From: Candidatus Woesebacteria bacterium
GTDB lineage: Bacteria > Patescibacteriota > Microgenomatia > UBA8517
Assembly: GCA_003484955.1 (NCBI GenBank)
Contig: DMZH01000003.1
Span: 112,387 to 176,386, forward strand
Length of the DNA stretch: 64,000 nt
Direction: 5' to 3'
Shown: piece after piece, positions 1 to 64,000 of the stretch
How the letters are laid out: each line of letters opens with the position of its first letter
Numbering within the stretch: position 1 is the first letter of the stretch
Translations under genes and position numbers: made by a program
The notes under the pieces: model-generated
Database searches by the model: none
The model's input: the letters and a program-made list of their open reading frames with translations, nothing else
Told to the model about the DNA's origin: nothing

Positions 1-29
1 ATGGATGAGACTTTCATTTAGTTTCAGGT

Positions 30-914
30 TTATGACCTAATAAGTTTTCTAAAACGGTAAAACTCCATGACCCTAAGACCGGTGTATTTCCCGAGGATCA
101 AGTCGGCGAGAGCAACCAAGAAAAGGGATGCTTCGGGGTTTAGAAGTACATATTGCCTTAAAGGTTGGAGAGTTAAAAATAGATAAGAAATTATGGATAA
201 TATTAATGTCTCAAAAGTCAGGCTGACGGCTGTTTTAGCACTTTTCCCAAGTTGAACTCTACTGAAATCTTCTGCCAGAAGAATCAAGACAAGTACCGCA
301 AATATCGAAACGTTGGCAAGAGCAGAGAAATTAAGCAGAGGGGCCATAAAAAGAACACCTAAAACTCCAAGCACAACCGCCCAAAGAATAAAAGACATTC
401 TGGGAAGATATTGAAGTTTAAGCTTAAGTTTACGAAGAACCAAACGAACAACTGTCGACACGGTAACAATAACTAAGAAAAGGCCTATTCCCACAATGGG
501 TCCCGTTGCTACAAAAACCACCGACAAAGCTGCAGGAAGAAAAATTCCAAATCCCCTAATTCCCACAACGTTGCGCGAAAAAGCTATAACAAAGGTTACT
601 ATTGGCAAAAGGAGAAGTAAAACCAAAGTATTTGCGGGGACACCCGAGGCGACTGCTCCACGAATGGCATGTTTGATAGGATTAAACGGCCAGGCTGAGC
701 CAAGTCTCTGATTTTCCAACAGCATTTCCAAAGGGCCAAGTGATTCAGAACTTTTTTGGGTAATATCAACTGGAGGCGCGACAGGAGTTGGTTCTAATGT
801 TGCGATCGGTGTGGGAGAAAGTATAGGACTGGGAGTCACAGCCACCACAGGCAACGAGCCCGATGCGGCCAATACCAAGACTATAGCAAATAGCAAACCA
901 ATTAGTTTTCGCAT
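30..914 (-). CDS. Polytopic integral membrane protein, function unknown. It has an N-terminal signal/TM, a Pro/Thr-rich linker, then about 7 TM helices.
   Basis: The six-frame ORF is 30..953. The likely start is the internal Met (MRKLIGLLFAIVLVLA) at 914. Hydrophobic helices run throughout and there is no recognisable catalytic motif. Confidence 0.5.
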   Translation of the reverse strand: MRKLIGLLFAIVLVLAASGSLPVVAVTPSPILSPTPIATLEPTPVAPPVDITQKSSESLGPLEMLLENQRLGSAWPFNPIKHAIRGAVASGVPANTLVLLLLLPIVTFVIAFSRNVVGIRGFGIFLPAALSVVFVATGPIVGIGLFLVIVTVSTVVRLVLRKLKLKLQYLPRMSFILWAVVLGVLGVLFMAPLLNFSALANVSIFAVLVLILLAEDFSRVQLGKSAKTAVSLTFETLILSIISYLFLTLQPLRQYVLLNPEASLFLVALADLILGKYTGLRVMEFYRFRKLIRS

Positions 915-1146
915 GGAAGTAAACTTTTTGAAAGTATGTATATTGTAGCACAAACTGACTTAAAAATCTCTATGCACAAGGCTAAGTCTTTGGTATACAT
1001 AAAGTACTTCTTGAATATAGGCTACGCACAGGCATATAATTAAGTTTCGCCGCAATCTCACTCCGCAAGGAGTGTTTTTGGCGTTCAATCCCCCTTCGCG
1101 AAACATGTTCGCTTCGGCGGGATTTCGCCCCTAGACCCACGAGGTC

Positions 1147-2910
1147 ATGGACCATTCGAGAAATTGTAGGCTCAAAAATATGTGGAAAACATTTAAGACA
1201 TTTTACGGTTTTATACTAAAGCGTCGCCTGGTTTTTGCCGGGTTTGTTTTGTTGATTTTACTCTCAGCTATTGTCAATTCAATTATCCCCTACTTTTATA
1301 AGATATTTGTAGACGCAATCCCTTCACTTGATACGGGAAGGCTCCTTTCTATTGTATATATTTATGTTGGTGTTGCTGGGGCTGGGCTTATTGTCGATAT
1401 TTTTAGTTATTTTGTTGGAGATATTATTCTTTTTAGAGCATCTGCCGATGCCAGAAAAAAAGTTTTTAAACACGTACTAGATCTTGATTTTCTTTTCCAC
1501 TCCAATAAAAGTACAGGAAGCCTGATTTCAGCTTTCAAACGAGGTGATGGTGCCTTTTTTGAGTTATTCCATGTAATACACCATAGAATTTTTGGGGTAT
1601 TTGTAGGATTTGGAGTTATGGTTTATTTCTTCACCAGACTTAGTCCAATGATAGGAATTATTACGGCGGTAACGATGACTGCCACGCTAATTGTAGCCAG
1701 ATTCCTTATCAAATATAACGTAAAAAAGAGGGGTGAATTCAATAAAGAAGAGGACAAGATCTCAGGGATTATTGGAGACAACATGATAAATTACGAAACT
1801 GTTAAGCTTTTTGCTCAGGAAAAACGTGAGGAGGCAAGGCTTTCTACAGCTTTTGTAACCTGGACCAAGGCTCTTTGGGGGTATGGAAATTCATTTAGGC
1901 TTGTTGATATTTCTGTCGGAGCACTAATTAACATAAGTATGTTTTCAATTCTATTTATTACGGCCAAATCTGCCGGTGGGGGGCACTTAAGCGTTGGGGA
2001 TTTTGTACTAATTGCATCATTCACCTCGTCACTATTCCCCCGACTTTGGGATTTGGTCTGGGGGTCCCGTGATCTAGCTAAAGCTTATTCGGATATTCAA
2101 ACATACTTTGGTCTTCTAGATAATGAGATTGAGGTAAAAGATTCCGAAAAACCAATTGATGTTGGCCATGTTTACGGAGAAATTGAACTTAATGACGTTA
2201 AATTCTCATACAAAAACAGAACAAAAAACGCCATTGACGGATTCAATCTTAAAATAGAACAAGGGCAATCGGTGGCCTTCGTCGGCAAGAGCGGATCAGG
2301 AAAGACAACTCTCGCAAAGCTACTTATGAGATTCTATGACATTAATTCAGGTGAGATTTTGATTGATGGAATAAATATTAAAGATTTTAGAAAAAGCACA
2401 TTAAGAGGGTTTATTGGCATGGTTCCTCAAGAACCAATTCTTTTTAACAATACAGTTTCATATAACATTGCCTATGGTTTTCCTAAAGCTAAGCTTTCAG
2501 AGGTAAAGACAGCGGCACGCTTGGCTAATATCGATGATTTTATTCAGAGTCTTCCCGAGAAATATAATACTGAAGTCGGCGAGCGCGGAGTTAAGCTCTC
2601 CGGAGGTCAAAAACAGAGATTGGCAATCGCAAGAATGATCCTAAGTGACCCTGATATTGTTGTTTTTGACGAGGCTACAAGTCAGCTTGATAGCGAATCC
2701 GAAAAGCTGATTCAGGATGCTTTCTGGAAGGCTCGTGCCGGAAAAACTACTATAATTGTCGCCCATAGGCTCTCAACTATTATGAGAGCAGATAAAATTG
2801 TGGTTATGGAACACGGCCAAATAAAAGAAACCGGAACTCACGAGAGTTTGTTAAACCAAAAAGACAGTCTCTACTCTCACTTCTGGAATCTACAAATAAA
2901 GCTCGACTAG
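1147..2910 (+). CDS. ABC transporter, fused permease/ATP-binding exporter (MsbA/ABCB-like).
   Basis: N-terminal 6-TM region, then Walker A (GKSGSGKTT), ABC signature (LSGGQKQR) and Walker B (IVVFDEATSQLD). An alternative start is Met12 at about 1180. Confidence 0.9.
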   Translation: MDHSRNCRLKNMWKTFKTFYGFILKRRLVFAGFVLLILLSAIVNSIIPYFYKIFVDAIPSLDTGRLLSIVYIYVGVAGAGLIVDIFSYFVGDIILFRASADARKKVFKHVLDLDFLFHSNKSTGSLISAFKRGDGAFFELFHVIHHRIFGVFVGFGVMVYFFTRLSPMIGIITAVTMTATLIVARFLIKYNVKKRGEFNKEEDKISGIIGDNMINYETVKLFAQEKREEARLSTAFVTWTKALWGYGNSFRLVDISVGALINISMFSILFITAKSAGGGHLSVGDFVLIASFTSSLFPRLWDLVWGSRDLAKAYSDIQTYFGLLDNEIEVKDSEKPIDVGHVYGEIELNDVKFSYKNRTKNAIDGFNLKIEQGQSVAFVGKSGSGKTTLAKLLMRFYDINSGEILIDGINIKDFRKSTLRGFIGMVPQEPILFNNTVSYNIAYGFPKAKLSEVKTAARLANIDDFIQSLPEKYNTEVGERGVKLSGGQKQRLAIARMILSDPDIVVFDEATSQLDSESEKLIQDAFWKARAGKTTIIVAHRLSTIMRADKIVVMEHGQIKETGTHESLLNQKDSLYSHFWNLQIKLD

Positions 2911-2968
2911 CTCGCTTTCATACCCTTCTTTCTAAGAGTTTGTGTAAACTTAATTAAAGGTGAAGTTC

Positions 2969-3187
2969 TTATTCTTCTTTGGACTGCATCCCTAGTAACC
3001 AAAGTACGGCTTCTTTTTTATAACGCCTGTCTCCCCTGGAGTTAATACGGATAGCGGGAAGTTTGCCTCTTTTTCCCCAGCGCTTGATCGTTAAAGGAGA
3101 GACTCTGAGAAGTTCACTAACTTCTCTCACTGTAAGTAAATCCGGAAGATCTTCCAACCTGATTTTCTTTTTAGTATTTTGATCCAT
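2969..3187 (-). CDS. Small HTH DNA-binding protein, excisionase/MerR-type (HTH_17-like).
   Basis: 72 aa. The motif LTVREVSELLRVSPLTIKRWGKRGKLPAIRI is typical of excisionase-family HTH proteins. Confidence 0.55.
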   Translation of the reverse strand: MDQNTKKKIRLEDLPDLLTVREVSELLRVSPLTIKRWGKRGKLPAIRINSRGDRRYKKEAVLWLLGMQSKEE

Positions 3188-3274
3188 TTTTATACGGTCA
3201 CCTGCCTAACACCTATCTATCTTAGTCAGAAGATAACAAAGTAGTTCAACAGTGTCAATAGTCAATTAATAGAA

Positions 3275-3439
3275 TTGAGGGCAAAGAAGAAACTGACTCA
3301 AAAGGCTCTGGCCAAAAAGCTTGGAACAAAACAATCTGCAATTGCCAGGCTTGAATCCGGGCGCGCCAATCCCACTTTGGAATTCATGCAGAAAACTGCT
3401 GAGGCGTTGGATAAAAAACTCGTTATTAGTTTTGAATGA
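3275..3439 (+). CDS. Small XRE-family HTH transcriptional regulator. No ATG; a TTG start is possible.
   Basis: Manual translation of this frame gives (I)ELRAKKKLTQKALAKKLGTKQSAIARLESGRANPTLEFMQKTAEALDKKLVISFE*, a classic Cro/C1-type HTH. It is absent from the ORF track because it is under 60 aa and lacks an ATG. Confidence 0.4.
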   Translation: MRAKKKLTQKALAKKLGTKQSAIARLESGRANPTLEFMQKTAEALDKKLVISFE

Positions 3440-3469
3440 TTACTTCCCCGCTACGAAAAATTTAGAATT

Positions 3470-4747
3470 TTATGCTACCCTTTCTTTAAGTGCTGAGTAA
3501 TACTTTTGGAGATAATCTTCTGCCCTCTCCCAATGTACTTCTCCCATTCCAGCAAGAGCTAAATTCTTCTCAACCCCGGCCAAAACTCTTAAATGAGCCG
3601 CTTTGGTAGCCTGGAGAAATGAAATTCTGTAAACTTCAGCAAGATGTTTACAGGCGATGTCTTCAGCCTCAGATGCTGAGGCCATACTGTCTTTTTTGAA
3701 CATTTTTCTGTTAAAATCCACCTCCATGGAGGCGACTATTTTAGGCTCAAAAGCTAGTTTTATTTCCCCTTTTATGAGTTTGTAGAATTTTTTCATTTTT
3801 TCTTCAGCTTTCTCCCACTTTTCGTCCCTTTCCTCAATAATTGCCTCAACAAAATATTTAGCCGCCTCTTTGGCTAGCTCTTTGGAAAGACTATATTGCT
3901 CTTTAAGATGTTTCATTGCATAGTCCCTGAGTCTTACACCCTCAGGAATCTTGGAAAGCCTCCACCAGGAAAGCTCAAGTCTAGCTGTAATTTTAGGATC
4001 AAAGGTAAGATGTTCGACCTTGTCATTTCCCCCAAACCTGCGTCTACGCCTTGAGTAATCAAGAATAATATCTGCAAGTTTTCTGGGGGTCATATCGGGA
4101 AGATTGGATAGCTCCCAATAATACTCCGCATAATTTAACTGCCATGGTAAAAATCCGGAAGTCCTCTGTTCTCCTGAAGTTCTCAAAAACAGATCAATAT
4201 AAGGATAAGGCTGGTCTTTTGTATCAAGGTATGATGTAAAAAGCTTTTCATTAATCTTTTTTGAAGGAATTTTGTCATCCACAATTTTTCTGACAGCACG
4301 CAAGATTTCATCATGCCCGCCATAATCCAAGGCTACGTTAAAAACATGGCTTTTGTTATTTTTGGTTTTTTCCTCAACTTCCCTGATATAGTCAACAAGT
4401 TCCGACGGCAGCCTATCCTCACGGCCCAAGTGAATAAAACGGATATCATCCTCCATTGCTTCTTTTTCAACTACGCTAACCATTTTCCTAAATAGTTTAA
4501 AAAGATATGAAATTTCATCGGGAGATCTGTCCCAATTTTCGGTAGAAAAACCCCAAACGGTAAAAGTATGAACCCCCCAACCCCTGGAAGCTTTAGCTAT
4601 TTTCATACCGGCTTCAAAACCTGCTTTGTGACCCGAAAGAGTCGGGAGACCTCTTGCTCTAGCCCAGCGGCGGTTACCATCAAGAATTATCGCAATGTGG
4701 TTGGGAACAATAGTCCCCTTTGGAAGTGTAATTTTATCCTCGGACAT
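3470..4747 (-). CDS. uppS: Undecaprenyl-diphosphate synthase (cis-prenyltransferase) with an unusual C-terminal helical extension of about 185 aa.
   Basis: N-terminal IAIILDGNRRWA...GHKAG... matches the cis-IPPS fold. The protein is 425 aa against a typical 250 aa or so. The extra C-terminal region is rich in K/E/A and has no recognisable motif. Confidence 0.8.
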   Translation of the reverse strand: MSEDKITLPKGTIVPNHIAIILDGNRRWARARGLPTLSGHKAGFEAGMKIAKASRGWGVHTFTVWGFSTENWDRSPDEISYLFKLFRKMVSVVEKEAMEDDIRFIHLGREDRLPSELVDYIREVEEKTKNNKSHVFNVALDYGGHDEILRAVRKIVDDKIPSKKINEKLFTSYLDTKDQPYPYIDLFLRTSGEQRTSGFLPWQLNYAEYYWELSNLPDMTPRKLADIILDYSRRRRRFGGNDKVEHLTFDPKITARLELSWWRLSKIPEGVRLRDYAMKHLKEQYSLSKELAKEAAKYFVEAIIEERDEKWEKAEEKMKKFYKLIKGEIKLAFEPKIVASMEVDFNRKMFKKDSMASASEAEDIACKHLAEVYRISFLQATKAAHLRVLAGVEKNLALAGMGEVHWERAEDYLQKYYSALKERVA

Positions 4748-4755
4748 AACAAGTA

Positions 4756-5277
4756 TTATACATTAATCATCTTCAAAATAATCTTAAACCAAGGAGTGTG
4801 TTTTTTAGGATCCTTTACCACGTCTTTTTTTAGTTTCCTTATTTCGACCCACTTATAACTTTCAATTTCATCAGGATTTGGTTTAATCGGTCCTTCATGG
4901 CTTCCGCTAAATACATGGTCAAGTTCATGTTCTCCCCAATCCCCACTCTCCATTTTAGCTTTGTAGATGAAGGAGAATACTTCTTTAAGCGGGGTTTTGA
5001 AGCCAAGTTCCTCATAAATCCTTCTTTCAGCTGCTTTTTGGTAGGTTTCTTTTGGATATGGATGTGTGCAAACCGCATTGCTCCAACTTCCACCCCAAGT
5101 TGGTTTTGAGGCAGCCCTTTTGGTTATGAGCATTTTAGTTCTGTCTTTGTCGAATACTACTATTGATATAGCCCTGTGAAGCGGAACCGGAATCTTGTGA
5201 GCAGCAAATTTTTCCTTAAAACCCAAAACATTATCTTTTTCGTCAACCAAAACAATAGGTTTTGCTGTTTTTCTCAT
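4756..5277 (-). CDS. idi: Isopentenyl-diphosphate delta-isomerase, type 1 (Nudix family).
   Basis: HRAISIVVFD...ITKRAASKPTWGGSWSNAVCTHPYPKETYQKAAERRIYEELG is an IDI-1 signature. Size is 173 aa. Confidence 0.8.
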   Translation of the reverse strand: MRKTAKPIVLVDEKDNVLGFKEKFAAHKIPVPLHRAISIVVFDKDRTKMLITKRAASKPTWGGSWSNAVCTHPYPKETYQKAAERRIYEELGFKTPLKEVFSFIYKAKMESGDWGEHELDHVFSGSHEGPIKPNPDEIESYKWVEIRKLKKDVVKDPKKHTPWFKIILKMINV

Positions 5278-6242
5278 TTAAGAATGTGTGTCCCTTCTGA
5301 GGCCTTGTTTACAATAACTTTTTTGACTCCCGGAATTTTTTTAAGCTTTATTCTGACCTTCTTGACGTCCTTGGACAGGCAAATGATATGCACATTGGGG
5401 CCTGCATCAATCGTAAAATAAGTTTCTAGGTCCTCCTCCCGCCAGGTAATAACAGATTGCATGATTTCTAAAGTTTTAGGTAACCAATAAAATAGTGGAG
5501 GTTTACTTGTCATCATTACTGTGTGCATATTTATAGCCTCCTCCTCTAGAATCCTGCCAAACTTTGTAAAATCCTTATTTTTCAGAGCCGATTTAATCTC
5601 TTTGACTTTTTTATTCATTCCCAAAATCCTTGCTTTATAAAAAGGACTACTGAAAGCCTTCGTATGTCCCTCGGTTGAACTAACTTTTTTGGCTTTTTCC
5701 CCTACTACCACAATTGTGTCGCAGATATCCCAATATCCCGGAGCTTGTAGCGAATAAGCATATGAATCACCACTTTTGACACCCGTCTTCCATTCAACAA
5801 AGCCATCAGGAATGGAACGGCAAGCAGAACCAGAACCAAGTCTTGCCAAAACTGAAAGCTCTTTTTCCGAAAGATTAAGACCAGCAGCCTTTGTGCCCGC
5901 GACAGTCAAAGCAGCAAAACCTGAAGCAGAAGACGCCATTCCTGCACCTTTCGGAAAATTATTCTTACTGACAACCTCCGCAAATGTATCAATTCCTGCC
6001 ATTTTTCTAATAAGATTGAGGTGATCAACAATTCTTTCTTTCTCATTGCCTTCAACACTTTTACCATCAATTACTATCAAGTCTTTACTTAACTTATTGT
6101 CAAACTCCACAAATGTTTCCGTATAAGCCTCTGAAAGGTTCATGGAAATGGAGGTATTGGCCGGAATTCTTAACTTTTCGTTTTTTTTACCCCAATACTT
6201 AATAAAGGCAATGTTTGATGGCGCGCGTGCTTTAACTTTCAT
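5274..6242 (-). CDS. mvaD: Diphosphomevalonate (or phosphomevalonate) decarboxylase, GHMP family.
   Basis: ARAPSNIAFIKYWGKKN...GAGMASSASGFAALT... matches the MDD family. There is a 4-bp overlap with the neighbouring genes. Confidence 0.8.
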   Translation of the reverse strand: MKVKARAPSNIAFIKYWGKKNEKLRIPANTSISMNLSEAYTETFVEFDNKLSKDLIVIDGKSVEGNEKERIVDHLNLIRKMAGIDTFAEVVSKNNFPKGAGMASSASGFAALTVAGTKAAGLNLSEKELSVLARLGSGSACRSIPDGFVEWKTGVKSGDSYAYSLQAPGYWDICDTIVVVGEKAKKVSSTEGHTKAFSSPFYKARILGMNKKVKEIKSALKNKDFTKFGRILEEEAINMHTVMMTSKPPLFYWLPKTLEIMQSVITWREEDLETYFTIDAGPNVHIICLSKDVKKVRIKLKKIPGVKKVIVNKASEGTHILK

Positions 6243-7213
6243 TTTTCTATTCTAACTCCTTCCGCATTAAATTTAACATCAAGAACTACTCCACCAGATT
6301 TTTCAATAGCCTTTTTAACTTTTGCAGTTTTTGATTTATCTGCCAAGGCGATCATACAGTCTCCTCCGCCGGCACCGGATAATTTGGCTCCGAAAGCCCC
6401 AGTCTGCCTTGCCGAACCGATGAGATTATCTAGTTCAGGAGTGCTCACAGATAACTTATATAAAAGTTTTTGATTTTCGTCCATAAGTTCGCCCAATTTT
6501 GGATAATCCGTATTTTCCAAGGCTATTTTGGCAGCTCTCACAAGCTTTTCTATTGAATCAAAAATCTCGTCAACTTTTTTCTTATTGTTTTTATGAAGCC
6601 CAGCTACCTTTCTGACCAGAGTCGCAGTATCTGCTTTAATGCCTGTATACCCAACAACAAGCGGCAATTCCTTTGTTTTGAGAGGCAATATTTTCTTTCC
6701 CCCACCAACAAAATATATCGTACCGCCCCAAATGGCTGCCGCTAAATCAAATCCCGATCCCACCCCCTGAACTTCCAAAACAGTTTTATAACATATATCA
6801 AACAGTAATTTATTGCCTACTTCTATGTCAAAAATCTCTGATAATGCTTTAATCGTGGAGACGGTCACTGCTGAAGAACTTCCGAATCCGAACAAACTTG
6901 AGAACCCACTTTTTGTTTCCAGGTTAAGCCCACTTTTTACTTGGTATTTTTTGAAAAAGTTCTCAACAGCTTTTAAAACAAATTTAATCTCCTTCGGATA
7001 CTCGATTTTTCCTAAGTCGGATATCTTGAGAGAATAATCCTTTACTTTGACCTCAGGAGCATTAACAGTTATTGAACTTCCGCCAATTTTTTCAACCCGG
7101 ACGCGTATTCTTTGGTCAACTGCAGTAACGATGCAGGGCTTTCCATAGATAACTGCGTGTTCACCAAAAAGCATCAATTTGCCCGGTGCCGAAACTGTAA
7201 TTTTATTTTTCAA
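6239..7213 (-). CDS. mvk: Mevalonate kinase family GHMP kinase (MVK, or PMK-like paralogue).
   Basis: SAPGKLMLFGEHAVIYG at the N-terminus, a GFGSSSA P-loop-like motif and C-terminal SGAGGGDCMIAL. Confidence 0.7.
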   Translation of the reverse strand: MKNKITVSAPGKLMLFGEHAVIYGKPCIVTAVDQRIRVRVEKIGGSSITVNAPEVKVKDYSLKISDLGKIEYPKEIKFVLKAVENFFKKYQVKSGLNLETKSGFSSLFGFGSSSAVTVSTIKALSEIFDIEVGNKLLFDICYKTVLEVQGVGSGFDLAAAIWGGTIYFVGGGKKILPLKTKELPLVVGYTGIKADTATLVRKVAGLHKNNKKKVDEIFDSIEKLVRAAKIALENTDYPKLGELMDENQKLLYKLSVSTPELDNLIGSARQTGAFGAKLSGAGGGDCMIALADKSKTAKVKKAIEKSGGVVLDVKFNAEGVRIEK

Positions 7214-8027
7214 TTCTTACACCCTCCTCTCCAATTTTAACCGAAAAAAGATCTAATTTATTGTCTTTTGCAAATTTTAATAATTTATCGGAGTCATTAT
7301 GATAAACAATAACCATACCGGAGCTTTCTTTTTTACCACCCGCACCTGTTATTTTTGCAGCACCTCCGATTTTTTCAATTTTACGAATTATATTTTTAGT
7401 TGTCGGGGAAACTACATCCAGTTTTTCCAATAGTTCTTCATTATATTTAACCAATTCATCGAAATCGGAATTACTATCATTTAACAGCAGGCCTAGAAAC
7501 TCTTTTGTTATCTTTTCAATCCCTCTAAATACTGTATCAAAATACGATTTTCTACCTCGATAGAGATCAGAAACATGGGTCACCATTTCCTTGGTTGATT
7601 CCACAGGTTTACCGGTATTAAGAAGGTATATTTTGGGAAACTTTGTTTTCGGAACTATAACTTTAAATGTTTTGAGATTCTCACTTTCTTTTCGATACCA
7701 TAGAAAGCCACCGTAAGTACAAATAGTGTTATCAACGCCACTCGGACTGCCGTGATGCTTTTTTTCCAATTTATAGGCTAACTCATTTATTTTCGGGAGA
7801 TCTATCTTTTTTATTCTTAAAGCTGACGTGGCAACGGCGAATGCCGCAGAAGAACCCATTCCCGCCCCTATCGGAATATCAGAGGTTATTTTGTCGTCTT
7901 TTCCAGATCCTTCAATAGACAGCCGTCTATCTATTGCCGTAACCAAGGCCGGATAGCCGTAGACAACTGCATGTTCCCCCGAAATTATTAATTTACCCGG
8001 CGCCGAAAACTTAAGTTTTGCTCTCAT
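7203..8027 (-). CDS. Second MVK-like GHMP kinase, a putative phosphomevalonate kinase substitute. It is short at 274 aa.
   Basis: SAPGKLIISGEHAVVYG, GAGMGSSAA and a degenerate C-terminal TGAGG motif. It sits in tandem with mvk. Confidence 0.55.
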   Translation of the reverse strand: MRAKLKFSAPGKLIISGEHAVVYGYPALVTAIDRRLSIEGSGKDDKITSDIPIGAGMGSSAAFAVATSALRIKKIDLPKINELAYKLEKKHHGSPSGVDNTICTYGGFLWYRKESENLKTFKVIVPKTKFPKIYLLNTGKPVESTKEMVTHVSDLYRGRKSYFDTVFRGIEKITKEFLGLLLNDSNSDFDELVKYNEELLEKLDVVSPTTKNIIRKIEKIGGAAKITGAGGKKESSGMVIVYHNDSDKLLKFAKDNKLDLFSVKIGEEGVRIEK

Positions 8028-8193
8028 TGATTTTTTCTAAAAGTAAATCTAAGACTTGGTTTTCCAAAACAACGGAACCCGTTGCAACCATTTCCCAATA
8101 CTCTCTACCCTCTTTTGTGTCCGGTTGCAAAGCTTCCGGCGGAACCATACTAGGCTCCTTATCGGTACCAATATTGACAAATTCTGTGCTCAT
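8011..8193 (-). CDS. Small hypothetical protein (60 aa) at the head of the mevalonate operon.
   Basis: The ORF overlaps the start of the downstream GHMP kinase gene by 17 bp, suggesting translational coupling. No motif was found. It could be spurious. Confidence 0.25.
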   Translation of the reverse strand: MSTEFVNIGTDKEPSMVPPEALQPDTKEGREYWEMVATGSVVLENQVLDLLLEKINESKT

Positions 8194-8283
8194 AAATTAA
8201 TCACCTCCCAGGTTTTTGTATTTTACACCAAAAACACACTTTAAGTAGAAATTACAAAATGATACACTCTATTAGTCTTATAA

Positions 8284-8838
8284 ATGCCAAAAAATACTCA
8301 AAAGGGCCCTGGTAAATCTTTCACCATTGCCCCATTTGAAAAAATTTACAAAGAATTTGCCTTGCCTTTGACTAAGTTTGTAATGAAAAGGATGGGGGCC
8401 AACGAAAGACAGGTTGAGGAAGTGGTGGAAGAAACGGTTGTGGCGGCGTGGAAAGGTTGGAATACCTTTAGGCACAAAAGTAGTTATTTTACCTGGCTTT
8501 GCAGGATCGCCTTAAATAAAATTGCCGATTATTACCATGACCAAATCAACCATAATTCAAAACTAATTGTTCCTTTCATCGAAGCTTTGACTGATACAGA
8601 CAACAGATCCCTGTCCCCCGAAGAATCTTTGGCACTTAAAGAACTGAGAAAATCCGTCAACAGTTGTTTGGATCTGATGTCTCCCGAAAAGCGTAAACTT
8701 CTGCAATTCAGGTACTGGTATGACCTTTCCTACACTGAAATAAGTAAAATCTTGGGTATCTCCGAGCGTGCAGTTGAGGGACAAATCTATAGGGCCAAGA
8801 CTGAGTTTGCAAAAGTGTGGACTAATAATTCTAAGTAA
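8284..8838 (+). CDS. RNA polymerase sigma-70 factor, ECF subfamily.
   Basis: Region 2 (FTWLCRIALNKIADYY) and region 4 HTH (LSYTEISKILGISERAVEGQIYRAK). It is divergent from the mevalonate operon. Confidence 0.8.
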   Translation: MPKNTQKGPGKSFTIAPFEKIYKEFALPLTKFVMKRMGANERQVEEVVEETVVAAWKGWNTFRHKSSYFTWLCRIALNKIADYYHDQINHNSKLIVPFIEALTDTDNRSLSPEESLALKELRKSVNSCLDLMSPEKRKLLQFRYWYDLSYTEISKILGISERAVEGQIYRAKTEFAKVWTNNSK

Positions 8839-9613
8839 ATAATTTGTAGACAAAGACTCTCCAAGGAAAAATTACCACCGCATTAATTACACGCGCCACT
8901 CTCCTGGGCTCACTAATGAGCCTCCAAAGCCACTCAAGACCAAATTGAACCATCCATTTTGGCGGGAGTGGAGAAAGACCTCCAACATAACGGAAAGCCC
9001 CTCCTACGGCCATTGCGCCGCCAATACTCAGCTTTGAAAGGTTCCCATGAATCCAAATCTCCTGCTTGGGATTACCAAAGGCTACAAAAAGAAACTGAGG
9101 TTTGAATTCATTAATCCGAACAATTACTTCAGCTTCTATTTTTTTATCAATATCAGATATAGCTTTTGCGTCATTATCGAGTCTGGGCCCTTTATTGTAT
9201 TCAATTTTGAGGTTTGGGTCTTGAAGTTTGAGTTTTGAGGCTGCACGGGCAGCTTCATCATTAATTCCGCCCAGTAAAAATATTTTCCAGTTTTTCTTTT
9301 CGGCAAGTCTAATAAGTTCCATAAACAGTTCCCTGCCTTTAATAATTTCTAATTTAGGATCGGCCAATTTAAGACCTATTCCGTCCGGAATTGACAGGTT
9401 GGCCGAGTTAAGCGCAATTTTTAGTTTTTTATTCCTCTGAGCCATCAAAATGAGCTCAGGATTGGGTGTAACTATATAGAACCTATCATTATGGGATATT
9501 AAGTTCTCCACTCGTGCTAGCACTGAGGAAGTTGTTGTGCTATTTACATTAATTTCCATGATTTTGCCGGTTTCACGGACTTCTTTGGTCATTGTTATAG
9601 TATCTTTTAACAT
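8831..9613 (-). CDS. WecB/TagA/CpsF-family glycosyltransferase (N-acetylmannosaminyltransferase-like).
   Basis: FLLGG...FGNPKQEIWI...VGGAFRYV...EWLWRLISEPRR are family hallmarks. Confidence 0.75.
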   Translation of the reverse strand: MLKDTITMTKEVRETGKIMEINVNSTTTSSVLARVENLISHNDRFYIVTPNPELILMAQRNKKLKIALNSANLSIPDGIGLKLADPKLEIIKGRELFMELIRLAEKKNWKIFLLGGINDEAARAASKLKLQDPNLKIEYNKGPRLDNDAKAISDIDKKIEAEVIVRINEFKPQFLFVAFGNPKQEIWIHGNLSKLSIGGAMAVGGAFRYVGGLSPLPPKWMVQFGLEWLWRLISEPRRVARVINAVVIFPWRVFVYKLFT

Positions 9614-10010
9614 CTCAGGGTGATTATATATCTTATAGATTTTGTATAAAAATTGCTTTGCCTCATTTTTACCGCAGTCTATTATATCTTATATTTAATT
9701 GCAAATTATTACTTGTCAAATACTAATTACATCAAATACTACAGGAAATATTCTAAACAATTATTCTTTTCTTTTTACTTGGAATTGTGTATATTTTTTG
9801 TTCAATTTTCGATATTCAATTTCTGTCAGTTATCCTCAATCGACTAACATTTTATTTGATCTAGGTATAATCTTATTATAAGTCTTAACTATTGAAAATT
9901 TCACTATTGGAATTTCATTAAAAATTAGTTATTAGAAATTAGAAATTTTAAGTCTTATAATACAAAATATTCCCTATTTCTCCCTATACCCTATAACTAG
10001 GTACCTGTCA

Positions 10011-11018
10011 TCACCCTTTTGTTGTAACACTTCTTTTCCAAAGCTCTATGTTTTCCAAAACAAGCCCCGTTCCCCTGACAACACAAAGGAGTGGTTCATC
10101 GGCAACATGCGCAGGAACACCGGTTTCTTCGGTCATCAGCTTATCAAATCCACGAAGAAGCGAGGTTCCCCCGCTCATAATGATGCCTTTATCGATAATA
10201 TCCGCGGCAAGTTCGGGCGGAGTATCCTCTAGAACCCCTTTTACGGCATTTATCACTTGCATTAAAATAGGCCTAATAGCCTCGGTAACCTCGTTTGAGG
10301 TAAGGATTATTGTTCTTGGAAGCCCAAAGACAAGATCTCGGCCTGAAATTTCCAGTTTTTCCACTTTCGGGGTGGTTACGGCTGAGCCTATTTTCAGTTT
10401 TATGTCTTCTGACGTTTGATCCCCGATAATTAAATTGTGCTTCTTTTTAAGATAGTTTTGGATTGCCTCATCGATTTTGTTGCCGGCAACGCGGGCCGAT
10501 TTATGAATAACAACCCCGCCAAGAGAGATAACCGCAGCCTCAGTTGAGCCTCCTCCGATATCTACAATCATATGTCCCGATGGTGCCGAGACGGGAATCT
10601 GAGCCCCAATCGCGGCAGCTAAAGGTTCATCTATAAGGTATGCATGCGATGCCCCGGCAGAGAGAGTGGCATCAAGAGCCGCACGGCGTTCTACTTGGGT
10701 ACATCCTGCAGGCACGCAAACCATGACATCGGGCTTAAAAAATTGAAATCTCCCCACAACTTTACCTATAAAATATCTGAGCATTGCCTCCGTTACCTGG
10801 TAGTCGGCAATCACCCCATCTCTCATGGGGCGGCTGGCAATAAGAGCTTCCGGAGTCCTTCCCAACATTTTTTTAGCTTCTTCTCCCACGGCTACTACTT
10901 TATTGTCGTCTGCAGAAATGGCTACAACTGTAGGTTCATTTACTACCAAACCCTCTCCGGCAACCCAAACAAGGGTATTGGCAGTTCCCAAGTCTATGGC
11001 AATATTTTTACGAAGCAT
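10011..11018 (-). CDS. mreB: Rod-shape-determining protein MreB (actin-like ATPase).
   Basis: IDLGTANTLVWV, the DIGGGSTE phosphate-2 motif and a full-length 335 aa. Confidence 0.92.
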   Translation of the reverse strand: MLRKNIAIDLGTANTLVWVAGEGLVVNEPTVVAISADDNKVVAVGEEAKKMLGRTPEALIASRPMRDGVIADYQVTEAMLRYFIGKVVGRFQFFKPDVMVCVPAGCTQVERRAALDATLSAGASHAYLIDEPLAAAIGAQIPVSAPSGHMIVDIGGGSTEAAVISLGGVVIHKSARVAGNKIDEAIQNYLKKKHNLIIGDQTSEDIKLKIGSAVTTPKVEKLEISGRDLVFGLPRTIILTSNEVTEAIRPILMQVINAVKGVLEDTPPELAADIIDKGIIMSGGTSLLRGFDKLMTEETGVPAHVADEPLLCVVRGTGLVLENIELWKRSVTTKG

Positions 11019-11093
11019 AAGTGAGTAGATTATAGCAGATTCAAGAAGGCTCTAAATTACAAGTAGTCTCGAATCCTGATATAATACACCTAC

Positions 11094-12296
11094 ATGACAA
11101 AAATAAGGGTTTTCTTTTTTATTGTCACTTTAATCATTGTCGGAAGCATTGGAATGTTTGCGACATATTACGCCAGAGGCTACAGATTTGATTTTAAGGC
11201 GCTTAAATTCCAACCGAATGGTATTCTTGTTCTGAAATCCGAGCCTGATGGCGCTTCCGTGTATATTAATGGTGAGCTCAAAACCGCCACCAATGCTAAT
11301 CTCTCAATTGCCCCGGGAACTTATGATGTCGAAGTCAAAAAAGATGGTTATTTTGGCTGGTATAAGAGGCTGACAATTGAAAAAGAGATCGTAACACAGG
11401 CTTCAATTTCACTTTTTAAAAATGTCCCCTCACTCTCGCCCGTCACTTCATCGGGAGCCATCAATACAATTATTTCTGAGGACGGATCAAAAATTGTTTA
11501 CAGCGTTCTGCCATCAAAAAATTTAAGTGATGATAAAGTCGGCCTTTGGGCACTTGATACTTTTAGTTTGCCTCTTGGTTTTGATACCGGACCAAAAAGG
11601 ATAGCTGACGGAGACATGACTGACGCAACTTATGTCTTTTCCCCCAATGGCAGACAGTTACTTTTAACAGTATCAAACGGTATATTTCTAATAGATACAG
11701 GATCATTTACATCCCAAAATCAAAGAGTAAATGTCGCTGTTCGTAAAAACGAGATTCTTACCGGATGGAGCACGGAAAAAGAAAACACCAACCAAAGTAT
11801 TATTAAAAATCTACCACTGGGCCTTATTGACATTCTTTCCAGGAAATCATCGGTTTTTATTTTTTCACCTGACGACAATATGATTCTGTACTCCGCAAGC
11901 TCCTCGGCCATACTGGCAAGCAATTTAATCAAACCCCTACCCGGAGCCTCAACTCAAACTCAGGAAAGAAACATAGAACCCGGCCGCACCTATGTTTATG
12001 ATATAAAAGAAGACCGCAACTTTCTAATAACGGATCAGCCTGTTACGATCAATAACAATGACAAAACCCAAATTCCGGCCTTAAGGTGGATGTCCACCAG
12101 CAAACATTTGCTCTGGGGAGGACAAGGCCAGGTTGTCATTATGGATTACGACGGAATGAATAGGCAAACTGTTTATTCAGGATCATATACCATGCCATCA
12201 ATTTTTCCTTTTTCAAACACGACAAAACTTTTAATCCTTACAAACCTAGGATCACCGGATTCAGCGGCAAATCTTTATACCCTGACAGTAAAATAA
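11094..12296 (+). CDS. PEGA-domain membrane-anchored protein with a C-terminal beta-rich domain.
   Basis: N-terminal TM, then the PEGA motif (PDGASVYINGELKTATNANLSIAPGTYDVEVKKDGY). Confidence 0.6.
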   Translation: MTKIRVFFFIVTLIIVGSIGMFATYYARGYRFDFKALKFQPNGILVLKSEPDGASVYINGELKTATNANLSIAPGTYDVEVKKDGYFGWYKRLTIEKEIVTQASISLFKNVPSLSPVTSSGAINTIISEDGSKIVYSVLPSKNLSDDKVGLWALDTFSLPLGFDTGPKRIADGDMTDATYVFSPNGRQLLLTVSNGIFLIDTGSFTSQNQRVNVAVRKNEILTGWSTEKENTNQSIIKNLPLGLIDILSRKSSVFIFSPDDNMILYSASSSAILASNLIKPLPGASTQTQERNIEPGRTYVYDIKEDRNFLITDQPVTINNNDKTQIPALRWMSTSKHLLWGGQGQVVIMDYDGMNRQTVYSGSYTMPSIFPFSNTTKLLILTNLGSPDSAANLYTLTVK

Positions 12297-12403
12297 CTGA
12301 CATCGTAAATACGTCCCATGCCGTATAAGAATCAAAAAAGGAGGTAATATGTTAAAATACCTCCAGGCAATAAATAATAGAGTTACGGAGCTTTACTCAA
12401 GAA

Positions 12404-12475
12404 GTCCTCATAGTTCAACGGATAGAACGGAGGTTTCCTAAACCTTAAATCCAGGTTCGATTCCTGGTGGGGACA
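12404..12475 (+). tRNA. tRNA-Arg (anticodon CCT).
   Basis: Manual fold. Acceptor GTCCTCA/TGGGGAC with one G-U pair, D-arm GTTC...GAAC, anticodon stem GAGGT/ACCTT with loop TTCCTAA, T-arm CCAGG-TTCGATT-CCTGG, discriminator A. Confidence 0.8.
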
Positions 12476-12486
12476 CAAAAAATTTA

Positions 12487-12561
12487 CGGAGTGTAGGTCA
12501 TCGGTAGACCGCCGCGTTCGGGTCGCGGAAGCAGACGGTTCAATTCCGTCCACTCCGACCA
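12487..12561 (+). tRNA. tRNA-Pro (anticodon CGG) with encoded CCA.
   Basis: Manual fold. Acceptor CGGAGTG/CACTCCG, D-arm GGTC-ATCGGTA-GACC, anticodon stem CCGCG/CGCGG with loop TTCGGGT, T-arm GACGG-TTCAATT-CCGTC, then ACCA. Confidence 0.8.
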
Positions 12562-12570
12562 AAGTCAGGT

Positions 12571-13032
12571 TTACAATTCTTCCTTGGAGTAAATCAGGAA
12601 ATCGGTTGCGCTGTCGTATTCAAAGATTTCATCACCGTTAAAGATTAAGCCTAATTCTTTCTCTGCAGACTCAGGTGAATCTGAAGCGTGAATTATATTT
12701 TGTGAACCGCTCATACCAAAGTCTCCCCTGACTGATCCGGCCTCAGCTTCTCTTGCTTTAGTAATACCAACAATTTTCCTGACGGCGGCAATTGCTTCAA
12801 TCCCCTCCCAGACCATGGCAACAACCGGAGTCCACTCCATAAAGCTTTTGAGTGTGGCAAAAAAAGGTTTATCCTTGTGGTGAGCATACCAATTATCCAA
12901 TATTTCATCCGTCAATCTGATCATCTTAATTCCCACCAGTTTCATGCCCTTTCTCTCGAAACGATGCATAATTTCCCCTACCAGTCCCCTTTGAAGCCCA
13001 TCCGGTTTAATAAGTACTACCGTTCTTTCCAT
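12571..13032 (-). CDS. ndk: Nucleoside diphosphate kinase.
   Basis: MERTVVLIKPDG...NIIHASDSPESAEKE is the NDK signature. Size is 153 aa. Confidence 0.9.
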   Translation of the reverse strand: MERTVVLIKPDGLQRGLVGEIMHRFERKGMKLVGIKMIRLTDEILDNWYAHHKDKPFFATLKSFMEWTPVVAMVWEGIEAIAAVRKIVGITKAREAEAGSVRGDFGMSGSQNIIHASDSPESAEKELGLIFNGDEIFEYDSATDFLIYSKEEL

Positions 13033-13033
13033 A

Positions 13034-14308
13034 TTATTTGATCAATTGTACAAATTTTTCTTTGTCTTTAAAAGGTCCAATTATGGCCAAATTGAGGCGT
13101 TTAGGAACAAAAAGTTTTTTGGCTTCAGAGTTAATATCGGCAATGGTGACTTCATCAACTTTTTTGTAAATTTCCTCCGGTGTGAGGCACTTACCCAAGA
13201 AAAGTTCCTGGTCACCAAAAAATCCGCTGACATCTCTCGTATCCTCAAGAGCCAAAGCCAGATTGCCTTTTAGAAAACCCTTAGCTTTGACCAATTCCTC
13301 TTTTGTGACCGGATAAATACCTTGCGCAAGACCATAACACTGATCTAAAATTACCTTAACGGCTTCGTCGGTTTTTTCTACATTCACTCCTGCATATGTA
13401 CTCATATAACCAATCTCTTGATACCTCTCAAAACCGGTTCTGACCGAATAAGCCAAACCGCGCCTCTCACGGACCTCAATAAAAAGTCTGGAGCTCATTC
13501 CCCCGCCCAAGATCACCGATAGAAGGCTTTGTGCAAATCTCTGTTTGTAATCCCTCCCCTCACCTATAAAACCCAGGATTAGGTGAGCCTGTTCGCTTTT
13601 TTTAGTTTGGAGTTTGAACCGGGGTTTTGTCTGTCCCGATCTATAGAATTTGGTTTTGAATTTTGATTTTTGTGATTTGAAATTTCCAAAATACTTTTCG
13701 ACAAGTTTTAAGACACTCTTTTCCTCAATTCCTCCGGCAACAGTTACTAGCATATTTTCGGGATAATAATGAACTTTACGGTAATTTAAAAAGTCCGATC
13801 TTTCAATTCCGCGAACGGATTTTTCGGTCCCAGCAGTATCCCTGCCCAAAGGATTTCCTTCAAAAACCAATTCCTCAAAGACATCTCCTATATGCATCAT
13901 CGGAGTATCCTCATACATTTTGATTTCCTGAACAATTGTGCCTTTTTCCCTCTCAATTTCTTCAGATTTAATAAGCGGGTTTAAAACCATGTCGGATAAT
14001 ACATCCATTGCGGTTTCGAGATTGGCCTTACCGGCTTTGATATAAAAATTTGTCCAATCTTTACTGGTTGCCGCATTAAATTCTCCTCCAATAGCATCAA
14101 CCGCTTGAGAAATATCTCGGGCACTGGGACGCTTGACACTGCCTTTGAAAACCATATGTTCCATAAAATGACTTAATCCGCTGGTTTTCGCATCCTCGTT
14201 GCGGCTTCCTGTTTTAACCCAGATTGCAACGGTTACCGATTCAAGACTTGGCATGGGCACAGTCAGAATCCTGAGACCGGAGTTTAATTTATGAAGTGTA
14301 TAGTCCAT
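13034..14308 (-). CDS. M16-family zinc metallopeptidase (insulinase/pitrilysin-like).
   Basis: Inverted zinc motif HFMEHMVFKGS (HxxEH). Size is 424 aa. Confidence 0.8.
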   Translation of the reverse strand: MDYTLHKLNSGLRILTVPMPSLESVTVAIWVKTGSRNEDAKTSGLSHFMEHMVFKGSVKRPSARDISQAVDAIGGEFNAATSKDWTNFYIKAGKANLETAMDVLSDMVLNPLIKSEEIEREKGTIVQEIKMYEDTPMMHIGDVFEELVFEGNPLGRDTAGTEKSVRGIERSDFLNYRKVHYYPENMLVTVAGGIEEKSVLKLVEKYFGNFKSQKSKFKTKFYRSGQTKPRFKLQTKKSEQAHLILGFIGEGRDYKQRFAQSLLSVILGGGMSSRLFIEVRERRGLAYSVRTGFERYQEIGYMSTYAGVNVEKTDEAVKVILDQCYGLAQGIYPVTKEELVKAKGFLKGNLALALEDTRDVSGFFGDQELFLGKCLTPEEIYKKVDEVTIADINSEAKKLFVPKRLNLAIIGPFKDKEKFVQLIK

Positions 14309-14393
14309 CTGTGACTCAAAGATTGTAATTCAGTTTTAAATAATCTTCAATACCCGACTCGCGGTTTTCTTGTATTTATTATAGAATAAATTA

Positions 14394-14948
14394 ATGCCGT
14401 TAAATCACATAAAAAGATCCCGCCATATAATAAGAAGTTTTGAGGCCCAGGAACTCAAAAAGAGGCCATTTATTGTAAAGGTTGTGGATGCACTTACAAC
14501 AAGCTTCGGTACGATTGCTTTTCTCCTGGGCAACCTCATCATCTACGGGTTTTGGATTTTGGCTAATACAGGGAAAATTCCCGGTATTCCAATAATCGAT
14601 CCTTACCCCTACTCTTTTATGAATTCATTTGTCTCCATTGAGGCCATTTTTCTTTCGATAATAGTACTTATGAGTCAAAACAGGGAGAATCAAAGAGATA
14701 CTCTGAGAAGTGAGCTTGGGCTTCAAGTCGAGCTTATATCCGAGAAAGAAATTACCAAGATACTGGATCTTCTCAGAGAAATCCTTGAAAATCAAAAGAA
14801 TCACAAGCATGATTCGGAGTTGGAAGAAATGACCGAAGAGTTGGACGCTGGCTATATTGAAAGAAAGCTCATCGAACAGCTGGAAAACTCGGAAGGACAA
14901 CCGATTGTAGAACTGAAAGAGAAAATCAAAGAAAGGATAATTAAATAA
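14394..14948 (+). CDS. DUF1003-like membrane protein.
   Basis: Two TM helices and a C-terminal charged coiled-coil tail. The pattern YPYSFMNSFVSIEAIFLSIIVLMSQNR resembles DUF1003 family proteins. This is from recollection. Confidence 0.45.
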   Translation: MPLNHIKRSRHIIRSFEAQELKKRPFIVKVVDALTTSFGTIAFLLGNLIIYGFWILANTGKIPGIPIIDPYPYSFMNSFVSIEAIFLSIIVLMSQNRENQRDTLRSELGLQVELISEKEITKILDLLREILENQKNHKHDSELEEMTEELDAGYIERKLIEQLENSEGQPIVELKEKIKERIIK

Positions 14949-14950
14949 GT

Positions 14951-16621
14951 CTACATTCTCTCCGGAGATGTAATTCCAAGAAGCTTCAGTCCGTTCTTCA
15001 GAACCTGGCCAACCCCAAAAGTTAACGCAAGCCTAAAATCTTCGTTTTCCCCACCGATAATTTTGTCCTTGTTATAAAAGCCGTTATATTTCGAGGCCAG
15101 ATCATAAATATAATTACAAATAAGGTTCGGCGCAAAAGACTCTGCAGCCTTTTCAACGGTTTCCGGAAACTTAATCAGAGTTCTCAAAATTGAAGTCTCT
15201 TCACTATCTAAATTACTATAATCGGCCTCCAAGGATAGTCCTTTAAAGTTGGCTTTTGCAAGAACACTGTTGCAACGCGCTACCGTATATTGGAGATAGG
15301 GACCACTGTTACCCTCCAGATTCATCATCTTTTCCCAGTCAAATACAACATTGCTTGTAACAGAATGCATTAAATCAAAATACTTAATTGCACCAATCCC
15401 CACATCTTTTGCCGTACCCTTATTGTTTCCAAGTTTTTCGGCTCTTTCGATAGCCTCACTAAGAACATCCTCCAATTTGATGGTTTTTCCCTTTCTTGTA
15501 GAAAACTTCTTACCATCGGGTGCCAGATAAAGCCCATGGGCGGTGTGTGCTAATTTTACAGAATCTTTAACTAGCCCTAAAAGCTTGGCTGCAGCAAAAA
15601 TTTGTTGGAAATACAGGCTTTGTTCGGCACCAACCTCATACACCATAACCGACGGGTCCCATTTTCTCACCCTGAATTTTATAGTTGCCAAATCACGAGT
15701 AGCGTAAGTTGTTGCCCCATCGCTTTTCAGAAACATTAAAGGTGTTTTTATACCTTCTTTTGACAAATCTATTACCAATGCCCCCTCATCTCCCTTGATA
15801 ACATACTTTTTTATATCTGAATCGTTTAACATTTGCTTCATTTCACTTTCATAATAAGATTCACCGAAAGCAAAATCCGTTTTTATTCCAAGCGTTTCAT
15901 AAATCCTGTCAAATTCAGCTATAGAAACATCTACGCATTTTTGCCAAATCTTTTTTGCCTCGGGATCCCCTTGTTCAAGCTTTTTAAAGCACTCTCTGGC
16001 TTTTTCTTCCAAATCGGGATCTTTCTCTGCCATCTTGTGGAATTCAACATAGAGTTTTTCCAAAGTTTCAATGGACAAATCGGCCGGTTTCTCGGTTTCA
16101 ATCATGTAGATGAGCTTTCCAAACTGCGTTCCCCAATCACCCAAGTGGTTATCCCCCACGACTTCATAACCCAAAGCTTTATAAAGGTTGTAAAGCGCTT
16201 GTCCAATTATGGTCGAGCGAAGATGCCCGATACCGAATGGTTTGGCAATATTTGGGGATGAATAATCAACTATTACAGTTTTTCCTTTACCAATGTTTGA
16301 TTTACCAAAATCAGATTTTGCTATATCAATTTGTTTCAAAGTATTAATTAATATATCTTTTTTCAGCCAAAAGTTTATAAATCCAGGGCCGGCTATTTCA
16401 ATTTTTTCAATAATTTCTGAGAGATCTTTATTTTTTTGAAGTTTAGACAGAATTTCTTCTGCCAGTTTTCTGGGGCTTTCTTCTTTTTCTTTTGCTAATA
16501 CCAAAGCAGAGTTTGTGGAGTAATCTCCGAAGGCTTCATTTTCCGGAGACTCGATATCAACTTCCTCGAGTCCGGTAACTTCATGTAAAGTTTTTAAAAT
16601 TCGATCCTTTATATCGGCCAT
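14951..16621 (-). CDS. argS: Arginyl-tRNA synthetase.
   Basis: 556 aa class-I aaRS with P(F)GIGHLRS (HIGH-type) and an ArgS C-terminal anticodon-binding region. It ends 2 bp from the neighbouring gene. Confidence 0.85.
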   Translation of the reverse strand: MADIKDRILKTLHEVTGLEEVDIESPENEAFGDYSTNSALVLAKEKEESPRKLAEEILSKLQKNKDLSEIIEKIEIAGPGFINFWLKKDILINTLKQIDIAKSDFGKSNIGKGKTVIVDYSSPNIAKPFGIGHLRSTIIGQALYNLYKALGYEVVGDNHLGDWGTQFGKLIYMIETEKPADLSIETLEKLYVEFHKMAEKDPDLEEKARECFKKLEQGDPEAKKIWQKCVDVSIAEFDRIYETLGIKTDFAFGESYYESEMKQMLNDSDIKKYVIKGDEGALVIDLSKEGIKTPLMFLKSDGATTYATRDLATIKFRVRKWDPSVMVYEVGAEQSLYFQQIFAAAKLLGLVKDSVKLAHTAHGLYLAPDGKKFSTRKGKTIKLEDVLSEAIERAEKLGNNKGTAKDVGIGAIKYFDLMHSVTSNVVFDWEKMMNLEGNSGPYLQYTVARCNSVLAKANFKGLSLEADYSNLDSEETSILRTLIKFPETVEKAAESFAPNLICNYIYDLASKYNGFYNKDKIIGGENEDFRLALTFGVGQVLKNGLKLLGITSPERM

Positions 16622-16693
16622 AGTTTATTTTAACAGTATTTTCCCAAACTTGTTAAATTAAAATATAATTTAAAAGTATAACTGGCCTGAAAT

Positions 16694-17572
16694 TTACTCC
16701 ACCCAATACTTATCTCCGTCTGTTACTATTTCAATATCCCCCATTTGGTCGGTCTTTAAAATTTTAACATTATATTTAGCCAACATCTCCAAAATCTCGG
16801 GTCTGGGAAATCCCCATGGATTTTTACCCAGCGAGATTACCGCAACTTTAGGCATAACCACCTTGAGGAGATTCTCTGTAAGCCCATTGACGCTACCATG
16901 ATGAGGTATTTTGATGTAGTTAACGGTTCCTATACCTGGGTCTCCTGCCAACCTGTCGGAAACTTCAGGAGGCATATCCCCCGAGAATAGCCCGGTAAAA
17001 TTTTTGAAGCTAAGTTTATAAACAACCGAGTATAAATTCGTTTCCTTTTCGATGCTGTATTTGGCAAGTTTATCATTATCATTCTCAATAGTCAGCTGAC
17101 TCAATAATATATCTGTTGGGTTAAAGATATCTAAATGTATCAAACCAATACCTAGTTCCATGCCTGCAACGGGATTCACGACAGGTATACTCCTACCCCC
17201 CACCTCCTTTTTTAGCGCTTTATATACTTGAGTGCCAGGATTGATTGGATTTATGAGTATTTCATCTACATCATAATTTTGAAGTACATCGACAAGTCCG
17301 GTTGAGTGATCGGAGTCGGGATGGCTCGAAATAACCAATTCAATTTCCCTATCCCAAAATGGCATATACCGTCCAAGGCAAGTCATGACACTTTTATCAG
17401 GTCCGCCATCATTCAATATCTGCGTTTCGCCATAAGTAATTAAAATTGCATCCCCTTGTCCCACATTGCAGGCGATTATGTGCAGGTTTCTGTCCGGACT
17501 TTGAATTATGGCAAGGACAATACCCGTTAAAATCAAAAGCAGAATGGTAAATGTGTACTTCCAAAGCTTCAT
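16694..17572 (-). CDS. ComEC/Rec2-related metallo-beta-lactamase-fold protein with its own N-terminal TM.
   Basis: ILITYGETQILNDGGPDKS...SSHPDSDHSTG is an MBL motif (HxHxDH variant). The start MKLWKY lies 1 nt after the upstream gene's stop. Confidence 0.7.
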   Translation of the reverse strand: MKLWKYTFTILLLILTGIVLAIIQSPDRNLHIIACNVGQGDAILITYGETQILNDGGPDKSVMTCLGRYMPFWDREIELVISSHPDSDHSTGLVDVLQNYDVDEILINPINPGTQVYKALKKEVGGRSIPVVNPVAGMELGIGLIHLDIFNPTDILLSQLTIENDNDKLAKYSIEKETNLYSVVYKLSFKNFTGLFSGDMPPEVSDRLAGDPGIGTVNYIKIPHHGSVNGLTENLLKVVMPKVAVISLGKNPWGFPRPEILEMLAKYNVKILKTDQMGDIEIVTDGDKYWVE

Positions 17573-17573
17573 A

Positions 17574-18629
17574 TCAGAAAATCTCAACTATTTTGGCAAA
17601 CCACCAAGTCAGAGGATAGCATACATATAGTATTAGTTTACCGAGGGCCGGCAAAACGAGTCCCAACATTCCCCCTAAAACACCAAAAATCATAATATAT
17701 GGCACCGTCCAAAGAACAAGCGCATTAATTATTGGCGAAAGTATGTTAAATTGTCCAAAAGTAACAAAAAGTATCGGCGCAACCCCGATTTGAGCCGCAA
17801 ATGAGGTTGAAAAGCCTTCCTTCAATACTTTAGGTATAAATTTTAGCCGTTTGGCAATCCTTTTTTCAAAAACCATGATTGAAGCGGTGGAAACAAAAGA
17901 CAAAATGAAGCCGATGTCCCCTATCCAGGAAGGTTCCACTGCAAGCATAATACCTGCGGCAAAAAACAGGTTTCTCCAAGCACTAAGAAGTCTGCCGGAG
18001 CTTTCTGCCCAAAAAGCCAAGAAGGCCATGATTGCTGCCCTTATTAAAGGTGCTTCAAAACCTGAAAGAAACAGATACAAAATAATACTTAATATAACAA
18101 TAGGTTTCGCCTTTTTTCTGGACAGGAAAATATTTGTTACTCCGAAAATAAACGAAATAACAAAAGTAACATTAGTTCCCGATGCAACAATTACATGAGC
18201 AACCCCCGTACTTTTTACTTTGTTCCAAAAATCGCCGGTCAGGGTTCCTTTACTTCCCAAAGTTATACCGGCAACAAGCCCCGACATTGGTTGGGGTAAA
18301 ACTTTTTGGTAAAAATCGATAATCTTAGCTCTTACCCGAGATCCAAACCCCACAAAAGAATTAACCGAAAGCAGTTTTGCATTTTTTAGTTTTCCGCCGT
18401 CAACTGTTCCTTCAACCACAACTATACTTCCGTAATACACCTCGGGGAAATTTGGTAAGGAAACTTTTAATCCCGCAACGGTAAAAGTTTGATAATTGCC
18501 GTAAACCAAGGGATCCGAAAAGACTGTTGCTGTTATCCGAATGGTATCACCATTTTTATAAGCCGGACGGGTCGTAAAGTAACGGAAAATTATTAGTAAA
18601 ATCAATAAAAGCCAAACAAAGTACTTCAT
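17574..18629 (-). CDS. comEC: ComEC/Rec2 competence channel, membrane portion (DUF4131 plus competence domain).
   Basis: N-terminal TM and OB-like region followed by a polytopic 'Competence' membrane domain. The MBL part is in the adjacent, separate ORF. Confidence 0.7.
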   Translation of the reverse strand: MKYFVWLLLILLIIFRYFTTRPAYKNGDTIRITATVFSDPLVYGNYQTFTVAGLKVSLPNFPEVYYGSIVVVEGTVDGGKLKNAKLLSVNSFVGFGSRVRAKIIDFYQKVLPQPMSGLVAGITLGSKGTLTGDFWNKVKSTGVAHVIVASGTNVTFVISFIFGVTNIFLSRKKAKPIVILSIILYLFLSGFEAPLIRAAIMAFLAFWAESSGRLLSAWRNLFFAAGIMLAVEPSWIGDIGFILSFVSTASIMVFEKRIAKRLKFIPKVLKEGFSTSFAAQIGVAPILFVTFGQFNILSPIINALVLWTVPYIMIFGVLGGMLGLVLPALGKLILYVCYPLTWWFAKIVEIF

Positions 18630-18681
18630 GAATTACTAATATGAGCATTGGTTATTCATTAGATAATTTTAAAATTAGAAA

Positions 18682-19323
18682 TTAATAGACCGTTATGTTG
18701 TTTTTAATCTTTTCGTATAATGTTTGGGTGATTGCCCCACTAGTTACCAGATCTTCCGGTTTTGAGTACGGACGGTGTTCAGTAATCTTTTGGGCGTAAG
18801 TAGGGCCAATTCCGGGCAACGAATCAAGGTCTTGAAGGGTCGCTGTATTGATGTTTACTAATGCATTACTATCGGTTGAAAAACTTGATGATACACTTTG
18901 ATCCCCTACTGTGGTTTTAGCACTTAAGACATTTGAGTGCTCACTAACCGACGGTATATAAATCTTTTGTCCATCAGTGAGTTTTGCTGCCCTGTTTAAA
19001 TATTTGTCTGCCCAAACCCTATCGGCATCAACAGAAAAACCGCCGGAGGCAATTAATAAATCGTCTATCCGACTTCCAGGAGAAAGTTTATAAACTCCGG
19101 GAATTATCACCTCCCCTGAAATTTCCGCGGTAATTTCAGATGTTGCTCCCCCCTCCGAAGAAGTCTGTAAAATTTCCACTTTTGTTGATGAAAAATTCAA
19201 TGATTTTTTAAAAAATAAAAAGCCGGCACTAATCAAAATAATTCCTATCAGAGCAATTAATAGGTGATAGCGATATTTTAGAAGAAACCCGTCAAAATAA
19301 AACTTTTGGGGCAAGTTCTCCAT
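18682..19323 (-). CDS. comEA: Competence protein ComEA (membrane-anchored helix-hairpin-helix DNA-binding protein).
   Basis: N-terminal TM, an SLBB-like region and a C-terminal HhH (NINTATLQDLDSLPGIGPTYAQKITEHR). Confidence 0.85.
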   Translation of the reverse strand: MENLPQKFYFDGFLLKYRYHLLIALIGIILISAGFLFFKKSLNFSSTKVEILQTSSEGGATSEITAEISGEVIIPGVYKLSPGSRIDDLLIASGGFSVDADRVWADKYLNRAAKLTDGQKIYIPSVSEHSNVLSAKTTVGDQSVSSSFSTDSNALVNINTATLQDLDSLPGIGPTYAQKITEHRPYSKPEDLVTSGAITQTLYEKIKNNITVY

Positions 19324-19340
19324 TTTTTATAAAGTAGTTA

Positions 19341-21674
19341 TTAAACAACAAAGTTAACAAGTTTTCCCGGAACAAAAATTACTTTTTTAATGTCATGGCC
19401 TTTCAACCACTTTGCAGCATTTTCGTCTTTCCTTGACAACGTCTCAATATCTCCCTGAATAGTTGATTGTTTATTACCAACTACCAACTGAGATCTTACT
19501 TTTCCATTGATCTGAATAACAATCGTTACTGTATCACTCGCGATCTTACTATCATCATATTTTGGCCAACTAGCCTTGTGAATACTAAAGGGTTGACCCA
19601 GTACTTCCACCCAGACCTCTTCGGCAAGATGAGGTGCAAAAGGAGCGACCAAAAGACAAAGGCTTCTTAAAACTTCCTCATTACTGCCTTTGTCAGAAAT
19701 GGTGTTAACAAGCTCCATAATCGATGCTATAGCTGTATTATATTTGAAATTATACATATCCTCCGTCACCTTTTTTATAGTTTGATTGAGCTTGGAAACT
19801 ACCCCTTTTGATGGTTGACCATCTATAGTATTCGGTTGGTTAAACAGTTTCCAAAGCCTTGTCACAAATCTCTGCATCCCCTCAATTCCCGAGTCTCTGA
19901 AGTCCGGTGAGGCATCCATTGGACCTAAAAACATGACATAAAGCCTAAGGGTGTCTGCGCCAAACTTGGACACATATTGATCCGGATTGACCACGTTTCC
20001 CCGGCTTTTGCTCATCTTGGCGCCATCCTTAATCATCAACCCGTGCGCAAAAAACTTAGGAAAAGGCTCATCAAAACTTAAAAGCTTTAAATCGAAAAGT
20101 ACTTTTGTCACAAATCTGGCATACATGAGGTGAAGTACCGAATGCTCTGCACCACCGAAATAAAGATCAACCGGAAGCCAATTCCTGGTTACCTCCCCAT
20201 CAAAAGGCACGGATTCCCTGTCCGATGATGGGTATCTCAAAAAATACCAGCTTGAATCCACAAAGGTATCCATGACGTCAGTCTCACGGGTGGCATCTCC
20301 ACCGCATTTCGGACACTTAACCTGATAAAACTCCTTATGATTGGCAAGGGGTCCTTTCCCTGTACCTTCAGGTTTATAGTCTGATATATTCGGTAGTATT
20401 ACCGGAAGATCTTTTTCAGGAACAGGGACCCAACCACATTCCGGGCAATCAACCATTGGAATTGGTGCACCCCAATAGCGCTGGCGGCTTACCAACCAAT
20501 CCCTTAAATGATAATTGGTATGTTTTTTACCAAAACCTTTTTCGGAAATCTCCTGCCAAAGGTTTTTATCGGGATCCTTCTGGACTATATCCAAATGGTA
20601 TTTTTCAGCAAACTCCATATCACGCTCGTCGTGTGCAGGCACCCCCATGATAGCTCCGGTCCCATATCCTGGTGCCACATAATTCGTCTTCCAAACGGGA
20701 AGGCGCCTTTTACTGAAAGGTTCCAGTGCATATTTCCCGGTAAACTCCCCTACTTTTTCAGAGCTTTCCTGGTTATACAAACCTTCATCGGCTATAGCTA
20801 TAAAAGTAGCCGCATTTAGCGTGTCCGGCCTTGTAGTAAAAACCTCAATCTCTCCATCTCCATTCTCCGTCTCAAACTTGATGAGCATTCCCTGGCTTTT
20901 ACCGATCCAGTTTTTCTGAGCAAGCTTCACTCGAGTACTCCAGTCAATTTTCTCTAAACCTTCTAGAAGTCTGTCAGCATACTTAGTAATCTTAAAAAAC
21001 CACTGGTCAAGGTCCTTTTTTTCGACAACCGTTCCACATCTTTCACAAACTTTAAGTTCCTCACTATTGGTTATTGATTTTCCGGCCGCATCTTTAGGCT
21101 CCTTTCCGGCAGCTGCAGGTGTTACAACCTGCTCATCCGCAAGCACGGTTTTGCAGGAAGGGCAAAAATTAACGGTAGCTTTCTTCTTATAAGCCAAACC
21201 GGCCTCCCACATCTTTAGAAACAACCACTGTGTCCATCTATAATAATCAGGATCGGAAGTGGTCACTGTGTGCGTCCAATCATATCCATGCCCCAAAGAT
21301 CTCATCTGTTCTTCATAATGCTTGGTTGTTCTTCTGACCACTTTGTGGGGGTCTTCCCCGATTTTAATTGCGTAGTTCTCCGAATGAATTCCAAAAGAAT
21401 CATACCCGATTGGCTGAAAAACATCTTTGCCATGCATTCTCATAAAACGCCCAAAGACATCGCTCCCCGTCGAGGCAAAAGCGTGTCCTGCATGAAGACC
21501 TTCAGCCGAAGGATACGGAAACATCCACAGGTTGTAGTATTTATTATCCGGCCTTGAGAGATCCGGAAAATATATTTTTTCCTTTTCCCATTTTTCCTGC
21601 CACTTCTTTTCAATTTTAGCGTGGTCGTATTTGATGCCGTTCATATTTGTCAATTTTATCACTTTAGCGTACAC
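19341..21674 (-). CDS. leuS: Leucyl-tRNA synthetase.
   Basis: 777 aa. HAGHAF (HIGH), KMSKS and an editing-domain insertion. The true start is possibly Met11. Confidence 0.9.
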   Translation of the reverse strand: MYAKVIKLTNMNGIKYDHAKIEKKWQEKWEKEKIYFPDLSRPDNKYYNLWMFPYPSAEGLHAGHAFASTGSDVFGRFMRMHGKDVFQPIGYDSFGIHSENYAIKIGEDPHKVVRRTTKHYEEQMRSLGHGYDWTHTVTTSDPDYYRWTQWLFLKMWEAGLAYKKKATVNFCPSCKTVLADEQVVTPAAAGKEPKDAAGKSITNSEELKVCERCGTVVEKKDLDQWFFKITKYADRLLEGLEKIDWSTRVKLAQKNWIGKSQGMLIKFETENGDGEIEVFTTRPDTLNAATFIAIADEGLYNQESSEKVGEFTGKYALEPFSKRRLPVWKTNYVAPGYGTGAIMGVPAHDERDMEFAEKYHLDIVQKDPDKNLWQEISEKGFGKKHTNYHLRDWLVSRQRYWGAPIPMVDCPECGWVPVPEKDLPVILPNISDYKPEGTGKGPLANHKEFYQVKCPKCGGDATRETDVMDTFVDSSWYFLRYPSSDRESVPFDGEVTRNWLPVDLYFGGAEHSVLHLMYARFVTKVLFDLKLLSFDEPFPKFFAHGLMIKDGAKMSKSRGNVVNPDQYVSKFGADTLRLYVMFLGPMDASPDFRDSGIEGMQRFVTRLWKLFNQPNTIDGQPSKGVVSKLNQTIKKVTEDMYNFKYNTAIASIMELVNTISDKGSNEEVLRSLCLLVAPFAPHLAEEVWVEVLGQPFSIHKASWPKYDDSKIASDTVTIVIQINGKVRSQLVVGNKQSTIQGDIETLSRKDENAAKWLKGHDIKKVIFVPGKLVNFVV

Positions 21675-21700
21675 TTTTTTAAGACATACTGTCTAATTTC

Positions 21701-22426
21701 ATGCTATCTGTATCTAAAAAAGTGTTTGTCCACAGTATACTGGTTGCTCTCGCCTTGGGACTTTCTTATTTTATTGCAAAAACTCCCCTTGCGGAATATA
21801 GCCTTCAAATCTCGGGTCTTCTTGTCGCACTCTATATGTTAATCTCATTTCTGATCAGAAAAAAGTTCCTAACAGCCGGTTCCAGAGTAGTTTTTGATAT
21901 TTTTATTTTTTCCTTTGCTGTTTCATTTCTTCTTTTTACAACGGGTGGGTTCACCTCACCCATATTTTTTCTGACTTACTTTCTTCTTTTCGGAATGGCA
22001 CTTCTTTCGGCACCTGTAACATCAGTTGTTGCCGCCCTGGTCTTTGCGATTTTATTTGTTCTTACACCCAGAAGTGACTTTTGGACAGAAATCCTGCAAA
22101 TAGTTTCCCTTATAGCAATCGCACCGATTTCAACAATGTTTGGCAAACAGTACATTCAAATTTTAAGAGACAGTCAAAAAATTCAGGTTTTGAAAAATGT
22201 CAGTCAGGATTTTATGGAGGAAATTAAATCACAAGAAGAAGAGGTAAAAAACTGGGCAGAGGGAGATTTTAGACTAAAACTGGTTAACGTCCAAAAATAT
22301 CTCGACGAGCTTTTGAAAGACCCAAACCTGGATAATGATAGGAAAGGTAGAATCAAAGATCTTTATCAACAAATTTACGAGCTCTTTTTAAGCGGAATGG
22401 AGATGAAAAAAGAGGTCGGTAAATAA
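21701..22426 (+). CDS. Hypothetical polytopic membrane protein with a C-terminal coiled coil.
   Basis: About 6 TM helices, then a charged helical tail. No motif was found. Confidence 0.45.
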   Translation: MLSVSKKVFVHSILVALALGLSYFIAKTPLAEYSLQISGLLVALYMLISFLIRKKFLTAGSRVVFDIFIFSFAVSFLLFTTGGFTSPIFFLTYFLLFGMALLSAPVTSVVAALVFAILFVLTPRSDFWTEILQIVSLIAIAPISTMFGKQYIQILRDSQKIQVLKNVSQDFMEEIKSQEEEVKNWAEGDFRLKLVNVQKYLDELLKDPNLDNDRKGRIKDLYQQIYELFLSGMEMKKEVGK

Positions 22427-22427
22427 C

Positions 22428-23165
22428 ATGGCATCCTCAAAAATTTTAGTTTTTTTGACAGCATTACTTTTACCTTTTAGTTTTTACCTTTCACCGCCCG
22501 GTATCCATGCCCAGGCAAAAATCACATCCCCCAATTACATAATCCAGATGCCAAATTTGAACTCAGGTGCCGGAATCCCCTCCTCGGCAGGTTATAAACT
22601 CGATACAACCATTGGTCAAACCGCACCCGGGCTTTACTCATCCACAGGCTACCTGGTTCGGTCCGGTTTCCAATATATCCACTCCATAATTCCCTTTTCT
22701 TTTTCCATGAGTAATTTTTTAATTAATTTTGGCACCCTCATGCCGGGTACCCCAGTAACCCGCACAAGTACTCTTGTGGTTTCTGCGGGAGGGGCTGGTG
22801 GTTACAGGGTTACGGCCAGAGAGGCAGGCTATCTTCAGACATCAACCGGTAAAACTATTCCTGATTCAACCTGTGATGCCGGAACTTGTTCAGAAACGGC
22901 AGCGGGGGTTTGGTCACTCGCGACTACTTACGGATTTGGCTACAACATGTCAGGCAACGATGCCCCTTCGGATTTCATAGACGGAACTTATTTCCGCCAG
23001 TTTGCCAATGCGGCTCTCAGCGAAGGAGATCAGTCGGTCATGTCAAGTGTAAATGTCGGAAGAGATAGAACTGCCACAATTACATATAAAGTAAATGTTT
23101 CGGCGGTTCAGGCGGCAGGAAGTTATCAAAACAGGGTTCTATTTACAGCCATACCATCCTTTTAA
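22428..23165 (+). CDS. Secreted cell-surface protein, a WxL-like C-terminal-domain candidate (CscB-like).
   Basis: Signal peptide. The C-terminal module TCDAGTCSET..GVWSLAT..GFGY...AGSYQNRVLFTAIPSF is shared with ORF 24230..25726. Confidence 0.5.
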   Translation: MASSKILVFLTALLLPFSFYLSPPGIHAQAKITSPNYIIQMPNLNSGAGIPSSAGYKLDTTIGQTAPGLYSSTGYLVRSGFQYIHSIIPFSFSMSNFLINFGTLMPGTPVTRTSTLVVSAGGAGGYRVTAREAGYLQTSTGKTIPDSTCDAGTCSETAAGVWSLATTYGFGYNMSGNDAPSDFIDGTYFRQFANAALSEGDQSVMSSVNVGRDRTATITYKVNVSAVQAAGSYQNRVLFTAIPSF

Positions 23166-23183
23166 ATTTCCAGTCAAATACTA

Positions 23184-24173
23184 ATGAATAAATTATTAAA
23201 ATTCAAAAATAAAAAAATAAAGGGCAGGTTTTTTGTTTTCTTGATTACTCTTATTTCATTGTTCATTATTCATAATTCTGTTGCTGAGGCCCAAACTCTA
23301 GGTCTTTCCATCACTCCCCCGATTGCTGAGGTAATGATTATTCCGGGCAAAATTGTTACTCAAACGTTCACTATTACAAATGACGGCAACGATGGCATGG
23401 CGAGCATTTATATCATACCTTTTAAGGCGCAGGGTGAGTCGGGAAACGTCGCACTTGATGAAAAAAATGCCGTCACTGCAACATCTCCCTATGCCTCATG
23501 GTTTAGTATAATCTCTCCTGTAAGTGTTTTCGGAGAAAAGTTTTACATGGCTGGCGGGCAACGCCAGGAAATAACCGTTAAAATTACTCCCCCGGAATCT
23601 GCCACAGAGAAAGATTATTACTTTACACTATTATACGAACTGGATAACAATATCCCCGGAGGCACTCTCTCCATGGGTCCAACAAACCAAGCTAGAATTG
23701 GTTCCAACCTCATTCTTTCCGTCTCCAGCGACGGCAATCCGCCAAAGACTGCTGAAATTGTCGAATTCAAGGCTCCAAAAATCATCGATTCGCTTGAAAA
23801 ACTTACCTTTAATACAAGAATCGGCAATTTTGGCTCATATGTTTTCAAACCCGATGGTGAAATAACAATTAAACCCACATTCGGCAGTGTAGAAACTCTA
23901 AGTCTTGCCCCTCTTAATATAATTTCCGACTCGGTAAGGAATATTCCCTGCCTGAAAGGTGAAGAAATTATCGTTTGCCAATCCAATCGCAAGGTCTTGG
24001 TCGGAGTTTACAAATCAACCTTGGAGATAACCCCCAACGGAAGCGGTGAAACTCAAAGTAAAACTGTTACCACCGTTGCCTTTCCTTTTTCGATAATATT
24101 TGGGCTTCTTTTAATCTTCATAACCTACAGAATTATCAAAAAATCCCAAAAGGTTGGCAAAGAATCCTCTTGA
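23184..24173 (+). CDS. Cell-surface protein with signal peptide and a C-terminal TM anchor plus basic tail (DUF916/CscA-like).
   Basis: Signal peptide, beta-rich ectodomain (LGLSITPPIAEV...TFTITNDG) and C-terminal TM plus RIIKKSQKVGK. Confidence 0.5.
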   Translation: MNKLLKFKNKKIKGRFFVFLITLISLFIIHNSVAEAQTLGLSITPPIAEVMIIPGKIVTQTFTITNDGNDGMASIYIIPFKAQGESGNVALDEKNAVTATSPYASWFSIISPVSVFGEKFYMAGGQRQEITVKITPPESATEKDYYFTLLYELDNNIPGGTLSMGPTNQARIGSNLILSVSSDGNPPKTAEIVEFKAPKIIDSLEKLTFNTRIGNFGSYVFKPDGEITIKPTFGSVETLSLAPLNIISDSVRNIPCLKGEEIIVCQSNRKVLVGVYKSTLEITPNGSGETQSKTVTTVAFPFSIIFGLLLIFITYRIIKKSQKVGKESS

Positions 24174-24229
24174 CAATGTTTTTTATGGGTTTAATAATGA
24201 TCCTTAGCACATATCTTAACTAAGATAGA

Positions 24230-25726
24230 TTGTTTTGTATGCAAAGCGTAAACACAAAAAAATATCTAGCTACTTTTTCAGTGTTTCTTCTATCGTTATC
24301 ATTCTCCCTGGCGCTTTCTTTTTTCGCCATCAAATCTTTTAATCCAACCAAGATAGAGGCGTCCACTCTCACAAATTCATCGGCTACCTTAAGCAATCCC
24401 CGGCTTTCCTATAGGGCACAAACAACTGCCGGCACGTCAGGAACATCAACGGTCACAATCAACGGCGCCGGAAGTTATCCGGATCTTAATACCAACCACC
24501 TCTTTCCAAGCGACAACGTTTGTTTCTTAAATCAAGGTATAACCGGGTGCATCGGCAGTGTTAACTACACGGTTGCAAACGTATCCAGTGCCACAACTTT
24601 CAGCCTTTCCTCCCCACTCACTGCCAATGTTGATACAAGCGGCTATGTTACGGCGACACAATCGGGAAGCCTGACAATGACTTTCACTTTGGTTAATACA
24701 ATTCCTGTCGGGGGCAACATTTTTGTTACCATACCGGTTGCCAGCACCGGAAATGTCAATGATGGAATTCCGGACACAGGGAGTAGTAATACAACTGACG
24801 GCTTTGATTTTAACAAGCTCGAACCGACAAGTGTCAATGTCAGCTCAACAGGCGGGACCTGCACCGGCGGCTGGGATACTCCGGTAGTTGCCTCCGCAAG
24901 CGGAACAATAACCATTACAAAAGCAACCAGTTCTTGTGCGGGTGCAACCGTTACGGTAATAGTTCCCAACTTGGTCAACCCCACCCCATTTACCACCGGA
25001 CACACACAAGGAGCTGCCGACAATTACAAAATCGCAATAGTTACGAGGGACGGCAGCAACAACACCCTTGATTCTGTAAGTGTGGGGGTGGCTCCCGTTG
25101 AGGGAGTTTTGGTCTCAGCAACAGTTGATCAGACTCTTGCCTTTACAGTTGCCGGGGTTTCTGCAGATTCAGGTTCGTATTGTGGAGTAACCAGAACTGC
25201 TTCGACAACGGATTCAACGGCCACATCTGTTCCTTGGGGAACAATTGCCACCGCCAACAGTTTCCTAAATGCCAACCAGGTATTAACCGTATCAACAAAC
25301 GCCGGCGGTGGCTACACCGTCAAGATTGAAGAAAACGACCAAATGGGCATGAACGGGGTTACCTGTACGGGAGCAACTGCGGGTGAGGCAAACGATTGTA
25401 TCAAGGATACTACTTGCGATTCGGGAACCTGTTCGGAAACAACATCCGGCGAATGGGTTACCGCGACCAATAACGGTTTTGGATATTCGCTTGCAAACGT
25501 GTCAGGAACCGATGCTGGATTCCTCTATAACGAAACCTCAAGGACGTTTTCCTCAAAACAAATTCCGGATCAGGAAGCTTCTGAGGCAAAACAAACCGTG
25601 ATGTCAAACGCGGCCCCGGTTTCCGCTAACCAAGTGTATGCCTGTTATAGAATTTCAGTTTCAGGAACCCAACCTGCTGGTTACTACTACAATAAAGTCA
25701 AATACACGGCAACAGCCACATTCTAA
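24230..25726 (+). CDS. Large Thr/Ser/Gly-rich secreted surface protein with a WxL-like C-terminal domain (CscC-like).
   Basis: Signal peptide and low-complexity T/S/G-rich ectodomain. The C-terminal TCDSGTCSET..GEWVTAT..GFGY...AGYYYNKVKYTATATF is paralogous to the 22428 ORF C-terminus. Confidence 0.5.
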   Translation: MFCMQSVNTKKYLATFSVFLLSLSFSLALSFFAIKSFNPTKIEASTLTNSSATLSNPRLSYRAQTTAGTSGTSTVTINGAGSYPDLNTNHLFPSDNVCFLNQGITGCIGSVNYTVANVSSATTFSLSSPLTANVDTSGYVTATQSGSLTMTFTLVNTIPVGGNIFVTIPVASTGNVNDGIPDTGSSNTTDGFDFNKLEPTSVNVSSTGGTCTGGWDTPVVASASGTITITKATSSCAGATVTVIVPNLVNPTPFTTGHTQGAADNYKIAIVTRDGSNNTLDSVSVGVAPVEGVLVSATVDQTLAFTVAGVSADSGSYCGVTRTASTTDSTATSVPWGTIATANSFLNANQVLTVSTNAGGGYTVKIEENDQMGMNGVTCTGATAGEANDCIKDTTCDSGTCSETTSGEWVTATNNGFGYSLANVSGTDAGFLYNETSRTFSSKQIPDQEASEAKQTVMSNAAPVSANQVYACYRISVSGTQPAGYYYNKVKYTATATF

Positions 25727-25728
25727 CT

Positions 25729-26817
25729 ATGAAAAATCTGCTCACAAAACATACTAAACACAAATTTGTTTATTTGGTTGCCGGCCTAGTAATTTTTATC
25801 GCCTTATTTGTTTCAGATAAAGCATCAGCACAATCAATCATTCCCCTGGTGGTTGCCCCCGCAAGACAAACAATTGAAGTCGATCCAGGCAAGACCACGA
25901 GTTTTGTCGTCAGATTTTACAACACAGGGATAGAACCTATCTCCGGAACGTTTAAGGTGGCTGATTTTATTGTGGACAACAACGAGGGTTCTCCAAACTT
26001 TCTTGAAGGCCCCACTACTCTGTCCAAACGCTTTGCGGCAGCCCAATGGGTGACCCTAAGCACCGAAAAAGGAACAATCCCCTCAAAAGATATGGTTATA
26101 ATTGACGGCAAAATTCGTGTTCCGGCTGACGCAAACCCCGGCGGAAAATATTTCGCGGTATTTTTTGAGCCCACTTCCGAGATTCCTGAAGCCACCGGGT
26201 CAAAACAAGAGGAAGCCGCAAGCGTATCAATGAGAATTGCAGGACTTGTCTATCTGAAAGTGTCGGGCCCTATTGCCGAAGGCGCCAATATCGTAAGCTT
26301 TAGTGCCCCCAACTTCTCCGAATACGGCCCTGTCGCAATCACAACCGAAATCAAAAATAGCGGAGACTATCACATCACTCCTAAGGGGCAAATTGTTGTT
26401 AAGAATATGTTTGGCCGTGAAGTTGCCAGAGAAAGCTTGCAGGAAACCAACATTTTTCCGGATGCCTCAAGGGTAATTGTTTCCAAACTCGGAACAAAAT
26501 GGATGGTTGGTAAGTTCACCGCGTCTCTTGATGCCACCTATGGGGAATCGGGAAAAGTTCTCGCCTCCGCTCTCGGCTTCTGGGTATTTCCCTGGAAGCT
26601 TGCTGTAGTTATAACCTTGGCAATTATCATAATTGTACTTATCATAATCATTATCTTTAACAGATTTGTTAAAAAGGAAAAGAAGCTCGAAGAGGAGCTT
26701 TCCGAGGAGAAAGAAGAACTTGAAAAACTCAAAGAGTCTTTGAAAGATAAGATCAGCGGAATAATTCCGGAGTCCAAAGTTGAAACTCCATCAACTGAAG
26801 AAAAAAAGACTGAATAA
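25729..26817 (+). CDS. Cell-surface protein with signal peptide, C-terminal TM anchor and K/E-rich cytoplasmic tail (DUF916/DUF3324-like).
   Basis: Start is 2 bp after the preceding stop. Ectodomain PLVVAPARQTIEVDPGKTTSFVVRFYNTG. C-terminal TM plus KKEKKLEEELSEEKEELEKLKE. Confidence 0.5.
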   Translation: MKNLLTKHTKHKFVYLVAGLVIFIALFVSDKASAQSIIPLVVAPARQTIEVDPGKTTSFVVRFYNTGIEPISGTFKVADFIVDNNEGSPNFLEGPTTLSKRFAAAQWVTLSTEKGTIPSKDMVIIDGKIRVPADANPGGKYFAVFFEPTSEIPEATGSKQEEAASVSMRIAGLVYLKVSGPIAEGANIVSFSAPNFSEYGPVAITTEIKNSGDYHITPKGQIVVKNMFGREVARESLQETNIFPDASRVIVSKLGTKWMVGKFTASLDATYGESGKVLASALGFWVFPWKLAVVITLAIIIIVLIIIIIFNRFVKKEKKLEEELSEEKEELEKLKESLKDKISGIIPESKVETPSTEEKKTE

Positions 26818-26834
26818 CGTAATATAATTAATCA

Positions 26835-27773
26835 GTGAAACTTAAATTTGCCCTGCTGTTTTCAGTATTATTTCTTTTGCTTGAGACTAGGATCGTACAT
26901 GCTGATGTTCTACCCTCAGAAAAGGTCATTGTGAAACCCAATGTAATCGTTTCTGCGACCATCGGAACCCCAAGGATGACTCTCTGGGGGTATGGCGCTC
27001 CTTCCAGTGTTATAGAGCTTTCAGGTATTGGTGTAGACCAATCTGTAGTCTCCGGAGCAAACGGATACTATTCTTTTGACTTGGTATATTTAAACACTTC
27101 TTTCCCCGAGCTTTGCGTTACGGCAATTGACCAGGGAAAAAGGATAACTCCCCCAACCTGCATTCCCCCGATCGGTCACGGAAATTACTTTTATAACGTC
27201 GGCCCTGTAATACTCCCTCCTACAATAAGCCTGGGAACACCCCAAACCAATGAGAACGGTCAGGTCTCAGCCCAAGGCGAAACAATTCCTAATTCAAATG
27301 TTGAAGTTAAACTGGGCAGACCGGATGCAAAGCCGGGAATTTTTGGTTTTCAGCCGATTAGAAGTGTTCTTGCCTACTATATACCATCGTATAGCGTCCT
27401 TTCGGATGCCGAAGGAAACTTTAGTTTCAATATGCCTACCAATGGAGGCAATTCCTGGAGAGTTTTTGCCATAACCGACTACGAAGGAGGAAATAAATCC
27501 CCAAAAAGTAATACCCTTAAGTTTAAAACCCTTACGCCGGCTGCTTACGCGTGGAGTAATTTTTTGGCATTTCTTGCAACTTTCCTCGTCTGGCCGAGAA
27601 TTATAATCCTGGAGATTTTGGTAATACTAATTTTGATAGGTATCGTCCTGACAATTATCAAAAGGAAAAAGGGAAAAAACAAAAAAATGGAAACTAATAA
27701 AAAGGATCAAAAGTATTCAGAGCTTGTCGAAAGATATCAGGAGTTTCTAAAAAAGACAAAACCTATTCAATAA
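26835..27773 (+). CDS. Membrane-anchored surface protein (signal peptide, Ig-like beta ectodomain, C-terminal TM plus basic tail).
   Basis: Signal MKLKFALLFSVLFLLLETRIVHA. C-terminal TM plus KRKKGKNKK. Confidence 0.45.
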   Translation: MKLKFALLFSVLFLLLETRIVHADVLPSEKVIVKPNVIVSATIGTPRMTLWGYGAPSSVIELSGIGVDQSVVSGANGYYSFDLVYLNTSFPELCVTAIDQGKRITPPTCIPPIGHGNYFYNVGPVILPPTISLGTPQTNENGQVSAQGETIPNSNVEVKLGRPDAKPGIFGFQPIRSVLAYYIPSYSVLSDAEGNFSFNMPTNGGNSWRVFAITDYEGGNKSPKSNTLKFKTLTPAAYAWSNFLAFLATFLVWPRIIILEILVILILIGIVLTIIKRKKGKNKKMETNKKDQKYSELVERYQEFLKKTKPIQ

Positions 27774-28277
27774 TTAGTTGAATGAAACAGTCACCTTTTG
27801 ACTTAATTTTTTGCTACCCACAGATGCCTCAATTGTAAAAAGACCTGCCTCTGTACTTGAAACATCAAAGGTTGCCCTACCGGAATCATCGGTCACCGGG
27901 GAAATCGGATATATCTGCAGGCTTGTATTACCGTTTCCGAGGATAACCTGCTTTCCGGATACCCCCATTCCCTGTCCGTCCAGAATATAAGCAGTAATTC
28001 TAATACGCTCAACCTTTGCTGCCGCCCTCAGAGGCGAAGCGAAAAGGTAGGAATTGTCAAACGATACACTTTGTGGTGTAATGACTTCGGAGTCGGTGGG
28101 CTCAGAAGTGAAATTCTCACTTTGAGCAAAGCTCCCAAAAAACGCAGGCCGGCGGACTAAATAAAGGAAGAGAATAAGGATCAAAACAAAAATAATCAAA
28201 AGAATCAAGGCTATTATGACTGTACGGGAATTTTTGCTACGCTCTTCCATATAGTAATTATATACACCGGATGTCAA
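27774..28277 (-). CDS. N-terminally membrane-anchored protein with a Big/Ig-like domain.
   Basis: N-terminal TM (IIALILLIIFVLILILFLYLV). The C-terminus resembles a bacterial Ig-like fold (GQGMGVSGKQV...FTIEASVG). Confidence 0.4.
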   Translation of the reverse strand: MTSGVYNYYMEERSKNSRTVIIALILLIIFVLILILFLYLVRRPAFFGSFAQSENFTSEPTDSEVITPQSVSFDNSYLFASPLRAAAKVERIRITAYILDGQGMGVSGKQVILGNGNTSLQIYPISPVTDDSGRATFDVSSTEAGLFTIEASVGSKKLSQKVTVSFN

Positions 28278-28719
28278 TAATTGGTAGTCAAATCGCTTCT
28301 TCAGAAAGCTTCAAATTTAAATTCCGAAAGATCGGACAAAAGTGCCCATATATATTTTTGGCAATCCAAATTAGTGATCGCCAATTATTAACCTTATAGT
28401 CTTAAAGATTCAAAAAATAAAAATAGATATATATTGATATATTAAAGTAAATCTATAGTATATCAATTTAGCGTTATTTCCCGAAAGAGTTTTAAGCATA
28501 AGTTATTTACCGCAATTTCCCGCAACTGGTACTTCGAGGCTAAATTTTGAGTTAAAAATACGCCTAAATTTGAGTTATAGGCCATATGATTTTGGTGTGT
28601 AAAATATCATTTATGCGTAATATACGTGCGGTAAATATGTTATATAGTCTGTGAAAAGAGTAATTTAAAATTCATAATTTATAATTCGCTATTACCTCAA
28701 TACTCTATATAAAAGGCTA

Positions 28720-28755
28720 TTGACAGGCCAATCCCCCTTTACAATAATGTATAAT
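28720..28755 (+). promoter_or_regulatory. Promoter-like element upstream of the fibre operon (TTGACA ... TGTATAAT).
   Basis: TTGACA at 28720-28725 and TATAAT at 28750-28755 preceded by TG, about 35 nt before the ATG at 28790. The -35/-10 spacing of 24 nt is non-canonical, so likely only the extended -10 is functional. Confidence 0.3.
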
Positions 28756-28789
28756 AAATATAATTCGTATAATCTAGCCTTAAATTAAA

Positions 28790-29308
28790 ATGCAATTAAT
28801 CAGCGATAATACAATAAAAAAATTTCTTAATAATCTTCAGGATCAGGGAAAGTCTTTAGTTTCAATTAAAAATTACAAATCCGATATTAACCACTTTTTA
28901 GCCTGGGCAATACTTAAACTTAAATCTCTCGGATCCTACGCGGATAATGTTATCGAGCTTACTCCATTCATCAACCGGGATTTTTTCAATGAATACAAAA
29001 GCTATATGGTTGAGAACAACATCAAGGTAAAAACAATCAACAGACGCCTGTCTTCACTTAGAAACTTATCCAATTTTCTTTACTCCTCCCAAGCTCTGGA
29101 CAGGGATTACATGCAGGGAATTCAAAATGTCGGCATCGGAACATTGACTCCTATGCGGGTAAAAGATCGGGATATTGTTGAGAGGTTCAGGGAATCTCTT
29201 ATCAAGGACGAAAATGTTTCTTCTAATACAGTCAAGAATTATGTTTCCGATGTAAGAGGCTTTCTAGCCTGGATTGAAAAGAAAGGAGAACTGCCCAATG
29301 GGATTTAG
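28790..29308 (+). CDS. Protein made of 1.5 tandem phage-integrase N-terminal SAM-like (core-binding) domains with no catalytic domain. Probably the frameshifted 5' part of the downstream giant gene.
   Basis: Half-domains 'SLVSIKNYKSDINHFLAWA' + 'KVKTINRRLSSLRNLSNFLY' and 'SSNTVKNYVSDVRGFLAWIEKKG' match the Phage_int_SAM_1 pattern (S.nT...Y..d...Fl.w / s..Tinrrlsalr.f..fl). Confidence 0.6.
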   Translation: MQLISDNTIKKFLNNLQDQGKSLVSIKNYKSDINHFLAWAILKLKSLGSYADNVIELTPFINRDFFNEYKSYMVENNIKVKTINRRLSSLRNLSNFLYSSQALDRDYMQGIQNVGIGTLTPMRVKDRDIVERFRESLIKDENVSSNTVKNYVSDVRGFLAWIEKKGELPNGI

Positions 29309-32300
29309 GAAAGTAGTATCAGACCACATCAAAAAGTATCGAAGTGAAGTATTAAAGGATTCTTCAGCCTCAACTTTCGATAGGAAAATGTTCTCACTCA
29401 AGAAATTCTTTGAATGGACAGTTAAAGAAGGATATCTGGATGAAAATCCGGTGGAATCATTCTTACGGGAAGAGCAGGAAACAGTCAAAACAAAGCTCGG
29501 AAAAATTGAGAGACAAAAAAAGCTAAATCCTCCATCCTACGGCTCAGCTCAATCTAGAATTGTCGCAAAATTTGCGGGAAAACCCAAGCTTCAGAAGCTT
29601 GCCTACAATCTTTTTTATGCCAGACCTAAATGGTATAAATCATATCACAATCTACCAATTGCCAGTTATTTCAACTATGCAATTCTTGTTCTTTTGATGT
29701 CCAGCCTTGGTTTTGGAGTATATAATCAATTCTTCAAAACCACCTCCGGTTCCCTTGCCTACCCAACCTCCCTAACCCGTGCCGGAAGGTATTTATCTTT
29801 TCAGGGAAGATTAACCAACAATCTAGGGAATCCCATCACAACTGCAACCAACCTGGTTTTCAAACTCTACAGCGTTGATACGGGTGGGGCGGCCCTTTGG
29901 AACTCCGGAACTTGTTCGATTACACCCGACACCGACGGAATCTTCTCTACTCTTTTAGGAAGCTCCTGCGGAACTGAAATTGCATCATCTGTATTTAGCG
30001 AAAACTCTGCCATTTGGCTTGGAGTGACTGTGGGAGTAGACGCCGAGGCTACTCCAAGAGTGCAAATCGCAACAGTTGCCTATGCTATTAATTCCGAAAC
30101 ACTTCAGGGTTATCCGGCCAGTTCCTCCGCAACAGCCAATACGGTTCCCGTGATGAATAACCTGGGACAAATTGTCTTGGCAGCCGCTTCCCCCAAAATG
30201 CAGTCTACAAGCGGCACTTTTGCTATTGAGGGACAGGCACTAACCATCACGACACCGGATGCTTCCAACGGATCAATCGCTATCAATCCGGATGGAACCG
30301 GCACACTTAATCTTATTTTCGAAGGAGCCGCCCCGGGAGGGGGCGCTGGAGGTTTTGTCAATGCAACCAATGCCAATATAACATCGGGAGCTCTTTATTT
30401 CGGACAGGTTGCCAGTAATGCCACAGGGTATAATCTTTTGCAACTTAAAAGCGGTGCAACCCCAACAGATAAATTTGTAGTTGACTCAGGAGGAAACGTA
30501 ACCGCGGCAGGAACATTTAACGGATTAACGGTTTCCAGCGGAACAATTTCAAGCGGTACCTGGAACGGAACCGCCATTTCAACGACATACGGCGGAACAG
30601 GACAAAATTGGTCGGGAGTGGCTCAAGGATCTCTTCCCTATTTCTCAGCAACAGGAACAATGTCTACCCTCTCTCCCGGAACTTCAGGCTACGTTCTTAC
30701 AACCCAAGGAGCTTCAGCCGATCCAACCTGGACAAGTGCTTCCTCAGTTGGAACAAATTACTGGAATCTTGGAACAGGAACAATATACCCGGGTAACACC
30801 ACGCTTGATTTACTTTTGGGTGCCAGTGCCACAACCAGTGCCAAGTTTGCATTCAAAAATGTTTTAACAGGAACTCCAACGGCCAGTATCTCCGGTTCCA
30901 CCGCTAATGTAGCGACATTCATTGACGGGAATGGCAATATTTCAACAACCAACAGAGCTGATTTAGTGCTTGGCAACTCCGCTACCTACAACTCAACAGG
31001 AAATATTCTTCTTAATCCAAACGGGATTGGATATGTTGGAATTGGGACAACAACACCCTTATATCCTTTAAGCATAGTCGGAACAGCCCCCAATGTTGCT
31101 ACGGGGCGTGTAGTTGATATCGATGGTACTTTATCTTCTACAACGAATGACCAAATTGGTTTAAAAGTATCTCCAAGTGTTTTACCAACTGCTTCAACCA
31201 GCAGGACCTACTCCGGTTTACAACTGTCGCTTTCCGGAAACAGCACAACCAGGCTTACCAATGCTGAATTTCGAGGCATTGAAGGATATGTCAGTTTCAG
31301 CGGAGCATCAGGTTCTTTGGGTACAGGAATTGGTATAAGATCTAGGGTTAATAATACCTCTACAGGTACAATTACTAACGCATATTCTACATATATTGCC
31401 ACCCCAACAAATACGGGAACAATAACCAATACTTATGGTTTATATGTTGATACCCAAACCGTAGGAACTCAAACAAATGCGCCTTTTGCAATATATCAAG
31501 CAGGAACAACAAACAAAAACTACTTTGCAGGCAATGTTGGTATCGGTACCACCTCCCCCACTGTCGAACTTGATGTAGCAGGAGCTGCTTCAATATCAGG
31601 ATCTTTAACTTTCAGAACGGGTGCAGGATCAATCCAAACTACAGCCTTTAATCCACTAACAGTTGGGGGGTCAACTACAGGAAATATCACACTTAATCCA
31701 AGTAACGCCGTATCGGATGGGTATGTGGCACCTGCAGCAAATGGCGTAACCAATCTTGGTACAGCTTCTCTACTTTGGAAAGATGTATACGCATCAGTTC
31801 TTCATCAAGGAGCAAATCTAGTTTGTGATTCAAGCGGTGCCAACTGTCCGGCAGGAGCAGTTTCTTATTGGGGACAGGCTGCGGGAGCCATATATACACT
31901 CAATAATACCGCCGATGTACTCATCGGAGCCACCGCAACGACTTCTGCAAAGTTTGCATTTAAGAATGTGTTAACAGGTACCCCAACCGCTTCAATATCC
32001 GGTTCAACCGCTAATGTTGCTTTGTTTATGGACGGTAATGGCAACATTTCTACAACAAACAGACAAAATTTAGTACTTGGAAATTCAACAACATATGACA
32101 CAACAGGAAACATTCTCCTAAACTCCAATGGAACCGGAAATGTTGGTATCGGCACCACTTCCCCCACCGCACTTTTAGATGTTGCAGGGGCTGCTTCCGT
32201 ATCGGGATCGCTCACATTTAGAACTGGGGCAGGTTCGATCCAAACAACAACATTCTCCCCGATTGCAATCGGCGGTTCAACAACAGGAAATATCACACTT

Positions 32301-35300
32301 AATCCAAGCAATGCGATAGCAGGGGGTTATGTCGCCCCCAATACAACCAATATGTCAGATTTTGGAACCGCTTCCCTACTTTGGAGAAATATATATGGAA
32401 CAACCCTATACCAAGGAGCTAACCAGGTTTGTGATACAAGCGGTAACTGTTCGGCAGCTACTGATATCTGGAGTATTGCCGATGGAGCACTTTATCCGAA
32501 AAATACTTCCGTAGATCTATTACTTGGATCAACCGCAACCACAAGTGCTAAATTTGCACTTAAAAATGTTTTATCTGGTGTTCCTACCGCCTCAATTTCA
32601 GGAAGCACGACAAATGTAGCCACATTCATTGACGGAAATGGCAACATTTCTACAACCAATAGAGCTAACTTGGTGCTTGGAAACTCCGCAACTTACAACA
32701 CAACAGGCAACGTTTTGATTAATCCAAACGGAACCGGAAGAGTCGGTGTAGGAACAACCACACCCAACTCTGCACTTGAAATATATAGTGCTGCTGGTGG
32801 AATTAATGATTATATAGGCCTTAAAAGAGGTGGTACAGATTGGAGAATCTGGGTAAGTGATGGAACCACAGGAACAGCATCGTTAAGAATAGGTGGAAAT
32901 GCGGTGGATAGTTATGCCTGGCAATTTGATTGGACCGGAGCAGCCGCAAATCTTTTTAAGTCTCCCAATGGTGAGGCGGGCCAAATCCCATTGGCTGTAA
33001 GGGCTGCCGGTGCTCAAACAGCAAATATATTTGAAGCCCAAAACTCTGGCGGCACTGCTCTGTTTTCTGTGGGTAGTACCGGAAATATCACAGCAGCCGG
33101 TGTAATTAATGCAGGTGGACTTAGTGGCGTTGCATACAATGCCCTTGCCGGAGGTGGCGATACTCCCGCTGCCACGGCTGCTATCACCACTTCAAACGAT
33201 TTATTTATAGGCGGAGATGCTGAAATTAAAGGCGGACTCTATTTAACCGGCAAAAATATTTTTAATGTTGTCAGCGGAGTTGCAACATCGACAATTTCTC
33301 TGGCCCAAAATCCGGCTACTATAAACAATTACAATGCTTTAAGTTACGGAAGCTGGCTTGTAAACAATAGTACAAATAACGGTATAGCAGCTCTCATGGT
33401 AAACCAAAGCAAAGGTGGAGATATTTTTACTGCCAGTGCTTCAGGATCACCAAAATTTGTAATTGATAACTCCGGTAATGTTGGAATAGGTACAACAGGG
33501 CCAAGAAATGGGCTGGAACTAGCCAAGCTTGACAGCAACTACATAACGAGTTTAAGGGTTGGAGGGATTTTGCAAGGAACTACAGCTGTTGCTATTGGAG
33601 CTGAGACATCCAGACATCAAATTCTATTCTCAAGCTGGAGAGATGTTCAAACGAATACTGTTGGCGCTAAAATAGCAGCTATAAATTGGAATAATTATGC
33701 ATTAAATAATCCTTTAGTTCAAAATACTGATTTGGCATTCTTTACCCTTGGAACTACTCCGGGATCAACTGACGCTACTACTGAAAAAATGCGCATTACT
33801 GCAGCGGGCAACGTCGGTATTGGTACAACTAGTCCAGTATCTAAATTAGATGTGATAGGTGCTCAAAATAACACAATAACTTCTACTAATTCCATCGTTA
33901 AGTTTTTAGGTGATGACGCGGGCATTCATATTGGTAATTTAGCTGGAACTCCAAGTTATGGTGCTTGGTTACAGGCGATGAGAGCCGATAATTTTGCATT
34001 CCCATTATTATTAAACCCACTTGGCGGCAACGTCGGCATCGGGACAACGAGCCCGAGTTACCGGCTCACTTTGGGAGGTACCAGCACTGTGTTTGGGATA
34101 GAAAATGCAACTGCATTCGCAGCCAAAAATTCTGTTGGAGGCTACGAAAATTACCTCTGGCCTCGCTGGTCTGACAATGTTACATATCTAAATTTTGGGT
34201 CAGCTGGATTTAATATCCGAAACAACGGATCTTCGTCAGTGATGGTTATGCAGAATACCGGCAATGTTGGAATTGGGACGACAAGTCCGGATACAAAACT
34301 TGAAATCAACGGATATGCAGATACTTTAAGCGCATTGACTCTTGATGTTGCCCATGGTACATATTTCGTTGAACTTGATCGAAATGGAACCAAAGTTGCA
34401 GATATTTATAAGAATACAAGCGGACCGCTTATTTTTGAGTCTTTTGCGGCTGGGAGTACAACGGCAGAGTTTTCGTTTTCTGGCGGCAAAGTGAATGTCA
34501 CCGGAACAACTACTTACTCAATAACCGGACCTTTTTCGGGAGCCACTGCCAATGCTGCTTGGACAACCGGTTTTGCAACCCAAAATATAAGCACCAGTAT
34601 CCTTGCCAGTGGGGCTTTAGTAGCCAATGGTGTTTTCTCTGCGTCAGACCAACGACTAAAAGAAAATATTGATCAGATCAATCCGGAGATGGTGAATGAC
34701 TTCATGCAAAACATCATTCCTGTTGGCTTTAACTGGAAAAGGGATGGTCTTTACAATACAGGTTTTGTCGCTCAGGATCTTATTCGTAAAGGTTTTGGTT
34801 ATTTAGTAAAAGCCACACCGGATGACAGCATCAGTCAAAGCATTGATGAGGATGGTTTTATAAGTCCGGCAGGGTTCCAATATAACGTTGACTATCAAGC
34901 AGTTGTTCCTATTTTAACCTACGCTTTACAGCAGCAACAAGCTCAAATTGCCTCTCATTCTTCCCAACTGGCTAATCTAGCTCTTACTTCCGATGGAGAT
35001 TTATTGATAGAAGAATCAACTAATGACGGATATTTGGTCCAAAAGACAGATGGAAGTGTTATTTCACAAATTGCTGCTTTAGCCGAAATGGTTATTGCCA
35101 ACATCAAAGCAGGAGCAATTGTCACGGAAGATCTGGCTACCAGTTCCTTTACTGCTTTCCAGGGAACGGTTGATAATATGCTTGTAAAGTCCGGGCTTGT
35201 CTCACCAATTGTCCAAACTGCCCTCATCTCTCCTCTTCCCGGTGACACTGATGTAACTGTCCAAATCGGATCGGTAGCTACCCCTTCCGGACAATTTGCT

Positions 35301-36218
35301 ATTCAAAATACGGAGGGTGTGGATGTTGCAACTATTGATAACCAAGGAAATGCCACTTTCTCCGGCACTCTTTTTGCCGAGGATATCAAGTCTAAATCTC
35401 TTGATGAGATACAGGCTCTTTTGACCCAAGTTCAGGTAGACCAAAATTTACTATCTCAAAGCGCCGGCTGGAATGTAAACACTGCTACAGATTCGGCCTC
35501 ATTAATTGCCGTGGCTAACATCGCTGACCTTTATGTCACGAACCAGGCTGCTATTAACTCCCTATCCGTCACCAATTCTTTAACAATCGGAGCTGATATG
35601 GTTATTCAATCGGCAATCGGTGGTGATCAATTGGTAATGAATAGTATTGATTCACTAACTGCCCCATTAAGAATTCAGAGTCTTGCCATGGCCCCTGTTG
35701 AAATAATGGCCGGCCTTATCAGAATAGATACTGAGGGAAATGTTCAAATCTCGGGTAATCTTGCGGTCGCGGGGAGAATCAAATCTTCCGGACTGACATT
35801 ACAAGAAGAGAACCTGCAAGGTATGGCCCAAAACACAGTCTTTAATGTACAGGACGCTTTGGGTAGTGCGGTAGCAACAATCGACGCCTCCGGTTCCGCC
35901 AGCTTTGGATCGATTTCAACACCCCAACTTGTCATCGCCGGAGCCGATGCAACAGAGTCAGGTACTATTATAGATGGCGTGATTACAACCAATTCTACAA
36001 TCGGGCAGGCGGTTATTCCCGCTGGGGTCTCCGAAATTACGATAAAAAATCCAAAAGTTACCGATTACACTCTTGTATACGTTACCCCAACTTCAACAAC
36101 TGAAAATTATGTACTATATGTAAAGAGCAAAAAAGCGGGAGAATTTGTAGTCGGATTCACAAACCCGATTTCAATTGACGTTAACTTTAACTGGTGGATA
36201 GTGCGTGTGACCCAATAA
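29274..36218 (+). CDS. Giant (2314 aa) single-pass membrane-anchored fibre protein: a tail-fibre-like repetitive ectodomain with an internal peptidase-S74-type intramolecular chaperone domain.
   Basis: The N-terminus completes the second SAM-like domain (SASTFDRKMFSLKKFFEWTVKEGYLDENP). TM helix at about aa 125-150. Three near-identical ~140-aa repeats (..TTSAKFAFKNVLTGTPTASISGSTANVATFIDGNGNISTTNR..). Eight or more GNVGIGTTSP..L.V.G motifs. SDQRLKENI...GFVAQDL at aa 1791 onward, then about 420 further aa. Confidence 0.8.
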   Translation: MKRKENCPMGFRKVVSDHIKKYRSEVLKDSSASTFDRKMFSLKKFFEWTVKEGYLDENPVESFLREEQETVKTKLGKIERQKKLNPPSYGSAQSRIVAKFAGKPKLQKLAYNLFYARPKWYKSYHNLPIASYFNYAILVLLMSSLGFGVYNQFFKTTSGSLAYPTSLTRAGRYLSFQGRLTNNLGNPITTATNLVFKLYSVDTGGAALWNSGTCSITPDTDGIFSTLLGSSCGTEIASSVFSENSAIWLGVTVGVDAEATPRVQIATVAYAINSETLQGYPASSSATANTVPVMNNLGQIVLAAASPKMQSTSGTFAIEGQALTITTPDASNGSIAINPDGTGTLNLIFEGAAPGGGAGGFVNATNANITSGALYFGQVASNATGYNLLQLKSGATPTDKFVVDSGGNVTAAGTFNGLTVSSGTISSGTWNGTAISTTYGGTGQNWSGVAQGSLPYFSATGTMSTLSPGTSGYVLTTQGASADPTWTSASSVGTNYWNLGTGTIYPGNTTLDLLLGASATTSAKFAFKNVLTGTPTASISGSTANVATFIDGNGNISTTNRADLVLGNSATYNSTGNILLNPNGIGYVGIGTTTPLYPLSIVGTAPNVATGRVVDIDGTLSSTTNDQIGLKVSPSVLPTASTSRTYSGLQLSLSGNSTTRLTNAEFRGIEGYVSFSGASGSLGTGIGIRSRVNNTSTGTITNAYSTYIATPTNTGTITNTYGLYVDTQTVGTQTNAPFAIYQAGTTNKNYFAGNVGIGTTSPTVELDVAGAASISGSLTFRTGAGSIQTTAFNPLTVGGSTTGNITLNPSNAVSDGYVAPAANGVTNLGTASLLWKDVYASVLHQGANLVCDSSGANCPAGAVSYWGQAAGAIYTLNNTADVLIGATATTSAKFAFKNVLTGTPTASISGSTANVALFMDGNGNISTTNRQNLVLGNSTTYDTTGNILLNSNGTGNVGIGTTSPTALLDVAGAASVSGSLTFRTGAGSIQTTTFSPIAIGGSTTGNITLNPSNAIAGGYVAPNTTNMSDFGTASLLWRNIYGTTLYQGANQVCDTSGNCSAATDIWSIADGALYPKNTSVDLLLGSTATTSAKFALKNVLSGVPTASISGSTTNVATFIDGNGNISTTNRANLVLGNSATYNTTGNVLINPNGTGRVGVGTTTPNSALEIYSAAGGINDYIGLKRGGTDWRIWVSDGTTGTASLRIGGNAVDSYAWQFDWTGAAANLFKSPNGEAGQIPLAVRAAGAQTANIFEAQNSGGTALFSVGSTGNITAAGVINAGGLSGVAYNALAGGGDTPAATAAITTSNDLFIGGDAEIKGGLYLTGKNIFNVVSGVATSTISLAQNPATINNYNALSYGSWLVNNSTNNGIAALMVNQSKGGDIFTASASGSPKFVIDNSGNVGIGTTGPRNGLELAKLDSNYITSLRVGGILQGTTAVAIGAETSRHQILFSSWRDVQTNTVGAKIAAINWNNYALNNPLVQNTDLAFFTLGTTPGSTDATTEKMRITAAGNVGIGTTSPVSKLDVIGAQNNTITSTNSIVKFLGDDAGIHIGNLAGTPSYGAWLQAMRADNFAFPLLLNPLGGNVGIGTTSPSYRLTLGGTSTVFGIENATAFAAKNSVGGYENYLWPRWSDNVTYLNFGSAGFNIRNNGSSSVMVMQNTGNVGIGTTSPDTKLEINGYADTLSALTLDVAHGTYFVELDRNGTKVADIYKNTSGPLIFESFAAGSTTAEFSFSGGKVNVTGTTTYSITGPFSGATANAAWTTGFATQNISTSILASGALVANGVFSASDQRLKENIDQINPEMVNDFMQNIIPVGFNWKRDGLYNTGFVAQDLIRKGFGYLVKATPDDSISQSIDEDGFISPAGFQYNVDYQAVVPILTYALQQQQAQIASHSSQLANLALTSDGDLLIEESTNDGYLVQKTDGSVISQIAALAEMVIANIKAGAIVTEDLATSSFTAFQGTVDNMLVKSGLVSPIVQTALISPLPGDTDVTVQIGSVATPSGQFAIQNTEGVDVATIDNQGNATFSGTLFAEDIKSKSLDEIQALLTQVQVDQNLLSQSAGWNVNTATDSASLIAVANIADLYVTNQAAINSLSVTNSLTIGADMVIQSAIGGDQLVMNSIDSLTAPLRIQSLAMAPVEIMAGLIRIDTEGNVQISGNLAVAGRIKSSGLTLQEENLQGMAQNTVFNVQDALGSAVATIDASGSASFGSISTPQLVIAGADATESGTIIDGVITTNSTIGQAVIPAGVSEITIKNPKVTDYTLVYVTPTSTTENYVLYVKSKKAGEFVVGFTNPISIDVNFNWWIVRVTQ

Positions 36219-36285
36219 ATGACAAAAACCATATATAAAACCACATCAAACATTATCTCTATATATAAAGTAACGATGATATGGA

Positions 36286-38259
36286 ATGATGCCGTTGACA
36301 CTAAAATTTTCACAATCAATACTTATAGGTACCCTGTCTATGGAAAAATTGCTTAATTCAATTCAAAAATATTTGGTGGTTGCCGGTGCGGCGCTTTTTG
36401 TAGTTTTTGTCCTCCCCGGTTTCCCCTCTCCTTATCATGTTCCAAAGGAAATTTTTGCAGCAGTTATTATCTCTCTGGCTCTTATTGCTTCACTAATAAA
36501 ATCTATTATTAAAGGGGAGTCAAAATTCTTCAGGGGTAAATTTGATATCGGAATTATCCTTTTGGTAATCGCCTATCTGGCTACCACCATTTTTAGGACA
36601 CCTAATAAAATGGAGGCATTTTTCTATCCGGGAACAACCACTTTTGTTCTTCTTTCCGCACTTTTTTATCTGATTGTCAACCAATTTACCAGAAGGGGTA
36701 AAAACGCTGTTCTTTTAGCTCTTTTTACGTCAGGAATTTTTCTCTCTGTCTCGATTCTTTTCACCCAGCTTGGTGTTTTTGCAAAAATCCCTCAGCTTCC
36801 CACTTTTATGAAAGATCCTGCTTTCAATCCGATGGGTGCCAGTTTACAATCTGTCATTTATCTTTTTGCTCTTTTGCCTATCGGCGTTGCCCAAATTATT
36901 AAAGAAAAGGAAATTGTTAAACGAATCTTTTTTGGAGTTGCGTCGGCAGTAATTATTTTTGGAATTGCTCTGTCCGGAATCAATATGCTTCCCGGTAAGC
37001 CACAAGCCCCGGTTCTTCCCTCCTGGCAAACATCGTGGGAAGTAGTTGCCGAAGCGTTAAAGCAAAGTCCCCTTTTGGGTGTGGGTTCCGCCAACTATCT
37101 TTCCGCTTTCAATGTCTACAGACCTGTTTCCTACAACGGAACGAATCTTTGGCAAGTCAGATTCTACTCGGCAAACAATTATTACTTCACTTTAATGACC
37201 GAGCTTGGATTTATTGGAATTGCCGCCATCACCATACTATTAATAAGCATTTACAAAAAACTCTCCCTCGACTATAAAAGTAAAGCCTGGGAAGAAATTT
37301 CTATAGCCATTCTGGTTCTTGCATTTGCCGTTTTTCCAGCCGCCCCTGCTCTGATATTCCTGTTTATGGTTCTTCTGGCTGTATTCTCAGGATCCGAGGA
37401 TAAACCGATTACCATTGCCACAAATAAAGTTCCTGCAATAATTGTCGCCTCTCCTATATTTTTGGCAATAGTTGCTCTTGCAATTTTCGGAACAAGGGCT
37501 GTTATGGCTGAGGCTAACTACAAGAAATCGCTTGATGCCCTGACTGCCAATGATGCCAAAAATACTTACAACTATATGGTTCAGGCGGTAAAATTAAATC
37601 CCTATGTCGACAGGTATCATGCCTCTCTTGCTCAAGTCGATATGGCTCTTGCCAACTCTCTTGCCGGGAAGAAAGATTTAACGGAGGAGGATCGCACTGC
37701 GGTCACCCAACTTGTTCAGGAGGCTATTTCCGAGGGTAAGGCAACAGTTACACTTAACTCGAGTCGAAGCAGTAATTGGGAGGTTTTGGCACAAATCTAT
37801 AGAAGCATAATGTCTTTTGCCGAAGGAAGCGACCAGTATGCAATCCAAACCTATTCTCAGGCAGTGGCACTTGATCCCATTAACCCCGACTTAAGAATTT
37901 CTCTTGGTGGAGTTTATTACGCTCTGGGAGATTATGACAATGCGATAGGAGCCTTTCAATTAGCGGTTGTTGCAAAAGGCAACTCTGCCAATGCCCACTA
38001 CAATCTTGCTGCAGCATATGCCGCCAAGAAGGACTATGACAAAGCAATTGCTGAAGTAAACACCGTAATTTCTCTTGTACCCCAGGGTTCTGACGACTAT
38101 AAAACTGCTCAGGCAACCCTGGAACAGCTTAAAAAGCAAAAACCGGCCACTACTGATACCACATCTCAAAACTTAACCTCACCGGAAACCGTTACAGAGT
38201 CCAATATTAAGCCCCCGATTACGCTTCCTTCTGATTCTACCCCACCCGCTACTCAGTAA
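36286..38259 (+). CDS. Wzy_C-type (O-antigen ligase / O-oligosaccharyltransferase family) polytopic membrane protein with C-terminal TPR repeats.
   Basis: About 10 TM helices with the Wzy_C-like loop (YYFTLMTELGFIGIAAITILL). C-terminal TPRs (YNLAAAYAAKKDYDKAIAEV). Confidence 0.65.
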   Translation: MMPLTLKFSQSILIGTLSMEKLLNSIQKYLVVAGAALFVVFVLPGFPSPYHVPKEIFAAVIISLALIASLIKSIIKGESKFFRGKFDIGIILLVIAYLATTIFRTPNKMEAFFYPGTTTFVLLSALFYLIVNQFTRRGKNAVLLALFTSGIFLSVSILFTQLGVFAKIPQLPTFMKDPAFNPMGASLQSVIYLFALLPIGVAQIIKEKEIVKRIFFGVASAVIIFGIALSGINMLPGKPQAPVLPSWQTSWEVVAEALKQSPLLGVGSANYLSAFNVYRPVSYNGTNLWQVRFYSANNYYFTLMTELGFIGIAAITILLISIYKKLSLDYKSKAWEEISIAILVLAFAVFPAAPALIFLFMVLLAVFSGSEDKPITIATNKVPAIIVASPIFLAIVALAIFGTRAVMAEANYKKSLDALTANDAKNTYNYMVQAVKLNPYVDRYHASLAQVDMALANSLAGKKDLTEEDRTAVTQLVQEAISEGKATVTLNSSRSSNWEVLAQIYRSIMSFAEGSDQYAIQTYSQAVALDPINPDLRISLGGVYYALGDYDNAIGAFQLAVVAKGNSANAHYNLAAAYAAKKDYDKAIAEVNTVISLVPQGSDDYKTAQATLEQLKKQKPATTDTTSQNLTSPETVTESNIKPPITLPSDSTPPATQ

Positions 38260-38671
38260 CAGCTAAAAGGTCAATAAGGTCTGCTTCGTCAATTAGAAGT
38301 TGTAATGATTCATTTGATTTCAAAATGGCTACCCCTTCTTCATACGATTTTGTAGCAAAAACTTTAACCAGAATTTCATTTTGCTTCTCAAAAATACGTT
38401 TTTCTTCATTATTTAGAGGTTTTTCAAGTCCCTTGGCGTTAGTTACCTTAATAATATCTATCAAGTTTGATTTTTGACTGTCAAAACTAGGATCCTTGGA
38501 ATTTAGCTTGGCCAAACCAACATAGGCTGTCCTATTTTGGACCAGATTGGAATAGTGTATAGAAACTTCTCTATTTTTTGCCTGGTGGGGTAAAAAATAA
38601 ATAAAGTAATATCCCGCTGAAATGAGTACAAGAATAATTAAAGTCTTGACTGTAAAGATTAAATATTTCAC
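38249..38671 (-). CDS. Hypothetical N-terminally anchored membrane protein.
   Basis: 140 aa with one N-terminal TM. No motif was found. Confidence 0.35.
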   Translation of the reverse strand: MKYLIFTVKTLIILVLISAGYYFIYFLPHQAKNREVSIHYSNLVQNRTAYVGLAKLNSKDPSFDSQKSNLIDIIKVTNAKGLEKPLNNEEKRIFEKQNEILVKVFATKSYEEGVAILKSNESLQLLIDEADLIDLLAVTE

Positions 38672-38734
38672 CCCTGATAATTATATCGTTTGTTACTTGC
38701 AAAATGAAATTTAGGGTGTTATATATTTACTACC

Positions 38735-39247
38735 ATGGAAGAAGGCTCAACAGGGACTCAAACGGAAGCTAAAAAGAAAGGTTCTAAATGGCTTTTCAAG
38801 TCAATCCCCTACATTATTATCCTCGCAATTGGTATATACGGCGGAACATACCTTGTCAGACAAAAACCCACCTGGTTCGGTCTTCCCCAGGGAACGGCAC
38901 AGGCCCAGGCAGAAGCAAACGCACTGGTTGCTAAAGTTTCAAAGCTTATGACTCTCCCCACCGACGAAACACCAACCATTGCAACGGTCACCGATGTCTC
39001 AATTGTCGCCGATCAACCGTTTTTCAAAAACGCCCAAAATGGAGATAAAGTTTTGATTTATCAAAAAGCCGGAAAAGCAATTCTTTACCGTGAGAGTGAA
39101 AACAAAATCATAGAAGTCGGGGCAGTTAATTTTAATCAGGCCGCCGCCAGTCCGGAAGTTTCTGCTATTGCTACACCAACTGCGAAACCAACCGTTGCAC
39201 CAACAGCTTCTCCGGTAGCCTCGCCGGTTTCAACTCCTACCCAGTAA
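38735..39247 (+). CDS. Hypothetical membrane-anchored protein with a Pro/Thr/Ala-rich C-terminal tail.
   Basis: TM (IPYIIILAIGIYGGTYLV). The C-terminus is ATPTAKPTVAPTASPVASPVSTPTQ. Confidence 0.4.
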   Translation: MEEGSTGTQTEAKKKGSKWLFKSIPYIIILAIGIYGGTYLVRQKPTWFGLPQGTAQAQAEANALVAKVSKLMTLPTDETPTIATVTDVSIVADQPFFKNAQNGDKVLIYQKAGKAILYRESENKIIEVGAVNFNQAAASPEVSAIATPTAKPTVAPTASPVASPVSTPTQ

Positions 39248-39248
39248 A

Positions 39249-39321
39249 TTTACAAGTTTCTACAACACGCAAGGAAACCCAAAGTTGTAAATTTGGGCAT
39301 GTTTTTACAAGTTGTTACAAC
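39249..39321. promoter_or_regulatory. Repeated TTTACAAGT(N4)TACAAC motifs (two copies plus an internal inverted copy) at the 3' boundary of the minus-strand fibre operon.
   Basis: TTTACAAGTTTCTACAAC at 39249-39266. TTTTTACAAGTTGTTACAAC at 39302-39321. Inverted AGTTGTAAATTT at 39283-39294. The same motifs occur at 54746-54832. Confidence 0.4.
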
Positions 39322-40136
39322 GTACTCCCCGATTCTGTCGCTATTGGTATTTCCACTACCCCGCTTGGCGTGGCACTTAGTTCGTCAAGAATTGTATTTA
39401 CAGATTGAGTATCTGCCGACTCTGTACTTTCCGAAAGTGGCGCCAGATTTAATAAAAACAAATCGTCAACCGATAGAGAAAACTTTTCCTCTGCAAGACT
39501 TTCTGCGGCTAAGTAAATATCTCCATTTTTTATTTTAGGATTCCTGGCCTTTTCCCCGGTTGTAACATCAACCGATTTATTGTCGTTAATGGAATAGACA
39601 ACCGCTCTCCAGGTGTCTGTTATGTCACGTCTTCCATAACTAATGTAGTCGTCGGAAAAATCAGGATTTAGAGAAGTATCCCCTGTTGTTAATTGTTTGG
39701 TCGATAACCCGTCAAAGAAAAATATTTGCCAAGTATTCCCATCCCACCCTTCCCAAACAACCCTTCCTTTATAATCAACCCTAGGATTAAGGTTGGTCCC
39801 CAAAAAAGTAAGCTGAGTTTTTGAATCCGAAATTGTATCATAAAGAAAAATCTGCCCTGCCTCGTTGTAATCGGAAACATATGCCACATATCTGCCATTC
39901 GTGAACGGGCTGCGGCTATTCCGACTTTCGTTCGTGATAAAGTGTTTGCTTCCCTGATAGGTATAAAAAACTTGTTGATACCCGCTAACCACTTCAGTGC
40001 CAACTTGCAAATCGTTTGCCTTTATATAGTCAGATAAACCTGCGTCTAGCTGTTGGGCAAGAATTGGTCTAACTCCAATAAAAAGCAATCCCGCAATTAA
40101 TAATGAAGCTGACCACGAAACAAATATTTTTCGCAT
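39315..40136 (-). CDS. Secreted PD40/TolB-like beta-propeller repeat protein.
   Basis: Signal peptide. Repeats such as GRYVAYVSDYNEAGQIFLYD and GRVVWEGWDGNTWQIFFFD. Confidence 0.45.
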   Translation of the reverse strand: MRKIFVSWSASLLIAGLLFIGVRPILAQQLDAGLSDYIKANDLQVGTEVVSGYQQVFYTYQGSKHFITNESRNSRSPFTNGRYVAYVSDYNEAGQIFLYDTISDSKTQLTFLGTNLNPRVDYKGRVVWEGWDGNTWQIFFFDGLSTKQLTTGDTSLNPDFSDDYISYGRRDITDTWRAVVYSINDNKSVDVTTGEKARNPKIKNGDIYLAAESLAEEKFSLSVDDLFLLNLAPLSESTESADTQSVNTILDELSATPSGVVEIPIATESGSTL

Positions 40137-40144
40137 ACAAAAAC

Positions 40145-42925
40145 TTAAAACTGTGTTATACCTTGCAAGATGTTTATTAAATTAACCGCAAAGGCGTGGA
40201 GACTGTCAGCCTGACTTTGGGTCAATTTATTACCTCTTTGACCCTCAACTTCATTAATAAAAGCGTTTAGGGCATTTGTTGCTTCTGTATTTGAATTATT
40301 ACTCGCTGCTGACAGAGCATCTAAAGCTCTCTGTAATTTTACATCTAAACTGTTCTCTATCCCCTGTTGTAGATTTAAATCTTCTACGGCATTAACTAAA
40401 TCTAGAACGGTTGGCTCTGTCATTACTGCAAAATCAGAAAAGCTTGTTGTAACCCCACAGATTATGTCATCAGTTGTGTCCAGTGAAGTTGTTATATTAG
40501 CCCAATTTTGTCCATTAAAGTGCATCAACTTTAGCTTGGATTCACTTCCTTGAAACGCCGTATCATCATAACTAAAACAAATAGTTATATTTCCAGTAAA
40601 CGTCGCTGTCGTAGAAATATTATAGTAAGTCGCCGGATTACCCAGCCTAAAACCGCTTGGAGGTTGGGTTCCAGAAGTACTTGTTGTTACTGTTGTCACT
40701 CCACTGGTATTAACTTGAGAAAAAGCCAGTGTTGTTCCATCGAGAGCAACTGACACACCATCTCCCACGGGAGTATTTGTAAAACTTAATTTTGACAAAA
40801 AGGCATCACCTAGACCAAGGCGATTAATTTGGATTGCGCCAGGGGTAATCGGGAAGTCTGGTGAGGAAGCACCACCGACAACATAGGCATTCAAGGAATT
40901 ATCTAAAACTATGCCATTGGCAAAATCACCCAAAAAACCACCCAAATAAGTTGAGAAGAGTAAACTCGAACCAGATTCATTAAGTTTTACAACAATAGCA
41001 TCACTATTGCCTTTATAGGCGCTTTGGATTGAATCCAAAAGTGGAAAATTTGATGAAGAACTTTGCCCAGCAAGATACAAATTACTTTGGGAATCTATTG
41101 CTATACTTCTCACTATATCGGAGCCATTTCCTCCTAAATAGGTTGAATAACCAAAGTTGCTTCCATCTGGGATAATTTTTGCTACAAATGCATCAGTATC
41201 ACCTCCGGCAAAAAGAGGCTGAAAGGAGCTACTTGTTGTAGGAAAGTCTAAAGAAGTTGTAACTCCCACCAAATACGCATTGTCACTCGAATCAACTTTA
41301 ATGCTCCTGACTTCGTCTCCTCCAGTCCCCCCTATAAGGGTAGAATATACAAATTGAGAATTGGGAATATCTATTACACTTATAAAACCATCTCTGTCAC
41401 CACGGTAAGTTTGCAGAGGATTTCTAACGGGATAGTTAGAAGATGCGGTGTAGCCAGCTACGTAAACCAGACCCGATTGACTTACATCAATCCCATATCC
41501 AATTTCATGCCCACTCCCCCCTAAATAGGTGGAATATTCAAGGTTGGAACCATCACTACTAATCTTCGCCATAAACGCATCTGTATCGCCCCCAGGGTTT
41601 GTCTGAAGGGCATTTTGTGTGATGGGAAGGTAATATGCAGAACCTGTGATGTAAACATTATTATAGCTATCTAGAGCAATAGCATAAGCACCAGACTGGG
41701 AATAGCCAAAAAATGTTGAGTAAATCAGCCCTGTCCCACTACTGTTTATTTTAGTTACAAAAACATTGCCAGCACCCCCAAGAAGGATTGGCTGGATTGC
41801 GTTAAAAGTGGGATAGTCAGGTGAGTTTGTCTCTCCAGCTATGTAGGCATTGCCACTTGTGTCAACGGCTATTGTCCTGCTTTGATCAGCCCCAGAACCA
41901 AGACTGCCGCCAATGTAAGTCGAATACAACAAAGATGACCCATCCGAACTAATCTTTGAGACAAAAGCATCAAAATTACTACCGGCAGAATGTGCAACTT
42001 GATAGGAACCCGGTGTTACCGGAAAATCGGAGGAGGTGGTCAACCCTGTAAGATAAATATTGCCCGCAGGATCAATCGCTACTGCATTGGATGAATCCAG
42101 ATTGGAACCCCCTCCCAAAAAAGTACTATACGTCAAAACAGGATCGATGTAGAGGGTGCTATTTAAGTCATAATCTCCAATTTGAAAACCAACATTTCCT
42201 CCACTGACAACATACCCTACATCCACCTGTTTACGATGCCCATCAATGACTTGCCAAGCCACTGGTGACTGTTCTGTCAAGACATACCCCATACCAGGAA
42301 CTTCGATTTCCAAACTTTCATTTTCCTGGTTTACTCGCTCACTAGTCGATCCATCATATTTCCACCGTATGGAATTTGGAGAGGCCCCTGGATCTACTTG
42401 ATAGGTACCCTTGAAAATCCCTTTGTCCCCACTATAATAAAGGTTTATACCTGGATATAGTTGCTTATACTCGATTATTCTATATGTAGGGATTCCTGTT
42501 CTCCAATCCTTGGATTCATTCCCTATAAAGAAATTAGCTGTCCCAGGTAAAAGGTCTTTTCCTGTTATTTCAGGGGCCGGATTAGCTCCCAAAAAAAACA
42601 TACTTAAAACAGTACTGTTTGTCTCCGTTAAGTCTGAAGCTTTAACACCCAAACTAGAAGTTCCCCTGTTACCTTTTCCTTTAGATATTAGGGATAGTGT
42701 TATTCCACTCTTGGTCACAAATATTGTTCCACCAGGTAGCTGGGTACGAAAAACAACACCCGAACTGAACTCGCCTTGATTTGGAATAAACGACAGTGGT
42801 AATTTTTCGAAGCTTTTTGTTTCCTTAAAAGAGCTTCCCGATCTCAAATTTAGAAATATCCAACCCAGAAACGCCAAAGAAAACGCTAATATAAGCACGG
42901 AGTAGACTTTATATTTTGTTTTCAT
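40145..42925 (-). CDS. Large secreted SBBP (beta-propeller repeat) protein with a C-terminal beta-sandwich and helical tail.
   Basis: Multiple repeats of the type 'YSTYLGG.G.D....IA.D..GN.Y..G.T.S.DFP.T...Q......DAFV.K....GS.L.YST'. Confidence 0.6.
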   Translation of the reverse strand: MKTKYKVYSVLILAFSLAFLGWIFLNLRSGSSFKETKSFEKLPLSFIPNQGEFSSGVVFRTQLPGGTIFVTKSGITLSLISKGKGNRGTSSLGVKASDLTETNSTVLSMFFLGANPAPEITGKDLLPGTANFFIGNESKDWRTGIPTYRIIEYKQLYPGINLYYSGDKGIFKGTYQVDPGASPNSIRWKYDGSTSERVNQENESLEIEVPGMGYVLTEQSPVAWQVIDGHRKQVDVGYVVSGGNVGFQIGDYDLNSTLYIDPVLTYSTFLGGGSNLDSSNAVAIDPAGNIYLTGLTTSSDFPVTPGSYQVAHSAGSNFDAFVSKISSDGSSLLYSTYIGGSLGSGADQSRTIAVDTSGNAYIAGETNSPDYPTFNAIQPILLGGAGNVFVTKINSSGTGLIYSTFFGYSQSGAYAIALDSYNNVYITGSAYYLPITQNALQTNPGGDTDAFMAKISSDGSNLEYSTYLGGSGHEIGYGIDVSQSGLVYVAGYTASSNYPVRNPLQTYRGDRDGFISVIDIPNSQFVYSTLIGGTGGDEVRSIKVDSSDNAYLVGVTTSLDFPTTSSSFQPLFAGGDTDAFVAKIIPDGSNFGYSTYLGGNGSDIVRSIAIDSQSNLYLAGQSSSSNFPLLDSIQSAYKGNSDAIVVKLNESGSSLLFSTYLGGFLGDFANGIVLDNSLNAYVVGGASSPDFPITPGAIQINRLGLGDAFLSKLSFTNTPVGDGVSVALDGTTLAFSQVNTSGVTTVTTSTSGTQPPSGFRLGNPATYYNISTTATFTGNITICFSYDDTAFQGSESKLKLMHFNGQNWANITTSLDTTDDIICGVTTSFSDFAVMTEPTVLDLVNAVEDLNLQQGIENSLDVKLQRALDALSAASNNSNTEATNALNAFINEVEGQRGNKLTQSQADSLHAFAVNLINILQGITQF

Positions 42926-42969
42926 TCTCCTATATTATTATAGCCCCTTGGTAACATCTTTCAAACAAA

Positions 42970-44766
42970 TCAATTTGTCCAATAAAAACCCTGTTTAATT
43001 CCCGATGAGAATGTACTGCCGTGACGAAGCAAGTCTCCTGTCCCCGGCTCAGTTGTCAGTGCTGGACAGTTATTCCATCCTGCAAGGCTAGTCGTTCCGG
43101 TACCATCAGCTGTTGTCTCCACTAATCTGAACAAATATCGAGTTGATGACACCGAACTTGTCCCAACAATATGGAAGTCAAATTCAATATCTTGCCCCGT
43201 TGCAGAAGTACCAGTTGGGGTATTGGCGGGCTTTACCTTTGAATATGTCTCAAGCATGTCGGTTCCTGTCAATTTTGCAACCGTTAAAGTCGTATCGTCA
43301 GCAACCGACGATGAAGCGTATTCCCAGGTGGCACTAGGAGCTACATCTGTCCACGAACCAGCAGAACAGTCAGAATCGGTACCAGCCCGAAACTGAAGTT
43401 TAAAGTATTTAGAACCTCCCGTAATAGTTGCAGTATTTACAGTTATATTTGTCCTTAATCTAAGTTCCTGGGCGGTGTCGGGCGGATCGTTTGCAATGGG
43501 TATGATCGTAATTCCTGTATTCTCAGCTAGATCTATTACTGAGACTGCGGACCAAGGATCGGTTACGTTTTCTGTGTCATTATCAACATACCACCTGTAA
43601 ACATTTTGAGTAAAAGTAGCAGATGCTGACTGAAGCGTTGTCGTTCCCGAAATCGCTACTGCGGTTCCCGGAGTTACCGTTCCGGACGACACAGTCATCT
43701 CTGTTGATGGGTTGGCAATTTGAATTTCTATCGTCTGTGTAGCTGAAGCTCCAGCACCTACATCCAAGACAACATATACACAAACCTCTGTTGTACCGAC
43801 TGACATTGAACCGGTTATCGTAGATTTTTCGGAAGCGTTGAAAGTGGCTCCGGTACCAAAAAGTGTCTCCGTACCGCCGTATGTTTCACTGGAACAGGTA
43901 GTGGCAGCTGTTTCATAATAAATATCAGCATTGGAAAGATTGCTGTTGGCGTTTACGGTTCCTGTATCGGTAATTATGACTTGAGTGACCGTTGCCGTGT
44001 TGATATCTGTCGCGAAGGTAAACGCGCCACCAACATAATTATTGGTAGAACCTATATTCATGGTAGAGGTTTGTGTACCTGTCGTACCAACTGTCATTAT
44101 TGGAAGAGTGTAAGTAATAGTAATTCTTACAGAATCCACATAGGCAGTAGTTGCCGCACCACCCCCTGAAACTTTAACGTTTTTGGCCGAAATCGCCGCA
44201 CCAAAAGTTGAGCCATTTATATCCGCTGCCGTCCAAGTATCTCCCCAGAGATTGGCAGCTCCGCCGTATGACACAAAAGTGTCCGTTGTTGTCCAATTAC
44301 TAATATTTGAAAGATCTGTGGCGCCAATAGCGTCAGTTTTAACTATCCTCACTGCATTATCCTGAGTTTCTCCAGTCCCGCCGTCAAGGCTGTCGCTTTT
44401 TTCCCATTCAACCGTAATACCGTCTATTCTGGCGTTTGAGGGAACAGAAAAGTTAAAACCGGTTGCTTTTATGTAATTGCTTACTCCTGTATTTTTTGTA
44501 AGAACTACGGATGCCTTGCTGTCATTGGTGGTAGTAGCATTCCCAGGAGTAGTCCAAGCAAGTGTGCCGATTCCTGCGTCGTTAACAGCCGTCGAAGCAT
44601 AACTTGGTCCGGCAGTAGCTGCCATTGCTTCCTGAATTTTTGGGGGGAAAATTCCGAACCCCGGAATTGAAATTGCAGGATAGCCGGTTAGAAGCCAGGA
44701 GAGAACCAAAAAAGTTACAAAAAAACTCTTGGTTATTCGAATAGTTTTTTTGTTCAATCTAATCAT
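42970..44766 (-). CDS. Secreted Thr-rich protein (598 aa), function unknown.
   Basis: Signal peptide with AMAA cleavage-like site. T/S/G-rich beta-type sequence. Sits 8 bp downstream of the giant gene. Confidence 0.45.
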   Translation of the reverse strand: MIRLNKKTIRITKSFFVTFLVLSWLLTGYPAISIPGFGIFPPKIQEAMAATAGPSYASTAVNDAGIGTLAWTTPGNATTTNDSKASVVLTKNTGVSNYIKATGFNFSVPSNARIDGITVEWEKSDSLDGGTGETQDNAVRIVKTDAIGATDLSNISNWTTTDTFVSYGGAANLWGDTWTAADINGSTFGAAISAKNVKVSGGGAATTAYVDSVRITITYTLPIMTVGTTGTQTSTMNIGSTNNYVGGAFTFATDINTATVTQVIITDTGTVNANSNLSNADIYYETAATTCSSETYGGTETLFGTGATFNASEKSTITGSMSVGTTEVCVYVVLDVGAGASATQTIEIQIANPSTEMTVSSGTVTPGTAVAISGTTTLQSASATFTQNVYRWYVDNDTENVTDPWSAVSVIDLAENTGITIIPIANDPPDTAQELRLRTNITVNTATITGGSKYFKLQFRAGTDSDCSAGSWTDVAPSATWEYASSSVADDTTLTVAKLTGTDMLETYSKVKPANTPTGTSATGQDIEFDFHIVGTSSVSSTRYLFRLVETTADGTGTTSLAGWNNCPALTTEPGTGDLLRHGSTFSSGIKQGFYWTN

Positions 44767-44774
44767 TTCAAAGC

Positions 44775-47700
44775 TTAGTTGCTTGTAAAGTAGTTAAGGC
44801 TAATTTCACCAACATCTGTTATTCCACCCGTTGCTGCAGCCGTTACATCAATCTGAATTGTCATATAGCTTCCTGCTGTCCAAGTACCTCCCGAGATATT
44901 TATTCCGTTCTGAATCCAGGTATTGGCGGCGCCCGCAATTTCCGTTCCCCCGGCATTATTTAATGCATTAGCGGTATCATAGACTTTTATATTGACATGT
45001 CCGTTTGTTGCATCGGATCTTTTCGCATAAGCTTGGATGGAATTACTCGTATCCCAAGCCGAGAAATTATCCGGAACTCTCCATTTTAGATATACTGTAT
45101 ATGTTTGAGGGGTTCCCTGGGTAGTTGTCCAGTTATAATAGTTATGAGTATCTCCCGAAGTGTTACAAACCGTTGTATTCGTTGCGGTTAAGCCCCCAAC
45201 ACCGGCTGATGCTGCACAGAAATCTGATGTCATTGTTCCCGTCCCGCTCCCTGTGAGAACAGCACCGGGAAATTCCGGAACAAGTTCTTCTCTTCTGTCA
45301 GGACGTGCAGTTCCGGCAAGGGCTGGGGCAGCTGCAGGATTAAATGTATATGTATTTCCCCCGCTTCCGATTGTTACTGTACTGGACGCTCCCAGTGTGG
45401 TTACACCCGAAACCGCCCCTGAGTTAATTATCATACCGTTGATTGTATTAGTTGCCGTTGCGCCACTAATTGCACCTGAAAGACCAAGTGTCGAGACACC
45501 AGAAACGGCTCCTGAGTTAATAATGATCCCGTTAATTGTGTTTGTGGCTGTTGCAGCAGTGATAGCTCCGGAAAGACCTAAAGTTGTAGCCCCACTAAGT
45601 GCGCCTGAATTAATAATAAGTCCGTTAATAGTATTGGTTGCAGTTGCGCCGGTTATGGCTCCGGACAGACCAAGTGTTGAAACGTTTGAAACCGCACCCG
45701 AATTTATTATTACTCCATTAATGGTATTTGTAGCGGTCGCGCCGGTTATCGCTCCCGTTGCAGAAAGAGTTGTGAATGCTCCACTTCCTGGAGTTGTGCT
45801 TCCGATTGAGCCGGGAGCAGCAAAAGTTGCTCCGTTAAGGGATGAGGCGTTAAGATTGGCAACATTGGTTGTTGAGGCAACCACAAATGGAGCTGTTCCT
45901 GTAACAAGAGTTGAAGTAATTTGACCAGAAGCATTGATTGTCGTAATTCCGGATAGAGCTCCTGAGTTAATAATCAAGCCGTTAATTGTGTTTGTTGCCG
46001 TTGCTCCGGTAATTGCTCCCGAAAGACCGAGCGTGGATACATTCGAAACTGCACCGGAGTTAATGATGATTCCATTAATAGTGTTAGTGGCTGTTGCGCC
46101 CGTGATAGCGCCTGTAGCCGAGAGTGTTGTGAATGCTCCGGTTGAAGGGGTTGAAGCTCCAAGTGTTGTCCCATTAATTGATCCGCCGCTAATTAAAACT
46201 CCTCCTGCAGCAAGAGTACCGTTAACTGTCGTCGTAACAGTTGCTCTACCAATTGCAAGGTTTGAGGCATTGGTTCCACCAATGGTAATTGCCCCATTTG
46301 AAGTTACTCCTGCCCCCGTATCAATTGTCACAGAACCCGAGGTACCGGACACGGAAGTTCCACCTGTTTGAATTGTAATTGCACCTGAATTTCCGGAAGC
46401 CCCGGTTGCTGTATTGATAGTAACTCCATTCAAATTACCGGTAGTACTAAAGGTGGCTCCGGCATCAAATGTAACTGCTGAATCGGACTTTCTAATTATT
46501 TTTGAGTTCGCATAATCAATTGTGATTCCTGCTACTCCTGCAGTTTCATCCGTGATAATAAAATCAGCCGCTACATAATTAAGAGCAACGGCAGAAGTTA
46601 CAATATTGGTACCACCTTCTTTAATTGTTGAAACTCCTCCCCCGGCACCAGTGTTGTCTGCTGAACATCCCCAGGTGTCTGCAGTTTCATTCCACTTTAA
46701 GAGTTGTCCATCGGAACATCCCTGAAGAAGGGTTACTCCGGAGACAAGAAGTTCCAGTCCGGAACCTGATGATGTGGTTACTGAAAGAGCATCTGTTGCG
46801 GCCGGAAGATCAATCCCCAGGCTTCCACCTTCCGTGCCGGTCATTGTTAGCCCCCCGTTTGAGGTGGCCGAGGCAATGTAATTACCCGTTGTGTCGGTTC
46901 CCAAAGCTACAGAATTTGCAGCAATTGTCAATCCTCCCGAAAAAGAACCAGATATATCTCCTCCCGTTGGACTTTCTCCAACGTTTACATATATTGAATC
47001 AAGGGTTGTGGAATAGTTGGAAGTTGTCAGATCGTCCGAGGCAGTTTGATCCCAAGCTGAGAGTTGAGCTGCTGCATTTGATGATGTGACGACAGTCCCG
47101 GAAGAGCCGCTAAATGTAAACGTTGAGTCGGAGGTGGAAAGATCCCCAATATCTAATATTCCATAGAGTGTTGGTGTTACGCCCGATTCCAACATTTTAA
47201 GTTCACTTGAGGTATTGACCAAAACAATGTCAAAGGCTCCCGTTTGATTCCAATCGGCGGTAAGGGCCGCCAGAGAAATTGTCGGAGCGGATCCTTCTCC
47301 CGTCGCGGCTGCGCTGATACCGTTTCCCGATGTCAAAGTCGCAACATAATCGCCTGTTGTATCAGTTGTTAAGGCTACAGAATTTCCAGCAATAGTTGTT
47401 GCAAAACTACCTGTTCCCGAACCCGTTACATCCCCTGTTAAAGTAATTGTCTGGTCTCCCGTGTTGGAACCTGAAACATTGGAGGCAGAGAGCGCTCCGA
47501 CAATGGTTAAGGCTCCTGCACTTGTGATTTTGTTGCTTGCACTGAAGAATTGTATATCTCCTTTGGTAATATTACTCGTTGAAACAAGTGTTAAAGTCTC
47601 ACTCGCAGCTGTCCCGCCTGTGATGGTAAAACTACCGGTTCCTGATAAAGCAGTGCCTGAATAAGTTCCACCTGAAAGGGATCCTCCTGATAGAGTTCCG

Positions 47701-50700
47701 CCTGAAAGAGTGGCACCGTTAATTGTTGATGAGGCTGATATTGTTGTAATACCACTTAATGCGCCTGAATTAATAATTAAACCGTTTATTGTATTTGTGG
47801 AGGTGGGTGCAGATATTGCACTCGTGGCGGATAAACCGGTAAATGCGCCACTTGCAGGTGTTACCGCTCCAATTGTTGCACCGTTAATTGTTCCCCCTGT
47901 AATTTGTCCTCCGGTGATAAAAACGTTACCCGCAGATTGAGTAGCAATTGTTCCTAAGCCTGATATATCGGTTGTTGAAATACTCAATAATGTTTTAACT
48001 TGAGCGGCAGTTAAAGCAATCGGAGTTGCGGAACTTCCAGTGTTGTTTCCGATAATTGAGTTGGCTGCGAGATTAGCCATCTTTCCCAAAGTTACTGCTC
48101 CATTGGCAATTGTTACAGCAAAAGATCCCGTACCAGAACCTGTTACATCACTTGTTAGACTAATTGTCTGATCTCCTGTGTTTGTTCCGGATGAACTGCC
48201 TGAAAAGTTTGATCCCAACAAAGTTCCAGTAACTGACAAATTCCCTGTTGTTCCCGCATCAGTTAAGGTAAGAAGAGTGTTGGGTGTAGCATTACTGTCT
48301 TTGATAGTTAACACCCCCGCGGCATCGCCTGCCCCCAAAGTCAATACCGGAACCGAGCTCGAGAAAAGTAATGGTGAGGCAGATGATAATGTAATTCCAT
48401 TTGATGTTGTTGCTCCCCTGCCCGTAACTGACAATAGAGTATCGGCTTCGGTAGTAGATAAATTAAGAGTTCCACCAAGAGAAAGGGAGCCTCCGCCTGA
48501 GAGAATTCCACTGGTGTTAATAGTAACCGAGGAGTTGGTCAAGCTGGAGTTGCCGATATTGGATAGTGTGTTGGTAGAACCCGATATAGAAAGACCCGTT
48601 GCGGTTCCTCCAATCGTCACACCACTAACTTGCCCCCCTGTTATGAATACATTACTTGCACTCTGAGTGGCTATTGTACCTAAGCCCGACACATCAGACG
48701 TTGAAATTCCAAGTAAAGTTTTGACCTGAGAAGCAGTTAAAGCAATCGGAGTTGTGGAACTTCCCGTATTATTTCCAATTATCGAATTGGCAGCCAAGTT
48801 TGCCATTTTACCTAAAGTAACTGCTCCTGAAGCAATAGTTGTAGCAAAAGATCCGGTACCGGTTCCGGTCACATCACTGGTTAATGTGATTGTCTGGTCT
48901 CCTGTGTTGGTACCGCTTGATGTTCCTGAGAAATTGGATGCACCAATTGTCCCTTCAACAGAAAAGTTGGCAAGTCCTGTACTACTGTTGGTAATGGTTA
49001 AAGTTCTATCAAGAGCATTATTAAAGTCAAATGTCAGGGAGGCTCCGCTTAATGGAATATTTGTGTCTGAGATAGTCAAGTCACTGAAAGTCCAAGCCCC
49101 TGATATTGATTGTATTTGGTCAGTCCTTGTAATTTTTGAATTGGTGTAATCAATTGCTATGTTTCCCTCTCCTGCCGGGGAATTTGTCGCATCAAAATCG
49201 GCTGCAAGAAAATCAACTGTTGTAGCGCTTGTAACCACATCAGCATCACCAATTTGGATGGTTGATATTCCTCCTCCTGCACCTGTGTCATCAGTACCGC
49301 AAGTTAAGACTCCTGCCACTGTCTCCAGAGCAGAACAGTTTGCAAATGAGCTATCGTACAATGTTATGCCAGCTCCACTACTACCCGCTTTGATTGTCAA
49401 AGTATCTGTATTAGTATCACCCAGGGTGGTATTTCCATTAGAATCAAGGATTGTGAAGTTACCACCTGCTCGGGTTGTACCACCAATGGTGATATTGTTA
49501 ATAGTTCCACCCACAAGTTGACCTCCTGTTATATAAACGTTGCTGGCAGACTGTGTTGCGATGGTGCCAAGGCCTGAGATATCGTTTGTTGAGATACCTA
49601 GTAAGGTCTTAACTTGGGAAGCTGTAAGTGCGATTGGTGTGGCAGCAGAACCAGTATTATTACCGATTATTGAATTTGCTGCCAGGTTGGTCATCTTACT
49701 TAGAGATACTGCTCCGTTTCCGATCGCGGTTAAGCCGGTATTATTTATTGATATATCTCCCGTAACGGCAACACCTGTTGCAATGTTTGATCCATTACCC
49801 ACAAAGATGTTGGCGCTTGTTAAGGTTTTTGAAAGCTTTCCCGAAAGAGAGGCTGTAAGATCTGTTTGATCATCAAGTAAGCCCGTGATTGCTCCCCAGG
49901 CAACTCCGGATGAGTTGGTAATCCAGGAAAGAGCAGAGCCGTTTGTACCCAGAACCTTGCCACTGTTGCCTGTTTGATCGGGCAGAACTTTGGTTGGGGA
50001 AAGGGATGTAATCCAGCCGGGATCAGCGTATGAACCGGTTGAAAGAATTATATTTCCCGTTGTCACTCCGTTGACGGCTACCGTTGATAATGATCCTCCG
50101 GAAATGGAACCACCCGAAATTGTGGCACCATTAATCGATACTAAACCACTAAGCTGTCCACCGGTAATAAACACATTGCTGGCAGATTGAGTAGCAATTG
50201 TTCCCAATCCCGAAACATCTGAGGTTGAAATCCCCAATAAAGTTTTAACTTGGGATCCGGTCAATGCGATTGGGGTGGCGGAGGATCCAGTGTTGTTTCC
50301 GATAATTGAGTTGGCTGCGAGATTGGCCATTTTTCCTAAAGTTACAGCTCCACCGGCAATTGTGGTAGCAAATGATCCTGTGCCAGATCCCGTAACATCA
50401 CTGGTTAAGGTAATCGTTTGGTCTCCTGTGTTGGTACCGCTTGATGTTCCTGAGAAATTGGATGCGGATATTGTCCCGTCGACTATGACATTGGCAACCT
50501 GGGAAGTCGTTGAATTAAGAATATTAAGTGTCCTCGTGGTGGCCCCGGTTAAATCAAATATCGTATTCCCGCCCGAGAAAGTAATTGTGGGGGTCGTTCC
50601 TGAAAAAGTAATCGGGGTGGCGGATGATAAAGTCAATGCTGTTGCAGTTGAAGCTCCGCGACCGGTGACCGATGAAAATGTATCCGCCTCAGTTGCCAAA

Positions 50701-52913
50701 AGATTTAATGTTCCCCCAAGAGATAAACTTCCGCCGCCCGAGAGAATTCCACTGCTATTAATGGTAACTGAAGAATTACTAAGACTGGAATTGCCAATGT
50801 TGGATAAAGTGTTTGATGCCCCCGAAATTGTTAAACCGGAGGCTGTACCGGCAATTGTTACCCCACTAATTTGCCCTCCTATTACATATATATTGCTGGC
50901 AGATTGAGTAGCTATTGTTCCCAATCCAGAAATGTCCGATGTTGAAATGCCCAGCAAGGTTTTTACCTGAGCTCCTGTTAGGGCAATTGGAGTCGCGGAA
51001 CTTCCTGTATTATTTCCGATTATTGAGTTAGCCACAAGGTTGGCCATCTTGGAAAGGGATATTGCACCATTTCCGATAGTTGTACTAATTGTGGTTGCCC
51101 CGCTTCCTGAAACGTCCCCACTTAAAGTAATTGTTTGGTTACCGGTTAAATAATTTGAATTATTGGTCCATTGAGAAATATTTCCTGACGTAAAGTTGGC
51201 AACTGAAAGACCGGATATGGTGTTACTTGCTCCCGAGATAGTTTTATTGGTTAAAGTGTCGCTTGTTGCCCGACCGATAAGAGTGTCTGTAGATATCGGC
51301 AAGGTTAGAGTTCCGGTATTACTAATTGTTGAAATAATAGGAGATGTACTAAACGTCCAAGTCCCGGTAACCGACTGAGTTTGATCACTTCTGACTATTT
51401 TTGAGTTGGTGTAATCAATCGATAAATTCCCCTCGCCTGCGGGAGAATTCGTCAGATCAAAATCAGCTCCCAAAAAATCAATTGTAGTTGCAGATGAAAC
51501 TACTGTTACATCATCTGCTTGAAGTGTTGAAATTCCCCCTCCCGTTCCTCCTGCATCAGTTGCACAGTCCCAGGAGGAGGTACTATCCGTCCACTTTAAA
51601 AGTTCGCCGTCGCCGCAAGTCCGGATTAAAGAAAGTCCTGACGAAGTGGCCACAAGCCCTCCCCCCGATTGAATATTCAAAGCCAAACTAGTAGCACCCG
51701 AGGTTCCTCCTCCGGTCAAACCATTTCCCGCGGTTACACCGGTAATTGTCCCTGATCCTCCGGATGTTCCACAGGACCCCCAAGTAAAGCCCCCGGTACT
51801 ATTGTTGTAAGTTAAACATTGTCCGCCGGTTGGATCATTCGAAGATGCCAAATCGGATTCATTTATGGAGCTATCGGAAACGCCTACCGCTGTAATTCCA
51901 GAAAGATCAACTGAAAGCGTTGCAATGTTATCAAGTGTGGCAACTGTTAATTTAGAACTATCGCTTTTTATGTCGGTTATTCCCTGAATTATCTCGCCTA
52001 CCGTCTGTTGATAAACACTATTGCCGCTTGAGATTGATTGGGCAACACTCTGAATATAATTCACAACTCCTTGAATTGGAGATGTCAAAATGGCACCGCC
52101 TGACGTTCCACCAGCAAAAGCCCATGTTCCCGTACTCTCGTCAAAGATCGGCTTATTGAATCCCGTTGGCTGATAATCAGAAATTCCCAAAACATCAATA
52201 TTCGCAGAAAGCTCATAAATTGAATTGAAAAGGGAGATTGCGTTCTTGGCAACCGTACTTTCTACTTCGGTTGTTTTCTGAGCGCCGGTTTTTATGACGA
52301 CATTTAAGATTTTACCGTTCTTATCAACCGTTCCTGCAACTACAAATCCGGTATCATATGTCTGTCCCACAAAGTCACCAATCAGCCTTCCCTCTTCAAC
52401 CTTTCCTTGAAGAATCTTAATTGCATAGGAGGTGTTGCTATCTAAAACCAAATTGGCAATCATTCTATCCATAATTTGGCCCACAGCTCTTGTGCCGTCT
52501 TTCAAATAAAAAGTGGTTATGATCCCATCACTAAAACTATCAAGCGCTTGGTCACCTGATAAGAATAAAATTCTTGCTCTATTAACAAATTGGTTGCCGT
52601 CCCCTTTTACCTCTCCGCTGATAACTTTATATACAGAAAATGAACCGTTTGATAAAAGTGCTGTCCCGACAACCTTATCATCAAAAAATGAATTTTCTAC
52701 TCTTTCTTCGTCAAGATAGCCTGATCTGGTCTCGACATCTTTGACCATTTGAGAGATGTTCGATGTCAAAAATCCCTTTTGTCCAGCAAGGTTTAGAAAA
52801 TATCCCCCTCCAACAGCCACCGCTGAAGTAATCGCAAGAACCAATACAACGACTAAGGGTATTACCCCGTCGTTATACTTTTTCTGAGACTGATATTTTG
52901 TTATCCGTAACAA
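44775..52913 (-). CDS. Giant (2712 aa) N-terminally membrane-anchored repetitive fibre protein.
   Basis: TM at aa 17-40. Five or more ~150-aa repeats (..AISLSKMANLAANSIIGNNTGSSATPIALT..QVKTLLGISTSD.SGLGTIATQSASN..). Four Cys-pair 'C.DG.LLKW....W.C..D.GG.GGG.ST' motifs. Many 'GAITGATATNTINGIIINSGA' repeats. Unique beta-rich C-terminal domain. Confidence 0.8.
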   Translation of the reverse strand: MLRITKYQSQKKYNDGVIPLVVVLVLAITSAVAVGGGYFLNLAGQKGFLTSNISQMVKDVETRSGYLDEERVENSFFDDKVVGTALLSNGSFSVYKVISGEVKGDGNQFVNRARILFLSGDQALDSFSDGIITTFYLKDGTRAVGQIMDRMIANLVLDSNTSYAIKILQGKVEEGRLIGDFVGQTYDTGFVVAGTVDKNGKILNVVIKTGAQKTTEVESTVAKNAISLFNSIYELSANIDVLGISDYQPTGFNKPIFDESTGTWAFAGGTSGGAILTSPIQGVVNYIQSVAQSISSGNSVYQQTVGEIIQGITDIKSDSSKLTVATLDNIATLSVDLSGITAVGVSDSSINESDLASSNDPTGGQCLTYNNSTGGFTWGSCGTSGGSGTITGVTAGNGLTGGGTSGATSLALNIQSGGGLVATSSGLSLIRTCGDGELLKWTDSTSSWDCATDAGGTGGGISTLQADDVTVVSSATTIDFLGADFDLTNSPAGEGNLSIDYTNSKIVRSDQTQSVTGTWTFSTSPIISTISNTGTLTLPISTDTLIGRATSDTLTNKTISGASNTISGLSVANFTSGNISQWTNNSNYLTGNQTITLSGDVSGSGATTISTTIGNGAISLSKMANLVANSIIGNNTGSSATPIALTGAQVKTLLGISTSDISGLGTIATQSASNIYVIGGQISGVTIAGTASGLTISGASNTLSNIGNSSLSNSSVTINSSGILSGGGSLSLGGTLNLLATEADTFSSVTGRGASTATALTLSSATPITFSGTTPTITFSGGNTIFDLTGATTRTLNILNSTTSQVANVIVDGTISASNFSGTSSGTNTGDQTITLTSDVTGSGTGSFATTIAGGAVTLGKMANLAANSIIGNNTGSSATPIALTGSQVKTLLGISTSDVSGLGTIATQSASNVFITGGQLSGLVSINGATISGGSISGGSLSTVAVNGVTTGNIILSTGSYADPGWITSLSPTKVLPDQTGNSGKVLGTNGSALSWITNSSGVAWGAITGLLDDQTDLTASLSGKLSKTLTSANIFVGNGSNIATGVAVTGDISINNTGLTAIGNGAVSLSKMTNLAANSIIGNNTGSAATPIALTASQVKTLLGISTNDISGLGTIATQSASNVYITGGQLVGGTINNITIGGTTRAGGNFTILDSNGNTTLGDTNTDTLTIKAGSSGAGITLYDSSFANCSALETVAGVLTCGTDDTGAGGGISTIQIGDADVVTSATTVDFLAADFDATNSPAGEGNIAIDYTNSKITRTDQIQSISGAWTFSDLTISDTNIPLSGASLTFDFNNALDRTLTITNSSTGLANFSVEGTIGASNFSGTSSGTNTGDQTITLTSDVTGTGTGSFATTIASGAVTLGKMANLAANSIIGNNTGSSTTPIALTASQVKTLLGISTSDVSGLGTIATQSASNVFITGGQVSGVTIGGTATGLSISGSTNTLSNIGNSSLTNSSVTINTSGILSGGGSLSLGGTLNLSTTEADTLLSVTGRGATTSNGITLSSASPLLFSSSVPVLTLGAGDAAGVLTIKDSNATPNTLLTLTDAGTTGNLSVTGTLLGSNFSGSSSGTNTGDQTISLTSDVTGSGTGSFAVTIANGAVTLGKMANLAANSIIGNNTGSSATPIALTAAQVKTLLSISTTDISGLGTIATQSAGNVFITGGQITGGTINGATIGAVTPASGAFTGLSATSAISAPTSTNTINGLIINSGALSGITTISASSTINGATLSGGTLSGGSLSGGTYSGTALSGTGSFTITGGTAASETLTLVSTSNITKGDIQFFSASNKITSAGALTIVGALSASNVSGSNTGDQTITLTGDVTGSGTGSFATTIAGNSVALTTDTTGDYVATLTSGNGISAAATGEGSAPTISLAALTADWNQTGAFDIVLVNTSSELKMLESGVTPTLYGILDIGDLSTSDSTFTFSGSSGTVVTSSNAAAQLSAWDQTASDDLTTSNYSTTLDSIYVNVGESPTGGDISGSFSGGLTIAANSVALGTDTTGNYIASATSNGGLTMTGTEGGSLGIDLPAATDALSVTTSSGSGLELLVSGVTLLQGCSDGQLLKWNETADTWGCSADNTGAGGGVSTIKEGGTNIVTSAVALNYVAADFIITDETAGVAGITIDYANSKIIRKSDSAVTFDAGATFSTTGNLNGVTINTATGASGNSGAITIQTGGTSVSGTSGSVTIDTGAGVTSNGAITIGGTNASNLAIGRATVTTTVNGTLAAGGVLISGGSINGTTLGASTPSTGAFTTLSATGAITGATATNTINGIIINSGAVSNVSTLGLSGAITGATATNTINGLIINSGALSGITTINASGQITSTLVTGTAPFVVASTTNVANLNASSLNGATFAAPGSIGSTTPGSGAFTTLSATGAITGATATNTINGVIINSGAVSNVSTLGLSGAITGATATNTINGLIINSGALSGATTLGLSGAITAATATNTINGIIINSGAVSGVSTLGLSGAISGATATNTINGMIINSGAVSGVTTLGASSTVTIGSGGNTYTFNPAAAPALAGTARPDRREELVPEFPGAVLTGSGTGTMTSDFCAASAGVGGLTATNTTVCNTSGDTHNYYNWTTTQGTPQTYTVYLKWRVPDNFSAWDTSNSIQAYAKRSDATNGHVNIKVYDTANALNNAGGTEIAGAANTWIQNGINISGGTWTAGSYMTIQIDVTAAATGGITDVGEISLNYFTSN

Positions 52914-52914
52914 C

Positions 52915-54738
52915 TTATTTATTTTTCCTTAAGAATGTAACGAGTGTTAAACTTCCGATAGTGGTTATAATAAAAAATAGAAATGTTGCAAAACCCATCA
53001 AACTATATATCCTTATAGCGGCTGACTGGGATTGTGCAGCCACAACTCCCCAATTGTAATCGTCAACATTTTTATAAGCCTCAAGCTTCAAGACTCCTTC
53101 ATAATCATAAGTAACCAATGATCCGCTCGTTCCCGAAACGGCTTTCATTACCAAACTATCAGAGGGTGCCTTTATTATTGTATCTTGAGGGTCGGGATTT
53201 AGAATATAATTTCCACTGGAATCTGCTACCGTAAATGAACTTGTTCCAGTGTGGTCAATTTGTCCTAATTGTCTTTGAAGTTCAAAGATATCAACCGAGC
53301 CTAAAATCACGCCCAAAAATTTGCCGTCTGTACCAATTATAGGAAGTGAGATTAAGATCGAGGGTTCAATTCCCGGAGAGTTGGGTTTGATAAAACCCGT
53401 CACAAAAACTCTGCCTGTCTTCGCTGGTTCACTAAAATAATCCCTATTGGAAATGTCTACATTCTGACTTTGAAAATAAAACGGATAAGTATCAACAATC
53501 TTACCGTTTCCGTCTGTAACAACCATACGGACAAAAGAATTATTTGAAGACAGATAGATTTGTTTAAGTTCACTATCTAAATCAGCAGTAGACCCTTCGA
53601 TCAACAATTTGGACAAATTGTTGTCGCTTAGAAAAGCTGAAAGGGTTAGTGTGTTTCTGTCCATGAAATTTTTAGTCACCTCGGATGCTAACTCAACCCT
53701 TCCGTTCATCTCGTCTAAGATGATAGTTTGAAAAGAACGATATGCCATCCGAAGCATAAATGATCCGATAAAGAAAACACCCAAGATCCACAAGAAACAA
53801 ACCAGAGCCTCTTTTTTAGTCTTTGTTTTAAAAGTATCAAATTCACTGGCGAAGGGATAGACAAACGAAAATGTTCCTAGGGTTATTCCAAAAATAGATC
53901 TACCCCAGTACCCACCTGTAAAAGACATTGCGGAGTAAATAAGCGCTATTGTTCCGGCTATAAAGGAGGTTATTATCATGAAATATTTACTTCCTTTTAA
54001 AGCTTTAAGGCTCAAGAATAAAAGTAAACAAAAAAATGCAAACCAAACCGCAGCAAACACGTCCCGGGAGACTATTCCGGTACGAAAAAGAATGGAGAAT
54101 GTAGAAGAACCTGGCCAAATAAGAAATCCTAGACCAATCAAAACAAACAAAAGGTTTATAAAAATTAGATATTGCAAGCGATAATTTATCCTTTTTATAG
54201 CCGAGAGTATAAGAACAACCGACAGCGATAAATATCCTACCGAAGAAACAGATTTTTGAGACAAAAATATTCCCGCTAGAACCAATGACAAAACGCCAAT
54301 GTAAAGATATAAGGCTGTATGTTTGTGGCCTTTATTAATCATGAAAGTATCAAAACCAAGTAAAAGTGCCCCCCCAATAAAAAGAAGAATATTTACAACG
54401 TTCAAATATGGCGCAATTTCCATTAATGGCTGTTGGGCATTTGCATAAACTGGATTTGTGAATTGGGAAAAACCGAGACCAATTGCAAGAAATCCTATAA
54501 ACCAATCAAAAATACTGAGTGATTTTTTAGGATCAGGCGCCGAAGATGGTGTCTCCTGAAGACTTTTACCTCTTTCCTGAAGAAGTCTGTTCACTTCGCT
54601 CGCCGGTATTCTAAACCTCCCCTCGGCACCCAACCTGACAGCTTTAATGCTGCCGTTTTCCAAATATTTATAGACCGTGTTTGTAGAAAAACCAAGAAGA
54701 TTTGCTACCTCTTTTACTGTGTAGGTCGATTTGGGCAT
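52915..54738 (-). CDS. Membrane-bound one-component regulator: N-terminal HTH (excisionase/HTH_17-type), about 8 TM helices, an extracytoplasmic Cache-like sensor domain and a C-terminal TM.
   Basis: YTVKEVANLLGFSTNTVYKYLENGSIKAVRLG...RFRIPASEV is the HTH. A long polytopic region follows. The Cache-like stretch is (..VTDGNGKIVDTYPFY..DISNRDYF..GVILGSVDIFELQ..). Its stop overlaps the giant gene start by 1 bp. Confidence 0.65.
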   Translation of the reverse strand: MPKSTYTVKEVANLLGFSTNTVYKYLENGSIKAVRLGAEGRFRIPASEVNRLLQERGKSLQETPSSAPDPKKSLSIFDWFIGFLAIGLGFSQFTNPVYANAQQPLMEIAPYLNVVNILLFIGGALLLGFDTFMINKGHKHTALYLYIGVLSLVLAGIFLSQKSVSSVGYLSLSVVLILSAIKRINYRLQYLIFINLLFVLIGLGFLIWPGSSTFSILFRTGIVSRDVFAAVWFAFFCLLLFLSLKALKGSKYFMIITSFIAGTIALIYSAMSFTGGYWGRSIFGITLGTFSFVYPFASEFDTFKTKTKKEALVCFLWILGVFFIGSFMLRMAYRSFQTIILDEMNGRVELASEVTKNFMDRNTLTLSAFLSDNNLSKLLIEGSTADLDSELKQIYLSSNNSFVRMVVTDGNGKIVDTYPFYFQSQNVDISNRDYFSEPAKTGRVFVTGFIKPNSPGIEPSILISLPIIGTDGKFLGVILGSVDIFELQRQLGQIDHTGTSSFTVADSSGNYILNPDPQDTIIKAPSDSLVMKAVSGTSGSLVTYDYEGVLKLEAYKNVDDYNWGVVAAQSQSAAIRIYSLMGFATFLFFIITTIGSLTLVTFLRKNK

Positions 54739-54745
54739 TTTGGCA

Positions 54746-54832
54746 GTTTTTACAAGTACTTCTAGGGTTGTTTTTACAAGTTTTTGTAAGTATTCACAAC
54801 TCCAATACTATATATAAAAGTTTTCACAACTC
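54746..54832. promoter_or_regulatory. Promoter/operator region of the fibre operon with direct repeats: GTTTTTACAAGT x2 and TTCACAACTC x2.
   Basis: GTTTTTACAAGT at 54746-54757 and 54770-54781. The 14-mer TGTTTTTACAAGTT at 54769-54782 is identical to 39300-39313. (A/T)TTCACAACTC at 54792-54802 and 54822-54832. A TATATA box lies between them. Confidence 0.4.
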
Positions 54833-54909
54833 TTGTCAAGCCTGAATTTGTAAAAACATGAGGCTAAAAATGATATAATATTTGAGGTTCCTGAAAAACA
54901 GTGAAAACT

Positions 54910-54980
54910 GGGCTCGTAGGCAAACGGTATACCGTATCATTCGCATTGATAAGTTCCGGGTTCAATTCCCGGCGAGTCCA
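54910..54980 (+). tRNA. tRNA-Ala (anticodon CGC).
   Basis: Manual fold. Acceptor GGGCTCG/CGAGTCC including the diagnostic G3:U70 pair. Discriminator A73. Anticodon stem TATCA/TGATA with loop TTCGCAT. T-arm CCGGG-TTCAATT-CCCGG. The D-stem has one C:A mismatch. Confidence 0.7.
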
Positions 54981-55007
54981 CAACTGGAGAGAAAAATCAA
55001 AAGGTAC

Positions 55008-56099
55008 TTACTTCAGGTAATTGAAGGGGTTCACTGCAGCCCCATTTAAATAGATTCTGAGGTCCAAATGGGGACCTGTTGAACGGCCTGTAGAGCCCAT
55101 TCTTCCAATTACCGACCCCCTTGCAACATTCTGTCCGGTGGTAACCATAATCTGACTTAAGTGAGAATAGCGGGTCTTAAAACCGTTTCCGTGATCGATA
55201 AACACCATGTTTCCATACCCACTTGAATCCCAACCCGCATAAATAACACGCCCACTGTCGGCGGCAACTATCGGCGGCAAGCTTGGATTGGCAACGTCAA
55301 TTGCGGGGTGATACCAGGAAAATCTTTGCGTAATAATTCCTTGCGTGGGCCAGACAAATTGCCCGGAAGCTGCTACCGTTCCCGCATCGGGAGTCATCTG
55401 CCTTGCTTTCGGGGTTGCAGCTGTAGCCAATCTGACACCCTCAGGAACAATTATTGTTTGTCCTATTGCTAACTCAAAAGTTTCATCATTTGTAAAAGTG
55501 TTAAACGGAAAATCAACCATTCCCTGCGGACCTGTGTCATATTTTTTTGCAATCGAATAGACTGTATCTCCTTTGACAACGGTATGAGCAACTCCTGTTA
55601 CCGGCAGGATTTTAAGCGTCTGACCGATTTTTATTCTGTCTTTAACTAGATTATTTTCCCAACGAATGGTGTCCTCTGAAACACCAAATTTATCAGCAAT
55701 CGACTTTACCGTATCTCCGCTTTGAACTTGATAATCAATGATACTATCCCTTACCTTATTAGATATTTGTGTATCAATTCCCAGATCATCGGTAGACGCG
55801 GAAAGCACTGACGGCGCTGCCGAAATTGACCAAGGGTTAACTGATTTACCGGGAAATTCTTGTGCAATTAAGGGGGCCAGCATTACACCAAGTGTGGCAA
55901 TTGCCGCCATACCTGAATGACTTAAAGTTCGCGACAACTTTCCCCTCTTCCGATAAAGTGCGGTAACAACAATTCCTTTCCTTTCCTCAAGTTTCAAAAA
56001 ACTGATGTGTAGACTTTTCAGAATAAAATTCGTCAGCTCAAAAAAGAAAGTTCTTATCTCCTCCCATATTTCTAAAGGCACCTCAAAATTTTTTTCCAT
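55008..56099 (-). CDS. LysM-domain / M23-family peptidoglycan endopeptidase.
   Basis: Two LysM motifs (YQVQSGDTVKSIADKFGVS, HTVVKGDTVYSIAKKYD) and an M23 C-terminus (FIDHGNGFKTRYSHLSQ...GSTGRSTGPHLDL). The true start is probably an internal Met, so the predicted N-terminus is uncertain. Confidence 0.8.
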   Translation of the reverse strand: MEKNFEVPLEIWEEIRTFFFELTNFILKSLHISFLKLEERKGIVVTALYRKRGKLSRTLSHSGMAAIATLGVMLAPLIAQEFPGKSVNPWSISAAPSVLSASTDDLGIDTQISNKVRDSIIDYQVQSGDTVKSIADKFGVSEDTIRWENNLVKDRIKIGQTLKILPVTGVAHTVVKGDTVYSIAKKYDTGPQGMVDFPFNTFTNDETFELAIGQTIIVPEGVRLATAATPKARQMTPDAGTVAASGQFVWPTQGIITQRFSWYHPAIDVANPSLPPIVAADSGRVIYAGWDSSGYGNMVFIDHGNGFKTRYSHLSQIMVTTGQNVARGSVIGRMGSTGRSTGPHLDLRIYLNGAAVNPFNYLK

Positions 56100-56191
56100 A
56101 CAATACCCCGGATGAAAATCCTAGGTGGATTGATAATACATTATAAAAATACCTGAAGCAAATTTAACCGGAGAGTAAAAAAGTAGCTCAA

Positions 56192-57535
56192 TTAAACAGT
56201 TTTGAGACTGTCAAGAAACTCATCGTTGGTTTCTGTCTTGGCAAGCCTATCAATCAAGGTTAAAGTCTTTTCGTCATCATTCATCAAGTCAATCATTCTT
56301 CTTAATGTATTAACTTTTCTGAGTTTTTCCATTCCAAAAAGGAGTTCGTCCTGACGGGTCCCTGATCTGGCAACATCAATTGCGGGGAATACTCTCCTAT
56401 CGGAAAGTTTTCTATCAAGATGAAGCTCCATGTTTCCTGTACCCTTAAATTCTTCATAAATAAGATCATCCATTCTGGATCCCGTGTCGACCAAACAAGT
56501 TCCGATTATGGTTAGGGATCCCCCGTTTTCAATATTCCTTGCAGCACCAAAGAATTTTTTGGCCGGGAAAAGCGCCATTGGATCAAATCCTCCTGAGAGA
56601 GTTCTGCCGGAGGTTGGAAGAGCTAAATTGTAAGCTCTCGCCATTCTGGTAATCGAATCAAGAACTATGACAACGTCGTGTCCCATTTCGACAAGGCGGC
56701 GGGCACGCTCGAGAGCCAACTCTCCTACTCTGGTCTGGTCTTGTGGTGCTTCATCAAAATTACTGGCAGCAACTTCTCCCATCTTATTGGTAACCGTGTC
56801 CATTGTTCTTATAATGTCAGTTACCTCCTCGGGGCGTTCCCCGATTAAAACCGCCATAATATGAACTTTTTTGCTTTTTCCTTTACCATCTTCAGCATAA
56901 TTACCGGCAATGCCTTTAATTATATCTTTTACAAGCCAGGTTTTTCCTGCTTTCGGAGGAGAAACAATAAGTGCACGCTGTCCGAAACCAATCGGAGCAA
57001 TCAGGTCTATCATTCTGGTCGTTAATGTATCTTTATCTGTCGAAAGTATAATTTGTGCATCAGGATAGACCGCTGTCATATCATCAAAATTTGGCCTCTG
57101 GCCAACGGATTCGACAGGTTCACCATTTATTTTTTCAACTTTCAAAAGACCCCAATATCTTTCGTTTTCCTTGGGGCGCCTGGCCTGCCCGGCGATAACA
57201 TCCCCTACTCTGAGATTAAACCTTCTTATTTGAGATGCTGAAATATAGATATCATGATCGCTTGGAGCAAATCTGACAGGCCTTAAAAGACCCGACCCTT
57301 CATTGGCAATGTCAAGTACTCCGATAACGGTTTCTGTCGGGAGTCCAGCGTCGGGAATCAATCTGTCGTCAACCACCAAAGGATTGGGCGTAGACTCGGT
57401 TATTGCAACTCCGCTTGAGGCATCTGACGAACTCTCTGCCACAGCAGAAATCTCCTCTTCTTTTTGAGGAGCGCCAACCAAAGACTGCAAGTCCTTATTT
57501 TCTTCCTGAATTTTACTGACTGATTTTCTTGGCAT
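56192..57535 (-). CDS. rho: Transcription termination factor Rho.
   Basis: RNA-binding CSD-like region and an ATPase domain (LIVSPPKAGKT Walker A, LIGERPEEVTD). The N-terminus has a low-complexity acidic/Ser-rich extension. Confidence 0.85.
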   Translation of the reverse strand: MPRKSVSKIQEENKDLQSLVGAPQKEEEISAVAESSSDASSGVAITESTPNPLVVDDRLIPDAGLPTETVIGVLDIANEGSGLLRPVRFAPSDHDIYISASQIRRFNLRVGDVIAGQARRPKENERYWGLLKVEKINGEPVESVGQRPNFDDMTAVYPDAQIILSTDKDTLTTRMIDLIAPIGFGQRALIVSPPKAGKTWLVKDIIKGIAGNYAEDGKGKSKKVHIMAVLIGERPEEVTDIIRTMDTVTNKMGEVAASNFDEAPQDQTRVGELALERARRLVEMGHDVVIVLDSITRMARAYNLALPTSGRTLSGGFDPMALFPAKKFFGAARNIENGGSLTIIGTCLVDTGSRMDDLIYEEFKGTGNMELHLDRKLSDRRVFPAIDVARSGTRQDELLFGMEKLRKVNTLRRMIDLMNDDEKTLTLIDRLAKTETNDEFLDSLKTV

Positions 57536-57606
57536 GTATTTAGAATTTAGAATCTAAAGCTTTGAATCATGAATTACGGAATCCGGGCAAACTCGAAGTT
57601 CAATCA

Positions 57607-60207
57607 CTAGTATAGCCCAATAATGAGCCATGTCAAGATGATCACCCCTAGAGCCAACCCTCCCCACTCGAGAACTTGGGGCCAGTAAAGTAAATAAACA
57701 GTAATAGGTGAGGCTGAATCAGATTGAACCTGCCACCCGTTGGCCCAAGAGTTGACTTTTACATGCTCCGCAACCTTTAATCTATAATCCTTGATTTCAA
57801 ATCCGATCCAACCGTTCTCATAGCCCTGACCAAGCTGCAGTAAACCTGAACCTTCAAGATTGACTTTATAGGCCCAAGTTCCGTATTTTTGTACACCATC
57901 GATCTGTAAATTATTTGAAACTGTCCCCGGCTGAGTACGCATTGCATTCAACTCGTAAAACGTTATTCCACTAACCAAATTTTCAGACTTCATCTTTCCG
58001 AACGATCGTGTTTCAACATTTAAAGTGTAGCCATATCCCAAATCCTCTGAACTTCCCGTGGGTAAAACTACGTAAGTTTTATCAAAGGAACCTTCCGGAA
58101 GAAGTTCATCCATGTAAATTTTTTCTTCTTTTACGTTATAAAGGTAAAGTCTTAAAGACCTGCCGCTAAGATTTATCCCGGAAATATGCATTGCATAGGC
58201 CTTAGAGTAATCCAAAGTCGGATAGTAAAAATAATCACAAGAAACACCGTCGCCGTCTGCGGCATAATAATTCCCTCCGTTTTGTTTTCTTTTGACAACG
58301 TTTCCTCTTTTATCAAGATTGCAGTTTTTCGCTTCTTTGTAGCCTTGATTTTCAGGAAAAGTTTCGTTTACGACTAAAGTGCCCGTTTGTCCAATTTGAT
58401 AAACCGGTTCACTGTAGTTGATTTGAGGAGCACCAATAAAATTATTGATTTCAGGAAGGTTCACCTTGTAAATTGTTATCTTACCAAAAGTTCTATCTTT
58501 TGAAATTAAACTTGAAGACTCCAAAAAGGCCTTTTGTTTTTGCAGGTCGGTGGTGGAGCTCGAATCACCCAGTTTAAATATTGATTCATCAAAAACCAGG
58601 TAACTAACCTGGTACTTACCCAAGACCCCCTCTAAATCGGATACACTGCCCCAGGAGATAACGTAGTTGGCCTCGTCATAAAACTGTTCATTATAGGGAC
58701 TCCAAACATCAAATGCCCTATCAAGTACTGGTTGGGACACGCCATACCACAAAAAACCACTACCCCGGTATCCCCAATCGTTAAATTTCCAACCCCAGAA
58801 ATCCGTCAAAGGAAAATTTGCAATTCTTTTTGTAGAATCCTGTGACTTAAAATAATTTACTGTTTCCAGGTAGTAGGATGGTAAAATTACCTTCATGTTT
58901 TGGGCAATTAGTTTCCCCTGAAAAACAGGCAGTACGGTAAAGACGCTTCCTCCAATTAGCAACCCTGAAATAACCACTCCCGAGATGTATTTAAGTTTAT
59001 TTTTGATAATTCCGGAAACCACATAAACAAAAAATCCAAGTCCGGTGGCGTAAATTAAAGCAGCCGCATTTGCCCATTTTGTGAACACATTTCTAAATAT
59101 TTCGGAGAAAAATGGAATCCAAGGTATGGCTCCCCCTGAAAGCATAAAGTATGAAATTCCCAAAAGAACAATAAACGAAACTCCGAAAGCATTTTTGGAT
59201 TTAAATAAAATTATAGCCAAGCCCACGGCCGAAACAACAAATAAAGCAATGGAGATTTTATCAACGTTCAAGTTTTGACCGTAAGAAATCCAGTCCTTGT
59301 ACAAATAATCGTATTCACCCGATAAATCCCAATCATAGTAATCAAACCAATACCCTTTTAAAGTTGCTATGTCGGAAAAACTTGATCTTGCCTGGTTCAT
59401 CAACTGTGTTTCGGGAGTGGCAATTGAGTTAATATGCGATCCCACAGAAATTTGCGGACTTGTAACGGTAAAGTAAAGTGCCGGGGCAAGCCAAAAGGCA
59501 TTTATAAAAATCGTAACCAGAGCCAATTTTATCGACCGCGAAATCCCCGCTTTCCCATTCCTGATTATTCCCTCAAGGGCAAAAATCAGAAGAAAAATCG
59601 CGTAAACAATAAACATTGTTTGGACATAAAAAGCACCGGTAGCAAGGAGTGAGATAGCGGAAAAAATAACAAGGTCACGCTTCCTTCCGTTTTTTAGGAA
59701 AAGGGTTGCAAAGAAAAGTAACCAAGGGAAAAAACCATAAAAGCAAATAAATGTTTCGAAAGGAGTAAAAAAGGTCTGAACTGTGGCTAAATTAAAGATG
59801 TAGAAAATTGCAGAAACAAAGCCTGAAAGGTTTGCCAAAAACCTATTCTTTTTTCCGATTAAACCTCTGGATACCAAAAAATATACACCCAGAGGGCCAA
59901 CCAAAAACATTAAAAACGTCCAGAAATATCTCAAAAAAGACGTCGGCAAAATTAGCGACGCCACCCCCAAAATCAGTTGTCTGGGCAAGTCCGCCGCATG
60001 TGCCATTCCACCAAGGAGTCCAAGCCCCTGATATTCCTGCCAGACTGCTGACAAGGATCTGGTAATGTTAAGTTTTAAATTAAGCTCCGGCACCAGGTTG
60101 TCCCAACCCAAAAGCCAGGTACCCGGCGTGTAGTTTCGGAAAGCGATAAAAAGGGTCAACCCAAGGATAAGAAGCGGAAAAAACCAATTCTTAAAAAGCT
60201 TGCGCAT
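57607..60207 (-). CDS. Large polytopic membrane protein, YfhO-like (putative surface-polymer glycosyl-transfer/assembly protein).
   Basis: 866 aa with 12 or more N-terminal TM helices, a large extracytoplasmic C-terminal region and a terminal TM. The topology resembles the YfhO family. This is from recollection. Confidence 0.4.
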   Translation of the reverse strand: MRKLFKNWFFPLLILGLTLFIAFRNYTPGTWLLGWDNLVPELNLKLNITRSLSAVWQEYQGLGLLGGMAHAADLPRQLILGVASLILPTSFLRYFWTFLMFLVGPLGVYFLVSRGLIGKKNRFLANLSGFVSAIFYIFNLATVQTFFTPFETFICFYGFFPWLLFFATLFLKNGRKRDLVIFSAISLLATGAFYVQTMFIVYAIFLLIFALEGIIRNGKAGISRSIKLALVTIFINAFWLAPALYFTVTSPQISVGSHINSIATPETQLMNQARSSFSDIATLKGYWFDYYDWDLSGEYDYLYKDWISYGQNLNVDKISIALFVVSAVGLAIILFKSKNAFGVSFIVLLGISYFMLSGGAIPWIPFFSEIFRNVFTKWANAAALIYATGLGFFVYVVSGIIKNKLKYISGVVISGLLIGGSVFTVLPVFQGKLIAQNMKVILPSYYLETVNYFKSQDSTKRIANFPLTDFWGWKFNDWGYRGSGFLWYGVSQPVLDRAFDVWSPYNEQFYDEANYVISWGSVSDLEGVLGKYQVSYLVFDESIFKLGDSSSTTDLQKQKAFLESSSLISKDRTFGKITIYKVNLPEINNFIGAPQINYSEPVYQIGQTGTLVVNETFPENQGYKEAKNCNLDKRGNVVKRKQNGGNYYAADGDGVSCDYFYYPTLDYSKAYAMHISGINLSGRSLRLYLYNVKEEKIYMDELLPEGSFDKTYVVLPTGSSEDLGYGYTLNVETRSFGKMKSENLVSGITFYELNAMRTQPGTVSNNLQIDGVQKYGTWAYKVNLEGSGLLQLGQGYENGWIGFEIKDYRLKVAEHVKVNSWANGWQVQSDSASPITVYLLYWPQVLEWGGLALGVIILTWLIIGLY

Positions 60208-61450
60208 AACTAAGTTTAGGATTGATTGAGGTTTCTGGCAAGCTTTCTGCTAAATACATTGCTGCTGCGTTCTTCCAGGATCTTCCCTGAACTTGAGGCG
60301 ACATTGTCGCATTAAAGGCTAAATTTTTTCTCAAAGAATAGCGAAAATTTTTGTAGTTCAATAAAAAGGTTCTACCCTCTGCTTCGTTTTTACTAATATT
60401 TTCCGAAAAAGCTTTTGAGACCAGATAGGGTTTGTCATATCCAAGACATAATGAGAAAGCTCCTGAGGCAGACATCTTTGTTCTGTATGGAAAAACAAAC
60501 AGATCCGCAGCGGCAAAAACTTTCCTCACATCATTTTCCGGTACAAAACCCGTACAAATGATGTTTCCATTCGCCTCTTTTATTACTTTTTGAAGCTTCC
60601 TGTGGTATTTTTGATAAGCCAAAGTTCCCTTTAAAGTCGGACTTTCCCCACCCGCTACCAGAAGTCTTACATTCGAAGTTGGGTTCTCTCTTGCAAATTT
60701 GGCAAAATTTTCAATTAGCCAATCAGTACCTTTGTACCAGGAACAATATCCGAAAATACTCACAAGTTTAGTTCCGTGTTTTACCCCAAAATATCTCCTG
60801 GAACTTTTGGTAAAATTGCTGCTGATTTTCTTCTCCATAGTTATCCCGTGAGGAATGATTTTAACCTTTCTTTCGTCAACAAACTCTGAAATTCTTTTAG
60901 CTAAAATGTCATCGTGGACAAAAATCTTATCGGCTAAAACTCCGCATGATTTGTAAAAAACCCTAAGTAACAAGTTCAATATTTTGACTTTGATTCCATT
61001 TTTCTTAATTGCCAAGTGCCCCGAAAGAACATTTATGTTGGTTACAACCTGATGAAACATGATTTTTGTGCTTTTACCCATAATCCTAAAGGATAAAATA
61101 AGTGCCATAATCTGTGGAATAATAATTTTTCCCCCAAAAATACTAAACTCAAACTGGATCATAATATTGCTAATTGCATCAAAATCGAGGGTTTTTTGTA
61201 AAATATTTTTAAAAAATACAGGCGAATCTAGCCTGTATGTAGGCATAACAAGAATATTGGGAGCTTCCAAATATGGCTTTTTAAATTTCCCAATTTCACA
61301 AAAAACTACAATCTTTTGAGTTTTGGGGAAATTCTTTGTAAGAAGATAGGTGTATCTGGAAATTGCATTTCCACTGGCGACCTCCCCGCCATGAGCGGGG
61401 TATGACGAAATAATCCCAAGTGTGTTGGGCGAATTAAAAGATTTATACAT
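60191..61450 (-). CDS. Glycosyltransferase, family 1/GT4-like.
   Basis: C-terminal GT-B motif region (RLLVAGG...GFVPENDVRKVFAAADLFVFPY). Overlaps the YfhO-like gene by 17 bp. Confidence 0.55.
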   Translation of the reverse strand: MYKSFNSPNTLGIISSYPAHGGEVASGNAISRYTYLLTKNFPKTQKIVVFCEIGKFKKPYLEAPNILVMPTYRLDSPVFFKNILQKTLDFDAISNIMIQFEFSIFGGKIIIPQIMALILSFRIMGKSTKIMFHQVVTNINVLSGHLAIKKNGIKVKILNLLLRVFYKSCGVLADKIFVHDDILAKRISEFVDERKVKIIPHGITMEKKISSNFTKSSRRYFGVKHGTKLVSIFGYCSWYKGTDWLIENFAKFARENPTSNVRLLVAGGESPTLKGTLAYQKYHRKLQKVIKEANGNIICTGFVPENDVRKVFAAADLFVFPYRTKMSASGAFSLCLGYDKPYLVSKAFSENISKNEAEGRTFLLNYKNFRYSLRKNLAFNATMSPQVQGRSWKNAAAMYLAESLPETSINPKLSYAQAF

Positions 61451-61567
61451 TTAAATGATTGATAAATCCCAAAAATATTAACTTTGGGGACTTAAAAAAT
61501 CTGGCAAGCTCTTGCTTTGATAACCCGAAGGTTAAAAAAGTAGTGTGCTTGCCGATTGTAATCGAGG

Positions 61568-62587
61568 CTATTGCTTGGCAACCCAGGCATCAATTTGAGC
61601 CTGATTCCAGGTAGCAGGCATAAGCCAGGCTTCGATCACCTTAAAGGTGACGTTATCCTTAGCATCCTGCCATTTAGCCCAAGATCCATCGATCTTGGCT
61701 GCAGTCCAACACTTCTCGGCGCCAATAGAAGCGTCGAAAGTTTTATTACCGGAATCGTAAATTCCAGTAACATTGATCCGCGACGGATCAGTAAAATTGC
61801 AGTTGTTTGGCAAGACCGCGCCAACCTTGTCACCAGACTTAAACTCAAGCATATTGCCCGAGCTCAGATGAACGAAGATCGGCCAGTCATAACCGTTTTG
61901 CTGCATATTCTGACGCTTGGCGTCAACGAACTCTCCAGCAATAGGCGCTTTTGCGGTTGAGAAATCTTCCATATTCCAGTTGCTTGGGTATGCCCATGCA
62001 CTGAATTCTTTCGCGCGGAAGACCCCATCGGCATCTAAATATAGCTTATCGCCGGGTATTAAAATCCAGATGTGATGCTCTTGATTAAGAATCTTGCGAC
62101 CCTCGACAAGCACCGGGCATCCGGAAAGGTCTACGTCGGCTTTCAACTCCGGATGAGTTACATCACCGGCGACGCGCGACGCGTGACTGGGATCGAATTC
62201 CCAATCGGTTCCTGTTAACTGCTTAACCGTAAGCTGCACGCCGAAGCGGGCATTCTCGGGAAAGCTGTCCAGGATACAAGTTGCAGCGACTACTGATACA
62301 GATGTTCCCGCAGTTGCAGGAACAGGTTGTACTGCTGACTGAGCCTGGGCAATTTGATTCGCCACAGCCTTGTCGACAACCGCTTTGAAAGCGGGATCGG
62401 CCGGATCCATTGCTGGACCAGTGTCACCCTTTGGGCCTTGCGGACCAGCCACTGCTGCCTGGTTTTTAATTTCAGAAAGCGTGCTCATCGCATTCGCGAT
62501 CTGAGGACCGGGCCACACAAACCATACAAACGCAAACACTGCCAATACAACTATTACAGACAAGATTAACCACAAAATTTTTTTCAT
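61568..62587 (-). CDS. Hypothetical N-terminally anchored or secreted protein.
   Basis: N-terminal TM/signal and a short collagen-like GPQGPKGDTGP stretch. Otherwise no motif. Confidence 0.35.
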   Translation of the reverse strand: MKKILWLILSVIVVLAVFAFVWFVWPGPQIANAMSTLSEIKNQAAVAGPQGPKGDTGPAMDPADPAFKAVVDKAVANQIAQAQSAVQPVPATAGTSVSVVAATCILDSFPENARFGVQLTVKQLTGTDWEFDPSHASRVAGDVTHPELKADVDLSGCPVLVEGRKILNQEHHIWILIPGDKLYLDADGVFRAKEFSAWAYPSNWNMEDFSTAKAPIAGEFVDAKRQNMQQNGYDWPIFVHLSSGNMLEFKSGDKVGAVLPNNCNFTDPSRINVTGIYDSGNKTFDASIGAEKCWTAAKIDGSWAKWQDAKDNVTFKVIEAWLMPATWNQAQIDAWVAKQ

Positions 62588-62876
62588 TTCACACCTCCTA
62601 TGTGTGATTTTTGAAAAAATACAGATTATTCTCTGGCCAGAGAACCCGTCTAGCGACGAGGGTCTGAAAACTAATGAAGGAAAAACAAAAAACTTACGCC
62701 TTTAATTTTCAGAATCTCGCCGCCATGAATTTCTAACCAGAATTTGCCTCGATTTGTTAAAGAACCCTTCGATTCTACCCGAGGTTAAACCTCGCAAAAG
62801 AGGTTGCCCGAGTTTCGAAGATTGAAAATAGTTAGCTGTCTCGAAAAGTGTTTGCGGAACAGTTAACTACCCTCAA

Positions 62877-63113
62877 TTACTCAGTTTTTTTGAGTTTTCT
62901 TGAAAAATATGTAATAACGCCTGAGGCGCCAAGAAAACCTGAAGCAATAAGAGGAATGTTATCGGCAATACCTGTTTCAACCGGAGTGTGAACTCCACAA
63001 ACAACTCCGCCCCCGTAGGATTGGGTGCAGATGGTTTCCTGCCCCTCCGCCAAGACTTTACCCGGCAGAAAGACAAACGCTAAAGCAATTAAACCTAAAA
63101 TTAGCTTTTTCAT
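62877..63113 (-). CDS. Small (78 aa) putative sortase substrate: signal peptide, a Cys-pair core, then a motif + hydrophobic segment + basic tail.
   Basis: Start at internal Met (MKKLILGLIALAFVFLPGKVLA). C-terminal ...HTPVETG-IADNIPLIASGFLGASGVITYF-SRKLKK has the tripartite cell-wall-sorting-signal architecture with a non-LPXTG motif. Confidence 0.4.
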   Translation of the reverse strand: MKKLILGLIALAFVFLPGKVLAEGQETICTQSYGGGVVCGVHTPVETGIADNIPLIASGFLGASGVITYFSRKLKKTE

Positions 63114-63171
63114 TAGGGTTGAAGTGTATATCATAATTTCCCATTTGTCAACATTATAGGTATTCTTCATG

Positions 63172-63954
63172 TTAGGAAATGAGTCTGGCATATACAAATA
63201 TTCTCTCCGGCCCACTCAGATTGATACAGGTATAAAGGATGAGATCGGCCGAGTAGTCAGTAATTTCCTCACCATTTTCTGTTTTATAAACGCCGTATTT
63301 GTACTCCCTTTGTTGCCAATCGATCGTAATTATATCCCCCACTTTGACTTTAGGAAGATTGTAAAAAGAGTTCTTACGCCTGAATGTGTTGGTCCAGGCT
63401 AAGTATCCATATCTGTGAGCAGCCAAAATAATAGGTGCCCCCGTTTCGTCCGGTTCACCAAAATTGGAAACCCTCCAAACTCCCTTTTTAAGAGCCGCCT
63501 CATAATTGTCATAGGTTGCTTCCTCGATATCCGTATCCACCCCAATTGAAGGAATGAATATACGGTTGGTTTTGGGAAGAGCTGGGTCAAACGCCGGCAA
63601 AGGTCGCACTGTAGCACCCTGACCCTCATTGGTAAGTTCCTGGACTTCGTTTCCGGAAAGTTTATAGTTGCTGGCTCCCCAACTCCAAACAGATTTGGCT
63701 AAGGAGGCAGCACCGGGAGTGAAATAAATTGCCAAAATAGCGATTCCGATTACGGCCAAAATTTTTGCCAATTTTAAAGAAAAACGGCCGGGACGTGATA
63801 CAGTCCGACTTTCTTCAGCCACAAAAGAAGAAACCTTTTCCAAGGCTAGACCATCAAGGAAATTGATTTTCACGCTTTCTTTCAATCCACCGTCTTCGTT
63901 TGGATTGTGGTCCAGACCTGCGTTATAGACCTGATAAATGATTACTTCTGTCAT
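63172..63954 (-). CDS. Sortase-family transpeptidase.
   Basis: N-terminal TM. GAPIILAAHR (sortase His motif), LILYTC (TLxTC catalytic Cys) and conserved Arg in VYARL. Confidence 0.75.
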   Translation of the reverse strand: MTEVIIYQVYNAGLDHNPNEDGGLKESVKINFLDGLALEKVSSFVAEESRTVSRPGRFSLKLAKILAVIGIAILAIYFTPGAASLAKSVWSWGASNYKLSGNEVQELTNEGQGATVRPLPAFDPALPKTNRIFIPSIGVDTDIEEATYDNYEAALKKGVWRVSNFGEPDETGAPIILAAHRYGYLAWTNTFRRKNSFYNLPKVKVGDIITIDWQQREYKYGVYKTENGEEITDYSADLILYTCINLSGPERIFVYARLIS

Positions 63955-64000
63955 ATTGTGACAATATTATAGGCTTATTGGAGGTAAAAAACAAGTTTTC

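What the first reader, a model, noticed from the sequence alone, without database searches (positions are those of the whole stretch)
39249..54832. Same TTTACAAGT-containing motifs bracket the 15.5-kb fibre operon at both ends, with a tRNA-Ala just outside
At the 5' end, 54746-54832, there are GTTTTTACAAGT x2 and TTCACAACTC x2. At the 3' end, 39249-39321, there are TTTACAAGTTTCTACAAC, TTTTTACAAGTTGTTACAAC and an inverted AGTTGTAAATTT. The 14-mer TGTTTTTACAAGTT occurs identically at 39300-39313 and 54769-54782 in the same orientation. A tRNA-Ala gene lies 170 bp beyond the 5' repeat. This can be read two ways. They could be operator sites for the operon's HTH regulator, bound at both promoter and terminus. 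Alternatively they could be att-like direct repeats of a tRNA-adjacent horizontally acquired island. A random 14-mer match somewhere in 64 kb is not improbable. Its position in both short flanking intergenic regions, with a second motif copy at each, is what makes it notable.
Basis: seen in the sequence. Interest (0 to 1): 0.6.

Follow-up and report, generated by a model that had tools for sequence, protein, structure and literature searches.

The report
Phased operator repeats bracketing an operon
The TTTACAAGT repeats at both ends of this 15.5-kb operon are real and are most likely docking sites for the operon's own membrane-anchored sensor-regulator. The same motif sits next to this regulator gene across a whole class of ultra-small (CPR) bacteria, so they are not scars of a mobile island.

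Summary
TTTACAAGT occurs four times in 64 kb, always on the + strand. All four copies lie in the two short gaps that flank the minus-strand operon 54738->39315. The identical 14-mer alone is at chance level. The clustering, the 10-bp phasing and the conservation are not.

The window comes from a Woesebacteria-like CPR genome. The operon's first gene encodes a 607-aa membrane protein: an N-terminal Xis/BldC-type winged helix (HTH_17), about nine TM helices, an extracytoplasmic dCache domain and a final TM.

In about 45 orthologous loci from Microgenomates (23-90% identity), arrays of ACTTGTAA(A) spaced 10, 22 or 32 bp sit between a TTGACA promoter and this gene's start codon. A second array lies downstream. 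In other clades it sits directly after the regulator gene, inverted or direct. In the window's clade it sits at the operon's 3' end, and four further lineages show this. Far flanks hold no arrays.

Best reading: these are operator arrays for head-to-tail binding by the operon's own regulator, which probably represses its own promoter. The role of the 3' array (looping, bridging or roadblock) is inferred only.

The att/island reading is rejected. The tRNA-Ala is divergent, its position is conserved among relatives, and no integrase was detected. Protein-DNA binding is untested.

The parts
52915..54738 (-). First gene of the operon: a 607-aa membrane one-component regulator. It has an N-terminal HTH_17 (Xis/BldC-type winged helix, residues 5-56), a disordered linker, about 9 TM helices, a dCache_1 domain (341-567) and a C-terminal TM. 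It is the proposed binder of the arrays.
   Evidence: Pfam HTH_17 8e-12 and dCache_1 1.4e-20. TIGR01764 excisionase-family domain 5e-12. AF2 model with pLDDT 82 and its helix map. Hydropathy analysis. PDB and Foldseek hits to Pukovnik Xis and BldC.
54811..54839 (-). Inferred sigma-70-type promoter of the operon: TTGACA (54839-54834), a 17-nt spacer, then TATATA (54816-54811).
   Evidence: Read from the sequence. TTGACA and the -10 block are invariant or near-invariant in the alignment with relatives of 40-90% identity, and present in nearly all 41 distant loci. The scan tool did not call it because its rule requires T at position 6 of the -10 hexamer. No TSS data.
54747..54801 (-). 5' operator array in the inferred 5' UTR. 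Sense-strand sites are AGTTGTGAA (54801-54793), ACTTACAAA (54791-54783), ACTTGTAAA (54781-54773) and ACTTGTAAA (54757-54749). The first three are 10 bp apart and the last follows after 24 bp. The array ends 10 nt before the ATG.
   Evidence: Matrix scores 18.8 and 17.4 bits. ACTTGTAA is invariant in the seven-species alignment. Equivalent arrays occur in 32 or more of 44 loci at a strict threshold.
54823..54831 (-). Extra AGTTGTGAA copy inside the promoter spacer. It is weak and not conserved in the 57% and 70% relatives.
54845..54856 (+). Inverted high-scoring site AATTTGTAAAAA just upstream of the operon's -35 box, between the divergent operon and tRNA promoters. It is semi-conserved in relatives.
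   Evidence: Matrix score 15.7 bits.. Alignment columns 50-65.
54910..54981 (+). tRNA-Ala(cgc), transcribed divergently from the operon. It is a conserved syntenic neighbour, not an att target.
   Evidence: ARAGORN. Rfam tRNA 57.7 bits. The same divergent tRNA-Ala(cgc) is present in L007 and L009-L013, and absent in L016 and L030.
39247..39267 (-). 3' array, distal block. On the sense strand it reads GTTGTAGAA-ACTTGTAAA (two sites 10 bp apart). It abuts the stop codon of the convergent 170-aa gene.
   Evidence: Matrix score 13.8 bits. Conserved as GGTTGTACTAACTTGTA in L009 and as multi-copy blocks in L186 and L184.
39302..39322 (-). 3' array, proximal block. On the sense strand it reads CGTTGTAAC-AACTTGTAAAAA (two sites 10 bp apart). 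Its first site overlaps the TAA stop (39317-39315) of the last operon gene.
   Evidence: Matrix score 18.8 bits, the maximum possible. Retained in L010 although the cargo genes there are replaced. Conserved in L009, L186 and L184.
39278..39297 (+). Weak hairpin CCCAAAGTTGTAAATTTGGG followed by CATGTTTTTA. It contains the inverted motif copy (39283-39294). It may be a terminator for the convergent 170-aa gene. It is not conserved in L009.
   Evidence: Terminator-like call: 1 found against 0.7 expected, so not significant. RNA fold z = -1.9 on the minus strand and -0.4 on the plus strand. L009 sequence.
39315..52913 (-). Cargo genes bracketed by the arrays. They encode a 2712-aa giant protein (44775-52913), a 598-aa protein, a 926-aa DUF7948 + SBBP beta-propeller protein and a 273-aa beta-propeller-repeat protein. 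They are presumed surface or secreted proteins. Gene content varies between relatives.
   Evidence: ORFs. Pfam and NCBIfam. No PDB match for the giant protein. Cargo differs in L007, L009, L010, L184 and L188.
38735..39247 (+). Conserved 170-aa gene convergent on the operon. It is a flank marker and not part of the system.
   Evidence: 399 homologues. Where this gene is not next to the operon, no array follows it (L185, L187).

Best explanation
The repeats are operator arrays. They are short direct repeats (sense-strand core ACTTGTAA, consensus AACTTGTAAAAAC) spaced one DNA turn apart. They are proposed to be bound by the N-terminal Xis/BldC-type winged-helix domain of the operon's own first gene product. 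That protein is a polytopic membrane protein whose only other recognisable module is an extracytoplasmic dCache ligand-binding domain.

Shown here:
- The arrays exist and are phased.
- Within the DNA sampled they are confined to this locus.
- They are conserved next to this gene family across Microgenomates.
- The domain has the Xis/BldC fold.

Inferred:
- Several HTH domains line up head-to-tail on each block of 2-3 sites, as BldC and Xis do.
- The 5' array lies between the inferred TTGACA-17-TATATA promoter and the ATG, so occupancy most likely represses the operon and thereby the regulator itself.
- Ligand binding to the Cache domain changes occupancy, through oligomeric state or through release of the roughly 58-aa HTH via the disordered linker.

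The second array seems to be a general part of the design. It lies directly after the regulator gene in other clades and at the operon's 3' end here. The least-supported step is its role. It may cooperate with the 5' array by bridging or looping, since both arrays would be held at the membrane by the same protein. It may instead act as a bound-protein barrier between the convergent transcription units.

The identical 14-mer simply reflects one perfect consensus site at each end.
For: 1. Locus specificity in the window. All four TTTACAAGT copies and 7 of 10 TTYACAAST hits lie in the two gaps. The five best hits of a matrix built from other species also fall there.
2. Deep conservation. Arrays sit between a TTGACA promoter and the ATG of the orthologous gene in L007, L009-L051 and L188, at 23-90% protein identity. 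The 8-mer ACTTGTAA has 108 hits in 687 kb, 53 of them within 300 bp upstream of the gene. ACTTGTAA is invariant in the seven-species alignment while the surrounding non-coding DNA diverges.
3. Clusters of at least two sites occur only in four places: upstream of the gene, just downstream of it, within about 2.7 kb upstream, and at the operon's 3' end. None occur in the farther flanks.
4. Phasing. Same-strand site spacings peak sharply at 10 bp (59 cases), 22 (21), 32 (7) and 42 (3). These are close to whole helical turns.
5. The 3' array recurs in L010, L009, L186 and L184, which is the same genome as L013 with a 14.5-kb operon. It is absent after the 170-aa gene when the operon is not adjacent (L185, L187).
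6. The binder is plausible. HTH_17/TIGR01764 score above their curated cut-offs. A profile hit to Pukovnik Xis has E = 7e-7. The AF2 model of the domain superposes on Xis 4j2n and on BldC-DNA complexes 6ama/6amk (target-normalised TM 0.8, rmsd 1.3-2.0 A). BldC binds 9-bp direct repeats head-to-tail as 2-4 or more cooperative protomers, about one DNA turn apart (PMC5859096; PMC11963761).
7. The recognition-helix region (F-S-T-N-x-x-Y) is invariant across the family, matching the invariant motif.
8. Shorter proteins with the same HTH but no Cache domain (152 aa in L108, 249 aa in L096) also carry ACTTGTAA arrays just upstream.
9. Arrays occur in both orientations relative to neighbouring genes. 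This fits recognition of double-stranded DNA.
Against: - No binding, expression or TSS data exist. The promoter is inferred from consensus and conservation only, and the scan tool did not call it.
- All comparison loci were retrieved through the regulator gene. 'Locus-specific' therefore means relative to flanks of up to 10 kb. No whole genome could be scanned, so another protein with a genome-wide regulon is not excluded.
- The motif matrix was seeded with the consensus first seen in the window.
- The position and orientation of the second array vary between clades. One lineage (L188/L185) has no 3'-terminal array. A single common mechanism for the second array is therefore uncertain.
- A membrane-tethered protein reaching two sites 15.5 kb apart has no direct precedent that I know of.
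- The window's 3' region also contains a weak terminator-like hairpin that could account for the inverted copy.
- The TM count is 8 by hydropathy and 9 by AF2, so the topology is inferred.
Confidence: 0.7

Rival explanations
1. The arrays are bound by a different DNA-binding protein. This could be a small soluble HTH_17 paralogue or a nucleoid-associated or global factor. In that case the membrane HTH-Cache protein is only a target gene.
For: Small HTH_17 proteins with the same recognition helix exist in related organisms. No whole genome could be scanned for a wider regulon. No binding data exist.
Against: In every locus the arrays follow the gene that encodes this HTH, whatever the neighbouring genes are. 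The 64-kb window encodes no paralogue of the HTH. The small paralogues carry their own arrays, which suggests autoregulation by whichever protein carries the domain.
Confidence: 0.15
2. The repeats act at the RNA level. They would be a motif in the 5' and 3' UTRs of the operon mRNA, bound by an RNA-binding protein or forming a structure that controls translation or stability.
For: In the window's clade both arrays lie in the sense orientation within the presumed transcript. The last copy ends 10 nt before an ATG that has no Shine-Dalgarno sequence. Folding z-scores are mildly negative, about -1.9.
Against: In about 18 loci the downstream array is inverted, so the RNA sequence would differ. The sharp 10/22/32-bp spacing matches the DNA helical repeat. 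No Rfam family matches. A z-score of -1.9 is not compelling. Some arrays lie in convergent gaps or upstream of other genes.
Confidence: 0.06
3. The repeats are att-like direct repeats marking the ends of a horizontally acquired island inserted next to tRNA-Ala.
For: The repeats are direct and bracket a 15.5-kb block next to a tRNA. Cargo differs between close relatives, and L010 carries an rve_3 transposase gene inside the block. GC is 0.45 in the giant gene against about 0.40 elsewhere.
Against: - The tRNA is divergent, with its 5' end facing the block, and the repeats share no sequence with it.
- No integrase or recombinase domain is present in the five operon proteins.
- Each 'repeat' is a multi-copy phased 9-mer array, not a single core.
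- Synteny (Rho, LysM/M23, tRNA-Ala, regulator ... 170-aa gene, Wzy_C/TPR) holds at 90, 70 and 57% identity. The tRNA adjacency holds down to 40%.
- In L010 the cargo was exchanged inside the arrays, leaving a stub of the last gene.
- The motif accompanies the regulator gene in lineages with no tRNA nearby.
- The other giant gene in the window (29-36 kb) has the same raised GC.
Confidence: 0.02
4. The match between the 5' and 3' ends is coincidental. The 5' copies would be promoter or UTR features. The 3' copies would be parts of a bidirectional terminator in an AT-rich gap.
For: A 14-mer match alone is at chance level. A terminator-like hairpin overlaps the inverted copy.
Against: The 3' blocks are conserved as GTTGYA-N3-ACTTGTAA composites in L009, L186 and L184, while the hairpin is not conserved in L009. 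The best possible matrix score (18.8 bits) occurs at both ends. No shuffled window gave a single phased pair.
Confidence: 0.03

Closest known systems
BldC of Streptomyces (MerR-like/HTH_17 winged-helix regulator; PDB 6AMA, 6AMK)
   Same: The winged-helix fold matches (Foldseek target-normalised TM 0.79-0.85, rmsd 1.3-1.4 A). The target DNA consists of short AT-rich direct repeats about one helical turn apart, in blocks of 2-4, as in BldC's whiI and smeA operators. The sites lie at promoters.
   Different: BldC is a 68-residue soluble protein with no sensor. Here the domain is the N-terminus of a 607-aa polytopic membrane protein with an extracytoplasmic Cache domain. The repeat period is 10 bp rather than 9. 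The core is a well-defined ACTTGTAA rather than the loose AATTxxxx(C). Identity in the Foldseek alignments is only 24-28%. Binding is untested.
Excisionases / recombination directionality factors of the HTH_17 family (mycobacteriophage Pukovnik Xis 4J2N, lambda Xis, RdfS)
   Same: This is the closest solved sequence relative (E = 1e-4 with the single sequence, 7e-7 with a profile). Several of these proteins form cooperative head-to-tail filaments on DNA (lambda Xis; RdfS also in crystals), and BldC does so on phased direct repeats.
   Different: No integrase and no att core were detected. The gene is syntenic rather than mobile. The domain is fused to a membrane sensor. The arrays lie at a promoter and at an operon end, not at attP/attR arms.
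Membrane-bound one-component regulators (ToxR, TcpP, CadC; from my own knowledge of the literature)
   Same: The overall logic matches: a cytoplasmic N-terminal DNA-binding domain, a membrane anchor, and an external sensor domain that couples an outside signal directly to promoter binding. ToxR also binds direct repeats.
   Different: Those proteins use an OmpR-type winged helix (Trans_reg_C) and a single TM helix. They usually activate from sites upstream of -35. This protein has HTH_17, about 10 TM helices, a dCache sensor, sites downstream of the promoter and a second distal array.
Dual-operator looping systems (lac O1/O2/O3, gal OE/OI, lambda OL-OR; own knowledge)
   Same: Two clusters of the same operator bracket a transcription unit, which suggests cooperative bridging.
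   Different: Known bacterial repression loops span about 0.1-3 kb. Here the distance is 15.5 kb in this clade and about 2 kb in the others, and the proposed bridging protein is membrane-embedded. Looping is pure inference.
RacA (B. subtilis chromosome-anchoring MerR-like winged helix; PDB 5I44)
   Same: RacA is among the top structural matches. It is a winged-helix protein whose role is to tether specific DNA sites to the cell envelope (own knowledge).
   Different: RacA binds GC-rich inverted repeats as a dimer and is anchored through DivIVA, not through its own TM helices. There is no evidence here for a chromosome-organising role.

Membership tests
HTH_17 / excisionase-family winged-helix DNA-binding domain (Pfam PF12728, TIGR01764) | The sequence matches the family model above the curated cut-off | tested here: met
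   PF12728 scores 45.7 bits against a cut-off of 27. TIGR01764 scores 46 bits against 28.8.
HTH_17 / excisionase-family winged-helix DNA-binding domain (Pfam PF12728, TIGR01764) | beta-alpha-alpha-wing-alpha fold that superposes on solved members | tested here: met
   AF2 model of residues 1-65 has pLDDT 85. The best PDB matches are Pukovnik Xis and BldC, with target-normalised TM about 0.8 and rmsd 1.3-2.0 A.
BldC-type regulators (head-to-tail multimers on direct repeats) | The target DNA carries short direct repeats about one helical turn apart, in variable number | tested here: met
   Site spacings of 10/22/32/42 bp in 46 loci. The window's blocks hold 2-3 sites.
BldC-type regulators (head-to-tail multimers on direct repeats) | The protein binds those repeats cooperatively in a head-to-tail manner | not testable with these tools
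   This needs EMSA, footprinting or a co-structure.
BldC-type regulators (head-to-tail multimers on direct repeats) | Small stand-alone winged-helix protein without effector or dimerisation domains | tested here: not met
   The protein is 607 aa with about 10 TM helices and a dCache_1 domain.
Excisionase (RDF) of an integrative element | A partner integrase, with att sites whose arms carry the Xis sites | tested here: not met
   None of the five operon proteins or the flanking proteins tested has an integrase domain. The locus is syntenic across species.
tRNA-adjacent genomic island with att direct repeats | The direct repeat derives from the 3' end of the tRNA gene, and the island lies 3' of the tRNA | tested here: not met
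   The tRNA-Ala is divergent and its 5' end faces the operon. The repeats share no sequence with it.
tRNA-adjacent genomic island with att direct repeats | The island is present or absent among close relatives, with an empty site | tested here: not met
   The regulator gene, the arrays and the flanks are present at 90% and 57% identity. The 70% (L007) and 40% (L013/L184) lineages add the 5' array with its tRNA side and the 3' array with its distal flank, respectively. Only the interior cargo varies. The sampling did not look specifically for an empty site.
tRNA-adjacent genomic island with att direct repeats | Composition deviates from the host genome | tested here: inconclusive
   GC is 0.45 in the giant gene against about 0.40 elsewhere. 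The window's other giant gene shows the same rise.
ToxR/CadC-type membrane-bound one-component regulators | N-terminal cytoplasmic DNA-binding domain, membrane anchor and external sensor in one polypeptide | tested here: met
   Domain order HTH(5-56), TM helices, dCache(341-567), TM. The topology is inferred, not measured.
ToxR/CadC-type membrane-bound one-component regulators | OmpR-type (Trans_reg_C) winged helix and a single TM helix | tested here: not met
   No Trans_reg_C hit; the domain is HTH_17 instead. There are about 10 predicted TM helices.
Known cis-regulatory RNA families (Rfam 15) | A match to a curated covariance model | tested here: not met
   Only the tRNA matched in 38500-55500 at E <= 1.

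The most novel reading that the evidence does not exclude
The HTH_17-Cache protein may be a membrane-embedded DNA tether as well as a regulator. By binding phased arrays at both ends of the operon, it would pin a 15-kb giant-gene locus to the membrane as a closed, topologically isolated loop. In other clades the pinned segment would be the 2-kb regulator gene. This would couple an extracellular signal sensed by Cache, possibly from a host cell, to the transcription and co-translational export of giant surface proteins in CPR episymbionts. A variant of the idea is signal-triggered cleavage in the disordered linker, which would release a BldC-sized domain of about 58 aa that forms filaments on the arrays.
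Probability: 0.12. Interest if true: 0.8.

Novelty: new variant of a known kind. Interest (0 to 1): 0.55.

Why it matters
Gene regulation in CPR/Patescibacteria is almost uncharted, because these organisms are mostly uncultured and very few regulator-operator pairs have been proposed for them.

This finding gives a concrete, testable pair that is conserved across Microgenomates:
- a defined DNA word (ACTTGTAA at 10-bp phasing);
- a defined domain (the first 60 residues of a membrane Cache sensor);
- a defined target, the sensor's own gene plus the adjacent giant surface-protein genes.

Giant surface proteins are prime candidates for host attachment in these episymbionts (my own inference). A sensor that reads an external ligand and directly controls them would offer an entry point to how CPR cells detect hosts.

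Mechanistically, it would extend BldC/Xis-type head-to-tail DNA binding to a membrane-tethered signalling protein. The two-array bracket also raises the testable possibility of membrane-anchored looping.

The core claim can be tested in vitro with synthetic DNA and a 60-residue peptide, with no need to culture the organism.

Tried and rejected
1. A scan of the metagenome collection for ACTTGTAANNACTTGTAA was meant to find further regulon members. Only 5 of the 80 loci returned carried the HTH. The rest were unrelated sequences, satellites or chance matches from all kinds of organisms. It was uninformative about a regulon, although it did reveal the short HTH_17 paralogues with arrays.
2. It found only one chance hit.
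3. The promoter/terminator scanner did not call the TTGACA-17-TATATA promoter because of its rule requiring T at position 6. It called one non-significant hairpin at the 3' end.
4. The RNA reading was checked and not supported: no Rfam family matched and folding z-scores were only about -1.9.
5. The island reading was tested through composition, tRNA orientation, integrase content and synteny. It was rejected.
6. The idea that the 3' array belongs to the convergent 170-aa gene was rejected. Homologues of that gene that are not adjacent to the operon lack any array (L185, L187).
7. A Foldseek search of the full-length model against AFDB50 failed because the library was unavailable.
8. Attempts to name the cargo proteins gave nothing that supports 'fibre'.
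9. One 3' alignment (A3) used wrong L009 coordinates. The correct L009 3' sequence is.
10. A literature search found no description of HTH_17-Cache membrane regulators or of this motif.

Full report
**Observation.**
- TTTACAAGT occurs four times in the 64-kb window, at 39249, 39304, 54749 and 54773. All four are on the + strand. Only 0.88 copies are expected, and none of 100 shuffles reaches four.
- The looser TTYACAAST has ten hits, seven of them in the two gaps.
The window holds 40 distinct direct repeat pairs of 14 nt or more, which is about the chance level. With two mismatches allowed, the 14-mer count is not significant.
- What is not chance is the clustering and the phasing. Copies sit 10 bp apart at 39249/39259 and at 39304/39314. 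They sit at 54773/54783/54793, and again at 54823. One inverted copy lies in each gap, at 39283-39294 and at 54845-54856.

**Anatomy.** The operon is on the minus strand, running from 54738 to 39315. In the sense direction the motif therefore reads ACTTGTAAA.
- The first gene (52915-54738) encodes a 607-aa protein with an N-terminal HTH_17 domain (excisionase family) and a dCache_1 domain.
- An AF2 model (pLDDT 82) shows, in order: the winged helix (residues 4-54), a disordered linker (59-72), nine long helices, the Cache fold (about 340-570) and a last TM helix. Hydropathy analysis finds eight or nine TM segments before the Cache domain.
- If the HTH is cytoplasmic and the Cache domain is outside, an odd number of TM helices is required. 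Nine fits. This topology is inferred, not measured.
- The remaining genes encode a 2712-aa protein and a 598-aa protein without any significant family match, a 926-aa DUF7948/SBBP beta-propeller protein, and a 273-aa beta-propeller-repeat protein. The label 'fibre' cannot be confirmed.
- Upstream on the minus strand lies TTGACA, a 17-nt spacer and TATATA (54839-54811). The array fills the stretch between this inferred promoter and the ATG.
- tRNA-Ala(cgc) at 54910-54981 is transcribed divergently.
- The 3' array fills the 67-bp gap between the operon's stop codon and the stop codon of a convergent 170-aa gene. Its first site overlaps the operon's TAA.

**Origin.** The regulator protein is encoded identically on a 750-kb contig from Rifle sediment and on several other assemblies. 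Its homologues are annotated as Woesebacteria and other Patescibacteria.

**Close relatives.** Three loci keep the same neighbourhood on the promoter side: L010 (90% regulator identity), L007 (70%) and L009 (57%). That neighbourhood is Rho, a LysM/M23 peptidase, divergent tRNA-Ala, then the regulator gene. Where the distal side was sampled (L010, L009), it continues to the convergent 166-170-aa gene, and in L010 beyond it to the Wzy_C/TPR gene.
- The upstream gap shows classic footprints. TTGACA, the -10 block and ACTTGTAA are invariant, while the spacers drift.
- L009 keeps two GGTTGYA-N3-ACTTGTA composites at its operon's 3' end.
- L010 has entirely different cargo: a CBM protein, an SH3 protein, a DUF5667 protein and an rve_3 transposase. 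It nevertheless keeps the 3' array and about 35 nt of the lost last gene. The exchange therefore happened inside the arrays, not at them.

**Distant relatives.** A scan of GTDB species genomes with a family alignment returned 41 further full-length loci. They come from Woese-, Gottesman-, Ames- and Roizmanbacteria and from unclassified Microgenomates, at 23-49% identity.
- Nearly all show ACTTGTAA-type arrays between a TTGACA promoter and the start codon.
- The exact 8-mer occurs 108 times in 687 kb, and 53 of those lie within 300 bp upstream of the gene.
- With a weight matrix built from these loci, clusters of two or more sites appear in only four places:
  - just upstream of the gene;
  - just downstream of it (+1.86 to +2.18 kb, in about 18 loci), usually inverted and in front of the giant gene;
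  - within about 2.7 kb upstream, next to a glgA-like gene and a roughly 320-aa gene;
  - at the 3' end of the operon in the window's clade.
- No clusters occur in the farther flanks.
- Same-strand spacings peak at 10 (59 cases), 22 (21), 32 (7) and 42 bp (3). These are close to whole helical turns.
- Applied back to the window, the matrix places its five best hits (13.8-18.8 bits) in the two gaps. That explains the identity.

**The 3' array.** I used homologues of the convergent 170-aa gene to reach the operon ends in other genomes.
- L186 has five phased copies at its operon's 3' end.
- L184 belongs to the same genome as L013 (40% regulator identity, 14.5-kb operon). It has a three-site block plus a further site.
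- In two genomes the 170-aa gene is not next to the operon (L185, L187). No array follows it there. The array therefore belongs to the operon and not to that gene.
- In the L188/L185 genome (39%), the second array lies between the regulator gene and the giant gene, in direct orientation. No array lies at the operon's end.
- A downstream second array is thus general, but its position and orientation depend on the clade.

**The binder.**
- The nearest solved sequence relative of the HTH is the mycobacteriophage Pukovnik excisionase 4J2N (E = 1e-4 with the single sequence, 7e-7 with a family profile).
- An AF2 model of residues 1-65 (pLDDT 85) superposes best on that Xis and on the BldC-DNA complexes 6AMA/6AMK (target-normalised TM about 0.8, rmsd 1.3-2.0 A).
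- BldC binds 9-bp direct repeats as head-to-tail cooperative multimers of 2-4 or more protomers. Lambda Xis and RdfS form comparable filaments (PMC5859096; PMC11963761).
- The F-S-T-N-x-x-Y segment and the G-R-F-R wing are invariant across the family. This parallels the invariant DNA word.
- Two shorter proteins carry the same HTH but no Cache domain (152 aa in L108, 249 aa in L096). Both also have ACTTGTAA arrays directly upstream.
- The window encodes no paralogue of the HTH.

**Mechanism proposed.**
- Shown: there is a phased array next to a gene family whose only DNA-binding module has the direct-repeat-binding fold. The array is locus-specific within the DNA sampled and deeply conserved.
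- Inferred, step 1: HTH domains bind one per site, head-to-tail, on blocks of 2-3 sites.
- Inferred, step 2: the 5' array lies downstream of the promoter, so occupancy represses the operon and the regulator's own gene.
- Inferred, step 3: the Cache domain modulates occupancy in response to an external ligand.
- Inferred, step 4: the second array cooperates with the first by bridging or looping at the membrane, or it acts as a bound-protein barrier between convergent transcription units.
- I put 0.7 on the operator assignment. My confidence in any particular role for the 3' array is much lower.

**Rivals.**
- Another protein binding the arrays cannot be excluded without biochemistry (0.15).
- An RNA-level element is unlikely (0.06). 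The arrays work in both orientations, the spacing matches the DNA helical repeat, no Rfam family matches, and folding z-scores are weak.
- The att/island reading fails each defining test (0.02). The tRNA orientation is wrong, the repeats hold no tRNA-derived sequence, no integrase domain was found, synteny is conserved, and the motif is present where no tRNA is nearby.
- Coincidence or a terminator-only explanation is contradicted by conservation of the 3' blocks, while the hairpin itself is not conserved.

**Comparison with known systems, and novelty.**
- Functionally the system looks like BldC/Xis-type direct-repeat binding grafted onto the logic of membrane-bound one-component regulators such as ToxR and CadC.
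- It is not a member of the BldC family in the strict sense, because it is not a small stand-alone protein.
- It is not an excisionase, because it has no integrase or att partner.
- It is not ToxR-like in its domain type, because it has HTH_17 rather than Trans_reg_C and about ten TM helices rather than one.
- I found no description of this protein family or of this motif in the searchable literature.
- I therefore rate it a new variant of a known kind. It is an ordinary category (a regulator and its operators) in an unusual architecture and an under-studied lineage, with an unexplained two-array bracket.

**Limits.**
- There are no binding, expression or TSS data.
- All comparison loci were retrieved through the regulator gene or its neighbour. 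'Locus-specific' is therefore relative to 10-kb flanks only.
- The complete genome could not be scanned.
- The metagenome-wide pattern scan was swamped by unrelated matches.

Noticed in passing
L010:5416-11842 compared with window 39315-52913: In a 90%-identical relative the whole cargo is replaced by genes for a 978-aa CBM_4_9 protein, an SH3_3 protein, a DUF5667 protein and an rve_3 transposase. The breakpoint lies about 35 nt inside the 3' end of the window's 273-aa gene. The segment between the arrays is therefore a hot spot for cargo exchange.
   Followed up: partly
window 45400-50950 and 31000-32700: Both giant genes contain long exact internal DNA repeats. Examples are a 47-mer at 48895/50419, a 39-mer at 48036/50286 and a 26-mer at 31677/32283. 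These indicate tandemly duplicated protein modules.
   Followed up: no
window 53362-53376 and 54958-54972: The 15-mer GGGTTCAATTCCCGG of the tRNA-Ala T-arm also occurs inside the regulator's coding region, where it encodes PGIEP on the minus strand. It is one of about 20 chance-level repeats and does not delimit anything.
   Followed up: partly
window 54739-54748; the same position in L007, L009, L013, L016, L050, L051 and others: A conserved CTGCC lies a few nucleotides before the regulator's start codon across Microgenomates (for example AAACTGCCAAAATG). No Shine-Dalgarno sequence is present. In some Gottesmanbacteria the same GCTGCC lies just inside the ORF (ATGGCTGCC). Its function is unknown.
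   Followed up: no
L035, L036, L038, L025, L048, L022, L041, L050 (-1.1 to -2.7 kb from the regulator gene): In Gottesmanbacteria-type loci, additional ACTTGTAA arrays lie upstream of a glgA-like glycosyltransferase gene, or in the convergent gap between it and a roughly 320-aa gene. This suggests a small local regulon.
   Followed up: partly
L108:2163-3018 and L096:713-1500: Short HTH_17 proteins (152 and 249 aa) have the same recognition helix but no Cache domain, and they carry their own ACTTGTAA arrays. L108 has a second four-copy array about 400 bp upstream.
   Followed up: partly
window 60948-60959 (+): An isolated strong motif match, GATTTGTAAAAA (13.0 bits), lies inside a glycosyltransferase gene (60191-61450, minus strand). 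It is a single site with no phased partner and is probably chance.
   Followed up: no
window 54871-54879 (+): The tRNA-Ala appears to use an extended -10 promoter (TGATATAAT) about 30 nt upstream. Its reverse complement is an invariant block in the alignment of relatives.
   Followed up: partly
L187:8861-9946: In a complete 1.08-Mb Woesebacteria genome (CP066686.1), the 170-aa gene homologue is preceded by a 361-aa dCache_1 protein for which no HTH_17 hit is on record, and no arrays are present. This may be a rearranged or decayed version of the locus.
   Followed up: no

What the first reader, a model, noticed from the sequence alone, without database searches (positions are those of the whole stretch)
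44775..52913. Giant fibre 2 (2712 aa) with near-identical multi-hundred-bp internal repeats and recurring Cys-pair 'LKW' motifs
Five or more copies of a ~150-aa module (GNGAISLSKMANLAANSIIGNNTGSSATPIALTxxQVKTLLGISTSDxSGLGTIATQSASNV...) are encoded by DNA repeats that are near-identical at nucleotide level. For example, about 48.75-48.96 kb versus 50.28-50.48 kb, and 45.40-45.76 kb versus 45.96-46.14 kb. Four copies of C..DG.LLKW(N/T)....W.C..D.GGTGGG(I/V)ST resemble the '(G)QxLKWNGxxW' repeat seen in tail-fibre-like surface proteins. Long perfect repeats inside a surface fibre gene are substrates for recombinational length or antigenic variation. The many antisense ORFs in the track (45160-51691) are artefacts of this repetitive, codon-biased sequence.
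Basis: seen in the sequence. Interest (0 to 1): 0.7.

Follow-up and report, generated by a model that had tools for sequence, protein, structure and literature searches.

The report
Giant modular surface fibre of Woesebacteria

Summary
The ORF (44775-52913, minus strand, 2,712 aa) is real, and the repeated protein modules are real. There are five copies of a 73-aa 'KMANLAANSIIGNNTG' core at 79-95% amino-acid identity.

The claim of near-identical DNA repeats is wrong. Copies are 67-80% identical at nucleotide level and the longest exact repeat is 47 nt. Third codon positions are randomised (33-58% identity, dN/dS below 0.1). Copies cluster by position across strains, not within a genome, so these are ancient duplicates under strong purifying selection.

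Only two of the 'four' LKW motifs are canonical.

The gene lies in the chromosome of Candidatus Woesebacteria GW2011_GWD2_40_19 (Rifle aquifer), not in a phage. At least 14 contigs give the same 2,712-aa length.

Related strains show real mosaicism:
- a 621-nt in-register module gain or loss;
- patchwork recombination between alleles;
- replacement of the C-terminal domain.

[quoted passage not shown] It is a new member of a known kind, of modest interest.

The parts
44775..52913 (-). Complete CDS of the giant protein (2,712 aa, TTG start; identical to P0001; 99.7% to GenBank KKR54109.1 'hemagluttinin domain protein')
52794..52913 (-). Short basic cytoplasmic tail (aa 1-16) plus the single hydrophobic membrane anchor (aa ~17-40, conserved 'G(V/I)IPLVVVL'); implies N-in, C-out topology
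   Evidence: Kyte-Doolittle 19-residue window above 1.6 only at aa 13-43
51879..52793 (-). Non-repetitive membrane-proximal N-terminal domain (aa ~41-345). Conserved in orthologues; no internal repeats; no Pfam, PHROG or PDB match
51771..51818 (-). Degenerate Cys-bracketed hairpin (CLTYNNSTGGFTWGSC, aa 366-381)
51354..51617 (-). Canonical Cys-pair LKW hairpin 1 (CGDGELLKWTDSTSSWDC) plus GGTGGGIST and a small beta unit ending IDYTNSKI (aa 433-520). The hairpin is the only moderately confident part of the rod model (pLDDT ~79)
50862..51080 (-). KMANL module core copy 1 (aa 612-684)
50145..50363 (-). KMANL module core copy 2 (aa 851-923)
49509..49727 (-). KMANL module core copy 3 (aa 1063-1135)
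49104..49337 (-). Cys hairpin without LKW (CSALETVAGVLTC) plus GAGGGIST and an IDYTNSKI unit (aa 1193-1270)
48621..48839 (-). KMANL module core copy 4 (aa 1359-1431)
47895..48113 (-). KMANL module core copy 5 (aa 1601-1673). It is a chimera of copies 5 and 6 of the 2,828-aa allele in L008; the crossover lies at about aa 1611-1630 (window ~48024-48083)
46464..46718 (-). Canonical Cys-pair LKW hairpin 2 (CSDGQLLKWNETADTWGC) plus GAGGGVST and an IDYANSKI unit (aa 2066-2150)
45937..46650 (-). 714-nt patch about 99% identical between this allele and the otherwise 71-90% identical P0003-type allele (L012). It is the junction of the chimeric 2,969-aa allele P0030 (L007)
45354..46130 (-). Array of 31-aa (93-nt) 'ATNTINGxIINSGAxSG' repeats, interrupted by a unique ~55-aa stretch. 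Copies are 64-80% identical in DNA. One further copy lies at 47743-47819
44778..45395 (-). C-terminal tip domain (aa 2507-2712). It models as an all-beta jelly roll of carbohydrate-binding-module type. Two allelic types exist among close relatives
52915..54738 (-). Upstream gene encoding HTH_17 DNA-binding domain + multi-pass membrane region + dCache_1 sensor domain. Its stop codon lies 1 nt before the giant's start. The pairing is syntenic in all related loci
39315..44766 (-). Three same-strand downstream genes for secreted or anchored proteins: 598 aa of unknown function; 926 aa with DUF7948 + SBBP beta-propeller + FIMAH; 273 aa beta-propeller. This cassette is replaced in related strains

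Best explanation
The gene encodes a giant cell-surface fibre of a Candidate Phyla Radiation (CPR) bacterium, Candidatus Woesebacteria.

Proposed architecture:
- A short basic N-terminal tail and one transmembrane helix hold it in the cytoplasmic membrane.
- A roughly 300-aa unique domain sits next to the membrane.
- A rod of about 2,150 aa, rich in Thr, Gly, Ser and Asn, follows. It is made of several kinds of ancient, diverged repeat modules: five KMANL modules of the phage-tail-fibre DUF5907/PTR type, Cys-closed LKW beta-hairpins each followed by a small beta unit, and 31-aa repeats. The rod projects outwards.
- A roughly 200-aa carbohydrate-binding-module-like jelly roll forms the distal tip. 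It most likely binds a glycan on another cell or on a particle.

The repeats are kept by strong purifying selection on the protein. They are not recent duplications.

The gene diversifies between strains by homologous recombination in three ways: patchwork exchange between alleles, rare in-register gain or loss of whole modules, and swapping of the tip domain together with the downstream genes.

Shown: the anatomy, the repeat divergence, the population and strain comparisons, and the fold of the tip.
Inferred: surface exposure, fibre (possibly trimeric) assembly, glycan or host binding, and co-regulation with the upstream HTH_17-dCache protein.
For: CONTEXT
- The gene is chromosomal, with Rho, LeuRS, ArgRS, MreB and ComEC nearby and no phage genes.
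- The organism is named by GenBank members of the 90% cluster. The window is 100% identical to a 750-kb contig.
- The arrangement Rho / M23-LysM / HTH_17-dCache / giant is syntenic in four related genomes.

ANCHOR AND COMPOSITION
- There is a single N-terminal hydrophobic segment and no other. Composition is T 16%, G 14%, S 13%, with 8% charged residues.

REPEAT AGE AND SELECTION
- Between the five KMANL copies, amino-acid identity is 79-95% but third-position identity is 33-58%. pS is 0.52-0.84 and dN/dS is below 0.1.
- Codon sharing at identical residues equals the random expectation in 9 of 10 pairs.
- Copies pair with their positional counterparts in other strains (0.94-0.98 nt identity), not with each other (at most 0.80).

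TAIL-FIBRE KINSHIP OF THE MODULE
- It is 65% identical over about 52 aa to Rhodobacter phage proteins that carry the same repeat and a weak PF12789 (PTR) hit. A Dinoroseobacter phage match is annotated 'tail repeat-like protein'.
- A profile search finds 3,125 cluster representatives (990 at E<=1e-10), with a median length of 772 aa among the top 146 other hits.
- Of 10 sampled, 7 hit Pfam DUF5907 at E<=0.001 (4 of these reach the 27-bit gathering score). In two of them (P0059, P0098) the best DUF5907 stretch overlaps the best KMANL stretch. One also has Peptidase_S74, and several hit PHROG 'tail fiber protein' families.

TIP DOMAIN
- The AlphaFold2 model has pLDDT 80.4 and pTM 0.75 and is all-beta.
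- Foldseek top hits are a Klebsiella phage K2-2 tailspike, CBM61 and the phage Kp7 tail fibre. Against BFVD the top hits are phage tail fibres.

DIVERSIFICATION
- A 207-aa in-register indel has its crossover in the KMANL core.
- pS between the window and L008 ranges from 0.02 to 0.52 per 100 codons, with pN/pS of about 0.12.
- Patches at 99-100% identity lie within alleles that are otherwise 71-90% identical.
- The tip types are 41-48% identical to each other, while the first 2,300 aa are about 100% identical in P0030.

LITERATURE ANALOGY
Giant membrane proteins of the CPR bacterium Vampirococcus have been proposed to form its fibrous surface and to mediate host attachment (PMC8080830).
Against: - There is no experimental or expression evidence.
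- The rod could not be modelled. The monomer AlphaFold2 model of aa 425-700 has pLDDT 58 and pTM 0.23, so 'fibre' and 'trimer' rest on composition and on the nature of relatives.
- The window protein itself does not reach significance for DUF5907, PTR or any other Pfam or PHROG family. It also lacks the Peptidase_S74 chaperone typical of many trimeric tail fibres.
- The CBM-like fold is very common. The structural matches have about 10% sequence identity and modest TM-scores (0.3-0.45), so ligand binding is a guess.
- Woesebacteria have no demonstrated host, so 'host attachment' is by analogy only.
- The chimeric allele P0030 may be a chimeric assembly across the shared 714-nt patch.
Confidence: 0.6

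Rival explanations
1. Near-identical intragenic DNA repeats act as a contingency locus. They recombine frequently and generate repeat-number (length) and antigenic variants within the population.
For: - One in-register 621-nt module indel between strains has its crossover inside the repeat core.
- One partial allele carries a 10-aa deletion inside a module (P0026).
- One assembly has a 74-nt deletion next to a repeat (L003).
- Orthologues have 4-6 KMANL modules and lengths of 2,204-2,969 aa.
Against: - The repeats are 67-80% identical and the longest exact match is 47 nt.
- Synonymous sites are saturated and there is no sign of gene conversion.
- The 2,712-aa length is invariant in five sequence variants on at least 14 contigs from independent assemblies of several samples.
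- The extra module in L008 is itself an old, diverged copy (about 76% to its nearest paralogue), so the event is rare rather than ongoing.
Confidence: 0.06
2. It is a structural envelope component: a fibrillar coat, an S-layer-associated spacer or a heavily glycosylated sheath. It has no specific ligand, and the repeats serve only to set length and stiffness.
For: - The composition is extremely rich in Thr, Ser and Gly, there is one membrane anchor, and repeat sequence is very strongly conserved.
- A glycosyltransferase, a Wzy_C/TPR protein, a sortase and a PEGA protein lie nearby.
- CPR cells are reported to have fibrous surfaces (PMC8080830).
Against: - The distal end is a discrete, well-folded CBM-like domain. 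It is swapped between strains while the rod stays nearly identical. That pattern is typical of receptor-binding tips rather than of bulk structural polymers.
- The downstream secreted beta-propeller genes vary together with it in L008.
Confidence: 0.2
3. It is a true phage, prophage or tailocin tail fibre, or the locus is a mobile element.
For: - The KMANL module is shared with phage tail-fibre-type proteins.
- The tip resembles phage tailspike and tail-fibre C-terminal domains.
- The other giant in the window carries a Peptidase_S74 domain.
Against: - The protein has an N-terminal membrane anchor.
- No capsid, terminase, portal, tail tube or baseplate gene lies anywhere in the 64 kb.
- The locus is flanked by housekeeping genes and is syntenic in four related genomes.
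- GC content (45-46% in the gene against 37-46% elsewhere in the window) is not sharply foreign.
- There is no PHROG hit.
Confidence: 0.03
4. It is a polymorphic-toxin or contact-dependent-inhibition-like system: a conserved long filament with a variable C-terminal effector, followed by variable immunity genes.
For: The bulk of the protein is conserved, while the C-terminal domain and the genes immediately downstream are replaced between strains.
Against: - The two C-terminal types are homologous to each other (41-48% identity, same fold). They model as a CBM-like jelly roll, not as a nuclease, deaminase or pore former.
- There is no pre-toxin motif and no toxin Pfam hit.
- The downstream genes encode large secreted beta-propeller proteins of 598-926 aa, not small cytoplasmic immunity proteins.
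- In L007 the tip changes while the downstream gene stays 94% identical.
Confidence: 0.03
5. It is an assembly artefact: collapsed or mis-joined repeats create a false ORF or a false repeat count.
For: - The source is a metagenome assembly.
- One public assembly (L003) has a 74-nt gap and frameshift. One contig (L007) may be a chimera of two alleles.
Against: - The longest exact repeat (47 nt) is shorter than the reads and shorter than the k-mers of the assemblies concerned (contig names k127, k141).
- The same 8,139-nt gene is recovered by different assemblers and in different samples: L001, L002, L004, L006 and the JGI and NCBI members.
- The frame stays open for 2,712 codons, and the gene shows purifying selection against an orthologue.
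Confidence: 0.02

Closest known systems
Phage tail-fibre repeat proteins carrying Pfam DUF5907 (PF19264) or 'Phage tail repeat like' PTR (PF12789), e.g. Rhodobacter phage RcPescado gp11 and Dinoroseobacter phage vB_DshS_R26L 'tail repeat-like protein'
   Same: They share the roughly 50-70-aa module 'x-(A/V)-(V/I)-T-x-x-K-(L/M)-A-N-(L/M)-x-x-x-(S/T)-(I/L)-x-G-N-x-T-G-x-x-x-x-P-x-x-L-T-x-x-Q-V-K-T-L-L', with up to 65% identity over 52 aa. The module comes in several copies per protein. Relatives hit DUF5907, PHROG tail-fibre families and sometimes Peptidase_S74.
   Different: - Those proteins are typically 400-1,000 aa and soluble virion parts. Only 15 of 146 have an N-terminal hydrophobic segment, and none has this C-terminal domain.
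- The window protein is 2,712 aa, membrane-anchored and chromosomal in a CPR bacterium.
- It does not itself reach the Pfam thresholds.
Giant membrane or surface proteins of CPR bacteria, e.g. the ten longest proteins (1,392-4,163 aa) of Vampirococcus lugosii, proposed to form the fibrous surface and mediate host attachment (PMC8080830)
   Same: It is a very large, membrane-anchored, largely unannotatable protein in a small-genome CPR bacterium, with an inferred role in cell-surface architecture or attachment. Distant homologues with the same LKW hairpin or the same C-terminal domain occur in other Patescibacteria: Andersenbacteria, a Gracilibacteria protein carrying the tip domain, and unclassified 'Patescibacteria group' genomes.
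   Different: The Vampirococcus proteins are described with WD40, PKD, integrin and fibronectin-type domains. This family is built from tail-fibre-type repeats plus a CBM-like tip. No host is known for Woesebacteria.
Trimeric autotransporter adhesins and filamentous haemagglutinins (the basis of the GenBank name 'hemagluttinin domain protein' for KKR54109.1)
   Same: It is a long, repetitive, low-complexity beta-rich surface fibre with an adhesive head. Repeat number varies between strains.
   Different: - It has no YadA-type C-terminal membrane anchor, no Hep_Hag, HIM or haemagglutinin repeats, and no two-partner-secretion (TPS) domain (no Pfam hit).
- Polarity is opposite: the anchor is N-terminal and the head is C-terminal.
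- By general knowledge, CPR cells are thought to have no outer membrane.
Carbohydrate-binding modules of the beta-sandwich (galactose-binding-like) superfamily, and the C-terminal domains of phage tailspikes and tail fibres (CBM61 2xom; CBM36 7ay3/1ux7; Klebsiella phage K2-2 tailspike 8iq5/8iq9/8iqe; Kp7 gp52 7xyc)
   Different: Sequence identity is only 6-15% and there is no sequence-family membership. Ligand-binding residues were not identified. The family has its own conserved motifs (R-P-T-R-K-x-T-L-x-P-E-Y, N-Y-Y-x-W-T, W-R-V-P-D-N-F).

Membership tests
Phage tail-fibre repeat families (Pfam DUF5907 PF19264 / PTR PF12789) | The protein scores above the Pfam gathering threshold for the repeat | tested here: not met
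   There is no Pfam family at E<=0.01 for the whole protein. There is none at E<=5 for an isolated 246-aa module.
Phage tail-fibre repeat families (Pfam DUF5907 PF19264 / PTR PF12789) | The repeat is homologous to repeats of proteins that are members | tested here: met
   - A profile of the five window copies finds 3,125 cluster representatives.
- Of 10 sampled, 7 hit DUF5907 at E<=0.001 (4 of these reach the 27-bit gathering score). The best DUF5907 stretch overlaps the best KMANL stretch in P0059 and P0098.
- Phage proteins with 65% identity to the core give PTR hits: above the gathering score in the Dinoroseobacter phage, below it in RcPescado.
Phage tail-fibre repeat families (Pfam DUF5907 PF19264 / PTR PF12789) | Part of a virion or a phage genome | tested here: not met
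   No phage structural genes lie in the 64 kb. The context is housekeeping genes and is syntenic across genomes. The protein has an N-terminal membrane anchor.
Trimeric fibres with a C-terminal intramolecular chaperone (Peptidase_S74) | Peptidase_S74 domain present | tested here: not met
   It is absent from this protein. It is present in the other giant of the window at aa 1791-1837 and in one KMANL-bearing relative, P0059.
Trimeric fibres with a C-terminal intramolecular chaperone (Peptidase_S74) | Homotrimeric assembly | not testable with these tools
   Only monomer prediction was available. The rod monomer model is poor (pLDDT 58), which neither supports nor excludes an obligate oligomer.
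Trimeric autotransporter adhesins / haemagglutinin-repeat proteins | YadA-like C-terminal anchor, Hep_Hag/HIM or haemagglutinin repeats, or a two-partner-secretion (TPS) domain | tested here: not met
   No such Pfam or NCBIfam hit was found. The C-terminus is a CBM-like jelly roll.
Sortase-anchored (LPXTG) surface proteins | C-terminal LPXTG motif followed by a hydrophobic segment and a basic tail | tested here: not met
   The protein ends '...GEISLNYFTSN' with no LPXTG and no C-terminal hydrophobic segment. A sortase gene does lie at 63172-63954.
Carbohydrate-binding-module-like beta-sandwich (tip domain) | Beta-jelly-roll fold superposable on CBMs | tested here: met
Carbohydrate-binding-module-like beta-sandwich (tip domain) | Binds carbohydrate | not testable with these tools
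   This needs glycan arrays or binding assays with the recombinant domain.
Contingency locus / repeat-mediated phase or length variation | Long, near-identical (over ~95%) direct repeats within the gene | tested here: not met
   The maximum is 80% over 155 nt. The longest exact repeat is 47 nt.
Contingency locus / repeat-mediated phase or length variation | Repeat-number polymorphism within a population | tested here: inconclusive
   The dominant allele keeps a constant length on at least 14 contigs. Variants exist (P0026 -10 aa; L003 -74 nt; P0030 2,969 aa), but these may be artefacts or different strains. No read-level data were available.
Diversity-generating-retroelement target | A nearby reverse transcriptase and a template repeat matching the variable region | tested here: not met
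   No part of the gene matches elsewhere in the window. None of the roughly 30 window ORFs scanned with Pfam is a reverse transcriptase; not every ORF was scanned.
Polymorphic toxin / CDI-like system | C-terminal toxin domain with a cognate small immunity gene downstream | tested here: not met
   The tip is a CBM-like fold and its two types are homologous. The downstream genes encode large secreted beta-propeller proteins.

The most novel reading that the evidence does not exclude
The locus is a domesticated, cell-anchored counterpart of a phage receptor-binding apparatus. An ultra-small CPR bacterium would use a membrane-tethered 'tail fibre' with exchangeable CBM-like tips, plus co-varying secreted beta-propeller partners, to recognise the surface glycans of specific partner cells. 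Tip swapping would then set partner range, as it does for phages.

The fibre would also be wired to transcription. Here that would run through the translationally coupled membrane-bound HTH_17-dCache protein. In other Patescibacteria it would run through direct fusion of HTH_17/MerR domains to the cytoplasmic end of homologous giant fibres (P0008, P0009, P0011, P0017). That would amount to a contact-sensing adhesin.
Probability: 0.15. Interest if true: 0.65.

Novelty: new member of a known kind. Interest (0 to 1): 0.3.

Why it matters
How CPR/Patescibacteria recognise and hold on to partners is largely unknown. Their many giant, unannotated surface proteins are the obvious candidates.

This case provides:
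- a dissected example, with anchor, rod modules of phage-tail-fibre ancestry, and a CBM-like tip;
- direct evidence from natural alleles that the rod is conserved while the tip and downstream genes are exchanged.

That gives a concrete domain to express and test for ligand binding.

It is also a cautionary example. Highly similar protein repeats can hide fully randomised synonymous sites, so repeat instability cannot be inferred from a translated sequence.

Tried and rejected
1. Self-BLASTP of the whole protein returned only the self-hit. I replaced it with tiled searches.

2. Selection for codon scrambling, meaning fewer shared codons than chance as a way to suppress recombination, was tested and rejected. 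Shared codons equal or slightly exceed the random expectation: overall z = +2.8, driven by one pair.

3. The PDB sequence search gave only chance hits, to antibody light chains at E 0.3-0.8. NCBIfam gave only a sub-threshold TUL4 hit.

4. The rod segment aa 425-700 modelled poorly (pLDDT 58), so it was not used for fold search.

5. The LKW hairpin plus mini-domain found nothing in phage genomes. The word-indexed protein search returned only a fragment of the same protein.

6. Homology between the two giants of the window was rejected (best E 0.04).

7. The promoter and terminator scan found numbers equal to shuffled expectation and was not used.

8. Three literature searches with broad terms returned nothing specific to this family. 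A search for CPR 'giant proteins' gave the Vampirococcus and Omnitrophota papers, used only as analogies.

9. The AFDB50 fold library was unavailable.


Full report

The ORF is real. Positions 44775..52913 on the minus strand read through 2,712 codons from a TTG. The other two sense frames hold 145 and 178 stops.

- The core 'K-M-A-N-L-A-A-N-S-I-I-G-N-N-T-G' occurs five times, at aa 622, 861, 1073, 1369 and 1611.
- A 73-aa alignment of the five copies has 91% mean column identity.
- Tiled BLASTP shows that some copies extend to 100-250 aa. For example, aa 801-900 matches 1309-1408 at 86%, and aa 651-750 matches 1398-1497 at 83%.
- A second repeat class has 31 aa (93 nt) per unit, 'ATNTINGxIINSGA'. 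It sits near the C-terminus, with one outlying copy.

The nucleotide claim fails.
- The best self-BLASTN alignments are 71-80% identical.
The example 45.40-45.76 versus 45.96-46.14 kb reaches at most 80% over 155 nt.
- The longest exact direct repeat in the gene is 47 nt.

The 'four LKW motifs' are really two canonical ones (aa 433-465 and 2066-2098), one that retains only the Cys pair and the GAGGGIST tail (aa 1193), and one bare Cys hairpin (aa 366).

**2. How old are the repeats?**

For the five KMANL cores:
- amino-acid identity is 79-95%;
- third-codon-position identity is only 33-58%;
- the proportion of synonymous differences is 0.52-0.84, which is at or near saturation;
- dN/dS is below 0.1 wherever it can be computed.

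At residues that are identical between copies, the same codon is used as often as random draws from the gene's own codon usage predict in 9 of 10 pairs. Only the pair 861/1611 keeps a signal.

Each copy is most similar to the copy at the same position in other strains. Examples are 0.94, 0.95 and 0.98 nt identity to L008. No two copies within one genome exceed 0.80 in the window or 0.87 in L008.

So the duplications predate the divergence of these strains, there is no gene conversion, and the protein sequence of the module is under very strong constraint. I also tested whether codons are actively scrambled to suppress recombination. They are not: codon sharing is at or slightly above expectation.

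**3. Where does it come from?**

- The window is 100% identical to a 750-kb contig from a Rifle aquifer sediment metagenome (L001).
- The 90% cluster of the protein includes GenBank KKR54109.1, 'hemagluttinin domain protein' of Candidatus Woesebacteria bacterium GW2011_GWD2_40_19. This organism belongs to the Microgenomates group of Patescibacteria.
- The surroundings are chromosomal: Rho, an M23/LysM peptidase, LeuRS, ArgRS, MreB, ComEC, mevalonate-pathway enzymes and a sortase. There are no phage structural genes.

The gene is the second of five closely spaced genes on the same strand.
- Upstream lies a protein with an N-terminal HTH_17 domain, about eight hydrophobic segments, a dCache_1 domain and a last hydrophobic segment. 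Its stop codon is 1 nt before the giant's TTG.
- Downstream lie genes for a 598-aa protein with an N-terminal hydrophobic segment, a 926-aa DUF7948/SBBP beta-propeller/FIMAH protein, and a 273-aa signal-peptide beta-propeller protein.

The order Rho / M23-LysM / HTH_17-dCache / giant is kept in four related genomes. The downstream genes differ between them.

**4. Anatomy of the protein**

- A basic 16-residue tail is followed by the only strongly hydrophobic segment of the protein (aa ~17-40). This segment is conserved in orthologues. It implies a type II (N-in) membrane anchor.
- Residues ~41-345 are unique and match nothing.
- From aa ~350 to ~2,500 the protein is a mosaic of repeat types. 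Composition is T 16%, G 14%, S 13%, A 10%, N 7%, with 8% charged residues.
- The monomer AlphaFold2 model of aa 425-700 is poor (pLDDT 58, pTM 0.23). Only the Cys-closed LKW beta-hairpin is moderately confident.
- The last 206 residues, modelled with an 18-sequence alignment, give a confident all-beta domain (pLDDT 80.4, pTM 0.75).

Structural matches of the tip domain:
- Foldseek against the PDB puts a Klebsiella phage K2-2 tailspike first, followed by CBM61 and the phage Kp7 tail fibre.
- Against predicted viral structures, the top matches are phage tail fibres and minor tail proteins, with modest TM-scores.

**5. What the modules are related to**

- The KMANL core is 65% identical over about 52 aa to a repeat in 340-aa proteins of Rhodobacter phages. 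These have a weak Pfam PTR hit. A Dinoroseobacter phage match is annotated 'tail repeat-like protein'.
- A profile of the five window copies, searched against 1.84 billion cluster representatives, finds 3,125 proteins (990 at E<=1e-10). They usually carry several copies.
- Among the best 146 outside this family, the median length is 772 aa. Only 15 have an N-terminal hydrophobic segment, two have a Cys-LKW hairpin, and none has the C-terminal domain.
- Of ten sampled, seven hit Pfam DUF5907 at E<=0.001 and four of these reach the gathering score. In two (P0059, P0098) the best DUF5907 stretch overlaps the best KMANL stretch. One also carries Peptidase_S74, one carries DUF2793/BppL_N, and several hit PHROG 'tail fiber protein' families.

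The window protein itself does not reach any Pfam or PHROG threshold. The module is therefore a diverged member of a phage-tail-fibre repeat family. The giant, anchored architecture with LKW hairpins and this tip is confined to a small group of Patescibacteria proteins. The LKW segment has no phage match.

**6. Does the gene vary?**

*Within the sampled population, hardly.* Five sequence variants at 99.6-99.7% identity, on at least 14 contigs from different samples and assemblers, all have 2,712 aa and no indels. There are three exceptions:
- a partial protein lacking 10 aa inside module 4 (P0026);
- an assembly lacking 74 nt at 47805-47880, which splits the gene (L003);
- a 2,969-aa protein (P0030, L007). 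It is 99.3% identical to the window gene up to window position 45937. From gene nt 6264 onwards it is 99.85% identical to the allele of another strain (P0003, L012).

The two parent alleles of P0030 share a 714-nt near-identical patch at the junction. P0030 may therefore be either a natural recombinant or a chimeric assembly.

*Between strains there is clear mosaicism.*
- The L008 allele is about 94% identical overall. It has one extra 207-aa unit, exactly one repeat period. The window's module 5 matches L008's copy 5 on its 5' side and copy 6 on its 3' side, with the switch near aa 1620 inside the conserved core. This is the signature of in-register unequal recombination. The extra unit is itself an old copy, only about 76% identical to its nearest paralogue.
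- Synonymous divergence between the window and L008 ranges from 0.02 to 0.52 per 100 codons, with pN/pS of about 0.12.
- The L012 allele is 71-90% identical to the window but has patches at 99-100%.
- The C-terminal domain exists in two types that are only 41-48% identical. Alleles whose first about 2,300 residues are nearly identical can carry different types. In L008 the two downstream genes are replaced as well.

**7. Interpretation**

The best-supported reading is a membrane-anchored giant surface fibre. Its rod is assembled from ancient modules of phage-tail-fibre type. Its distal CBM-like domain most likely binds a glycan on a partner cell or particle. Diversification comes from recombination between alleles and from rare module indels.

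Surface exposure, oligomeric state and ligand are inferences. The analogy is to the giant membrane proteins proposed to form the fibrous, host-contacting surface of the CPR bacterium Vampirococcus (PMC8080830).

Rival readings and my weights:
- A purely structural coat remains possible (about 0.2).
- A true phage fibre, a polymorphic toxin and an assembly artefact are each unlikely, for the reasons given under each rival.

**8. Novelty and score**

The protein has been in GenBank since 2015 under a misleading name. I take the deposition date from my own knowledge of the Brown et al. 2015 CPR data set. Giant CPR surface proteins, tail-fibre repeats and CBM-like tips are all known kinds.

What is new here:
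- the dissection of the protein;
- the demonstration that the repeats are ancient and synonymously saturated;
- the evidence from natural alleles for tip swapping and an in-register module indel.

I rate it a new member of a known kind, with interest 0.3.

The more novel possibility is a domesticated receptor-binding fibre coupled to a membrane-bound HTH regulator, with HTH-fibre fusions in other Patescibacteria. This is not excluded, but it rests on gene adjacency and fusion only.

Noticed in passing
window 52915-54738 (-); homologues P0008, P0009, P0011, P0017: The gene directly upstream encodes HTH_17 (excisionase/MerR-like) + about 8 transmembrane segments + dCache_1 + a last transmembrane segment. 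It is translationally coupled to the giant (the stop lies 1 nt before the start). In distant giant homologues from other Patescibacteria, one or two HTH_17/MerR domains are fused to the N-terminus, followed by a single transmembrane segment and the 1,800-4,400-aa fibre. This explains their database names 'MerR family transcriptional regulator' and 'excisionase'. A cytoplasmic DNA-binding domain tied to an extracellular fibre is unexplained.
   Followed up: partly
window 29274-36218 (+): A second giant ORF (2,314 aa) is not homologous to this one (best BLASTP E 0.04). It has a Peptidase_S74 (endosialidase chaperone) domain at aa 1791-1837, about 480 residues before its C-terminus, and weak XerD-like N-terminal hits at aa 10-65. 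A homologous giant lies at the same position in L008 and L001.
   Followed up: partly
window 39315-44766 (-); L008 18525-23724; L011 14631-17684: The three genes downstream of the giant form a variable cassette: 598 aa of unknown function; 926 aa with DUF7948 + SBBP beta-propeller + FIMAH; 273 aa beta-propeller. Related strains have 701+662+265 aa or 760+256 aa proteins there instead, between conserved flanks.
   Followed up: partly
L003 (GCA_003518415.1), corresponding to window 47805-47880: This public assembly lacks 74 nt next to a repeat border. The gene is split into 1,689-aa and 1,032-aa ORFs. It could be an assembly error or a real frameshifted allele; this cannot be decided without reads.
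   Followed up: partly
L007 (contig k141_320626), gene nt 6264-6977, corresponding to window 45937-46650: The 2,969-aa allele P0030 joins the window-type 5' 7 kb to the P0003-type 3' 2.6 kb. The join runs across a 714-nt patch that the two otherwise 71-90% identical alleles share at about 99%. It is either a natural recombinant or a chimeric metagenome contig.
   Followed up: partly
C-terminal domain family: window 44778-45395; P0037-P0051, P0012, P0015: The tip domain family has strongly conserved motifs of unknown meaning just before and inside the jelly roll: 'A-R-P-T-R-K-x-T-L-x-P-E-Y-x-G-A', 'G-T-M-T-S-D-F-C...C', 'H-N-Y-Y-x-W-T' and 'W-R-V-P-D-N-F'. It always ends the protein, with an aromatic or Asn last residue. 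One type has an extra Cys-Cys loop that the other lacks.
   Followed up: no
window 45160-50907 (+), seven ORFs of 120-254 aa: Six of the seven antisense ORFs lie in a single antisense frame, which has 62 stops against 185-193 in the other two. This is as expected from the Thr/Gly/Ser/Ala-rich sense codons. No independent evidence of coding was sought.
   Followed up: partly
window 3470-7213 (-), 17574-18629 (-), 63172-63954 (-), 11094-12296 (+): Other genes in the window include undecaprenyl-diphosphate synthase, diphosphomevalonate decarboxylase and GHMP kinases (mevalonate pathway), a ComEC-type competence protein, a sortase and a PEGA-domain protein. The giant itself has no LPXTG signal.
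   Followed up: no
window 42937-42964 (-): An 11-of-12 match to the sigma-70 consensus (TTGAAA, 16 nt spacer, TATAAT) lies in the 44-nt gap between the 598-aa and 926-aa genes. It is possibly an internal promoter, but the scan as a whole found no more sites than shuffled sequence.
   Followed up: no

What the first reader, a model, noticed from the sequence alone, without database searches (positions are those of the whole stretch)
52915..54738. Membrane-embedded HTH(excisionase-type)-polytopic-Cache one-component regulator translationally coupled to the giant fibre gene
The first gene of the minus-strand operon fuses an N-terminal HTH_17/excisionase-type DNA-binding domain to about 8 TM helices, an extracytoplasmic Cache-like sensor and a final TM. 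Its stop codon overlaps the giant fibre's ATG (52913-52915). This is a direct extracellular-signal-to-DNA device sitting on the fibre operon. Its promoter region carries repeated motifs that could be its operators.
Basis: partly seen in the sequence, partly recalled or inferred. Interest (0 to 1): 0.7.

Follow-up and report, generated by a model that had tools for sequence, protein, structure and literature searches.

The report
Membrane-tethered sensor-regulator heading giant-protein operon
The gene encodes a membrane-embedded protein with a DNA-binding head inside the cell and a Cache sensor outside. In ultra-small (CPR/Microgenomates) bacteria it always sits directly in front of a giant surface-protein gene. 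It most likely switches that operon by binding a phased array of short DNA repeats in its own promoter.

Summary
The ORF at 52915-54738 (-) is real and encodes 607 aa. HTH_17/excisionase-type domain: residues 6-56. dCache_1: residues 341-567. Both score above the curated cut-offs.

Two details in the finding are wrong:
- There are 9 TM helices before Cache, not about 8, plus 1 after. The odd number is what places Cache outside. Positive-inside statistics across 58 relatives and an AlphaFold model agree.
- The giant gene starts with TTG at 52913, one base after the TAA stop. There is no ATG and no overlap.

The family is restricted to Patescibacteria. In 41 of 41 related loci the gene is immediately followed by a very large ORF, and 35 of these share the giant's N-terminal domain.

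The promoter repeats are real. Five of seven window matches to TTGTRAAWAC lie in 54746-54857. The same unit (aAC-TTGTAA-aaAC) recurs in 42 of 42 upstream regions, one-directional, at spacings of 10, 20-22, 32 and 42 nt, starting at or after the -10 box.

A sister family (same HTH, one TM, SH3 ectodomain, no giant gene) carries the same array. So the motif travels with the HTH.

Best reading: an autoregulating transmembrane one-component regulator that binds direct repeats head-to-tail, as BldC and Xis do. Function is inferred, not shown. No description was found in the searched literature; it is a new variant of a known kind.

The parts
52915..54738 (-). Gene for the 607-aa HTH_17 / 9-TM / dCache_1 / TM protein.
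   Evidence: ORF. Domains. 86 full-length relatives, all with HTH_17 + dCache_1. Identical protein P0001 is called in public assemblies.
54571..54723 (-). HTH_17 / excisionase-type winged HTH (residues 6-56), cytoplasmic.
   Evidence: Pfam 45.7 bits and TIGR01764 46 bits. 12 of the 17 invariant columns of the family lie here. Recognition helix GFSTNTVYKY is kept across loci whose proteins are otherwise about 22-25% identical. PDB profile hit to Xis Gp37, 4j2n.
54514..54570 (-). Flexible linker (residues 57-75) between HTH and TM1, followed by the near-invariant F77-D78-W79.
   Evidence: pLDDT below 50 for residues 62-72. Linker length varies across the family: the N-terminal segment is 75 aa here against a family mean of 96.5.
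53740..54513 (-). Polytopic domain of 9 TM helices (residues 76-333) with no detectable structural relative.
53038..53718 (-). Extracytoplasmic dCache_1 sensor (residues 341-567).
   Evidence: Pfam 74.3 bits. PDB profile hits: KinD sensor 4jgo E 4e-14, PctC 5ltv E 9e-13. Flanked by TM9 and TM10.
52933..53010 (-). TM10 (about residues 577-602), followed by a 4-residue cytoplasmic tail, RKNK.
54834..54839 (-). -35 box TTGACA (inferred promoter).
   Evidence: Sequence. An exact TTGACA at the equivalent place in 35 of the 42 upstream regions. The consensus scan missed it because the -10 is TATATA.
54811..54816 (-). -10 box TATATA, 17 nt after the -35 (inferred).
   Evidence: Sequence. Relatives have AATAAT, CATAGT or TATAGT here.
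54746..54829 (-). Array of four direct operator units: 54820-54829 in the -35/-10 spacer, and 54790-54799, 54770-54779 and 54746-54755 in the leader. A degenerate unit lies at 54780-54791.
   Evidence: Family-wide array with 10, 20-22, 32 and 42 nt phasing.
54848..54857 (+). Inverted copy of the unit just upstream of the -35. It also lies over the likely -35 region of the divergent tRNA-Ala promoter.
   Evidence: The same inverted copy is present in L002 and L028.
44775..52913 (-). Giant surface-protein gene (2712 aa; TTG start; N-terminal TM anchor; conserved N-terminal domain at residues ~50-250, to ~450 in closer relatives).
   Evidence: The N-terminal domain is shared by 35 of 41 downstream giant ORFs. 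No Pfam hit.
39315..44766 (-). Remaining operon genes: 598 aa (42970-44766), 926 aa with DUF7948 + SBBP beta-propeller (40145-42925), 273 aa (39315-40136).
39249..39321 (-). Two phased pairs of the same unit at the 3' end of the operon, starting inside the last gene's stop codon. Role unknown.
   Evidence: They overlap a plus-strand terminator-like hairpin at 39278-39297.

Best explanation
The protein is a transmembrane one-component transcription regulator. Its N-terminal HTH_17 winged helix is cytoplasmic and is tethered by a flexible linker to an orphan 9-helix membrane domain. A dCache_1 sensor lies outside the membrane and is closed off by a tenth helix.

Several copies of the HTH bind head-to-tail to an array of ~10-bp direct repeats (aAC-TTGTAA-aaAC), all on one face of the DNA. 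The array occupies the -35/-10 spacer and the first ~60 nt after the -10 box of the regulator's own promoter. The regulator therefore controls its own synthesis and that of the giant surface protein transcribed behind it. Given the position of the sites, it most likely acts as a repressor or roadblock.

A signal sensed outside would change how the membrane-bound subunits pack. The signal could be a small ligand in the Cache pocket, or the state of the membrane domain. The change in packing would alter how many HTHs can sit on the array.

Shown: domains, topology, conserved gene pairing, the conserved phased repeat array, and its association with the HTH. Inferred: DNA binding, the sign of regulation, the signal, and the transmission route.
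For: Domains and topology
- Both domains score above the curated cut-offs.
- Topology is N-in, 9 TM, Cache out, TM10, C-in. Support: AF2 model with pLDDT 82.6, and K+R of 10.7 inside against 1.64 outside in short loops over 58 relatives.

The HTH
- It is by far the most conserved part: 12 of 17 invariant columns.
- The recognition helix is kept while the rest of the protein falls to ~22% identity.

The gene pair
- It is conserved in 41 of 41 loci from Woese-, Gottesman-, Ames- and Roizmanbacteria, while the upstream neighbours differ: Rho/M23, glycosyltransferases, DprA.
- 35 of 41 giants share the N-terminal domain.

The repeat array
- 125 core sites in 42 upstream regions against 19.6 in shuffles. 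125 are forward and 16 reverse.
- Spacing peaks at 10, 20-22, 32 and 42 nt.
- Arrays start 40-50 nt after the start of TTGACA.
- Site density is 3.66 per kb upstream against 0.084 per kb in the rest of the loci.
- In the 64-kb window the unit clusters only at the two ends of this operon.

Independent link between HTH and motif
- HTH_17 / 1 TM / SH3_3 proteins share 50-75% identity in the HTH but have no Cache and no giant neighbour.
- All four independent loci examined carry the same layout: TTGACA, then tandem TTGTAA[AG]AA, then CCTGCC-ATG.

Precedent
- BldC, a MerR-like/excisionase-like wHTH, binds variable numbers of ~9-bp direct repeats as head-to-tail multimers (PMC5859096).
- Transmembrane regulators and Cache-linked transcription factors are known classes (PMC10269533; PMC4822843).
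Against: - There is no experimental DNA binding, no mapped transcription start and no known ligand.
- The loci compared are related, so the counts are not independent events. The shuffle control ignores phylogeny.
- The exact tandem 19-mer is not diagnostic on its own. Only 7 of 120 metagenome matches lie next to a family member; the rest are unrelated contigs.
- The helix after Cache ends after 4-9 cytoplasmic residues, so the usual Cache output route is missing. How a signal reaches an N-terminal HTH is unexplained.
- Extra arrays fit the simple autoregulation model poorly. These are the inverted copies between regulator and giant gene in ~18 of 41 loci, and the copies at the 3' ends of genes, including 39249-39321.
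- No covariation between HTH residues and operator variants was seen.
Confidence: 0.6

Rival explanations
1. Same parts, different switch. The membrane protein is an inactive precursor. A signal at Cache or the membrane domain triggers proteolysis in the disordered linker. This releases a free ~60-70-aa HTH, which then binds the repeat array as BldC does.
For: The linker between HTH and TM1 is disordered (pLDDT below 50) and highly variable in length. There is no classical output path from Cache (TM10 tail of 4-9 residues). A free small wHTH binding direct repeats has a direct precedent in BldC. Proteolytic activation is described for CadC (title and abstract of PMC11484849).
Against: No protease gene is conserved next to the module. 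The near-invariant FDW at the start of TM1 suggests the HTH-membrane junction itself matters. Nothing distinguishes this from the tethered model in silico.
Confidence: 0.15
2. The protein is mainly a structural or assembly partner of the giant protein: a membrane platform that anchors, exports or senses the giant's conserved N-terminal domain. The HTH serves to hold the operon DNA at the membrane so that the 2712-aa product is made at its insertion site. Transcription control is secondary.
For: The pairing is invariant, and the giant's membrane-proximal N-terminal domain is conserved with it. There is an orphan 9-TM domain of unknown role. Repeat arrays bracket the operon in the window and bracket the regulator gene elsewhere.
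Against: The sister family with the same HTH and the same array has no giant gene next to it, so the array does not depend on a giant partner. The 9-TM domain resembles no transporter, insertase or enzyme. The array position over the promoter and leader is the typical place for a regulator.
Confidence: 0.12
3. The repeats act in the RNA rather than the DNA. They would be a leader element recognised by an RNA-binding factor or the ribosome. In some clades they would pair with the complementary inverted copies downstream of the gene, for processing or attenuation. The HTH would bind elsewhere.
For: Most units lie after the -10 box and so would be transcribed. The gene lacks a Shine-Dalgarno sequence and has an unusually long leader for this genome. 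In ~18 loci, inverted copies follow a terminator-like hairpin after the gene.
Against: No Rfam family matches, and the leader does not fold better than shuffles (z -1.24). Units also occur in the non-transcribed -35/-10 spacer and inverted upstream of the -35. Phasing of 10-11 nt is a DNA-helix property. The window and the SH3 loci lack the downstream inverted copies.
Confidence: 0.06
4. It is a mobile-element excisionase or a chemoreceptor, as some database names say ('excisionase family DNA binding protein', 'Methyl-accepting chemotaxis sensory transducer with Cache sensor').
For: Database names. The HTH matches TIGR01764 and a phage Xis structure.
Against: No integrase or recombinase lies near the gene in any locus, and the chromosomal pairing is stable across deep lineages. 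There is no MCP signalling or HAMP domain; the protein ends 4 residues after TM10.
Confidence: 0.02

Closest known systems
Transmembrane transcription regulators (TTRs) with a Cache sensor, e.g. the dCache_1 + HTH_18 (AraC-type) proteins listed by Demey et al. 2023 (PMC10269533, supplement) and the 'TF' output class of Cache proteins in Upadhyay et al. 2016 (PMC4822843)
   Same: One polypeptide combines an extracytoplasmic dCache_1 sensor, membrane helices and a cytoplasmic DNA-binding domain, with no phosphorelay.
   Different: There, Cache is N-terminal and the HTH (AraC-type HTH_18) is C-terminal, directly after the second TM helix. Here the HTH is of a different class (HTH_17) and sits at the N-terminus. 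It is separated from Cache by an orphan 9-TM domain, and nothing follows the last helix. HTH_17 occurs in only 151 of 50,302 catalogued TTRs. No HTH_17 + dCache_1 entry or Patescibacteria entry was found in the held, truncated supplement text.
ToxR / TcpP / CadC-type membrane-bound activators
   Same: N-terminal cytoplasmic DNA-binding domain, membrane anchor and outside sensor domain. They act on DNA from the membrane.
   Different: Those have an OmpR-type winged helix and a single TM helix. From my own knowledge, they bind upstream of the promoter as activators. Here there are an HTH_17, 10 TM helices and a Cache domain, and the sites lie within and downstream of the promoter.
BldC (Streptomyces) and lambda/mycobacteriophage Xis: small MerR-like/excisionase wHTH proteins
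   Same: Same HTH superfamily. Short direct repeats of ~9-10 bp in variable number, bound head-to-tail on one face of the DNA (PMC5859096). The operator arrays here are direct, oriented and phased at ~10.5 bp, in variable number from 1 to 6.
   Different: BldC and Xis are free ~60-70-aa proteins without a sensor. The HTH_BldC model scores 14.2 bits against a cut-off of 77, so this is not a BldC family member. The repeat sequence differs: AATTxxxxC against CTTGTAAAAA.
Sister family found here: HTH_17 / 1 TM / SH3_3 proteins of the same bacteria (P0152, P0165, P0190, P0208)
   Same: HTH 50-75% identical, with the same GFSTNT(V/I)YKY recognition helix. Same promoter, tandem-repeat and CCTGCC-ATG layout. 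L177 even has the same upstream neighbours (Rho, LysM-M23) as the window.
   Different: One TM helix and SH3b ectodomain(s) instead of 9 TM + Cache + TM. No giant gene downstream.

Membership tests
Transmembrane transcription regulator (one-component; definition of Demey et al. 2023: a DNA-binding domain plus at least one TM region) | Recognised DNA-binding domain | tested here: met
   HTH_17 45.7 bits (cut-off 27). TIGR01764 46 bits (cut-off 28.8).
Transmembrane transcription regulator (one-component; definition of Demey et al. 2023: a DNA-binding domain plus at least one TM region) | At least one TM region, with the DNA-binding domain on the cytoplasmic side | tested here: met
   10 TM helices in the AF2 model. 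Positive-inside rule over 58 relatives: K+R 10.7 inside against 1.64 outside. No dedicated topology predictor or experiment was available.
Transmembrane transcription regulator (one-component; definition of Demey et al. 2023: a DNA-binding domain plus at least one TM region) | Binds DNA and changes transcription while in the membrane | not testable with these tools
   Indirect only: a conserved phased repeat array in its own promoter, and the array travels with the HTH.
dCache_1 extracytoplasmic sensor (Pfam PF02743) | Profile match above the gathering score | tested here: met
   74.3 bits against 45, covering 8-239 of 240 model positions. PDB profile hits to KinD and PctC sensors.
dCache_1 extracytoplasmic sensor (Pfam PF02743) | Fills the outside region between two TM helices | tested here: met
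   Residues 341-567 lie between TM9 (ends ~333) and TM10 (starts ~577).
dCache_1 amino-acid-sensing subclass (PctA-type motif; residues recalled from my own knowledge) | Conserved Asp that binds the ligand's amino group, at the PctA/PctC position | tested here: inconclusive
   In the profile alignment, the family's conserved D483 aligns with the Asp of KinD. It lies two columns away from the Asp of PctC. The R-x-aromatic-aromatic motif (R432, Y434, F435) is kept. Only one pairwise printout was inspected.
Excisionase / recombination directionality factor | HTH_17/TIGR01764-type fold | tested here: met
   PDB hit to Xis Gp37 4j2n, E 5e-4.
Excisionase / recombination directionality factor | Small free protein encoded next to an integrase in a mobile element | tested here: not met
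   A 607-aa membrane protein. No integrase in the flanks. Stable pairing with the giant gene in 41 of 41 loci, with housekeeping neighbours.
BldC family | Match to the HTH_BldC model | tested here: not met
   14.2 bits against a cut-off of 77.
BldC family | Operators made of variable numbers of short direct repeats | tested here: met
   1-6 oriented units per upstream region, spaced 10, 20-22, 32 and 42 nt. This supports 'works like BldC', not membership.
Classical MerR regulators | [quoted passage not shown] | tested here: not met
   MerR_1 13.6 bits (cut-off 21.6) and MerR 12.2 bits (cut-off 28.2). TM1 follows the HTH after a disordered linker. The operators are direct repeats and the spacer is 17 nt.
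Methyl-accepting chemotaxis protein (a name given by one source) | Cytoplasmic MCP signalling domain after the second TM helix | tested here: not met
   No MCPsignal or HAMP hit. The protein ends 4 residues after TM10.
ToxR/CadC family | OmpR-type winged helix (Trans_reg_C) and a single TM helix | tested here: not met
   No Trans_reg_C hit. 10 TM helices.

The most novel reading that the evidence does not exclude
The module is a self-contained surface-contact circuit of ultra-small episymbiotic bacteria. A membrane-embedded oligomer holds its own operon at the membrane through phased repeat arrays at both ends of the transcription unit. Through its Cache domain and/or the orphan 9-TM domain it reads the state of the giant protein's conserved membrane-proximal domain, for example host attachment or load. 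Production of the fibre is then tuned by contact rather than by a diffusible ligand. The wider HTH_17 membrane family (Cache and SH3 branches sharing one operator) would then be a lineage-specific envelope-to-DNA signalling system. It would stand in for the two-component systems that, from my own knowledge and not tested here, these reduced genomes tend to lack.
Probability: 0.12. Interest if true: 0.85.

Novelty: new variant of a known kind. Interest (0 to 1): 0.6.

Why it matters
From general knowledge, CPR/Patescibacteria have tiny genomes and few recognisable regulators, and are thought to live attached to other cells. How they control their very large surface proteins is not known.

This family gives a concrete and testable handle.
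- It is a single protein with an outside sensor and an inside DNA-binding head.
- Across deep lineages it is always wired to a giant surface-protein gene.
- It has a clearly defined candidate operator, the phased TTGTAA repeats, which can be tested in vitro or in E. coli without growing the organism.

It also extends two ideas. First, the BldC/Xis mode of reading direct repeats would be used by a membrane-tethered sensor. Second, Cache could signal without any domain after its second helix.

The practical payoff is better annotation. These genes are currently named hypothetical, excisionase or even chemoreceptor. They could also serve as a marker for the giant-protein loci.

Tried and rejected
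1. Metagenome scan for the exact tandem 19-mer CTTGTAAAAACTTGTAAAA. The rest are heterogeneous and include low-GC contigs that look like giant-virus or eukaryotic DNA (my reading, not tested). The 19-mer alone is not diagnostic, so this line was dropped as evidence.

3. RNA element. Rfam found only the three tRNAs. The leader folds no better than shuffles.

4. Covariation between HTH recognition residues and operator variants. Two HTH subtypes exist (STNTVYKY and STNSIYTF), but both use TTGTAA-type units. There was no clean specificity switch.

5. Identity of the giant protein's conserved N-terminal and C-terminal domains. No Pfam hit and no significant PDB sequence match.

6. Mobile-element reading. 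No integrase was found in the flanks.

7. Second giant gene of the window (29274-36218). It is not homologous to the first and has no such regulator.

8. Literature searches for Patescibacteria + Cache, HTH_17 + dCache_1, and CPR + giant + Cache + HTH returned nothing.
Full report
**1. What is at the coordinates**

- The ORF at 52915..54738 (-) starts with ATG and encodes 607 aa.
- Pfam finds HTH_17 at residues 6-56 (E 8e-12; 45.7 bits, cut-off 27). It finds dCache_1 at residues 341-567 (E 1.4e-20; 74.3 bits, cut-off 45; 8-239 of 240 model positions).
- NCBIfam finds TIGR01764 'excisionase family DNA-binding' (46 bits, cut-off 28.8).
- A profile of 58 family members matches solved Cache sensors: KinD 4jgo at E 4e-14 and PctC 5ltv at E 9e-13. 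With its HTH it also matches a phage Xis (4j2n, E 5e-4).
- The gene is the first of five closely spaced minus-strand genes, with gaps of 1, 8, 44 and 8 nt.
  - the 2712-aa giant protein;
  - a 598-aa protein;
  - a 926-aa DUF7948/SBBP beta-propeller protein;
  - a 273-aa protein.
- A plus-strand tRNA-Ala (54910-54981) lies between it and the upstream LysM-M23 peptidase and Rho genes. The gene therefore needs its own promoter.

**2. Two details of the finding are wrong**

*The junction with the giant gene.*
- The stop codon is TAA at 52917-52915, followed by G at 52914, followed by TTG at 52913-52911.
- There is no ATG and no overlap.
- The giant's frame is closed by a stop at 52931-52929, and TTG is the first canonical start after it.
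- Relatives keep a KYQxG(I/V)TPL motif just after this point and before the TM anchor.
- Public gene calls start the giant gene at the same base.
- A 1-nt gap still fits termination-reinitiation coupling, but this is inferred.

*The number of membrane helices.* The AlphaFold2 model was built on the 58-sequence alignment and has mean pLDDT 82.6.
- It shows helices at 76-94, 103-131, 138-159, 165-181, 186-207, 225-247, 251-274 and 278-306.
- A ninth helix starts at 308 and continues into the Cache stalk.
- After the Cache fold comes a tenth helix at 571-605.
- Nine helices before Cache is the odd number needed to put Cache outside when the HTH is inside.

A simple hydropathy scan misses helix 8. 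The charge pattern supports it, however.
- KTKTKK follows helix 8.
- Over the whole family, short cytoplasmic loops carry 10.7 K+R on average. Short outside loops carry 1.64.

**3. The 9-helix domain is an orphan**

- It has no Pfam hit.
- A separate model of residues 60-345 is confident (pLDDT 84, pTM 0.81).
- Foldseek returns nothing below E 0.2.
- Nothing points to a transporter, insertase or enzyme.
- Near-invariant positions are F77-D78-W79 at the start of TM1, G89, L119, P209, W278 and P295.

**4. The family and its gene context**

*Size and distribution.*
- A search of 5.8 billion proteins gave 86 full-length relatives of 600-700 aa. All have HTH_17 + dCache_1, down to ~23% identity.
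- Where the source names the organism, it is nearly always Woesebacteria, Gracilibacteria, Parcubacteria or Patescibacteria; one partial hit is labelled Bacteroidales.
- A filter-free HMMER search with residues 1-340 found 421 cluster representatives at E <= 1e-3 and 87 at E <= 1e-10. Most top hits are 600-670 aa.
- A scan of one genome per species gave 41 full-length loci, nearly all titled Microgenomates-group or Patescibacteria. Several carry an implausible 'uncultured Gammaproteobacteria' title.

*Pairing with the giant gene.*
- In all 41 loci the gene is directly followed on the same strand by a very large ORF. Where the contig allows, it reaches 3327 aa.
- In 35 of them this ORF shares the window giant's N-terminal domain (residues ~50-250, up to ~450 in closer relatives), which follows the TM anchor.
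- The upstream neighbours differ by lineage: Rho and LysM-M23; glycogen-synthase-like and GT4 glycosyltransferases; DprA.
- The conserved unit is therefore the pair 'regulator + giant protein'.
- One MAG carries two such pairs (L018 and L029).

**5. The promoter repeats**

*In the window.*
- TTGTRAAWAC has 7 matches in 64 kb (expected 1.27; 0 of 100 shuffles reach 7).
- Four are direct copies at 54746, 54770, 54790 and 54820. One inverted copy is at 54848. One copy is at 39301.
- The exact 12-mer ACTTGTAAAAAC occurs three times, at 54746, 54770 and 39301.
- By eye the promoter is TTGACA (54839-54834), 17 nt, then TATATA (54816-54811). The consensus scan did not list it because the last base of the -10 is A.
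- One unit lies in the spacer, three lie in the leader, and one inverted copy lies just upstream of the -35.

*Across the family.* The same layout recurs in the window and the 41 loci.
- An exact TTGACA in 35 of the 42 regions, a -10 such as (C)ATAGT/TATAGT, then 1-6 units, then often (C)CTGCC just before the ATG.
- 125 core hexamers T[TGA]GT[AG]A occur in 42 regions of 170 nt, against 19.6 in shuffles.
- 125 are forward and 16 reverse.
- Pairwise distances pile up at 10, 20-22, 32 and 42 nt and almost nowhere else.
- The unit consensus is aAC-TTGTAA-aaAC, and arrays begin 40-50 nt after the start of the -35.
- Density of the stricter unit is 3.66 per kb in the 160 nt upstream against 0.084 per kb elsewhere in the loci.

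*Caveat.* The loci are related, so the counts are not independent. However, the proteins are only ~22-25% identical between clades, while the HTH recognition helix stays nearly fixed (GFSTNTVYKY or G(Y/F)STNSIYTF).

**6. The motif goes with the HTH**

- The HMMER search also found proteins with the same HTH (50-75% identical) but a different body: one TM helix and SH3_3 ectodomain(s), 244-961 aa.
- Four independent loci of this sister family (L175, L176, L177-179, L180) have no Cache and no giant gene downstream.
- All four carry TTGACA, then 2-3 tandem TTGTAA[AG]AA units, then CCTGCC and the ATG.
- L177 even has Rho and LysM-M23 upstream, like the window.
- A protein with five more divergent tandem HTH_17 domains lacks the motif (L181).
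- This is the best in-silico evidence that the array is the autoregulatory operator of this HTH clade.

**7. Mechanism proposed**

*Precedent.*
- BldC is a MerR-like/excisionase-like wHTH. It binds variable numbers of ~9-bp direct repeats as head-to-tail multimers (PMC5859096).
- The oriented, helically phased and variable-number arrays found here fit that mode. They do not fit the palindromes of dimeric MerR proteins.

*Model.*
- I propose that several membrane-tethered subunits place their HTHs side by side on the array.
- The sites cover the spacer and the region just after the -10, so repression or roadblock is the more likely sign. This is inferred.
- The window's operon would be controlled as one unit.

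*The spacer clades.*
- In ~18 of 41 loci (Gottesmanbacteria-type) the two genes are separated by a spacer.
- The spacer holds a terminator-like hairpin and inverted tandem units, TTTTTACAAGTTTTTACAAG.
- This could be a second operator in front of the giant gene.
- The SH3 loci lack such downstream copies.

*The signal.*
- It is unknown.
- The Cache profile aligns best with the pyruvate-binding KinD sensor (ligand recalled from my own knowledge).
- The family's conserved D483 aligns with the KinD Asp rather than the PctC Asp.
- That is a weak hint at a carboxylate, not an amino acid.

*Signal transmission.*
- TM10 ends after 4-9 cytoplasmic residues, so the usual Cache output path is absent.
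- Transmission must go through the helix bundle, through oligomer packing, or through cleavage of the disordered linker (pLDDT below 50 at residues 62-72).

**8. Rivals**

- Proteolytic release of the HTH: plausible and not distinguishable here.
- A mainly structural or assembly role with DNA tethering. The invariant pairing supports it. The SH3 sister family, which has the array without a giant gene, weakens it.
- An RNA-level role of the repeats. Against it: no Rfam hit and no unusual folding; copies in non-transcribed positions and in both orientations; and the 10-11-nt phasing.
- Excisionase or chemoreceptor, as some database names say. The context and the lack of any MCP or integrase partner contradict this.

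**9. Comparison with what is known**

- Transmembrane one-component regulators are common. 50,302 were catalogued, 27% have three or more TM regions (17% have two), and some have up to 22 (PMC10269533).
- Cache is a listed partner in that catalogue: dCache_1 occurs in 936 of them, typically as dCache_1 + HTH_18. HTH_17 occurs in 151.
- Transcription factors are a recognised output class of Cache proteins (PMC4822843).
- So the kind is known. The following were not found described in the library searched:
  - the domain order: HTH first, then an orphan 9-TM domain, then Cache, then a bare last helix;
  - the restriction to Patescibacteria;
  - the obligatory pairing with a giant surface-protein gene;
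  - the BldC-like phased operator, shared with an SH3 branch.
- I rate it a new variant of a known kind.

**10. What remains unexplained**

- The inverted arrays after the regulator gene in some clades.
- The two phased pairs at 39249-39321. They begin inside the stop codon of the last operon gene, and one of them doubles as the T-tract of a plus-strand terminator-like hairpin.
- The CCTGCC box before the ATG, which other genes of the window lack.
- Extra motif pairs near neighbouring genes in Gottesmanbacteria-type loci.

**Verdict**

Function still needs a binding assay and transcript mapping.

Noticed in passing
window, start regions of most genes (e.g. 9613, 11018, 11094, 28790, 38671, 63954): Many genes have a TATAAT box only 5-12 nt before the start codon and no Shine-Dalgarno sequence. 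Leaderless or very short-leader mRNAs therefore seem to be the rule in this genome. The regulator gene, with its -35 box about 100 nt upstream, is an exception.
   Followed up: no
window 28790-38259 (+): A second giant ORF (29274-36218, 2314 aa) has a Peptidase_S74 'chaperone of endosialidase' hit at residues 1791-1837. It shows no similarity to the first giant and has no HTH-Cache gene in front. It is preceded by an overlapping 172-aa ORF with integrase-SAM-like sequence (my reading of the sequence) and followed by a Wzy_C + TPR protein of 657 aa.
   Followed up: partly
window 38735-39247 (+); L031 20292-20696, L033 7937-8707, L035 19924-20748, L040 18717-19115, L041 19202-20296: A small membrane protein (170 aa here, no Pfam hit) has homologues right after giant genes in several related loci. 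It may be another accessory of giant-protein loci.
   Followed up: no
window 44775-45494 (giant residues 2473-2712) vs L003 giant 2950-3189: The last 240 aa of the giant protein are 89% identical to those of the L003 giant, while the N-terminal parts are only 53% identical. The C-terminal domain is under much stronger conservation, or was exchanged recently. It has no significant PDB sequence match.
   Followed up: partly
L175 1062-1796, L176 1218-2111, L177 2501-3457, L180 516-1283: A sister family of membrane-tethered regulators. It has the same HTH_17, one TM helix and SH3_3 ectodomain(s), with the same tandem TTGTAA operator and CCTGCC-ATG box. L177 sits behind Rho and LysM-M23 like the window gene.
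   Followed up: yes
proteins P0149, P0181, P0183, P0226 (L181 849-1661 for P0149): These proteins are built of 3-5 tandem HTH_17 domains. This is a covalent version of the head-to-tail multimer idea. P0149's upstream region lacks the TTGTAA array.
   Followed up: partly
L005, L008, L014, L017, L020, L023, L031, L033, L034, L036, L040: spacer between the regulator stop and the giant start: Inverted tandem operator units (TTTTTACAAGTTTTTACAAG), often after a GC-rich terminator-like hairpin and a GCCTCA box. They are the exact complement of the leader repeats. They are absent from the window's clade.
   Followed up: partly
window 54739-54745 and the equivalent place in L003-L007, L021, L024-L028, L036-L041, L175-L179: A (C)CTGCC box lies 0-5 nt before the ATG of HTH genes of both branches. 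It is not seen before other genes of the window, and no Shine-Dalgarno sequence is present.
   Followed up: partly
L010, L012-L014, L016-L025, L029-L041, 20-60 nt upstream of the -35 box: GATAAG-rich repeats (e.g. GATAAGATTATGATAAGATTA) lie upstream of the regulator's promoter in Gottesmanbacteria-type loci. They may be a second cis element.
   Followed up: no
L001, L003, L008, L009 and many others (record titles); P0011 (source name): Contigs that clearly belong to Microgenomates (Rho 87% and M23 80% identical to the window in L001) are titled 'uncultured Gammaproteobacteria'. One family member is named 'Methyl-accepting chemotaxis sensory transducer with Cache sensor' although it has no MCP domain. 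These are likely annotation errors.
   Followed up: no
L018 and L029: Two regulator + giant-gene pairs come from one MAG (JAHFKK01). A genome can therefore carry more than one module with the same type of operator.
   Followed up: no
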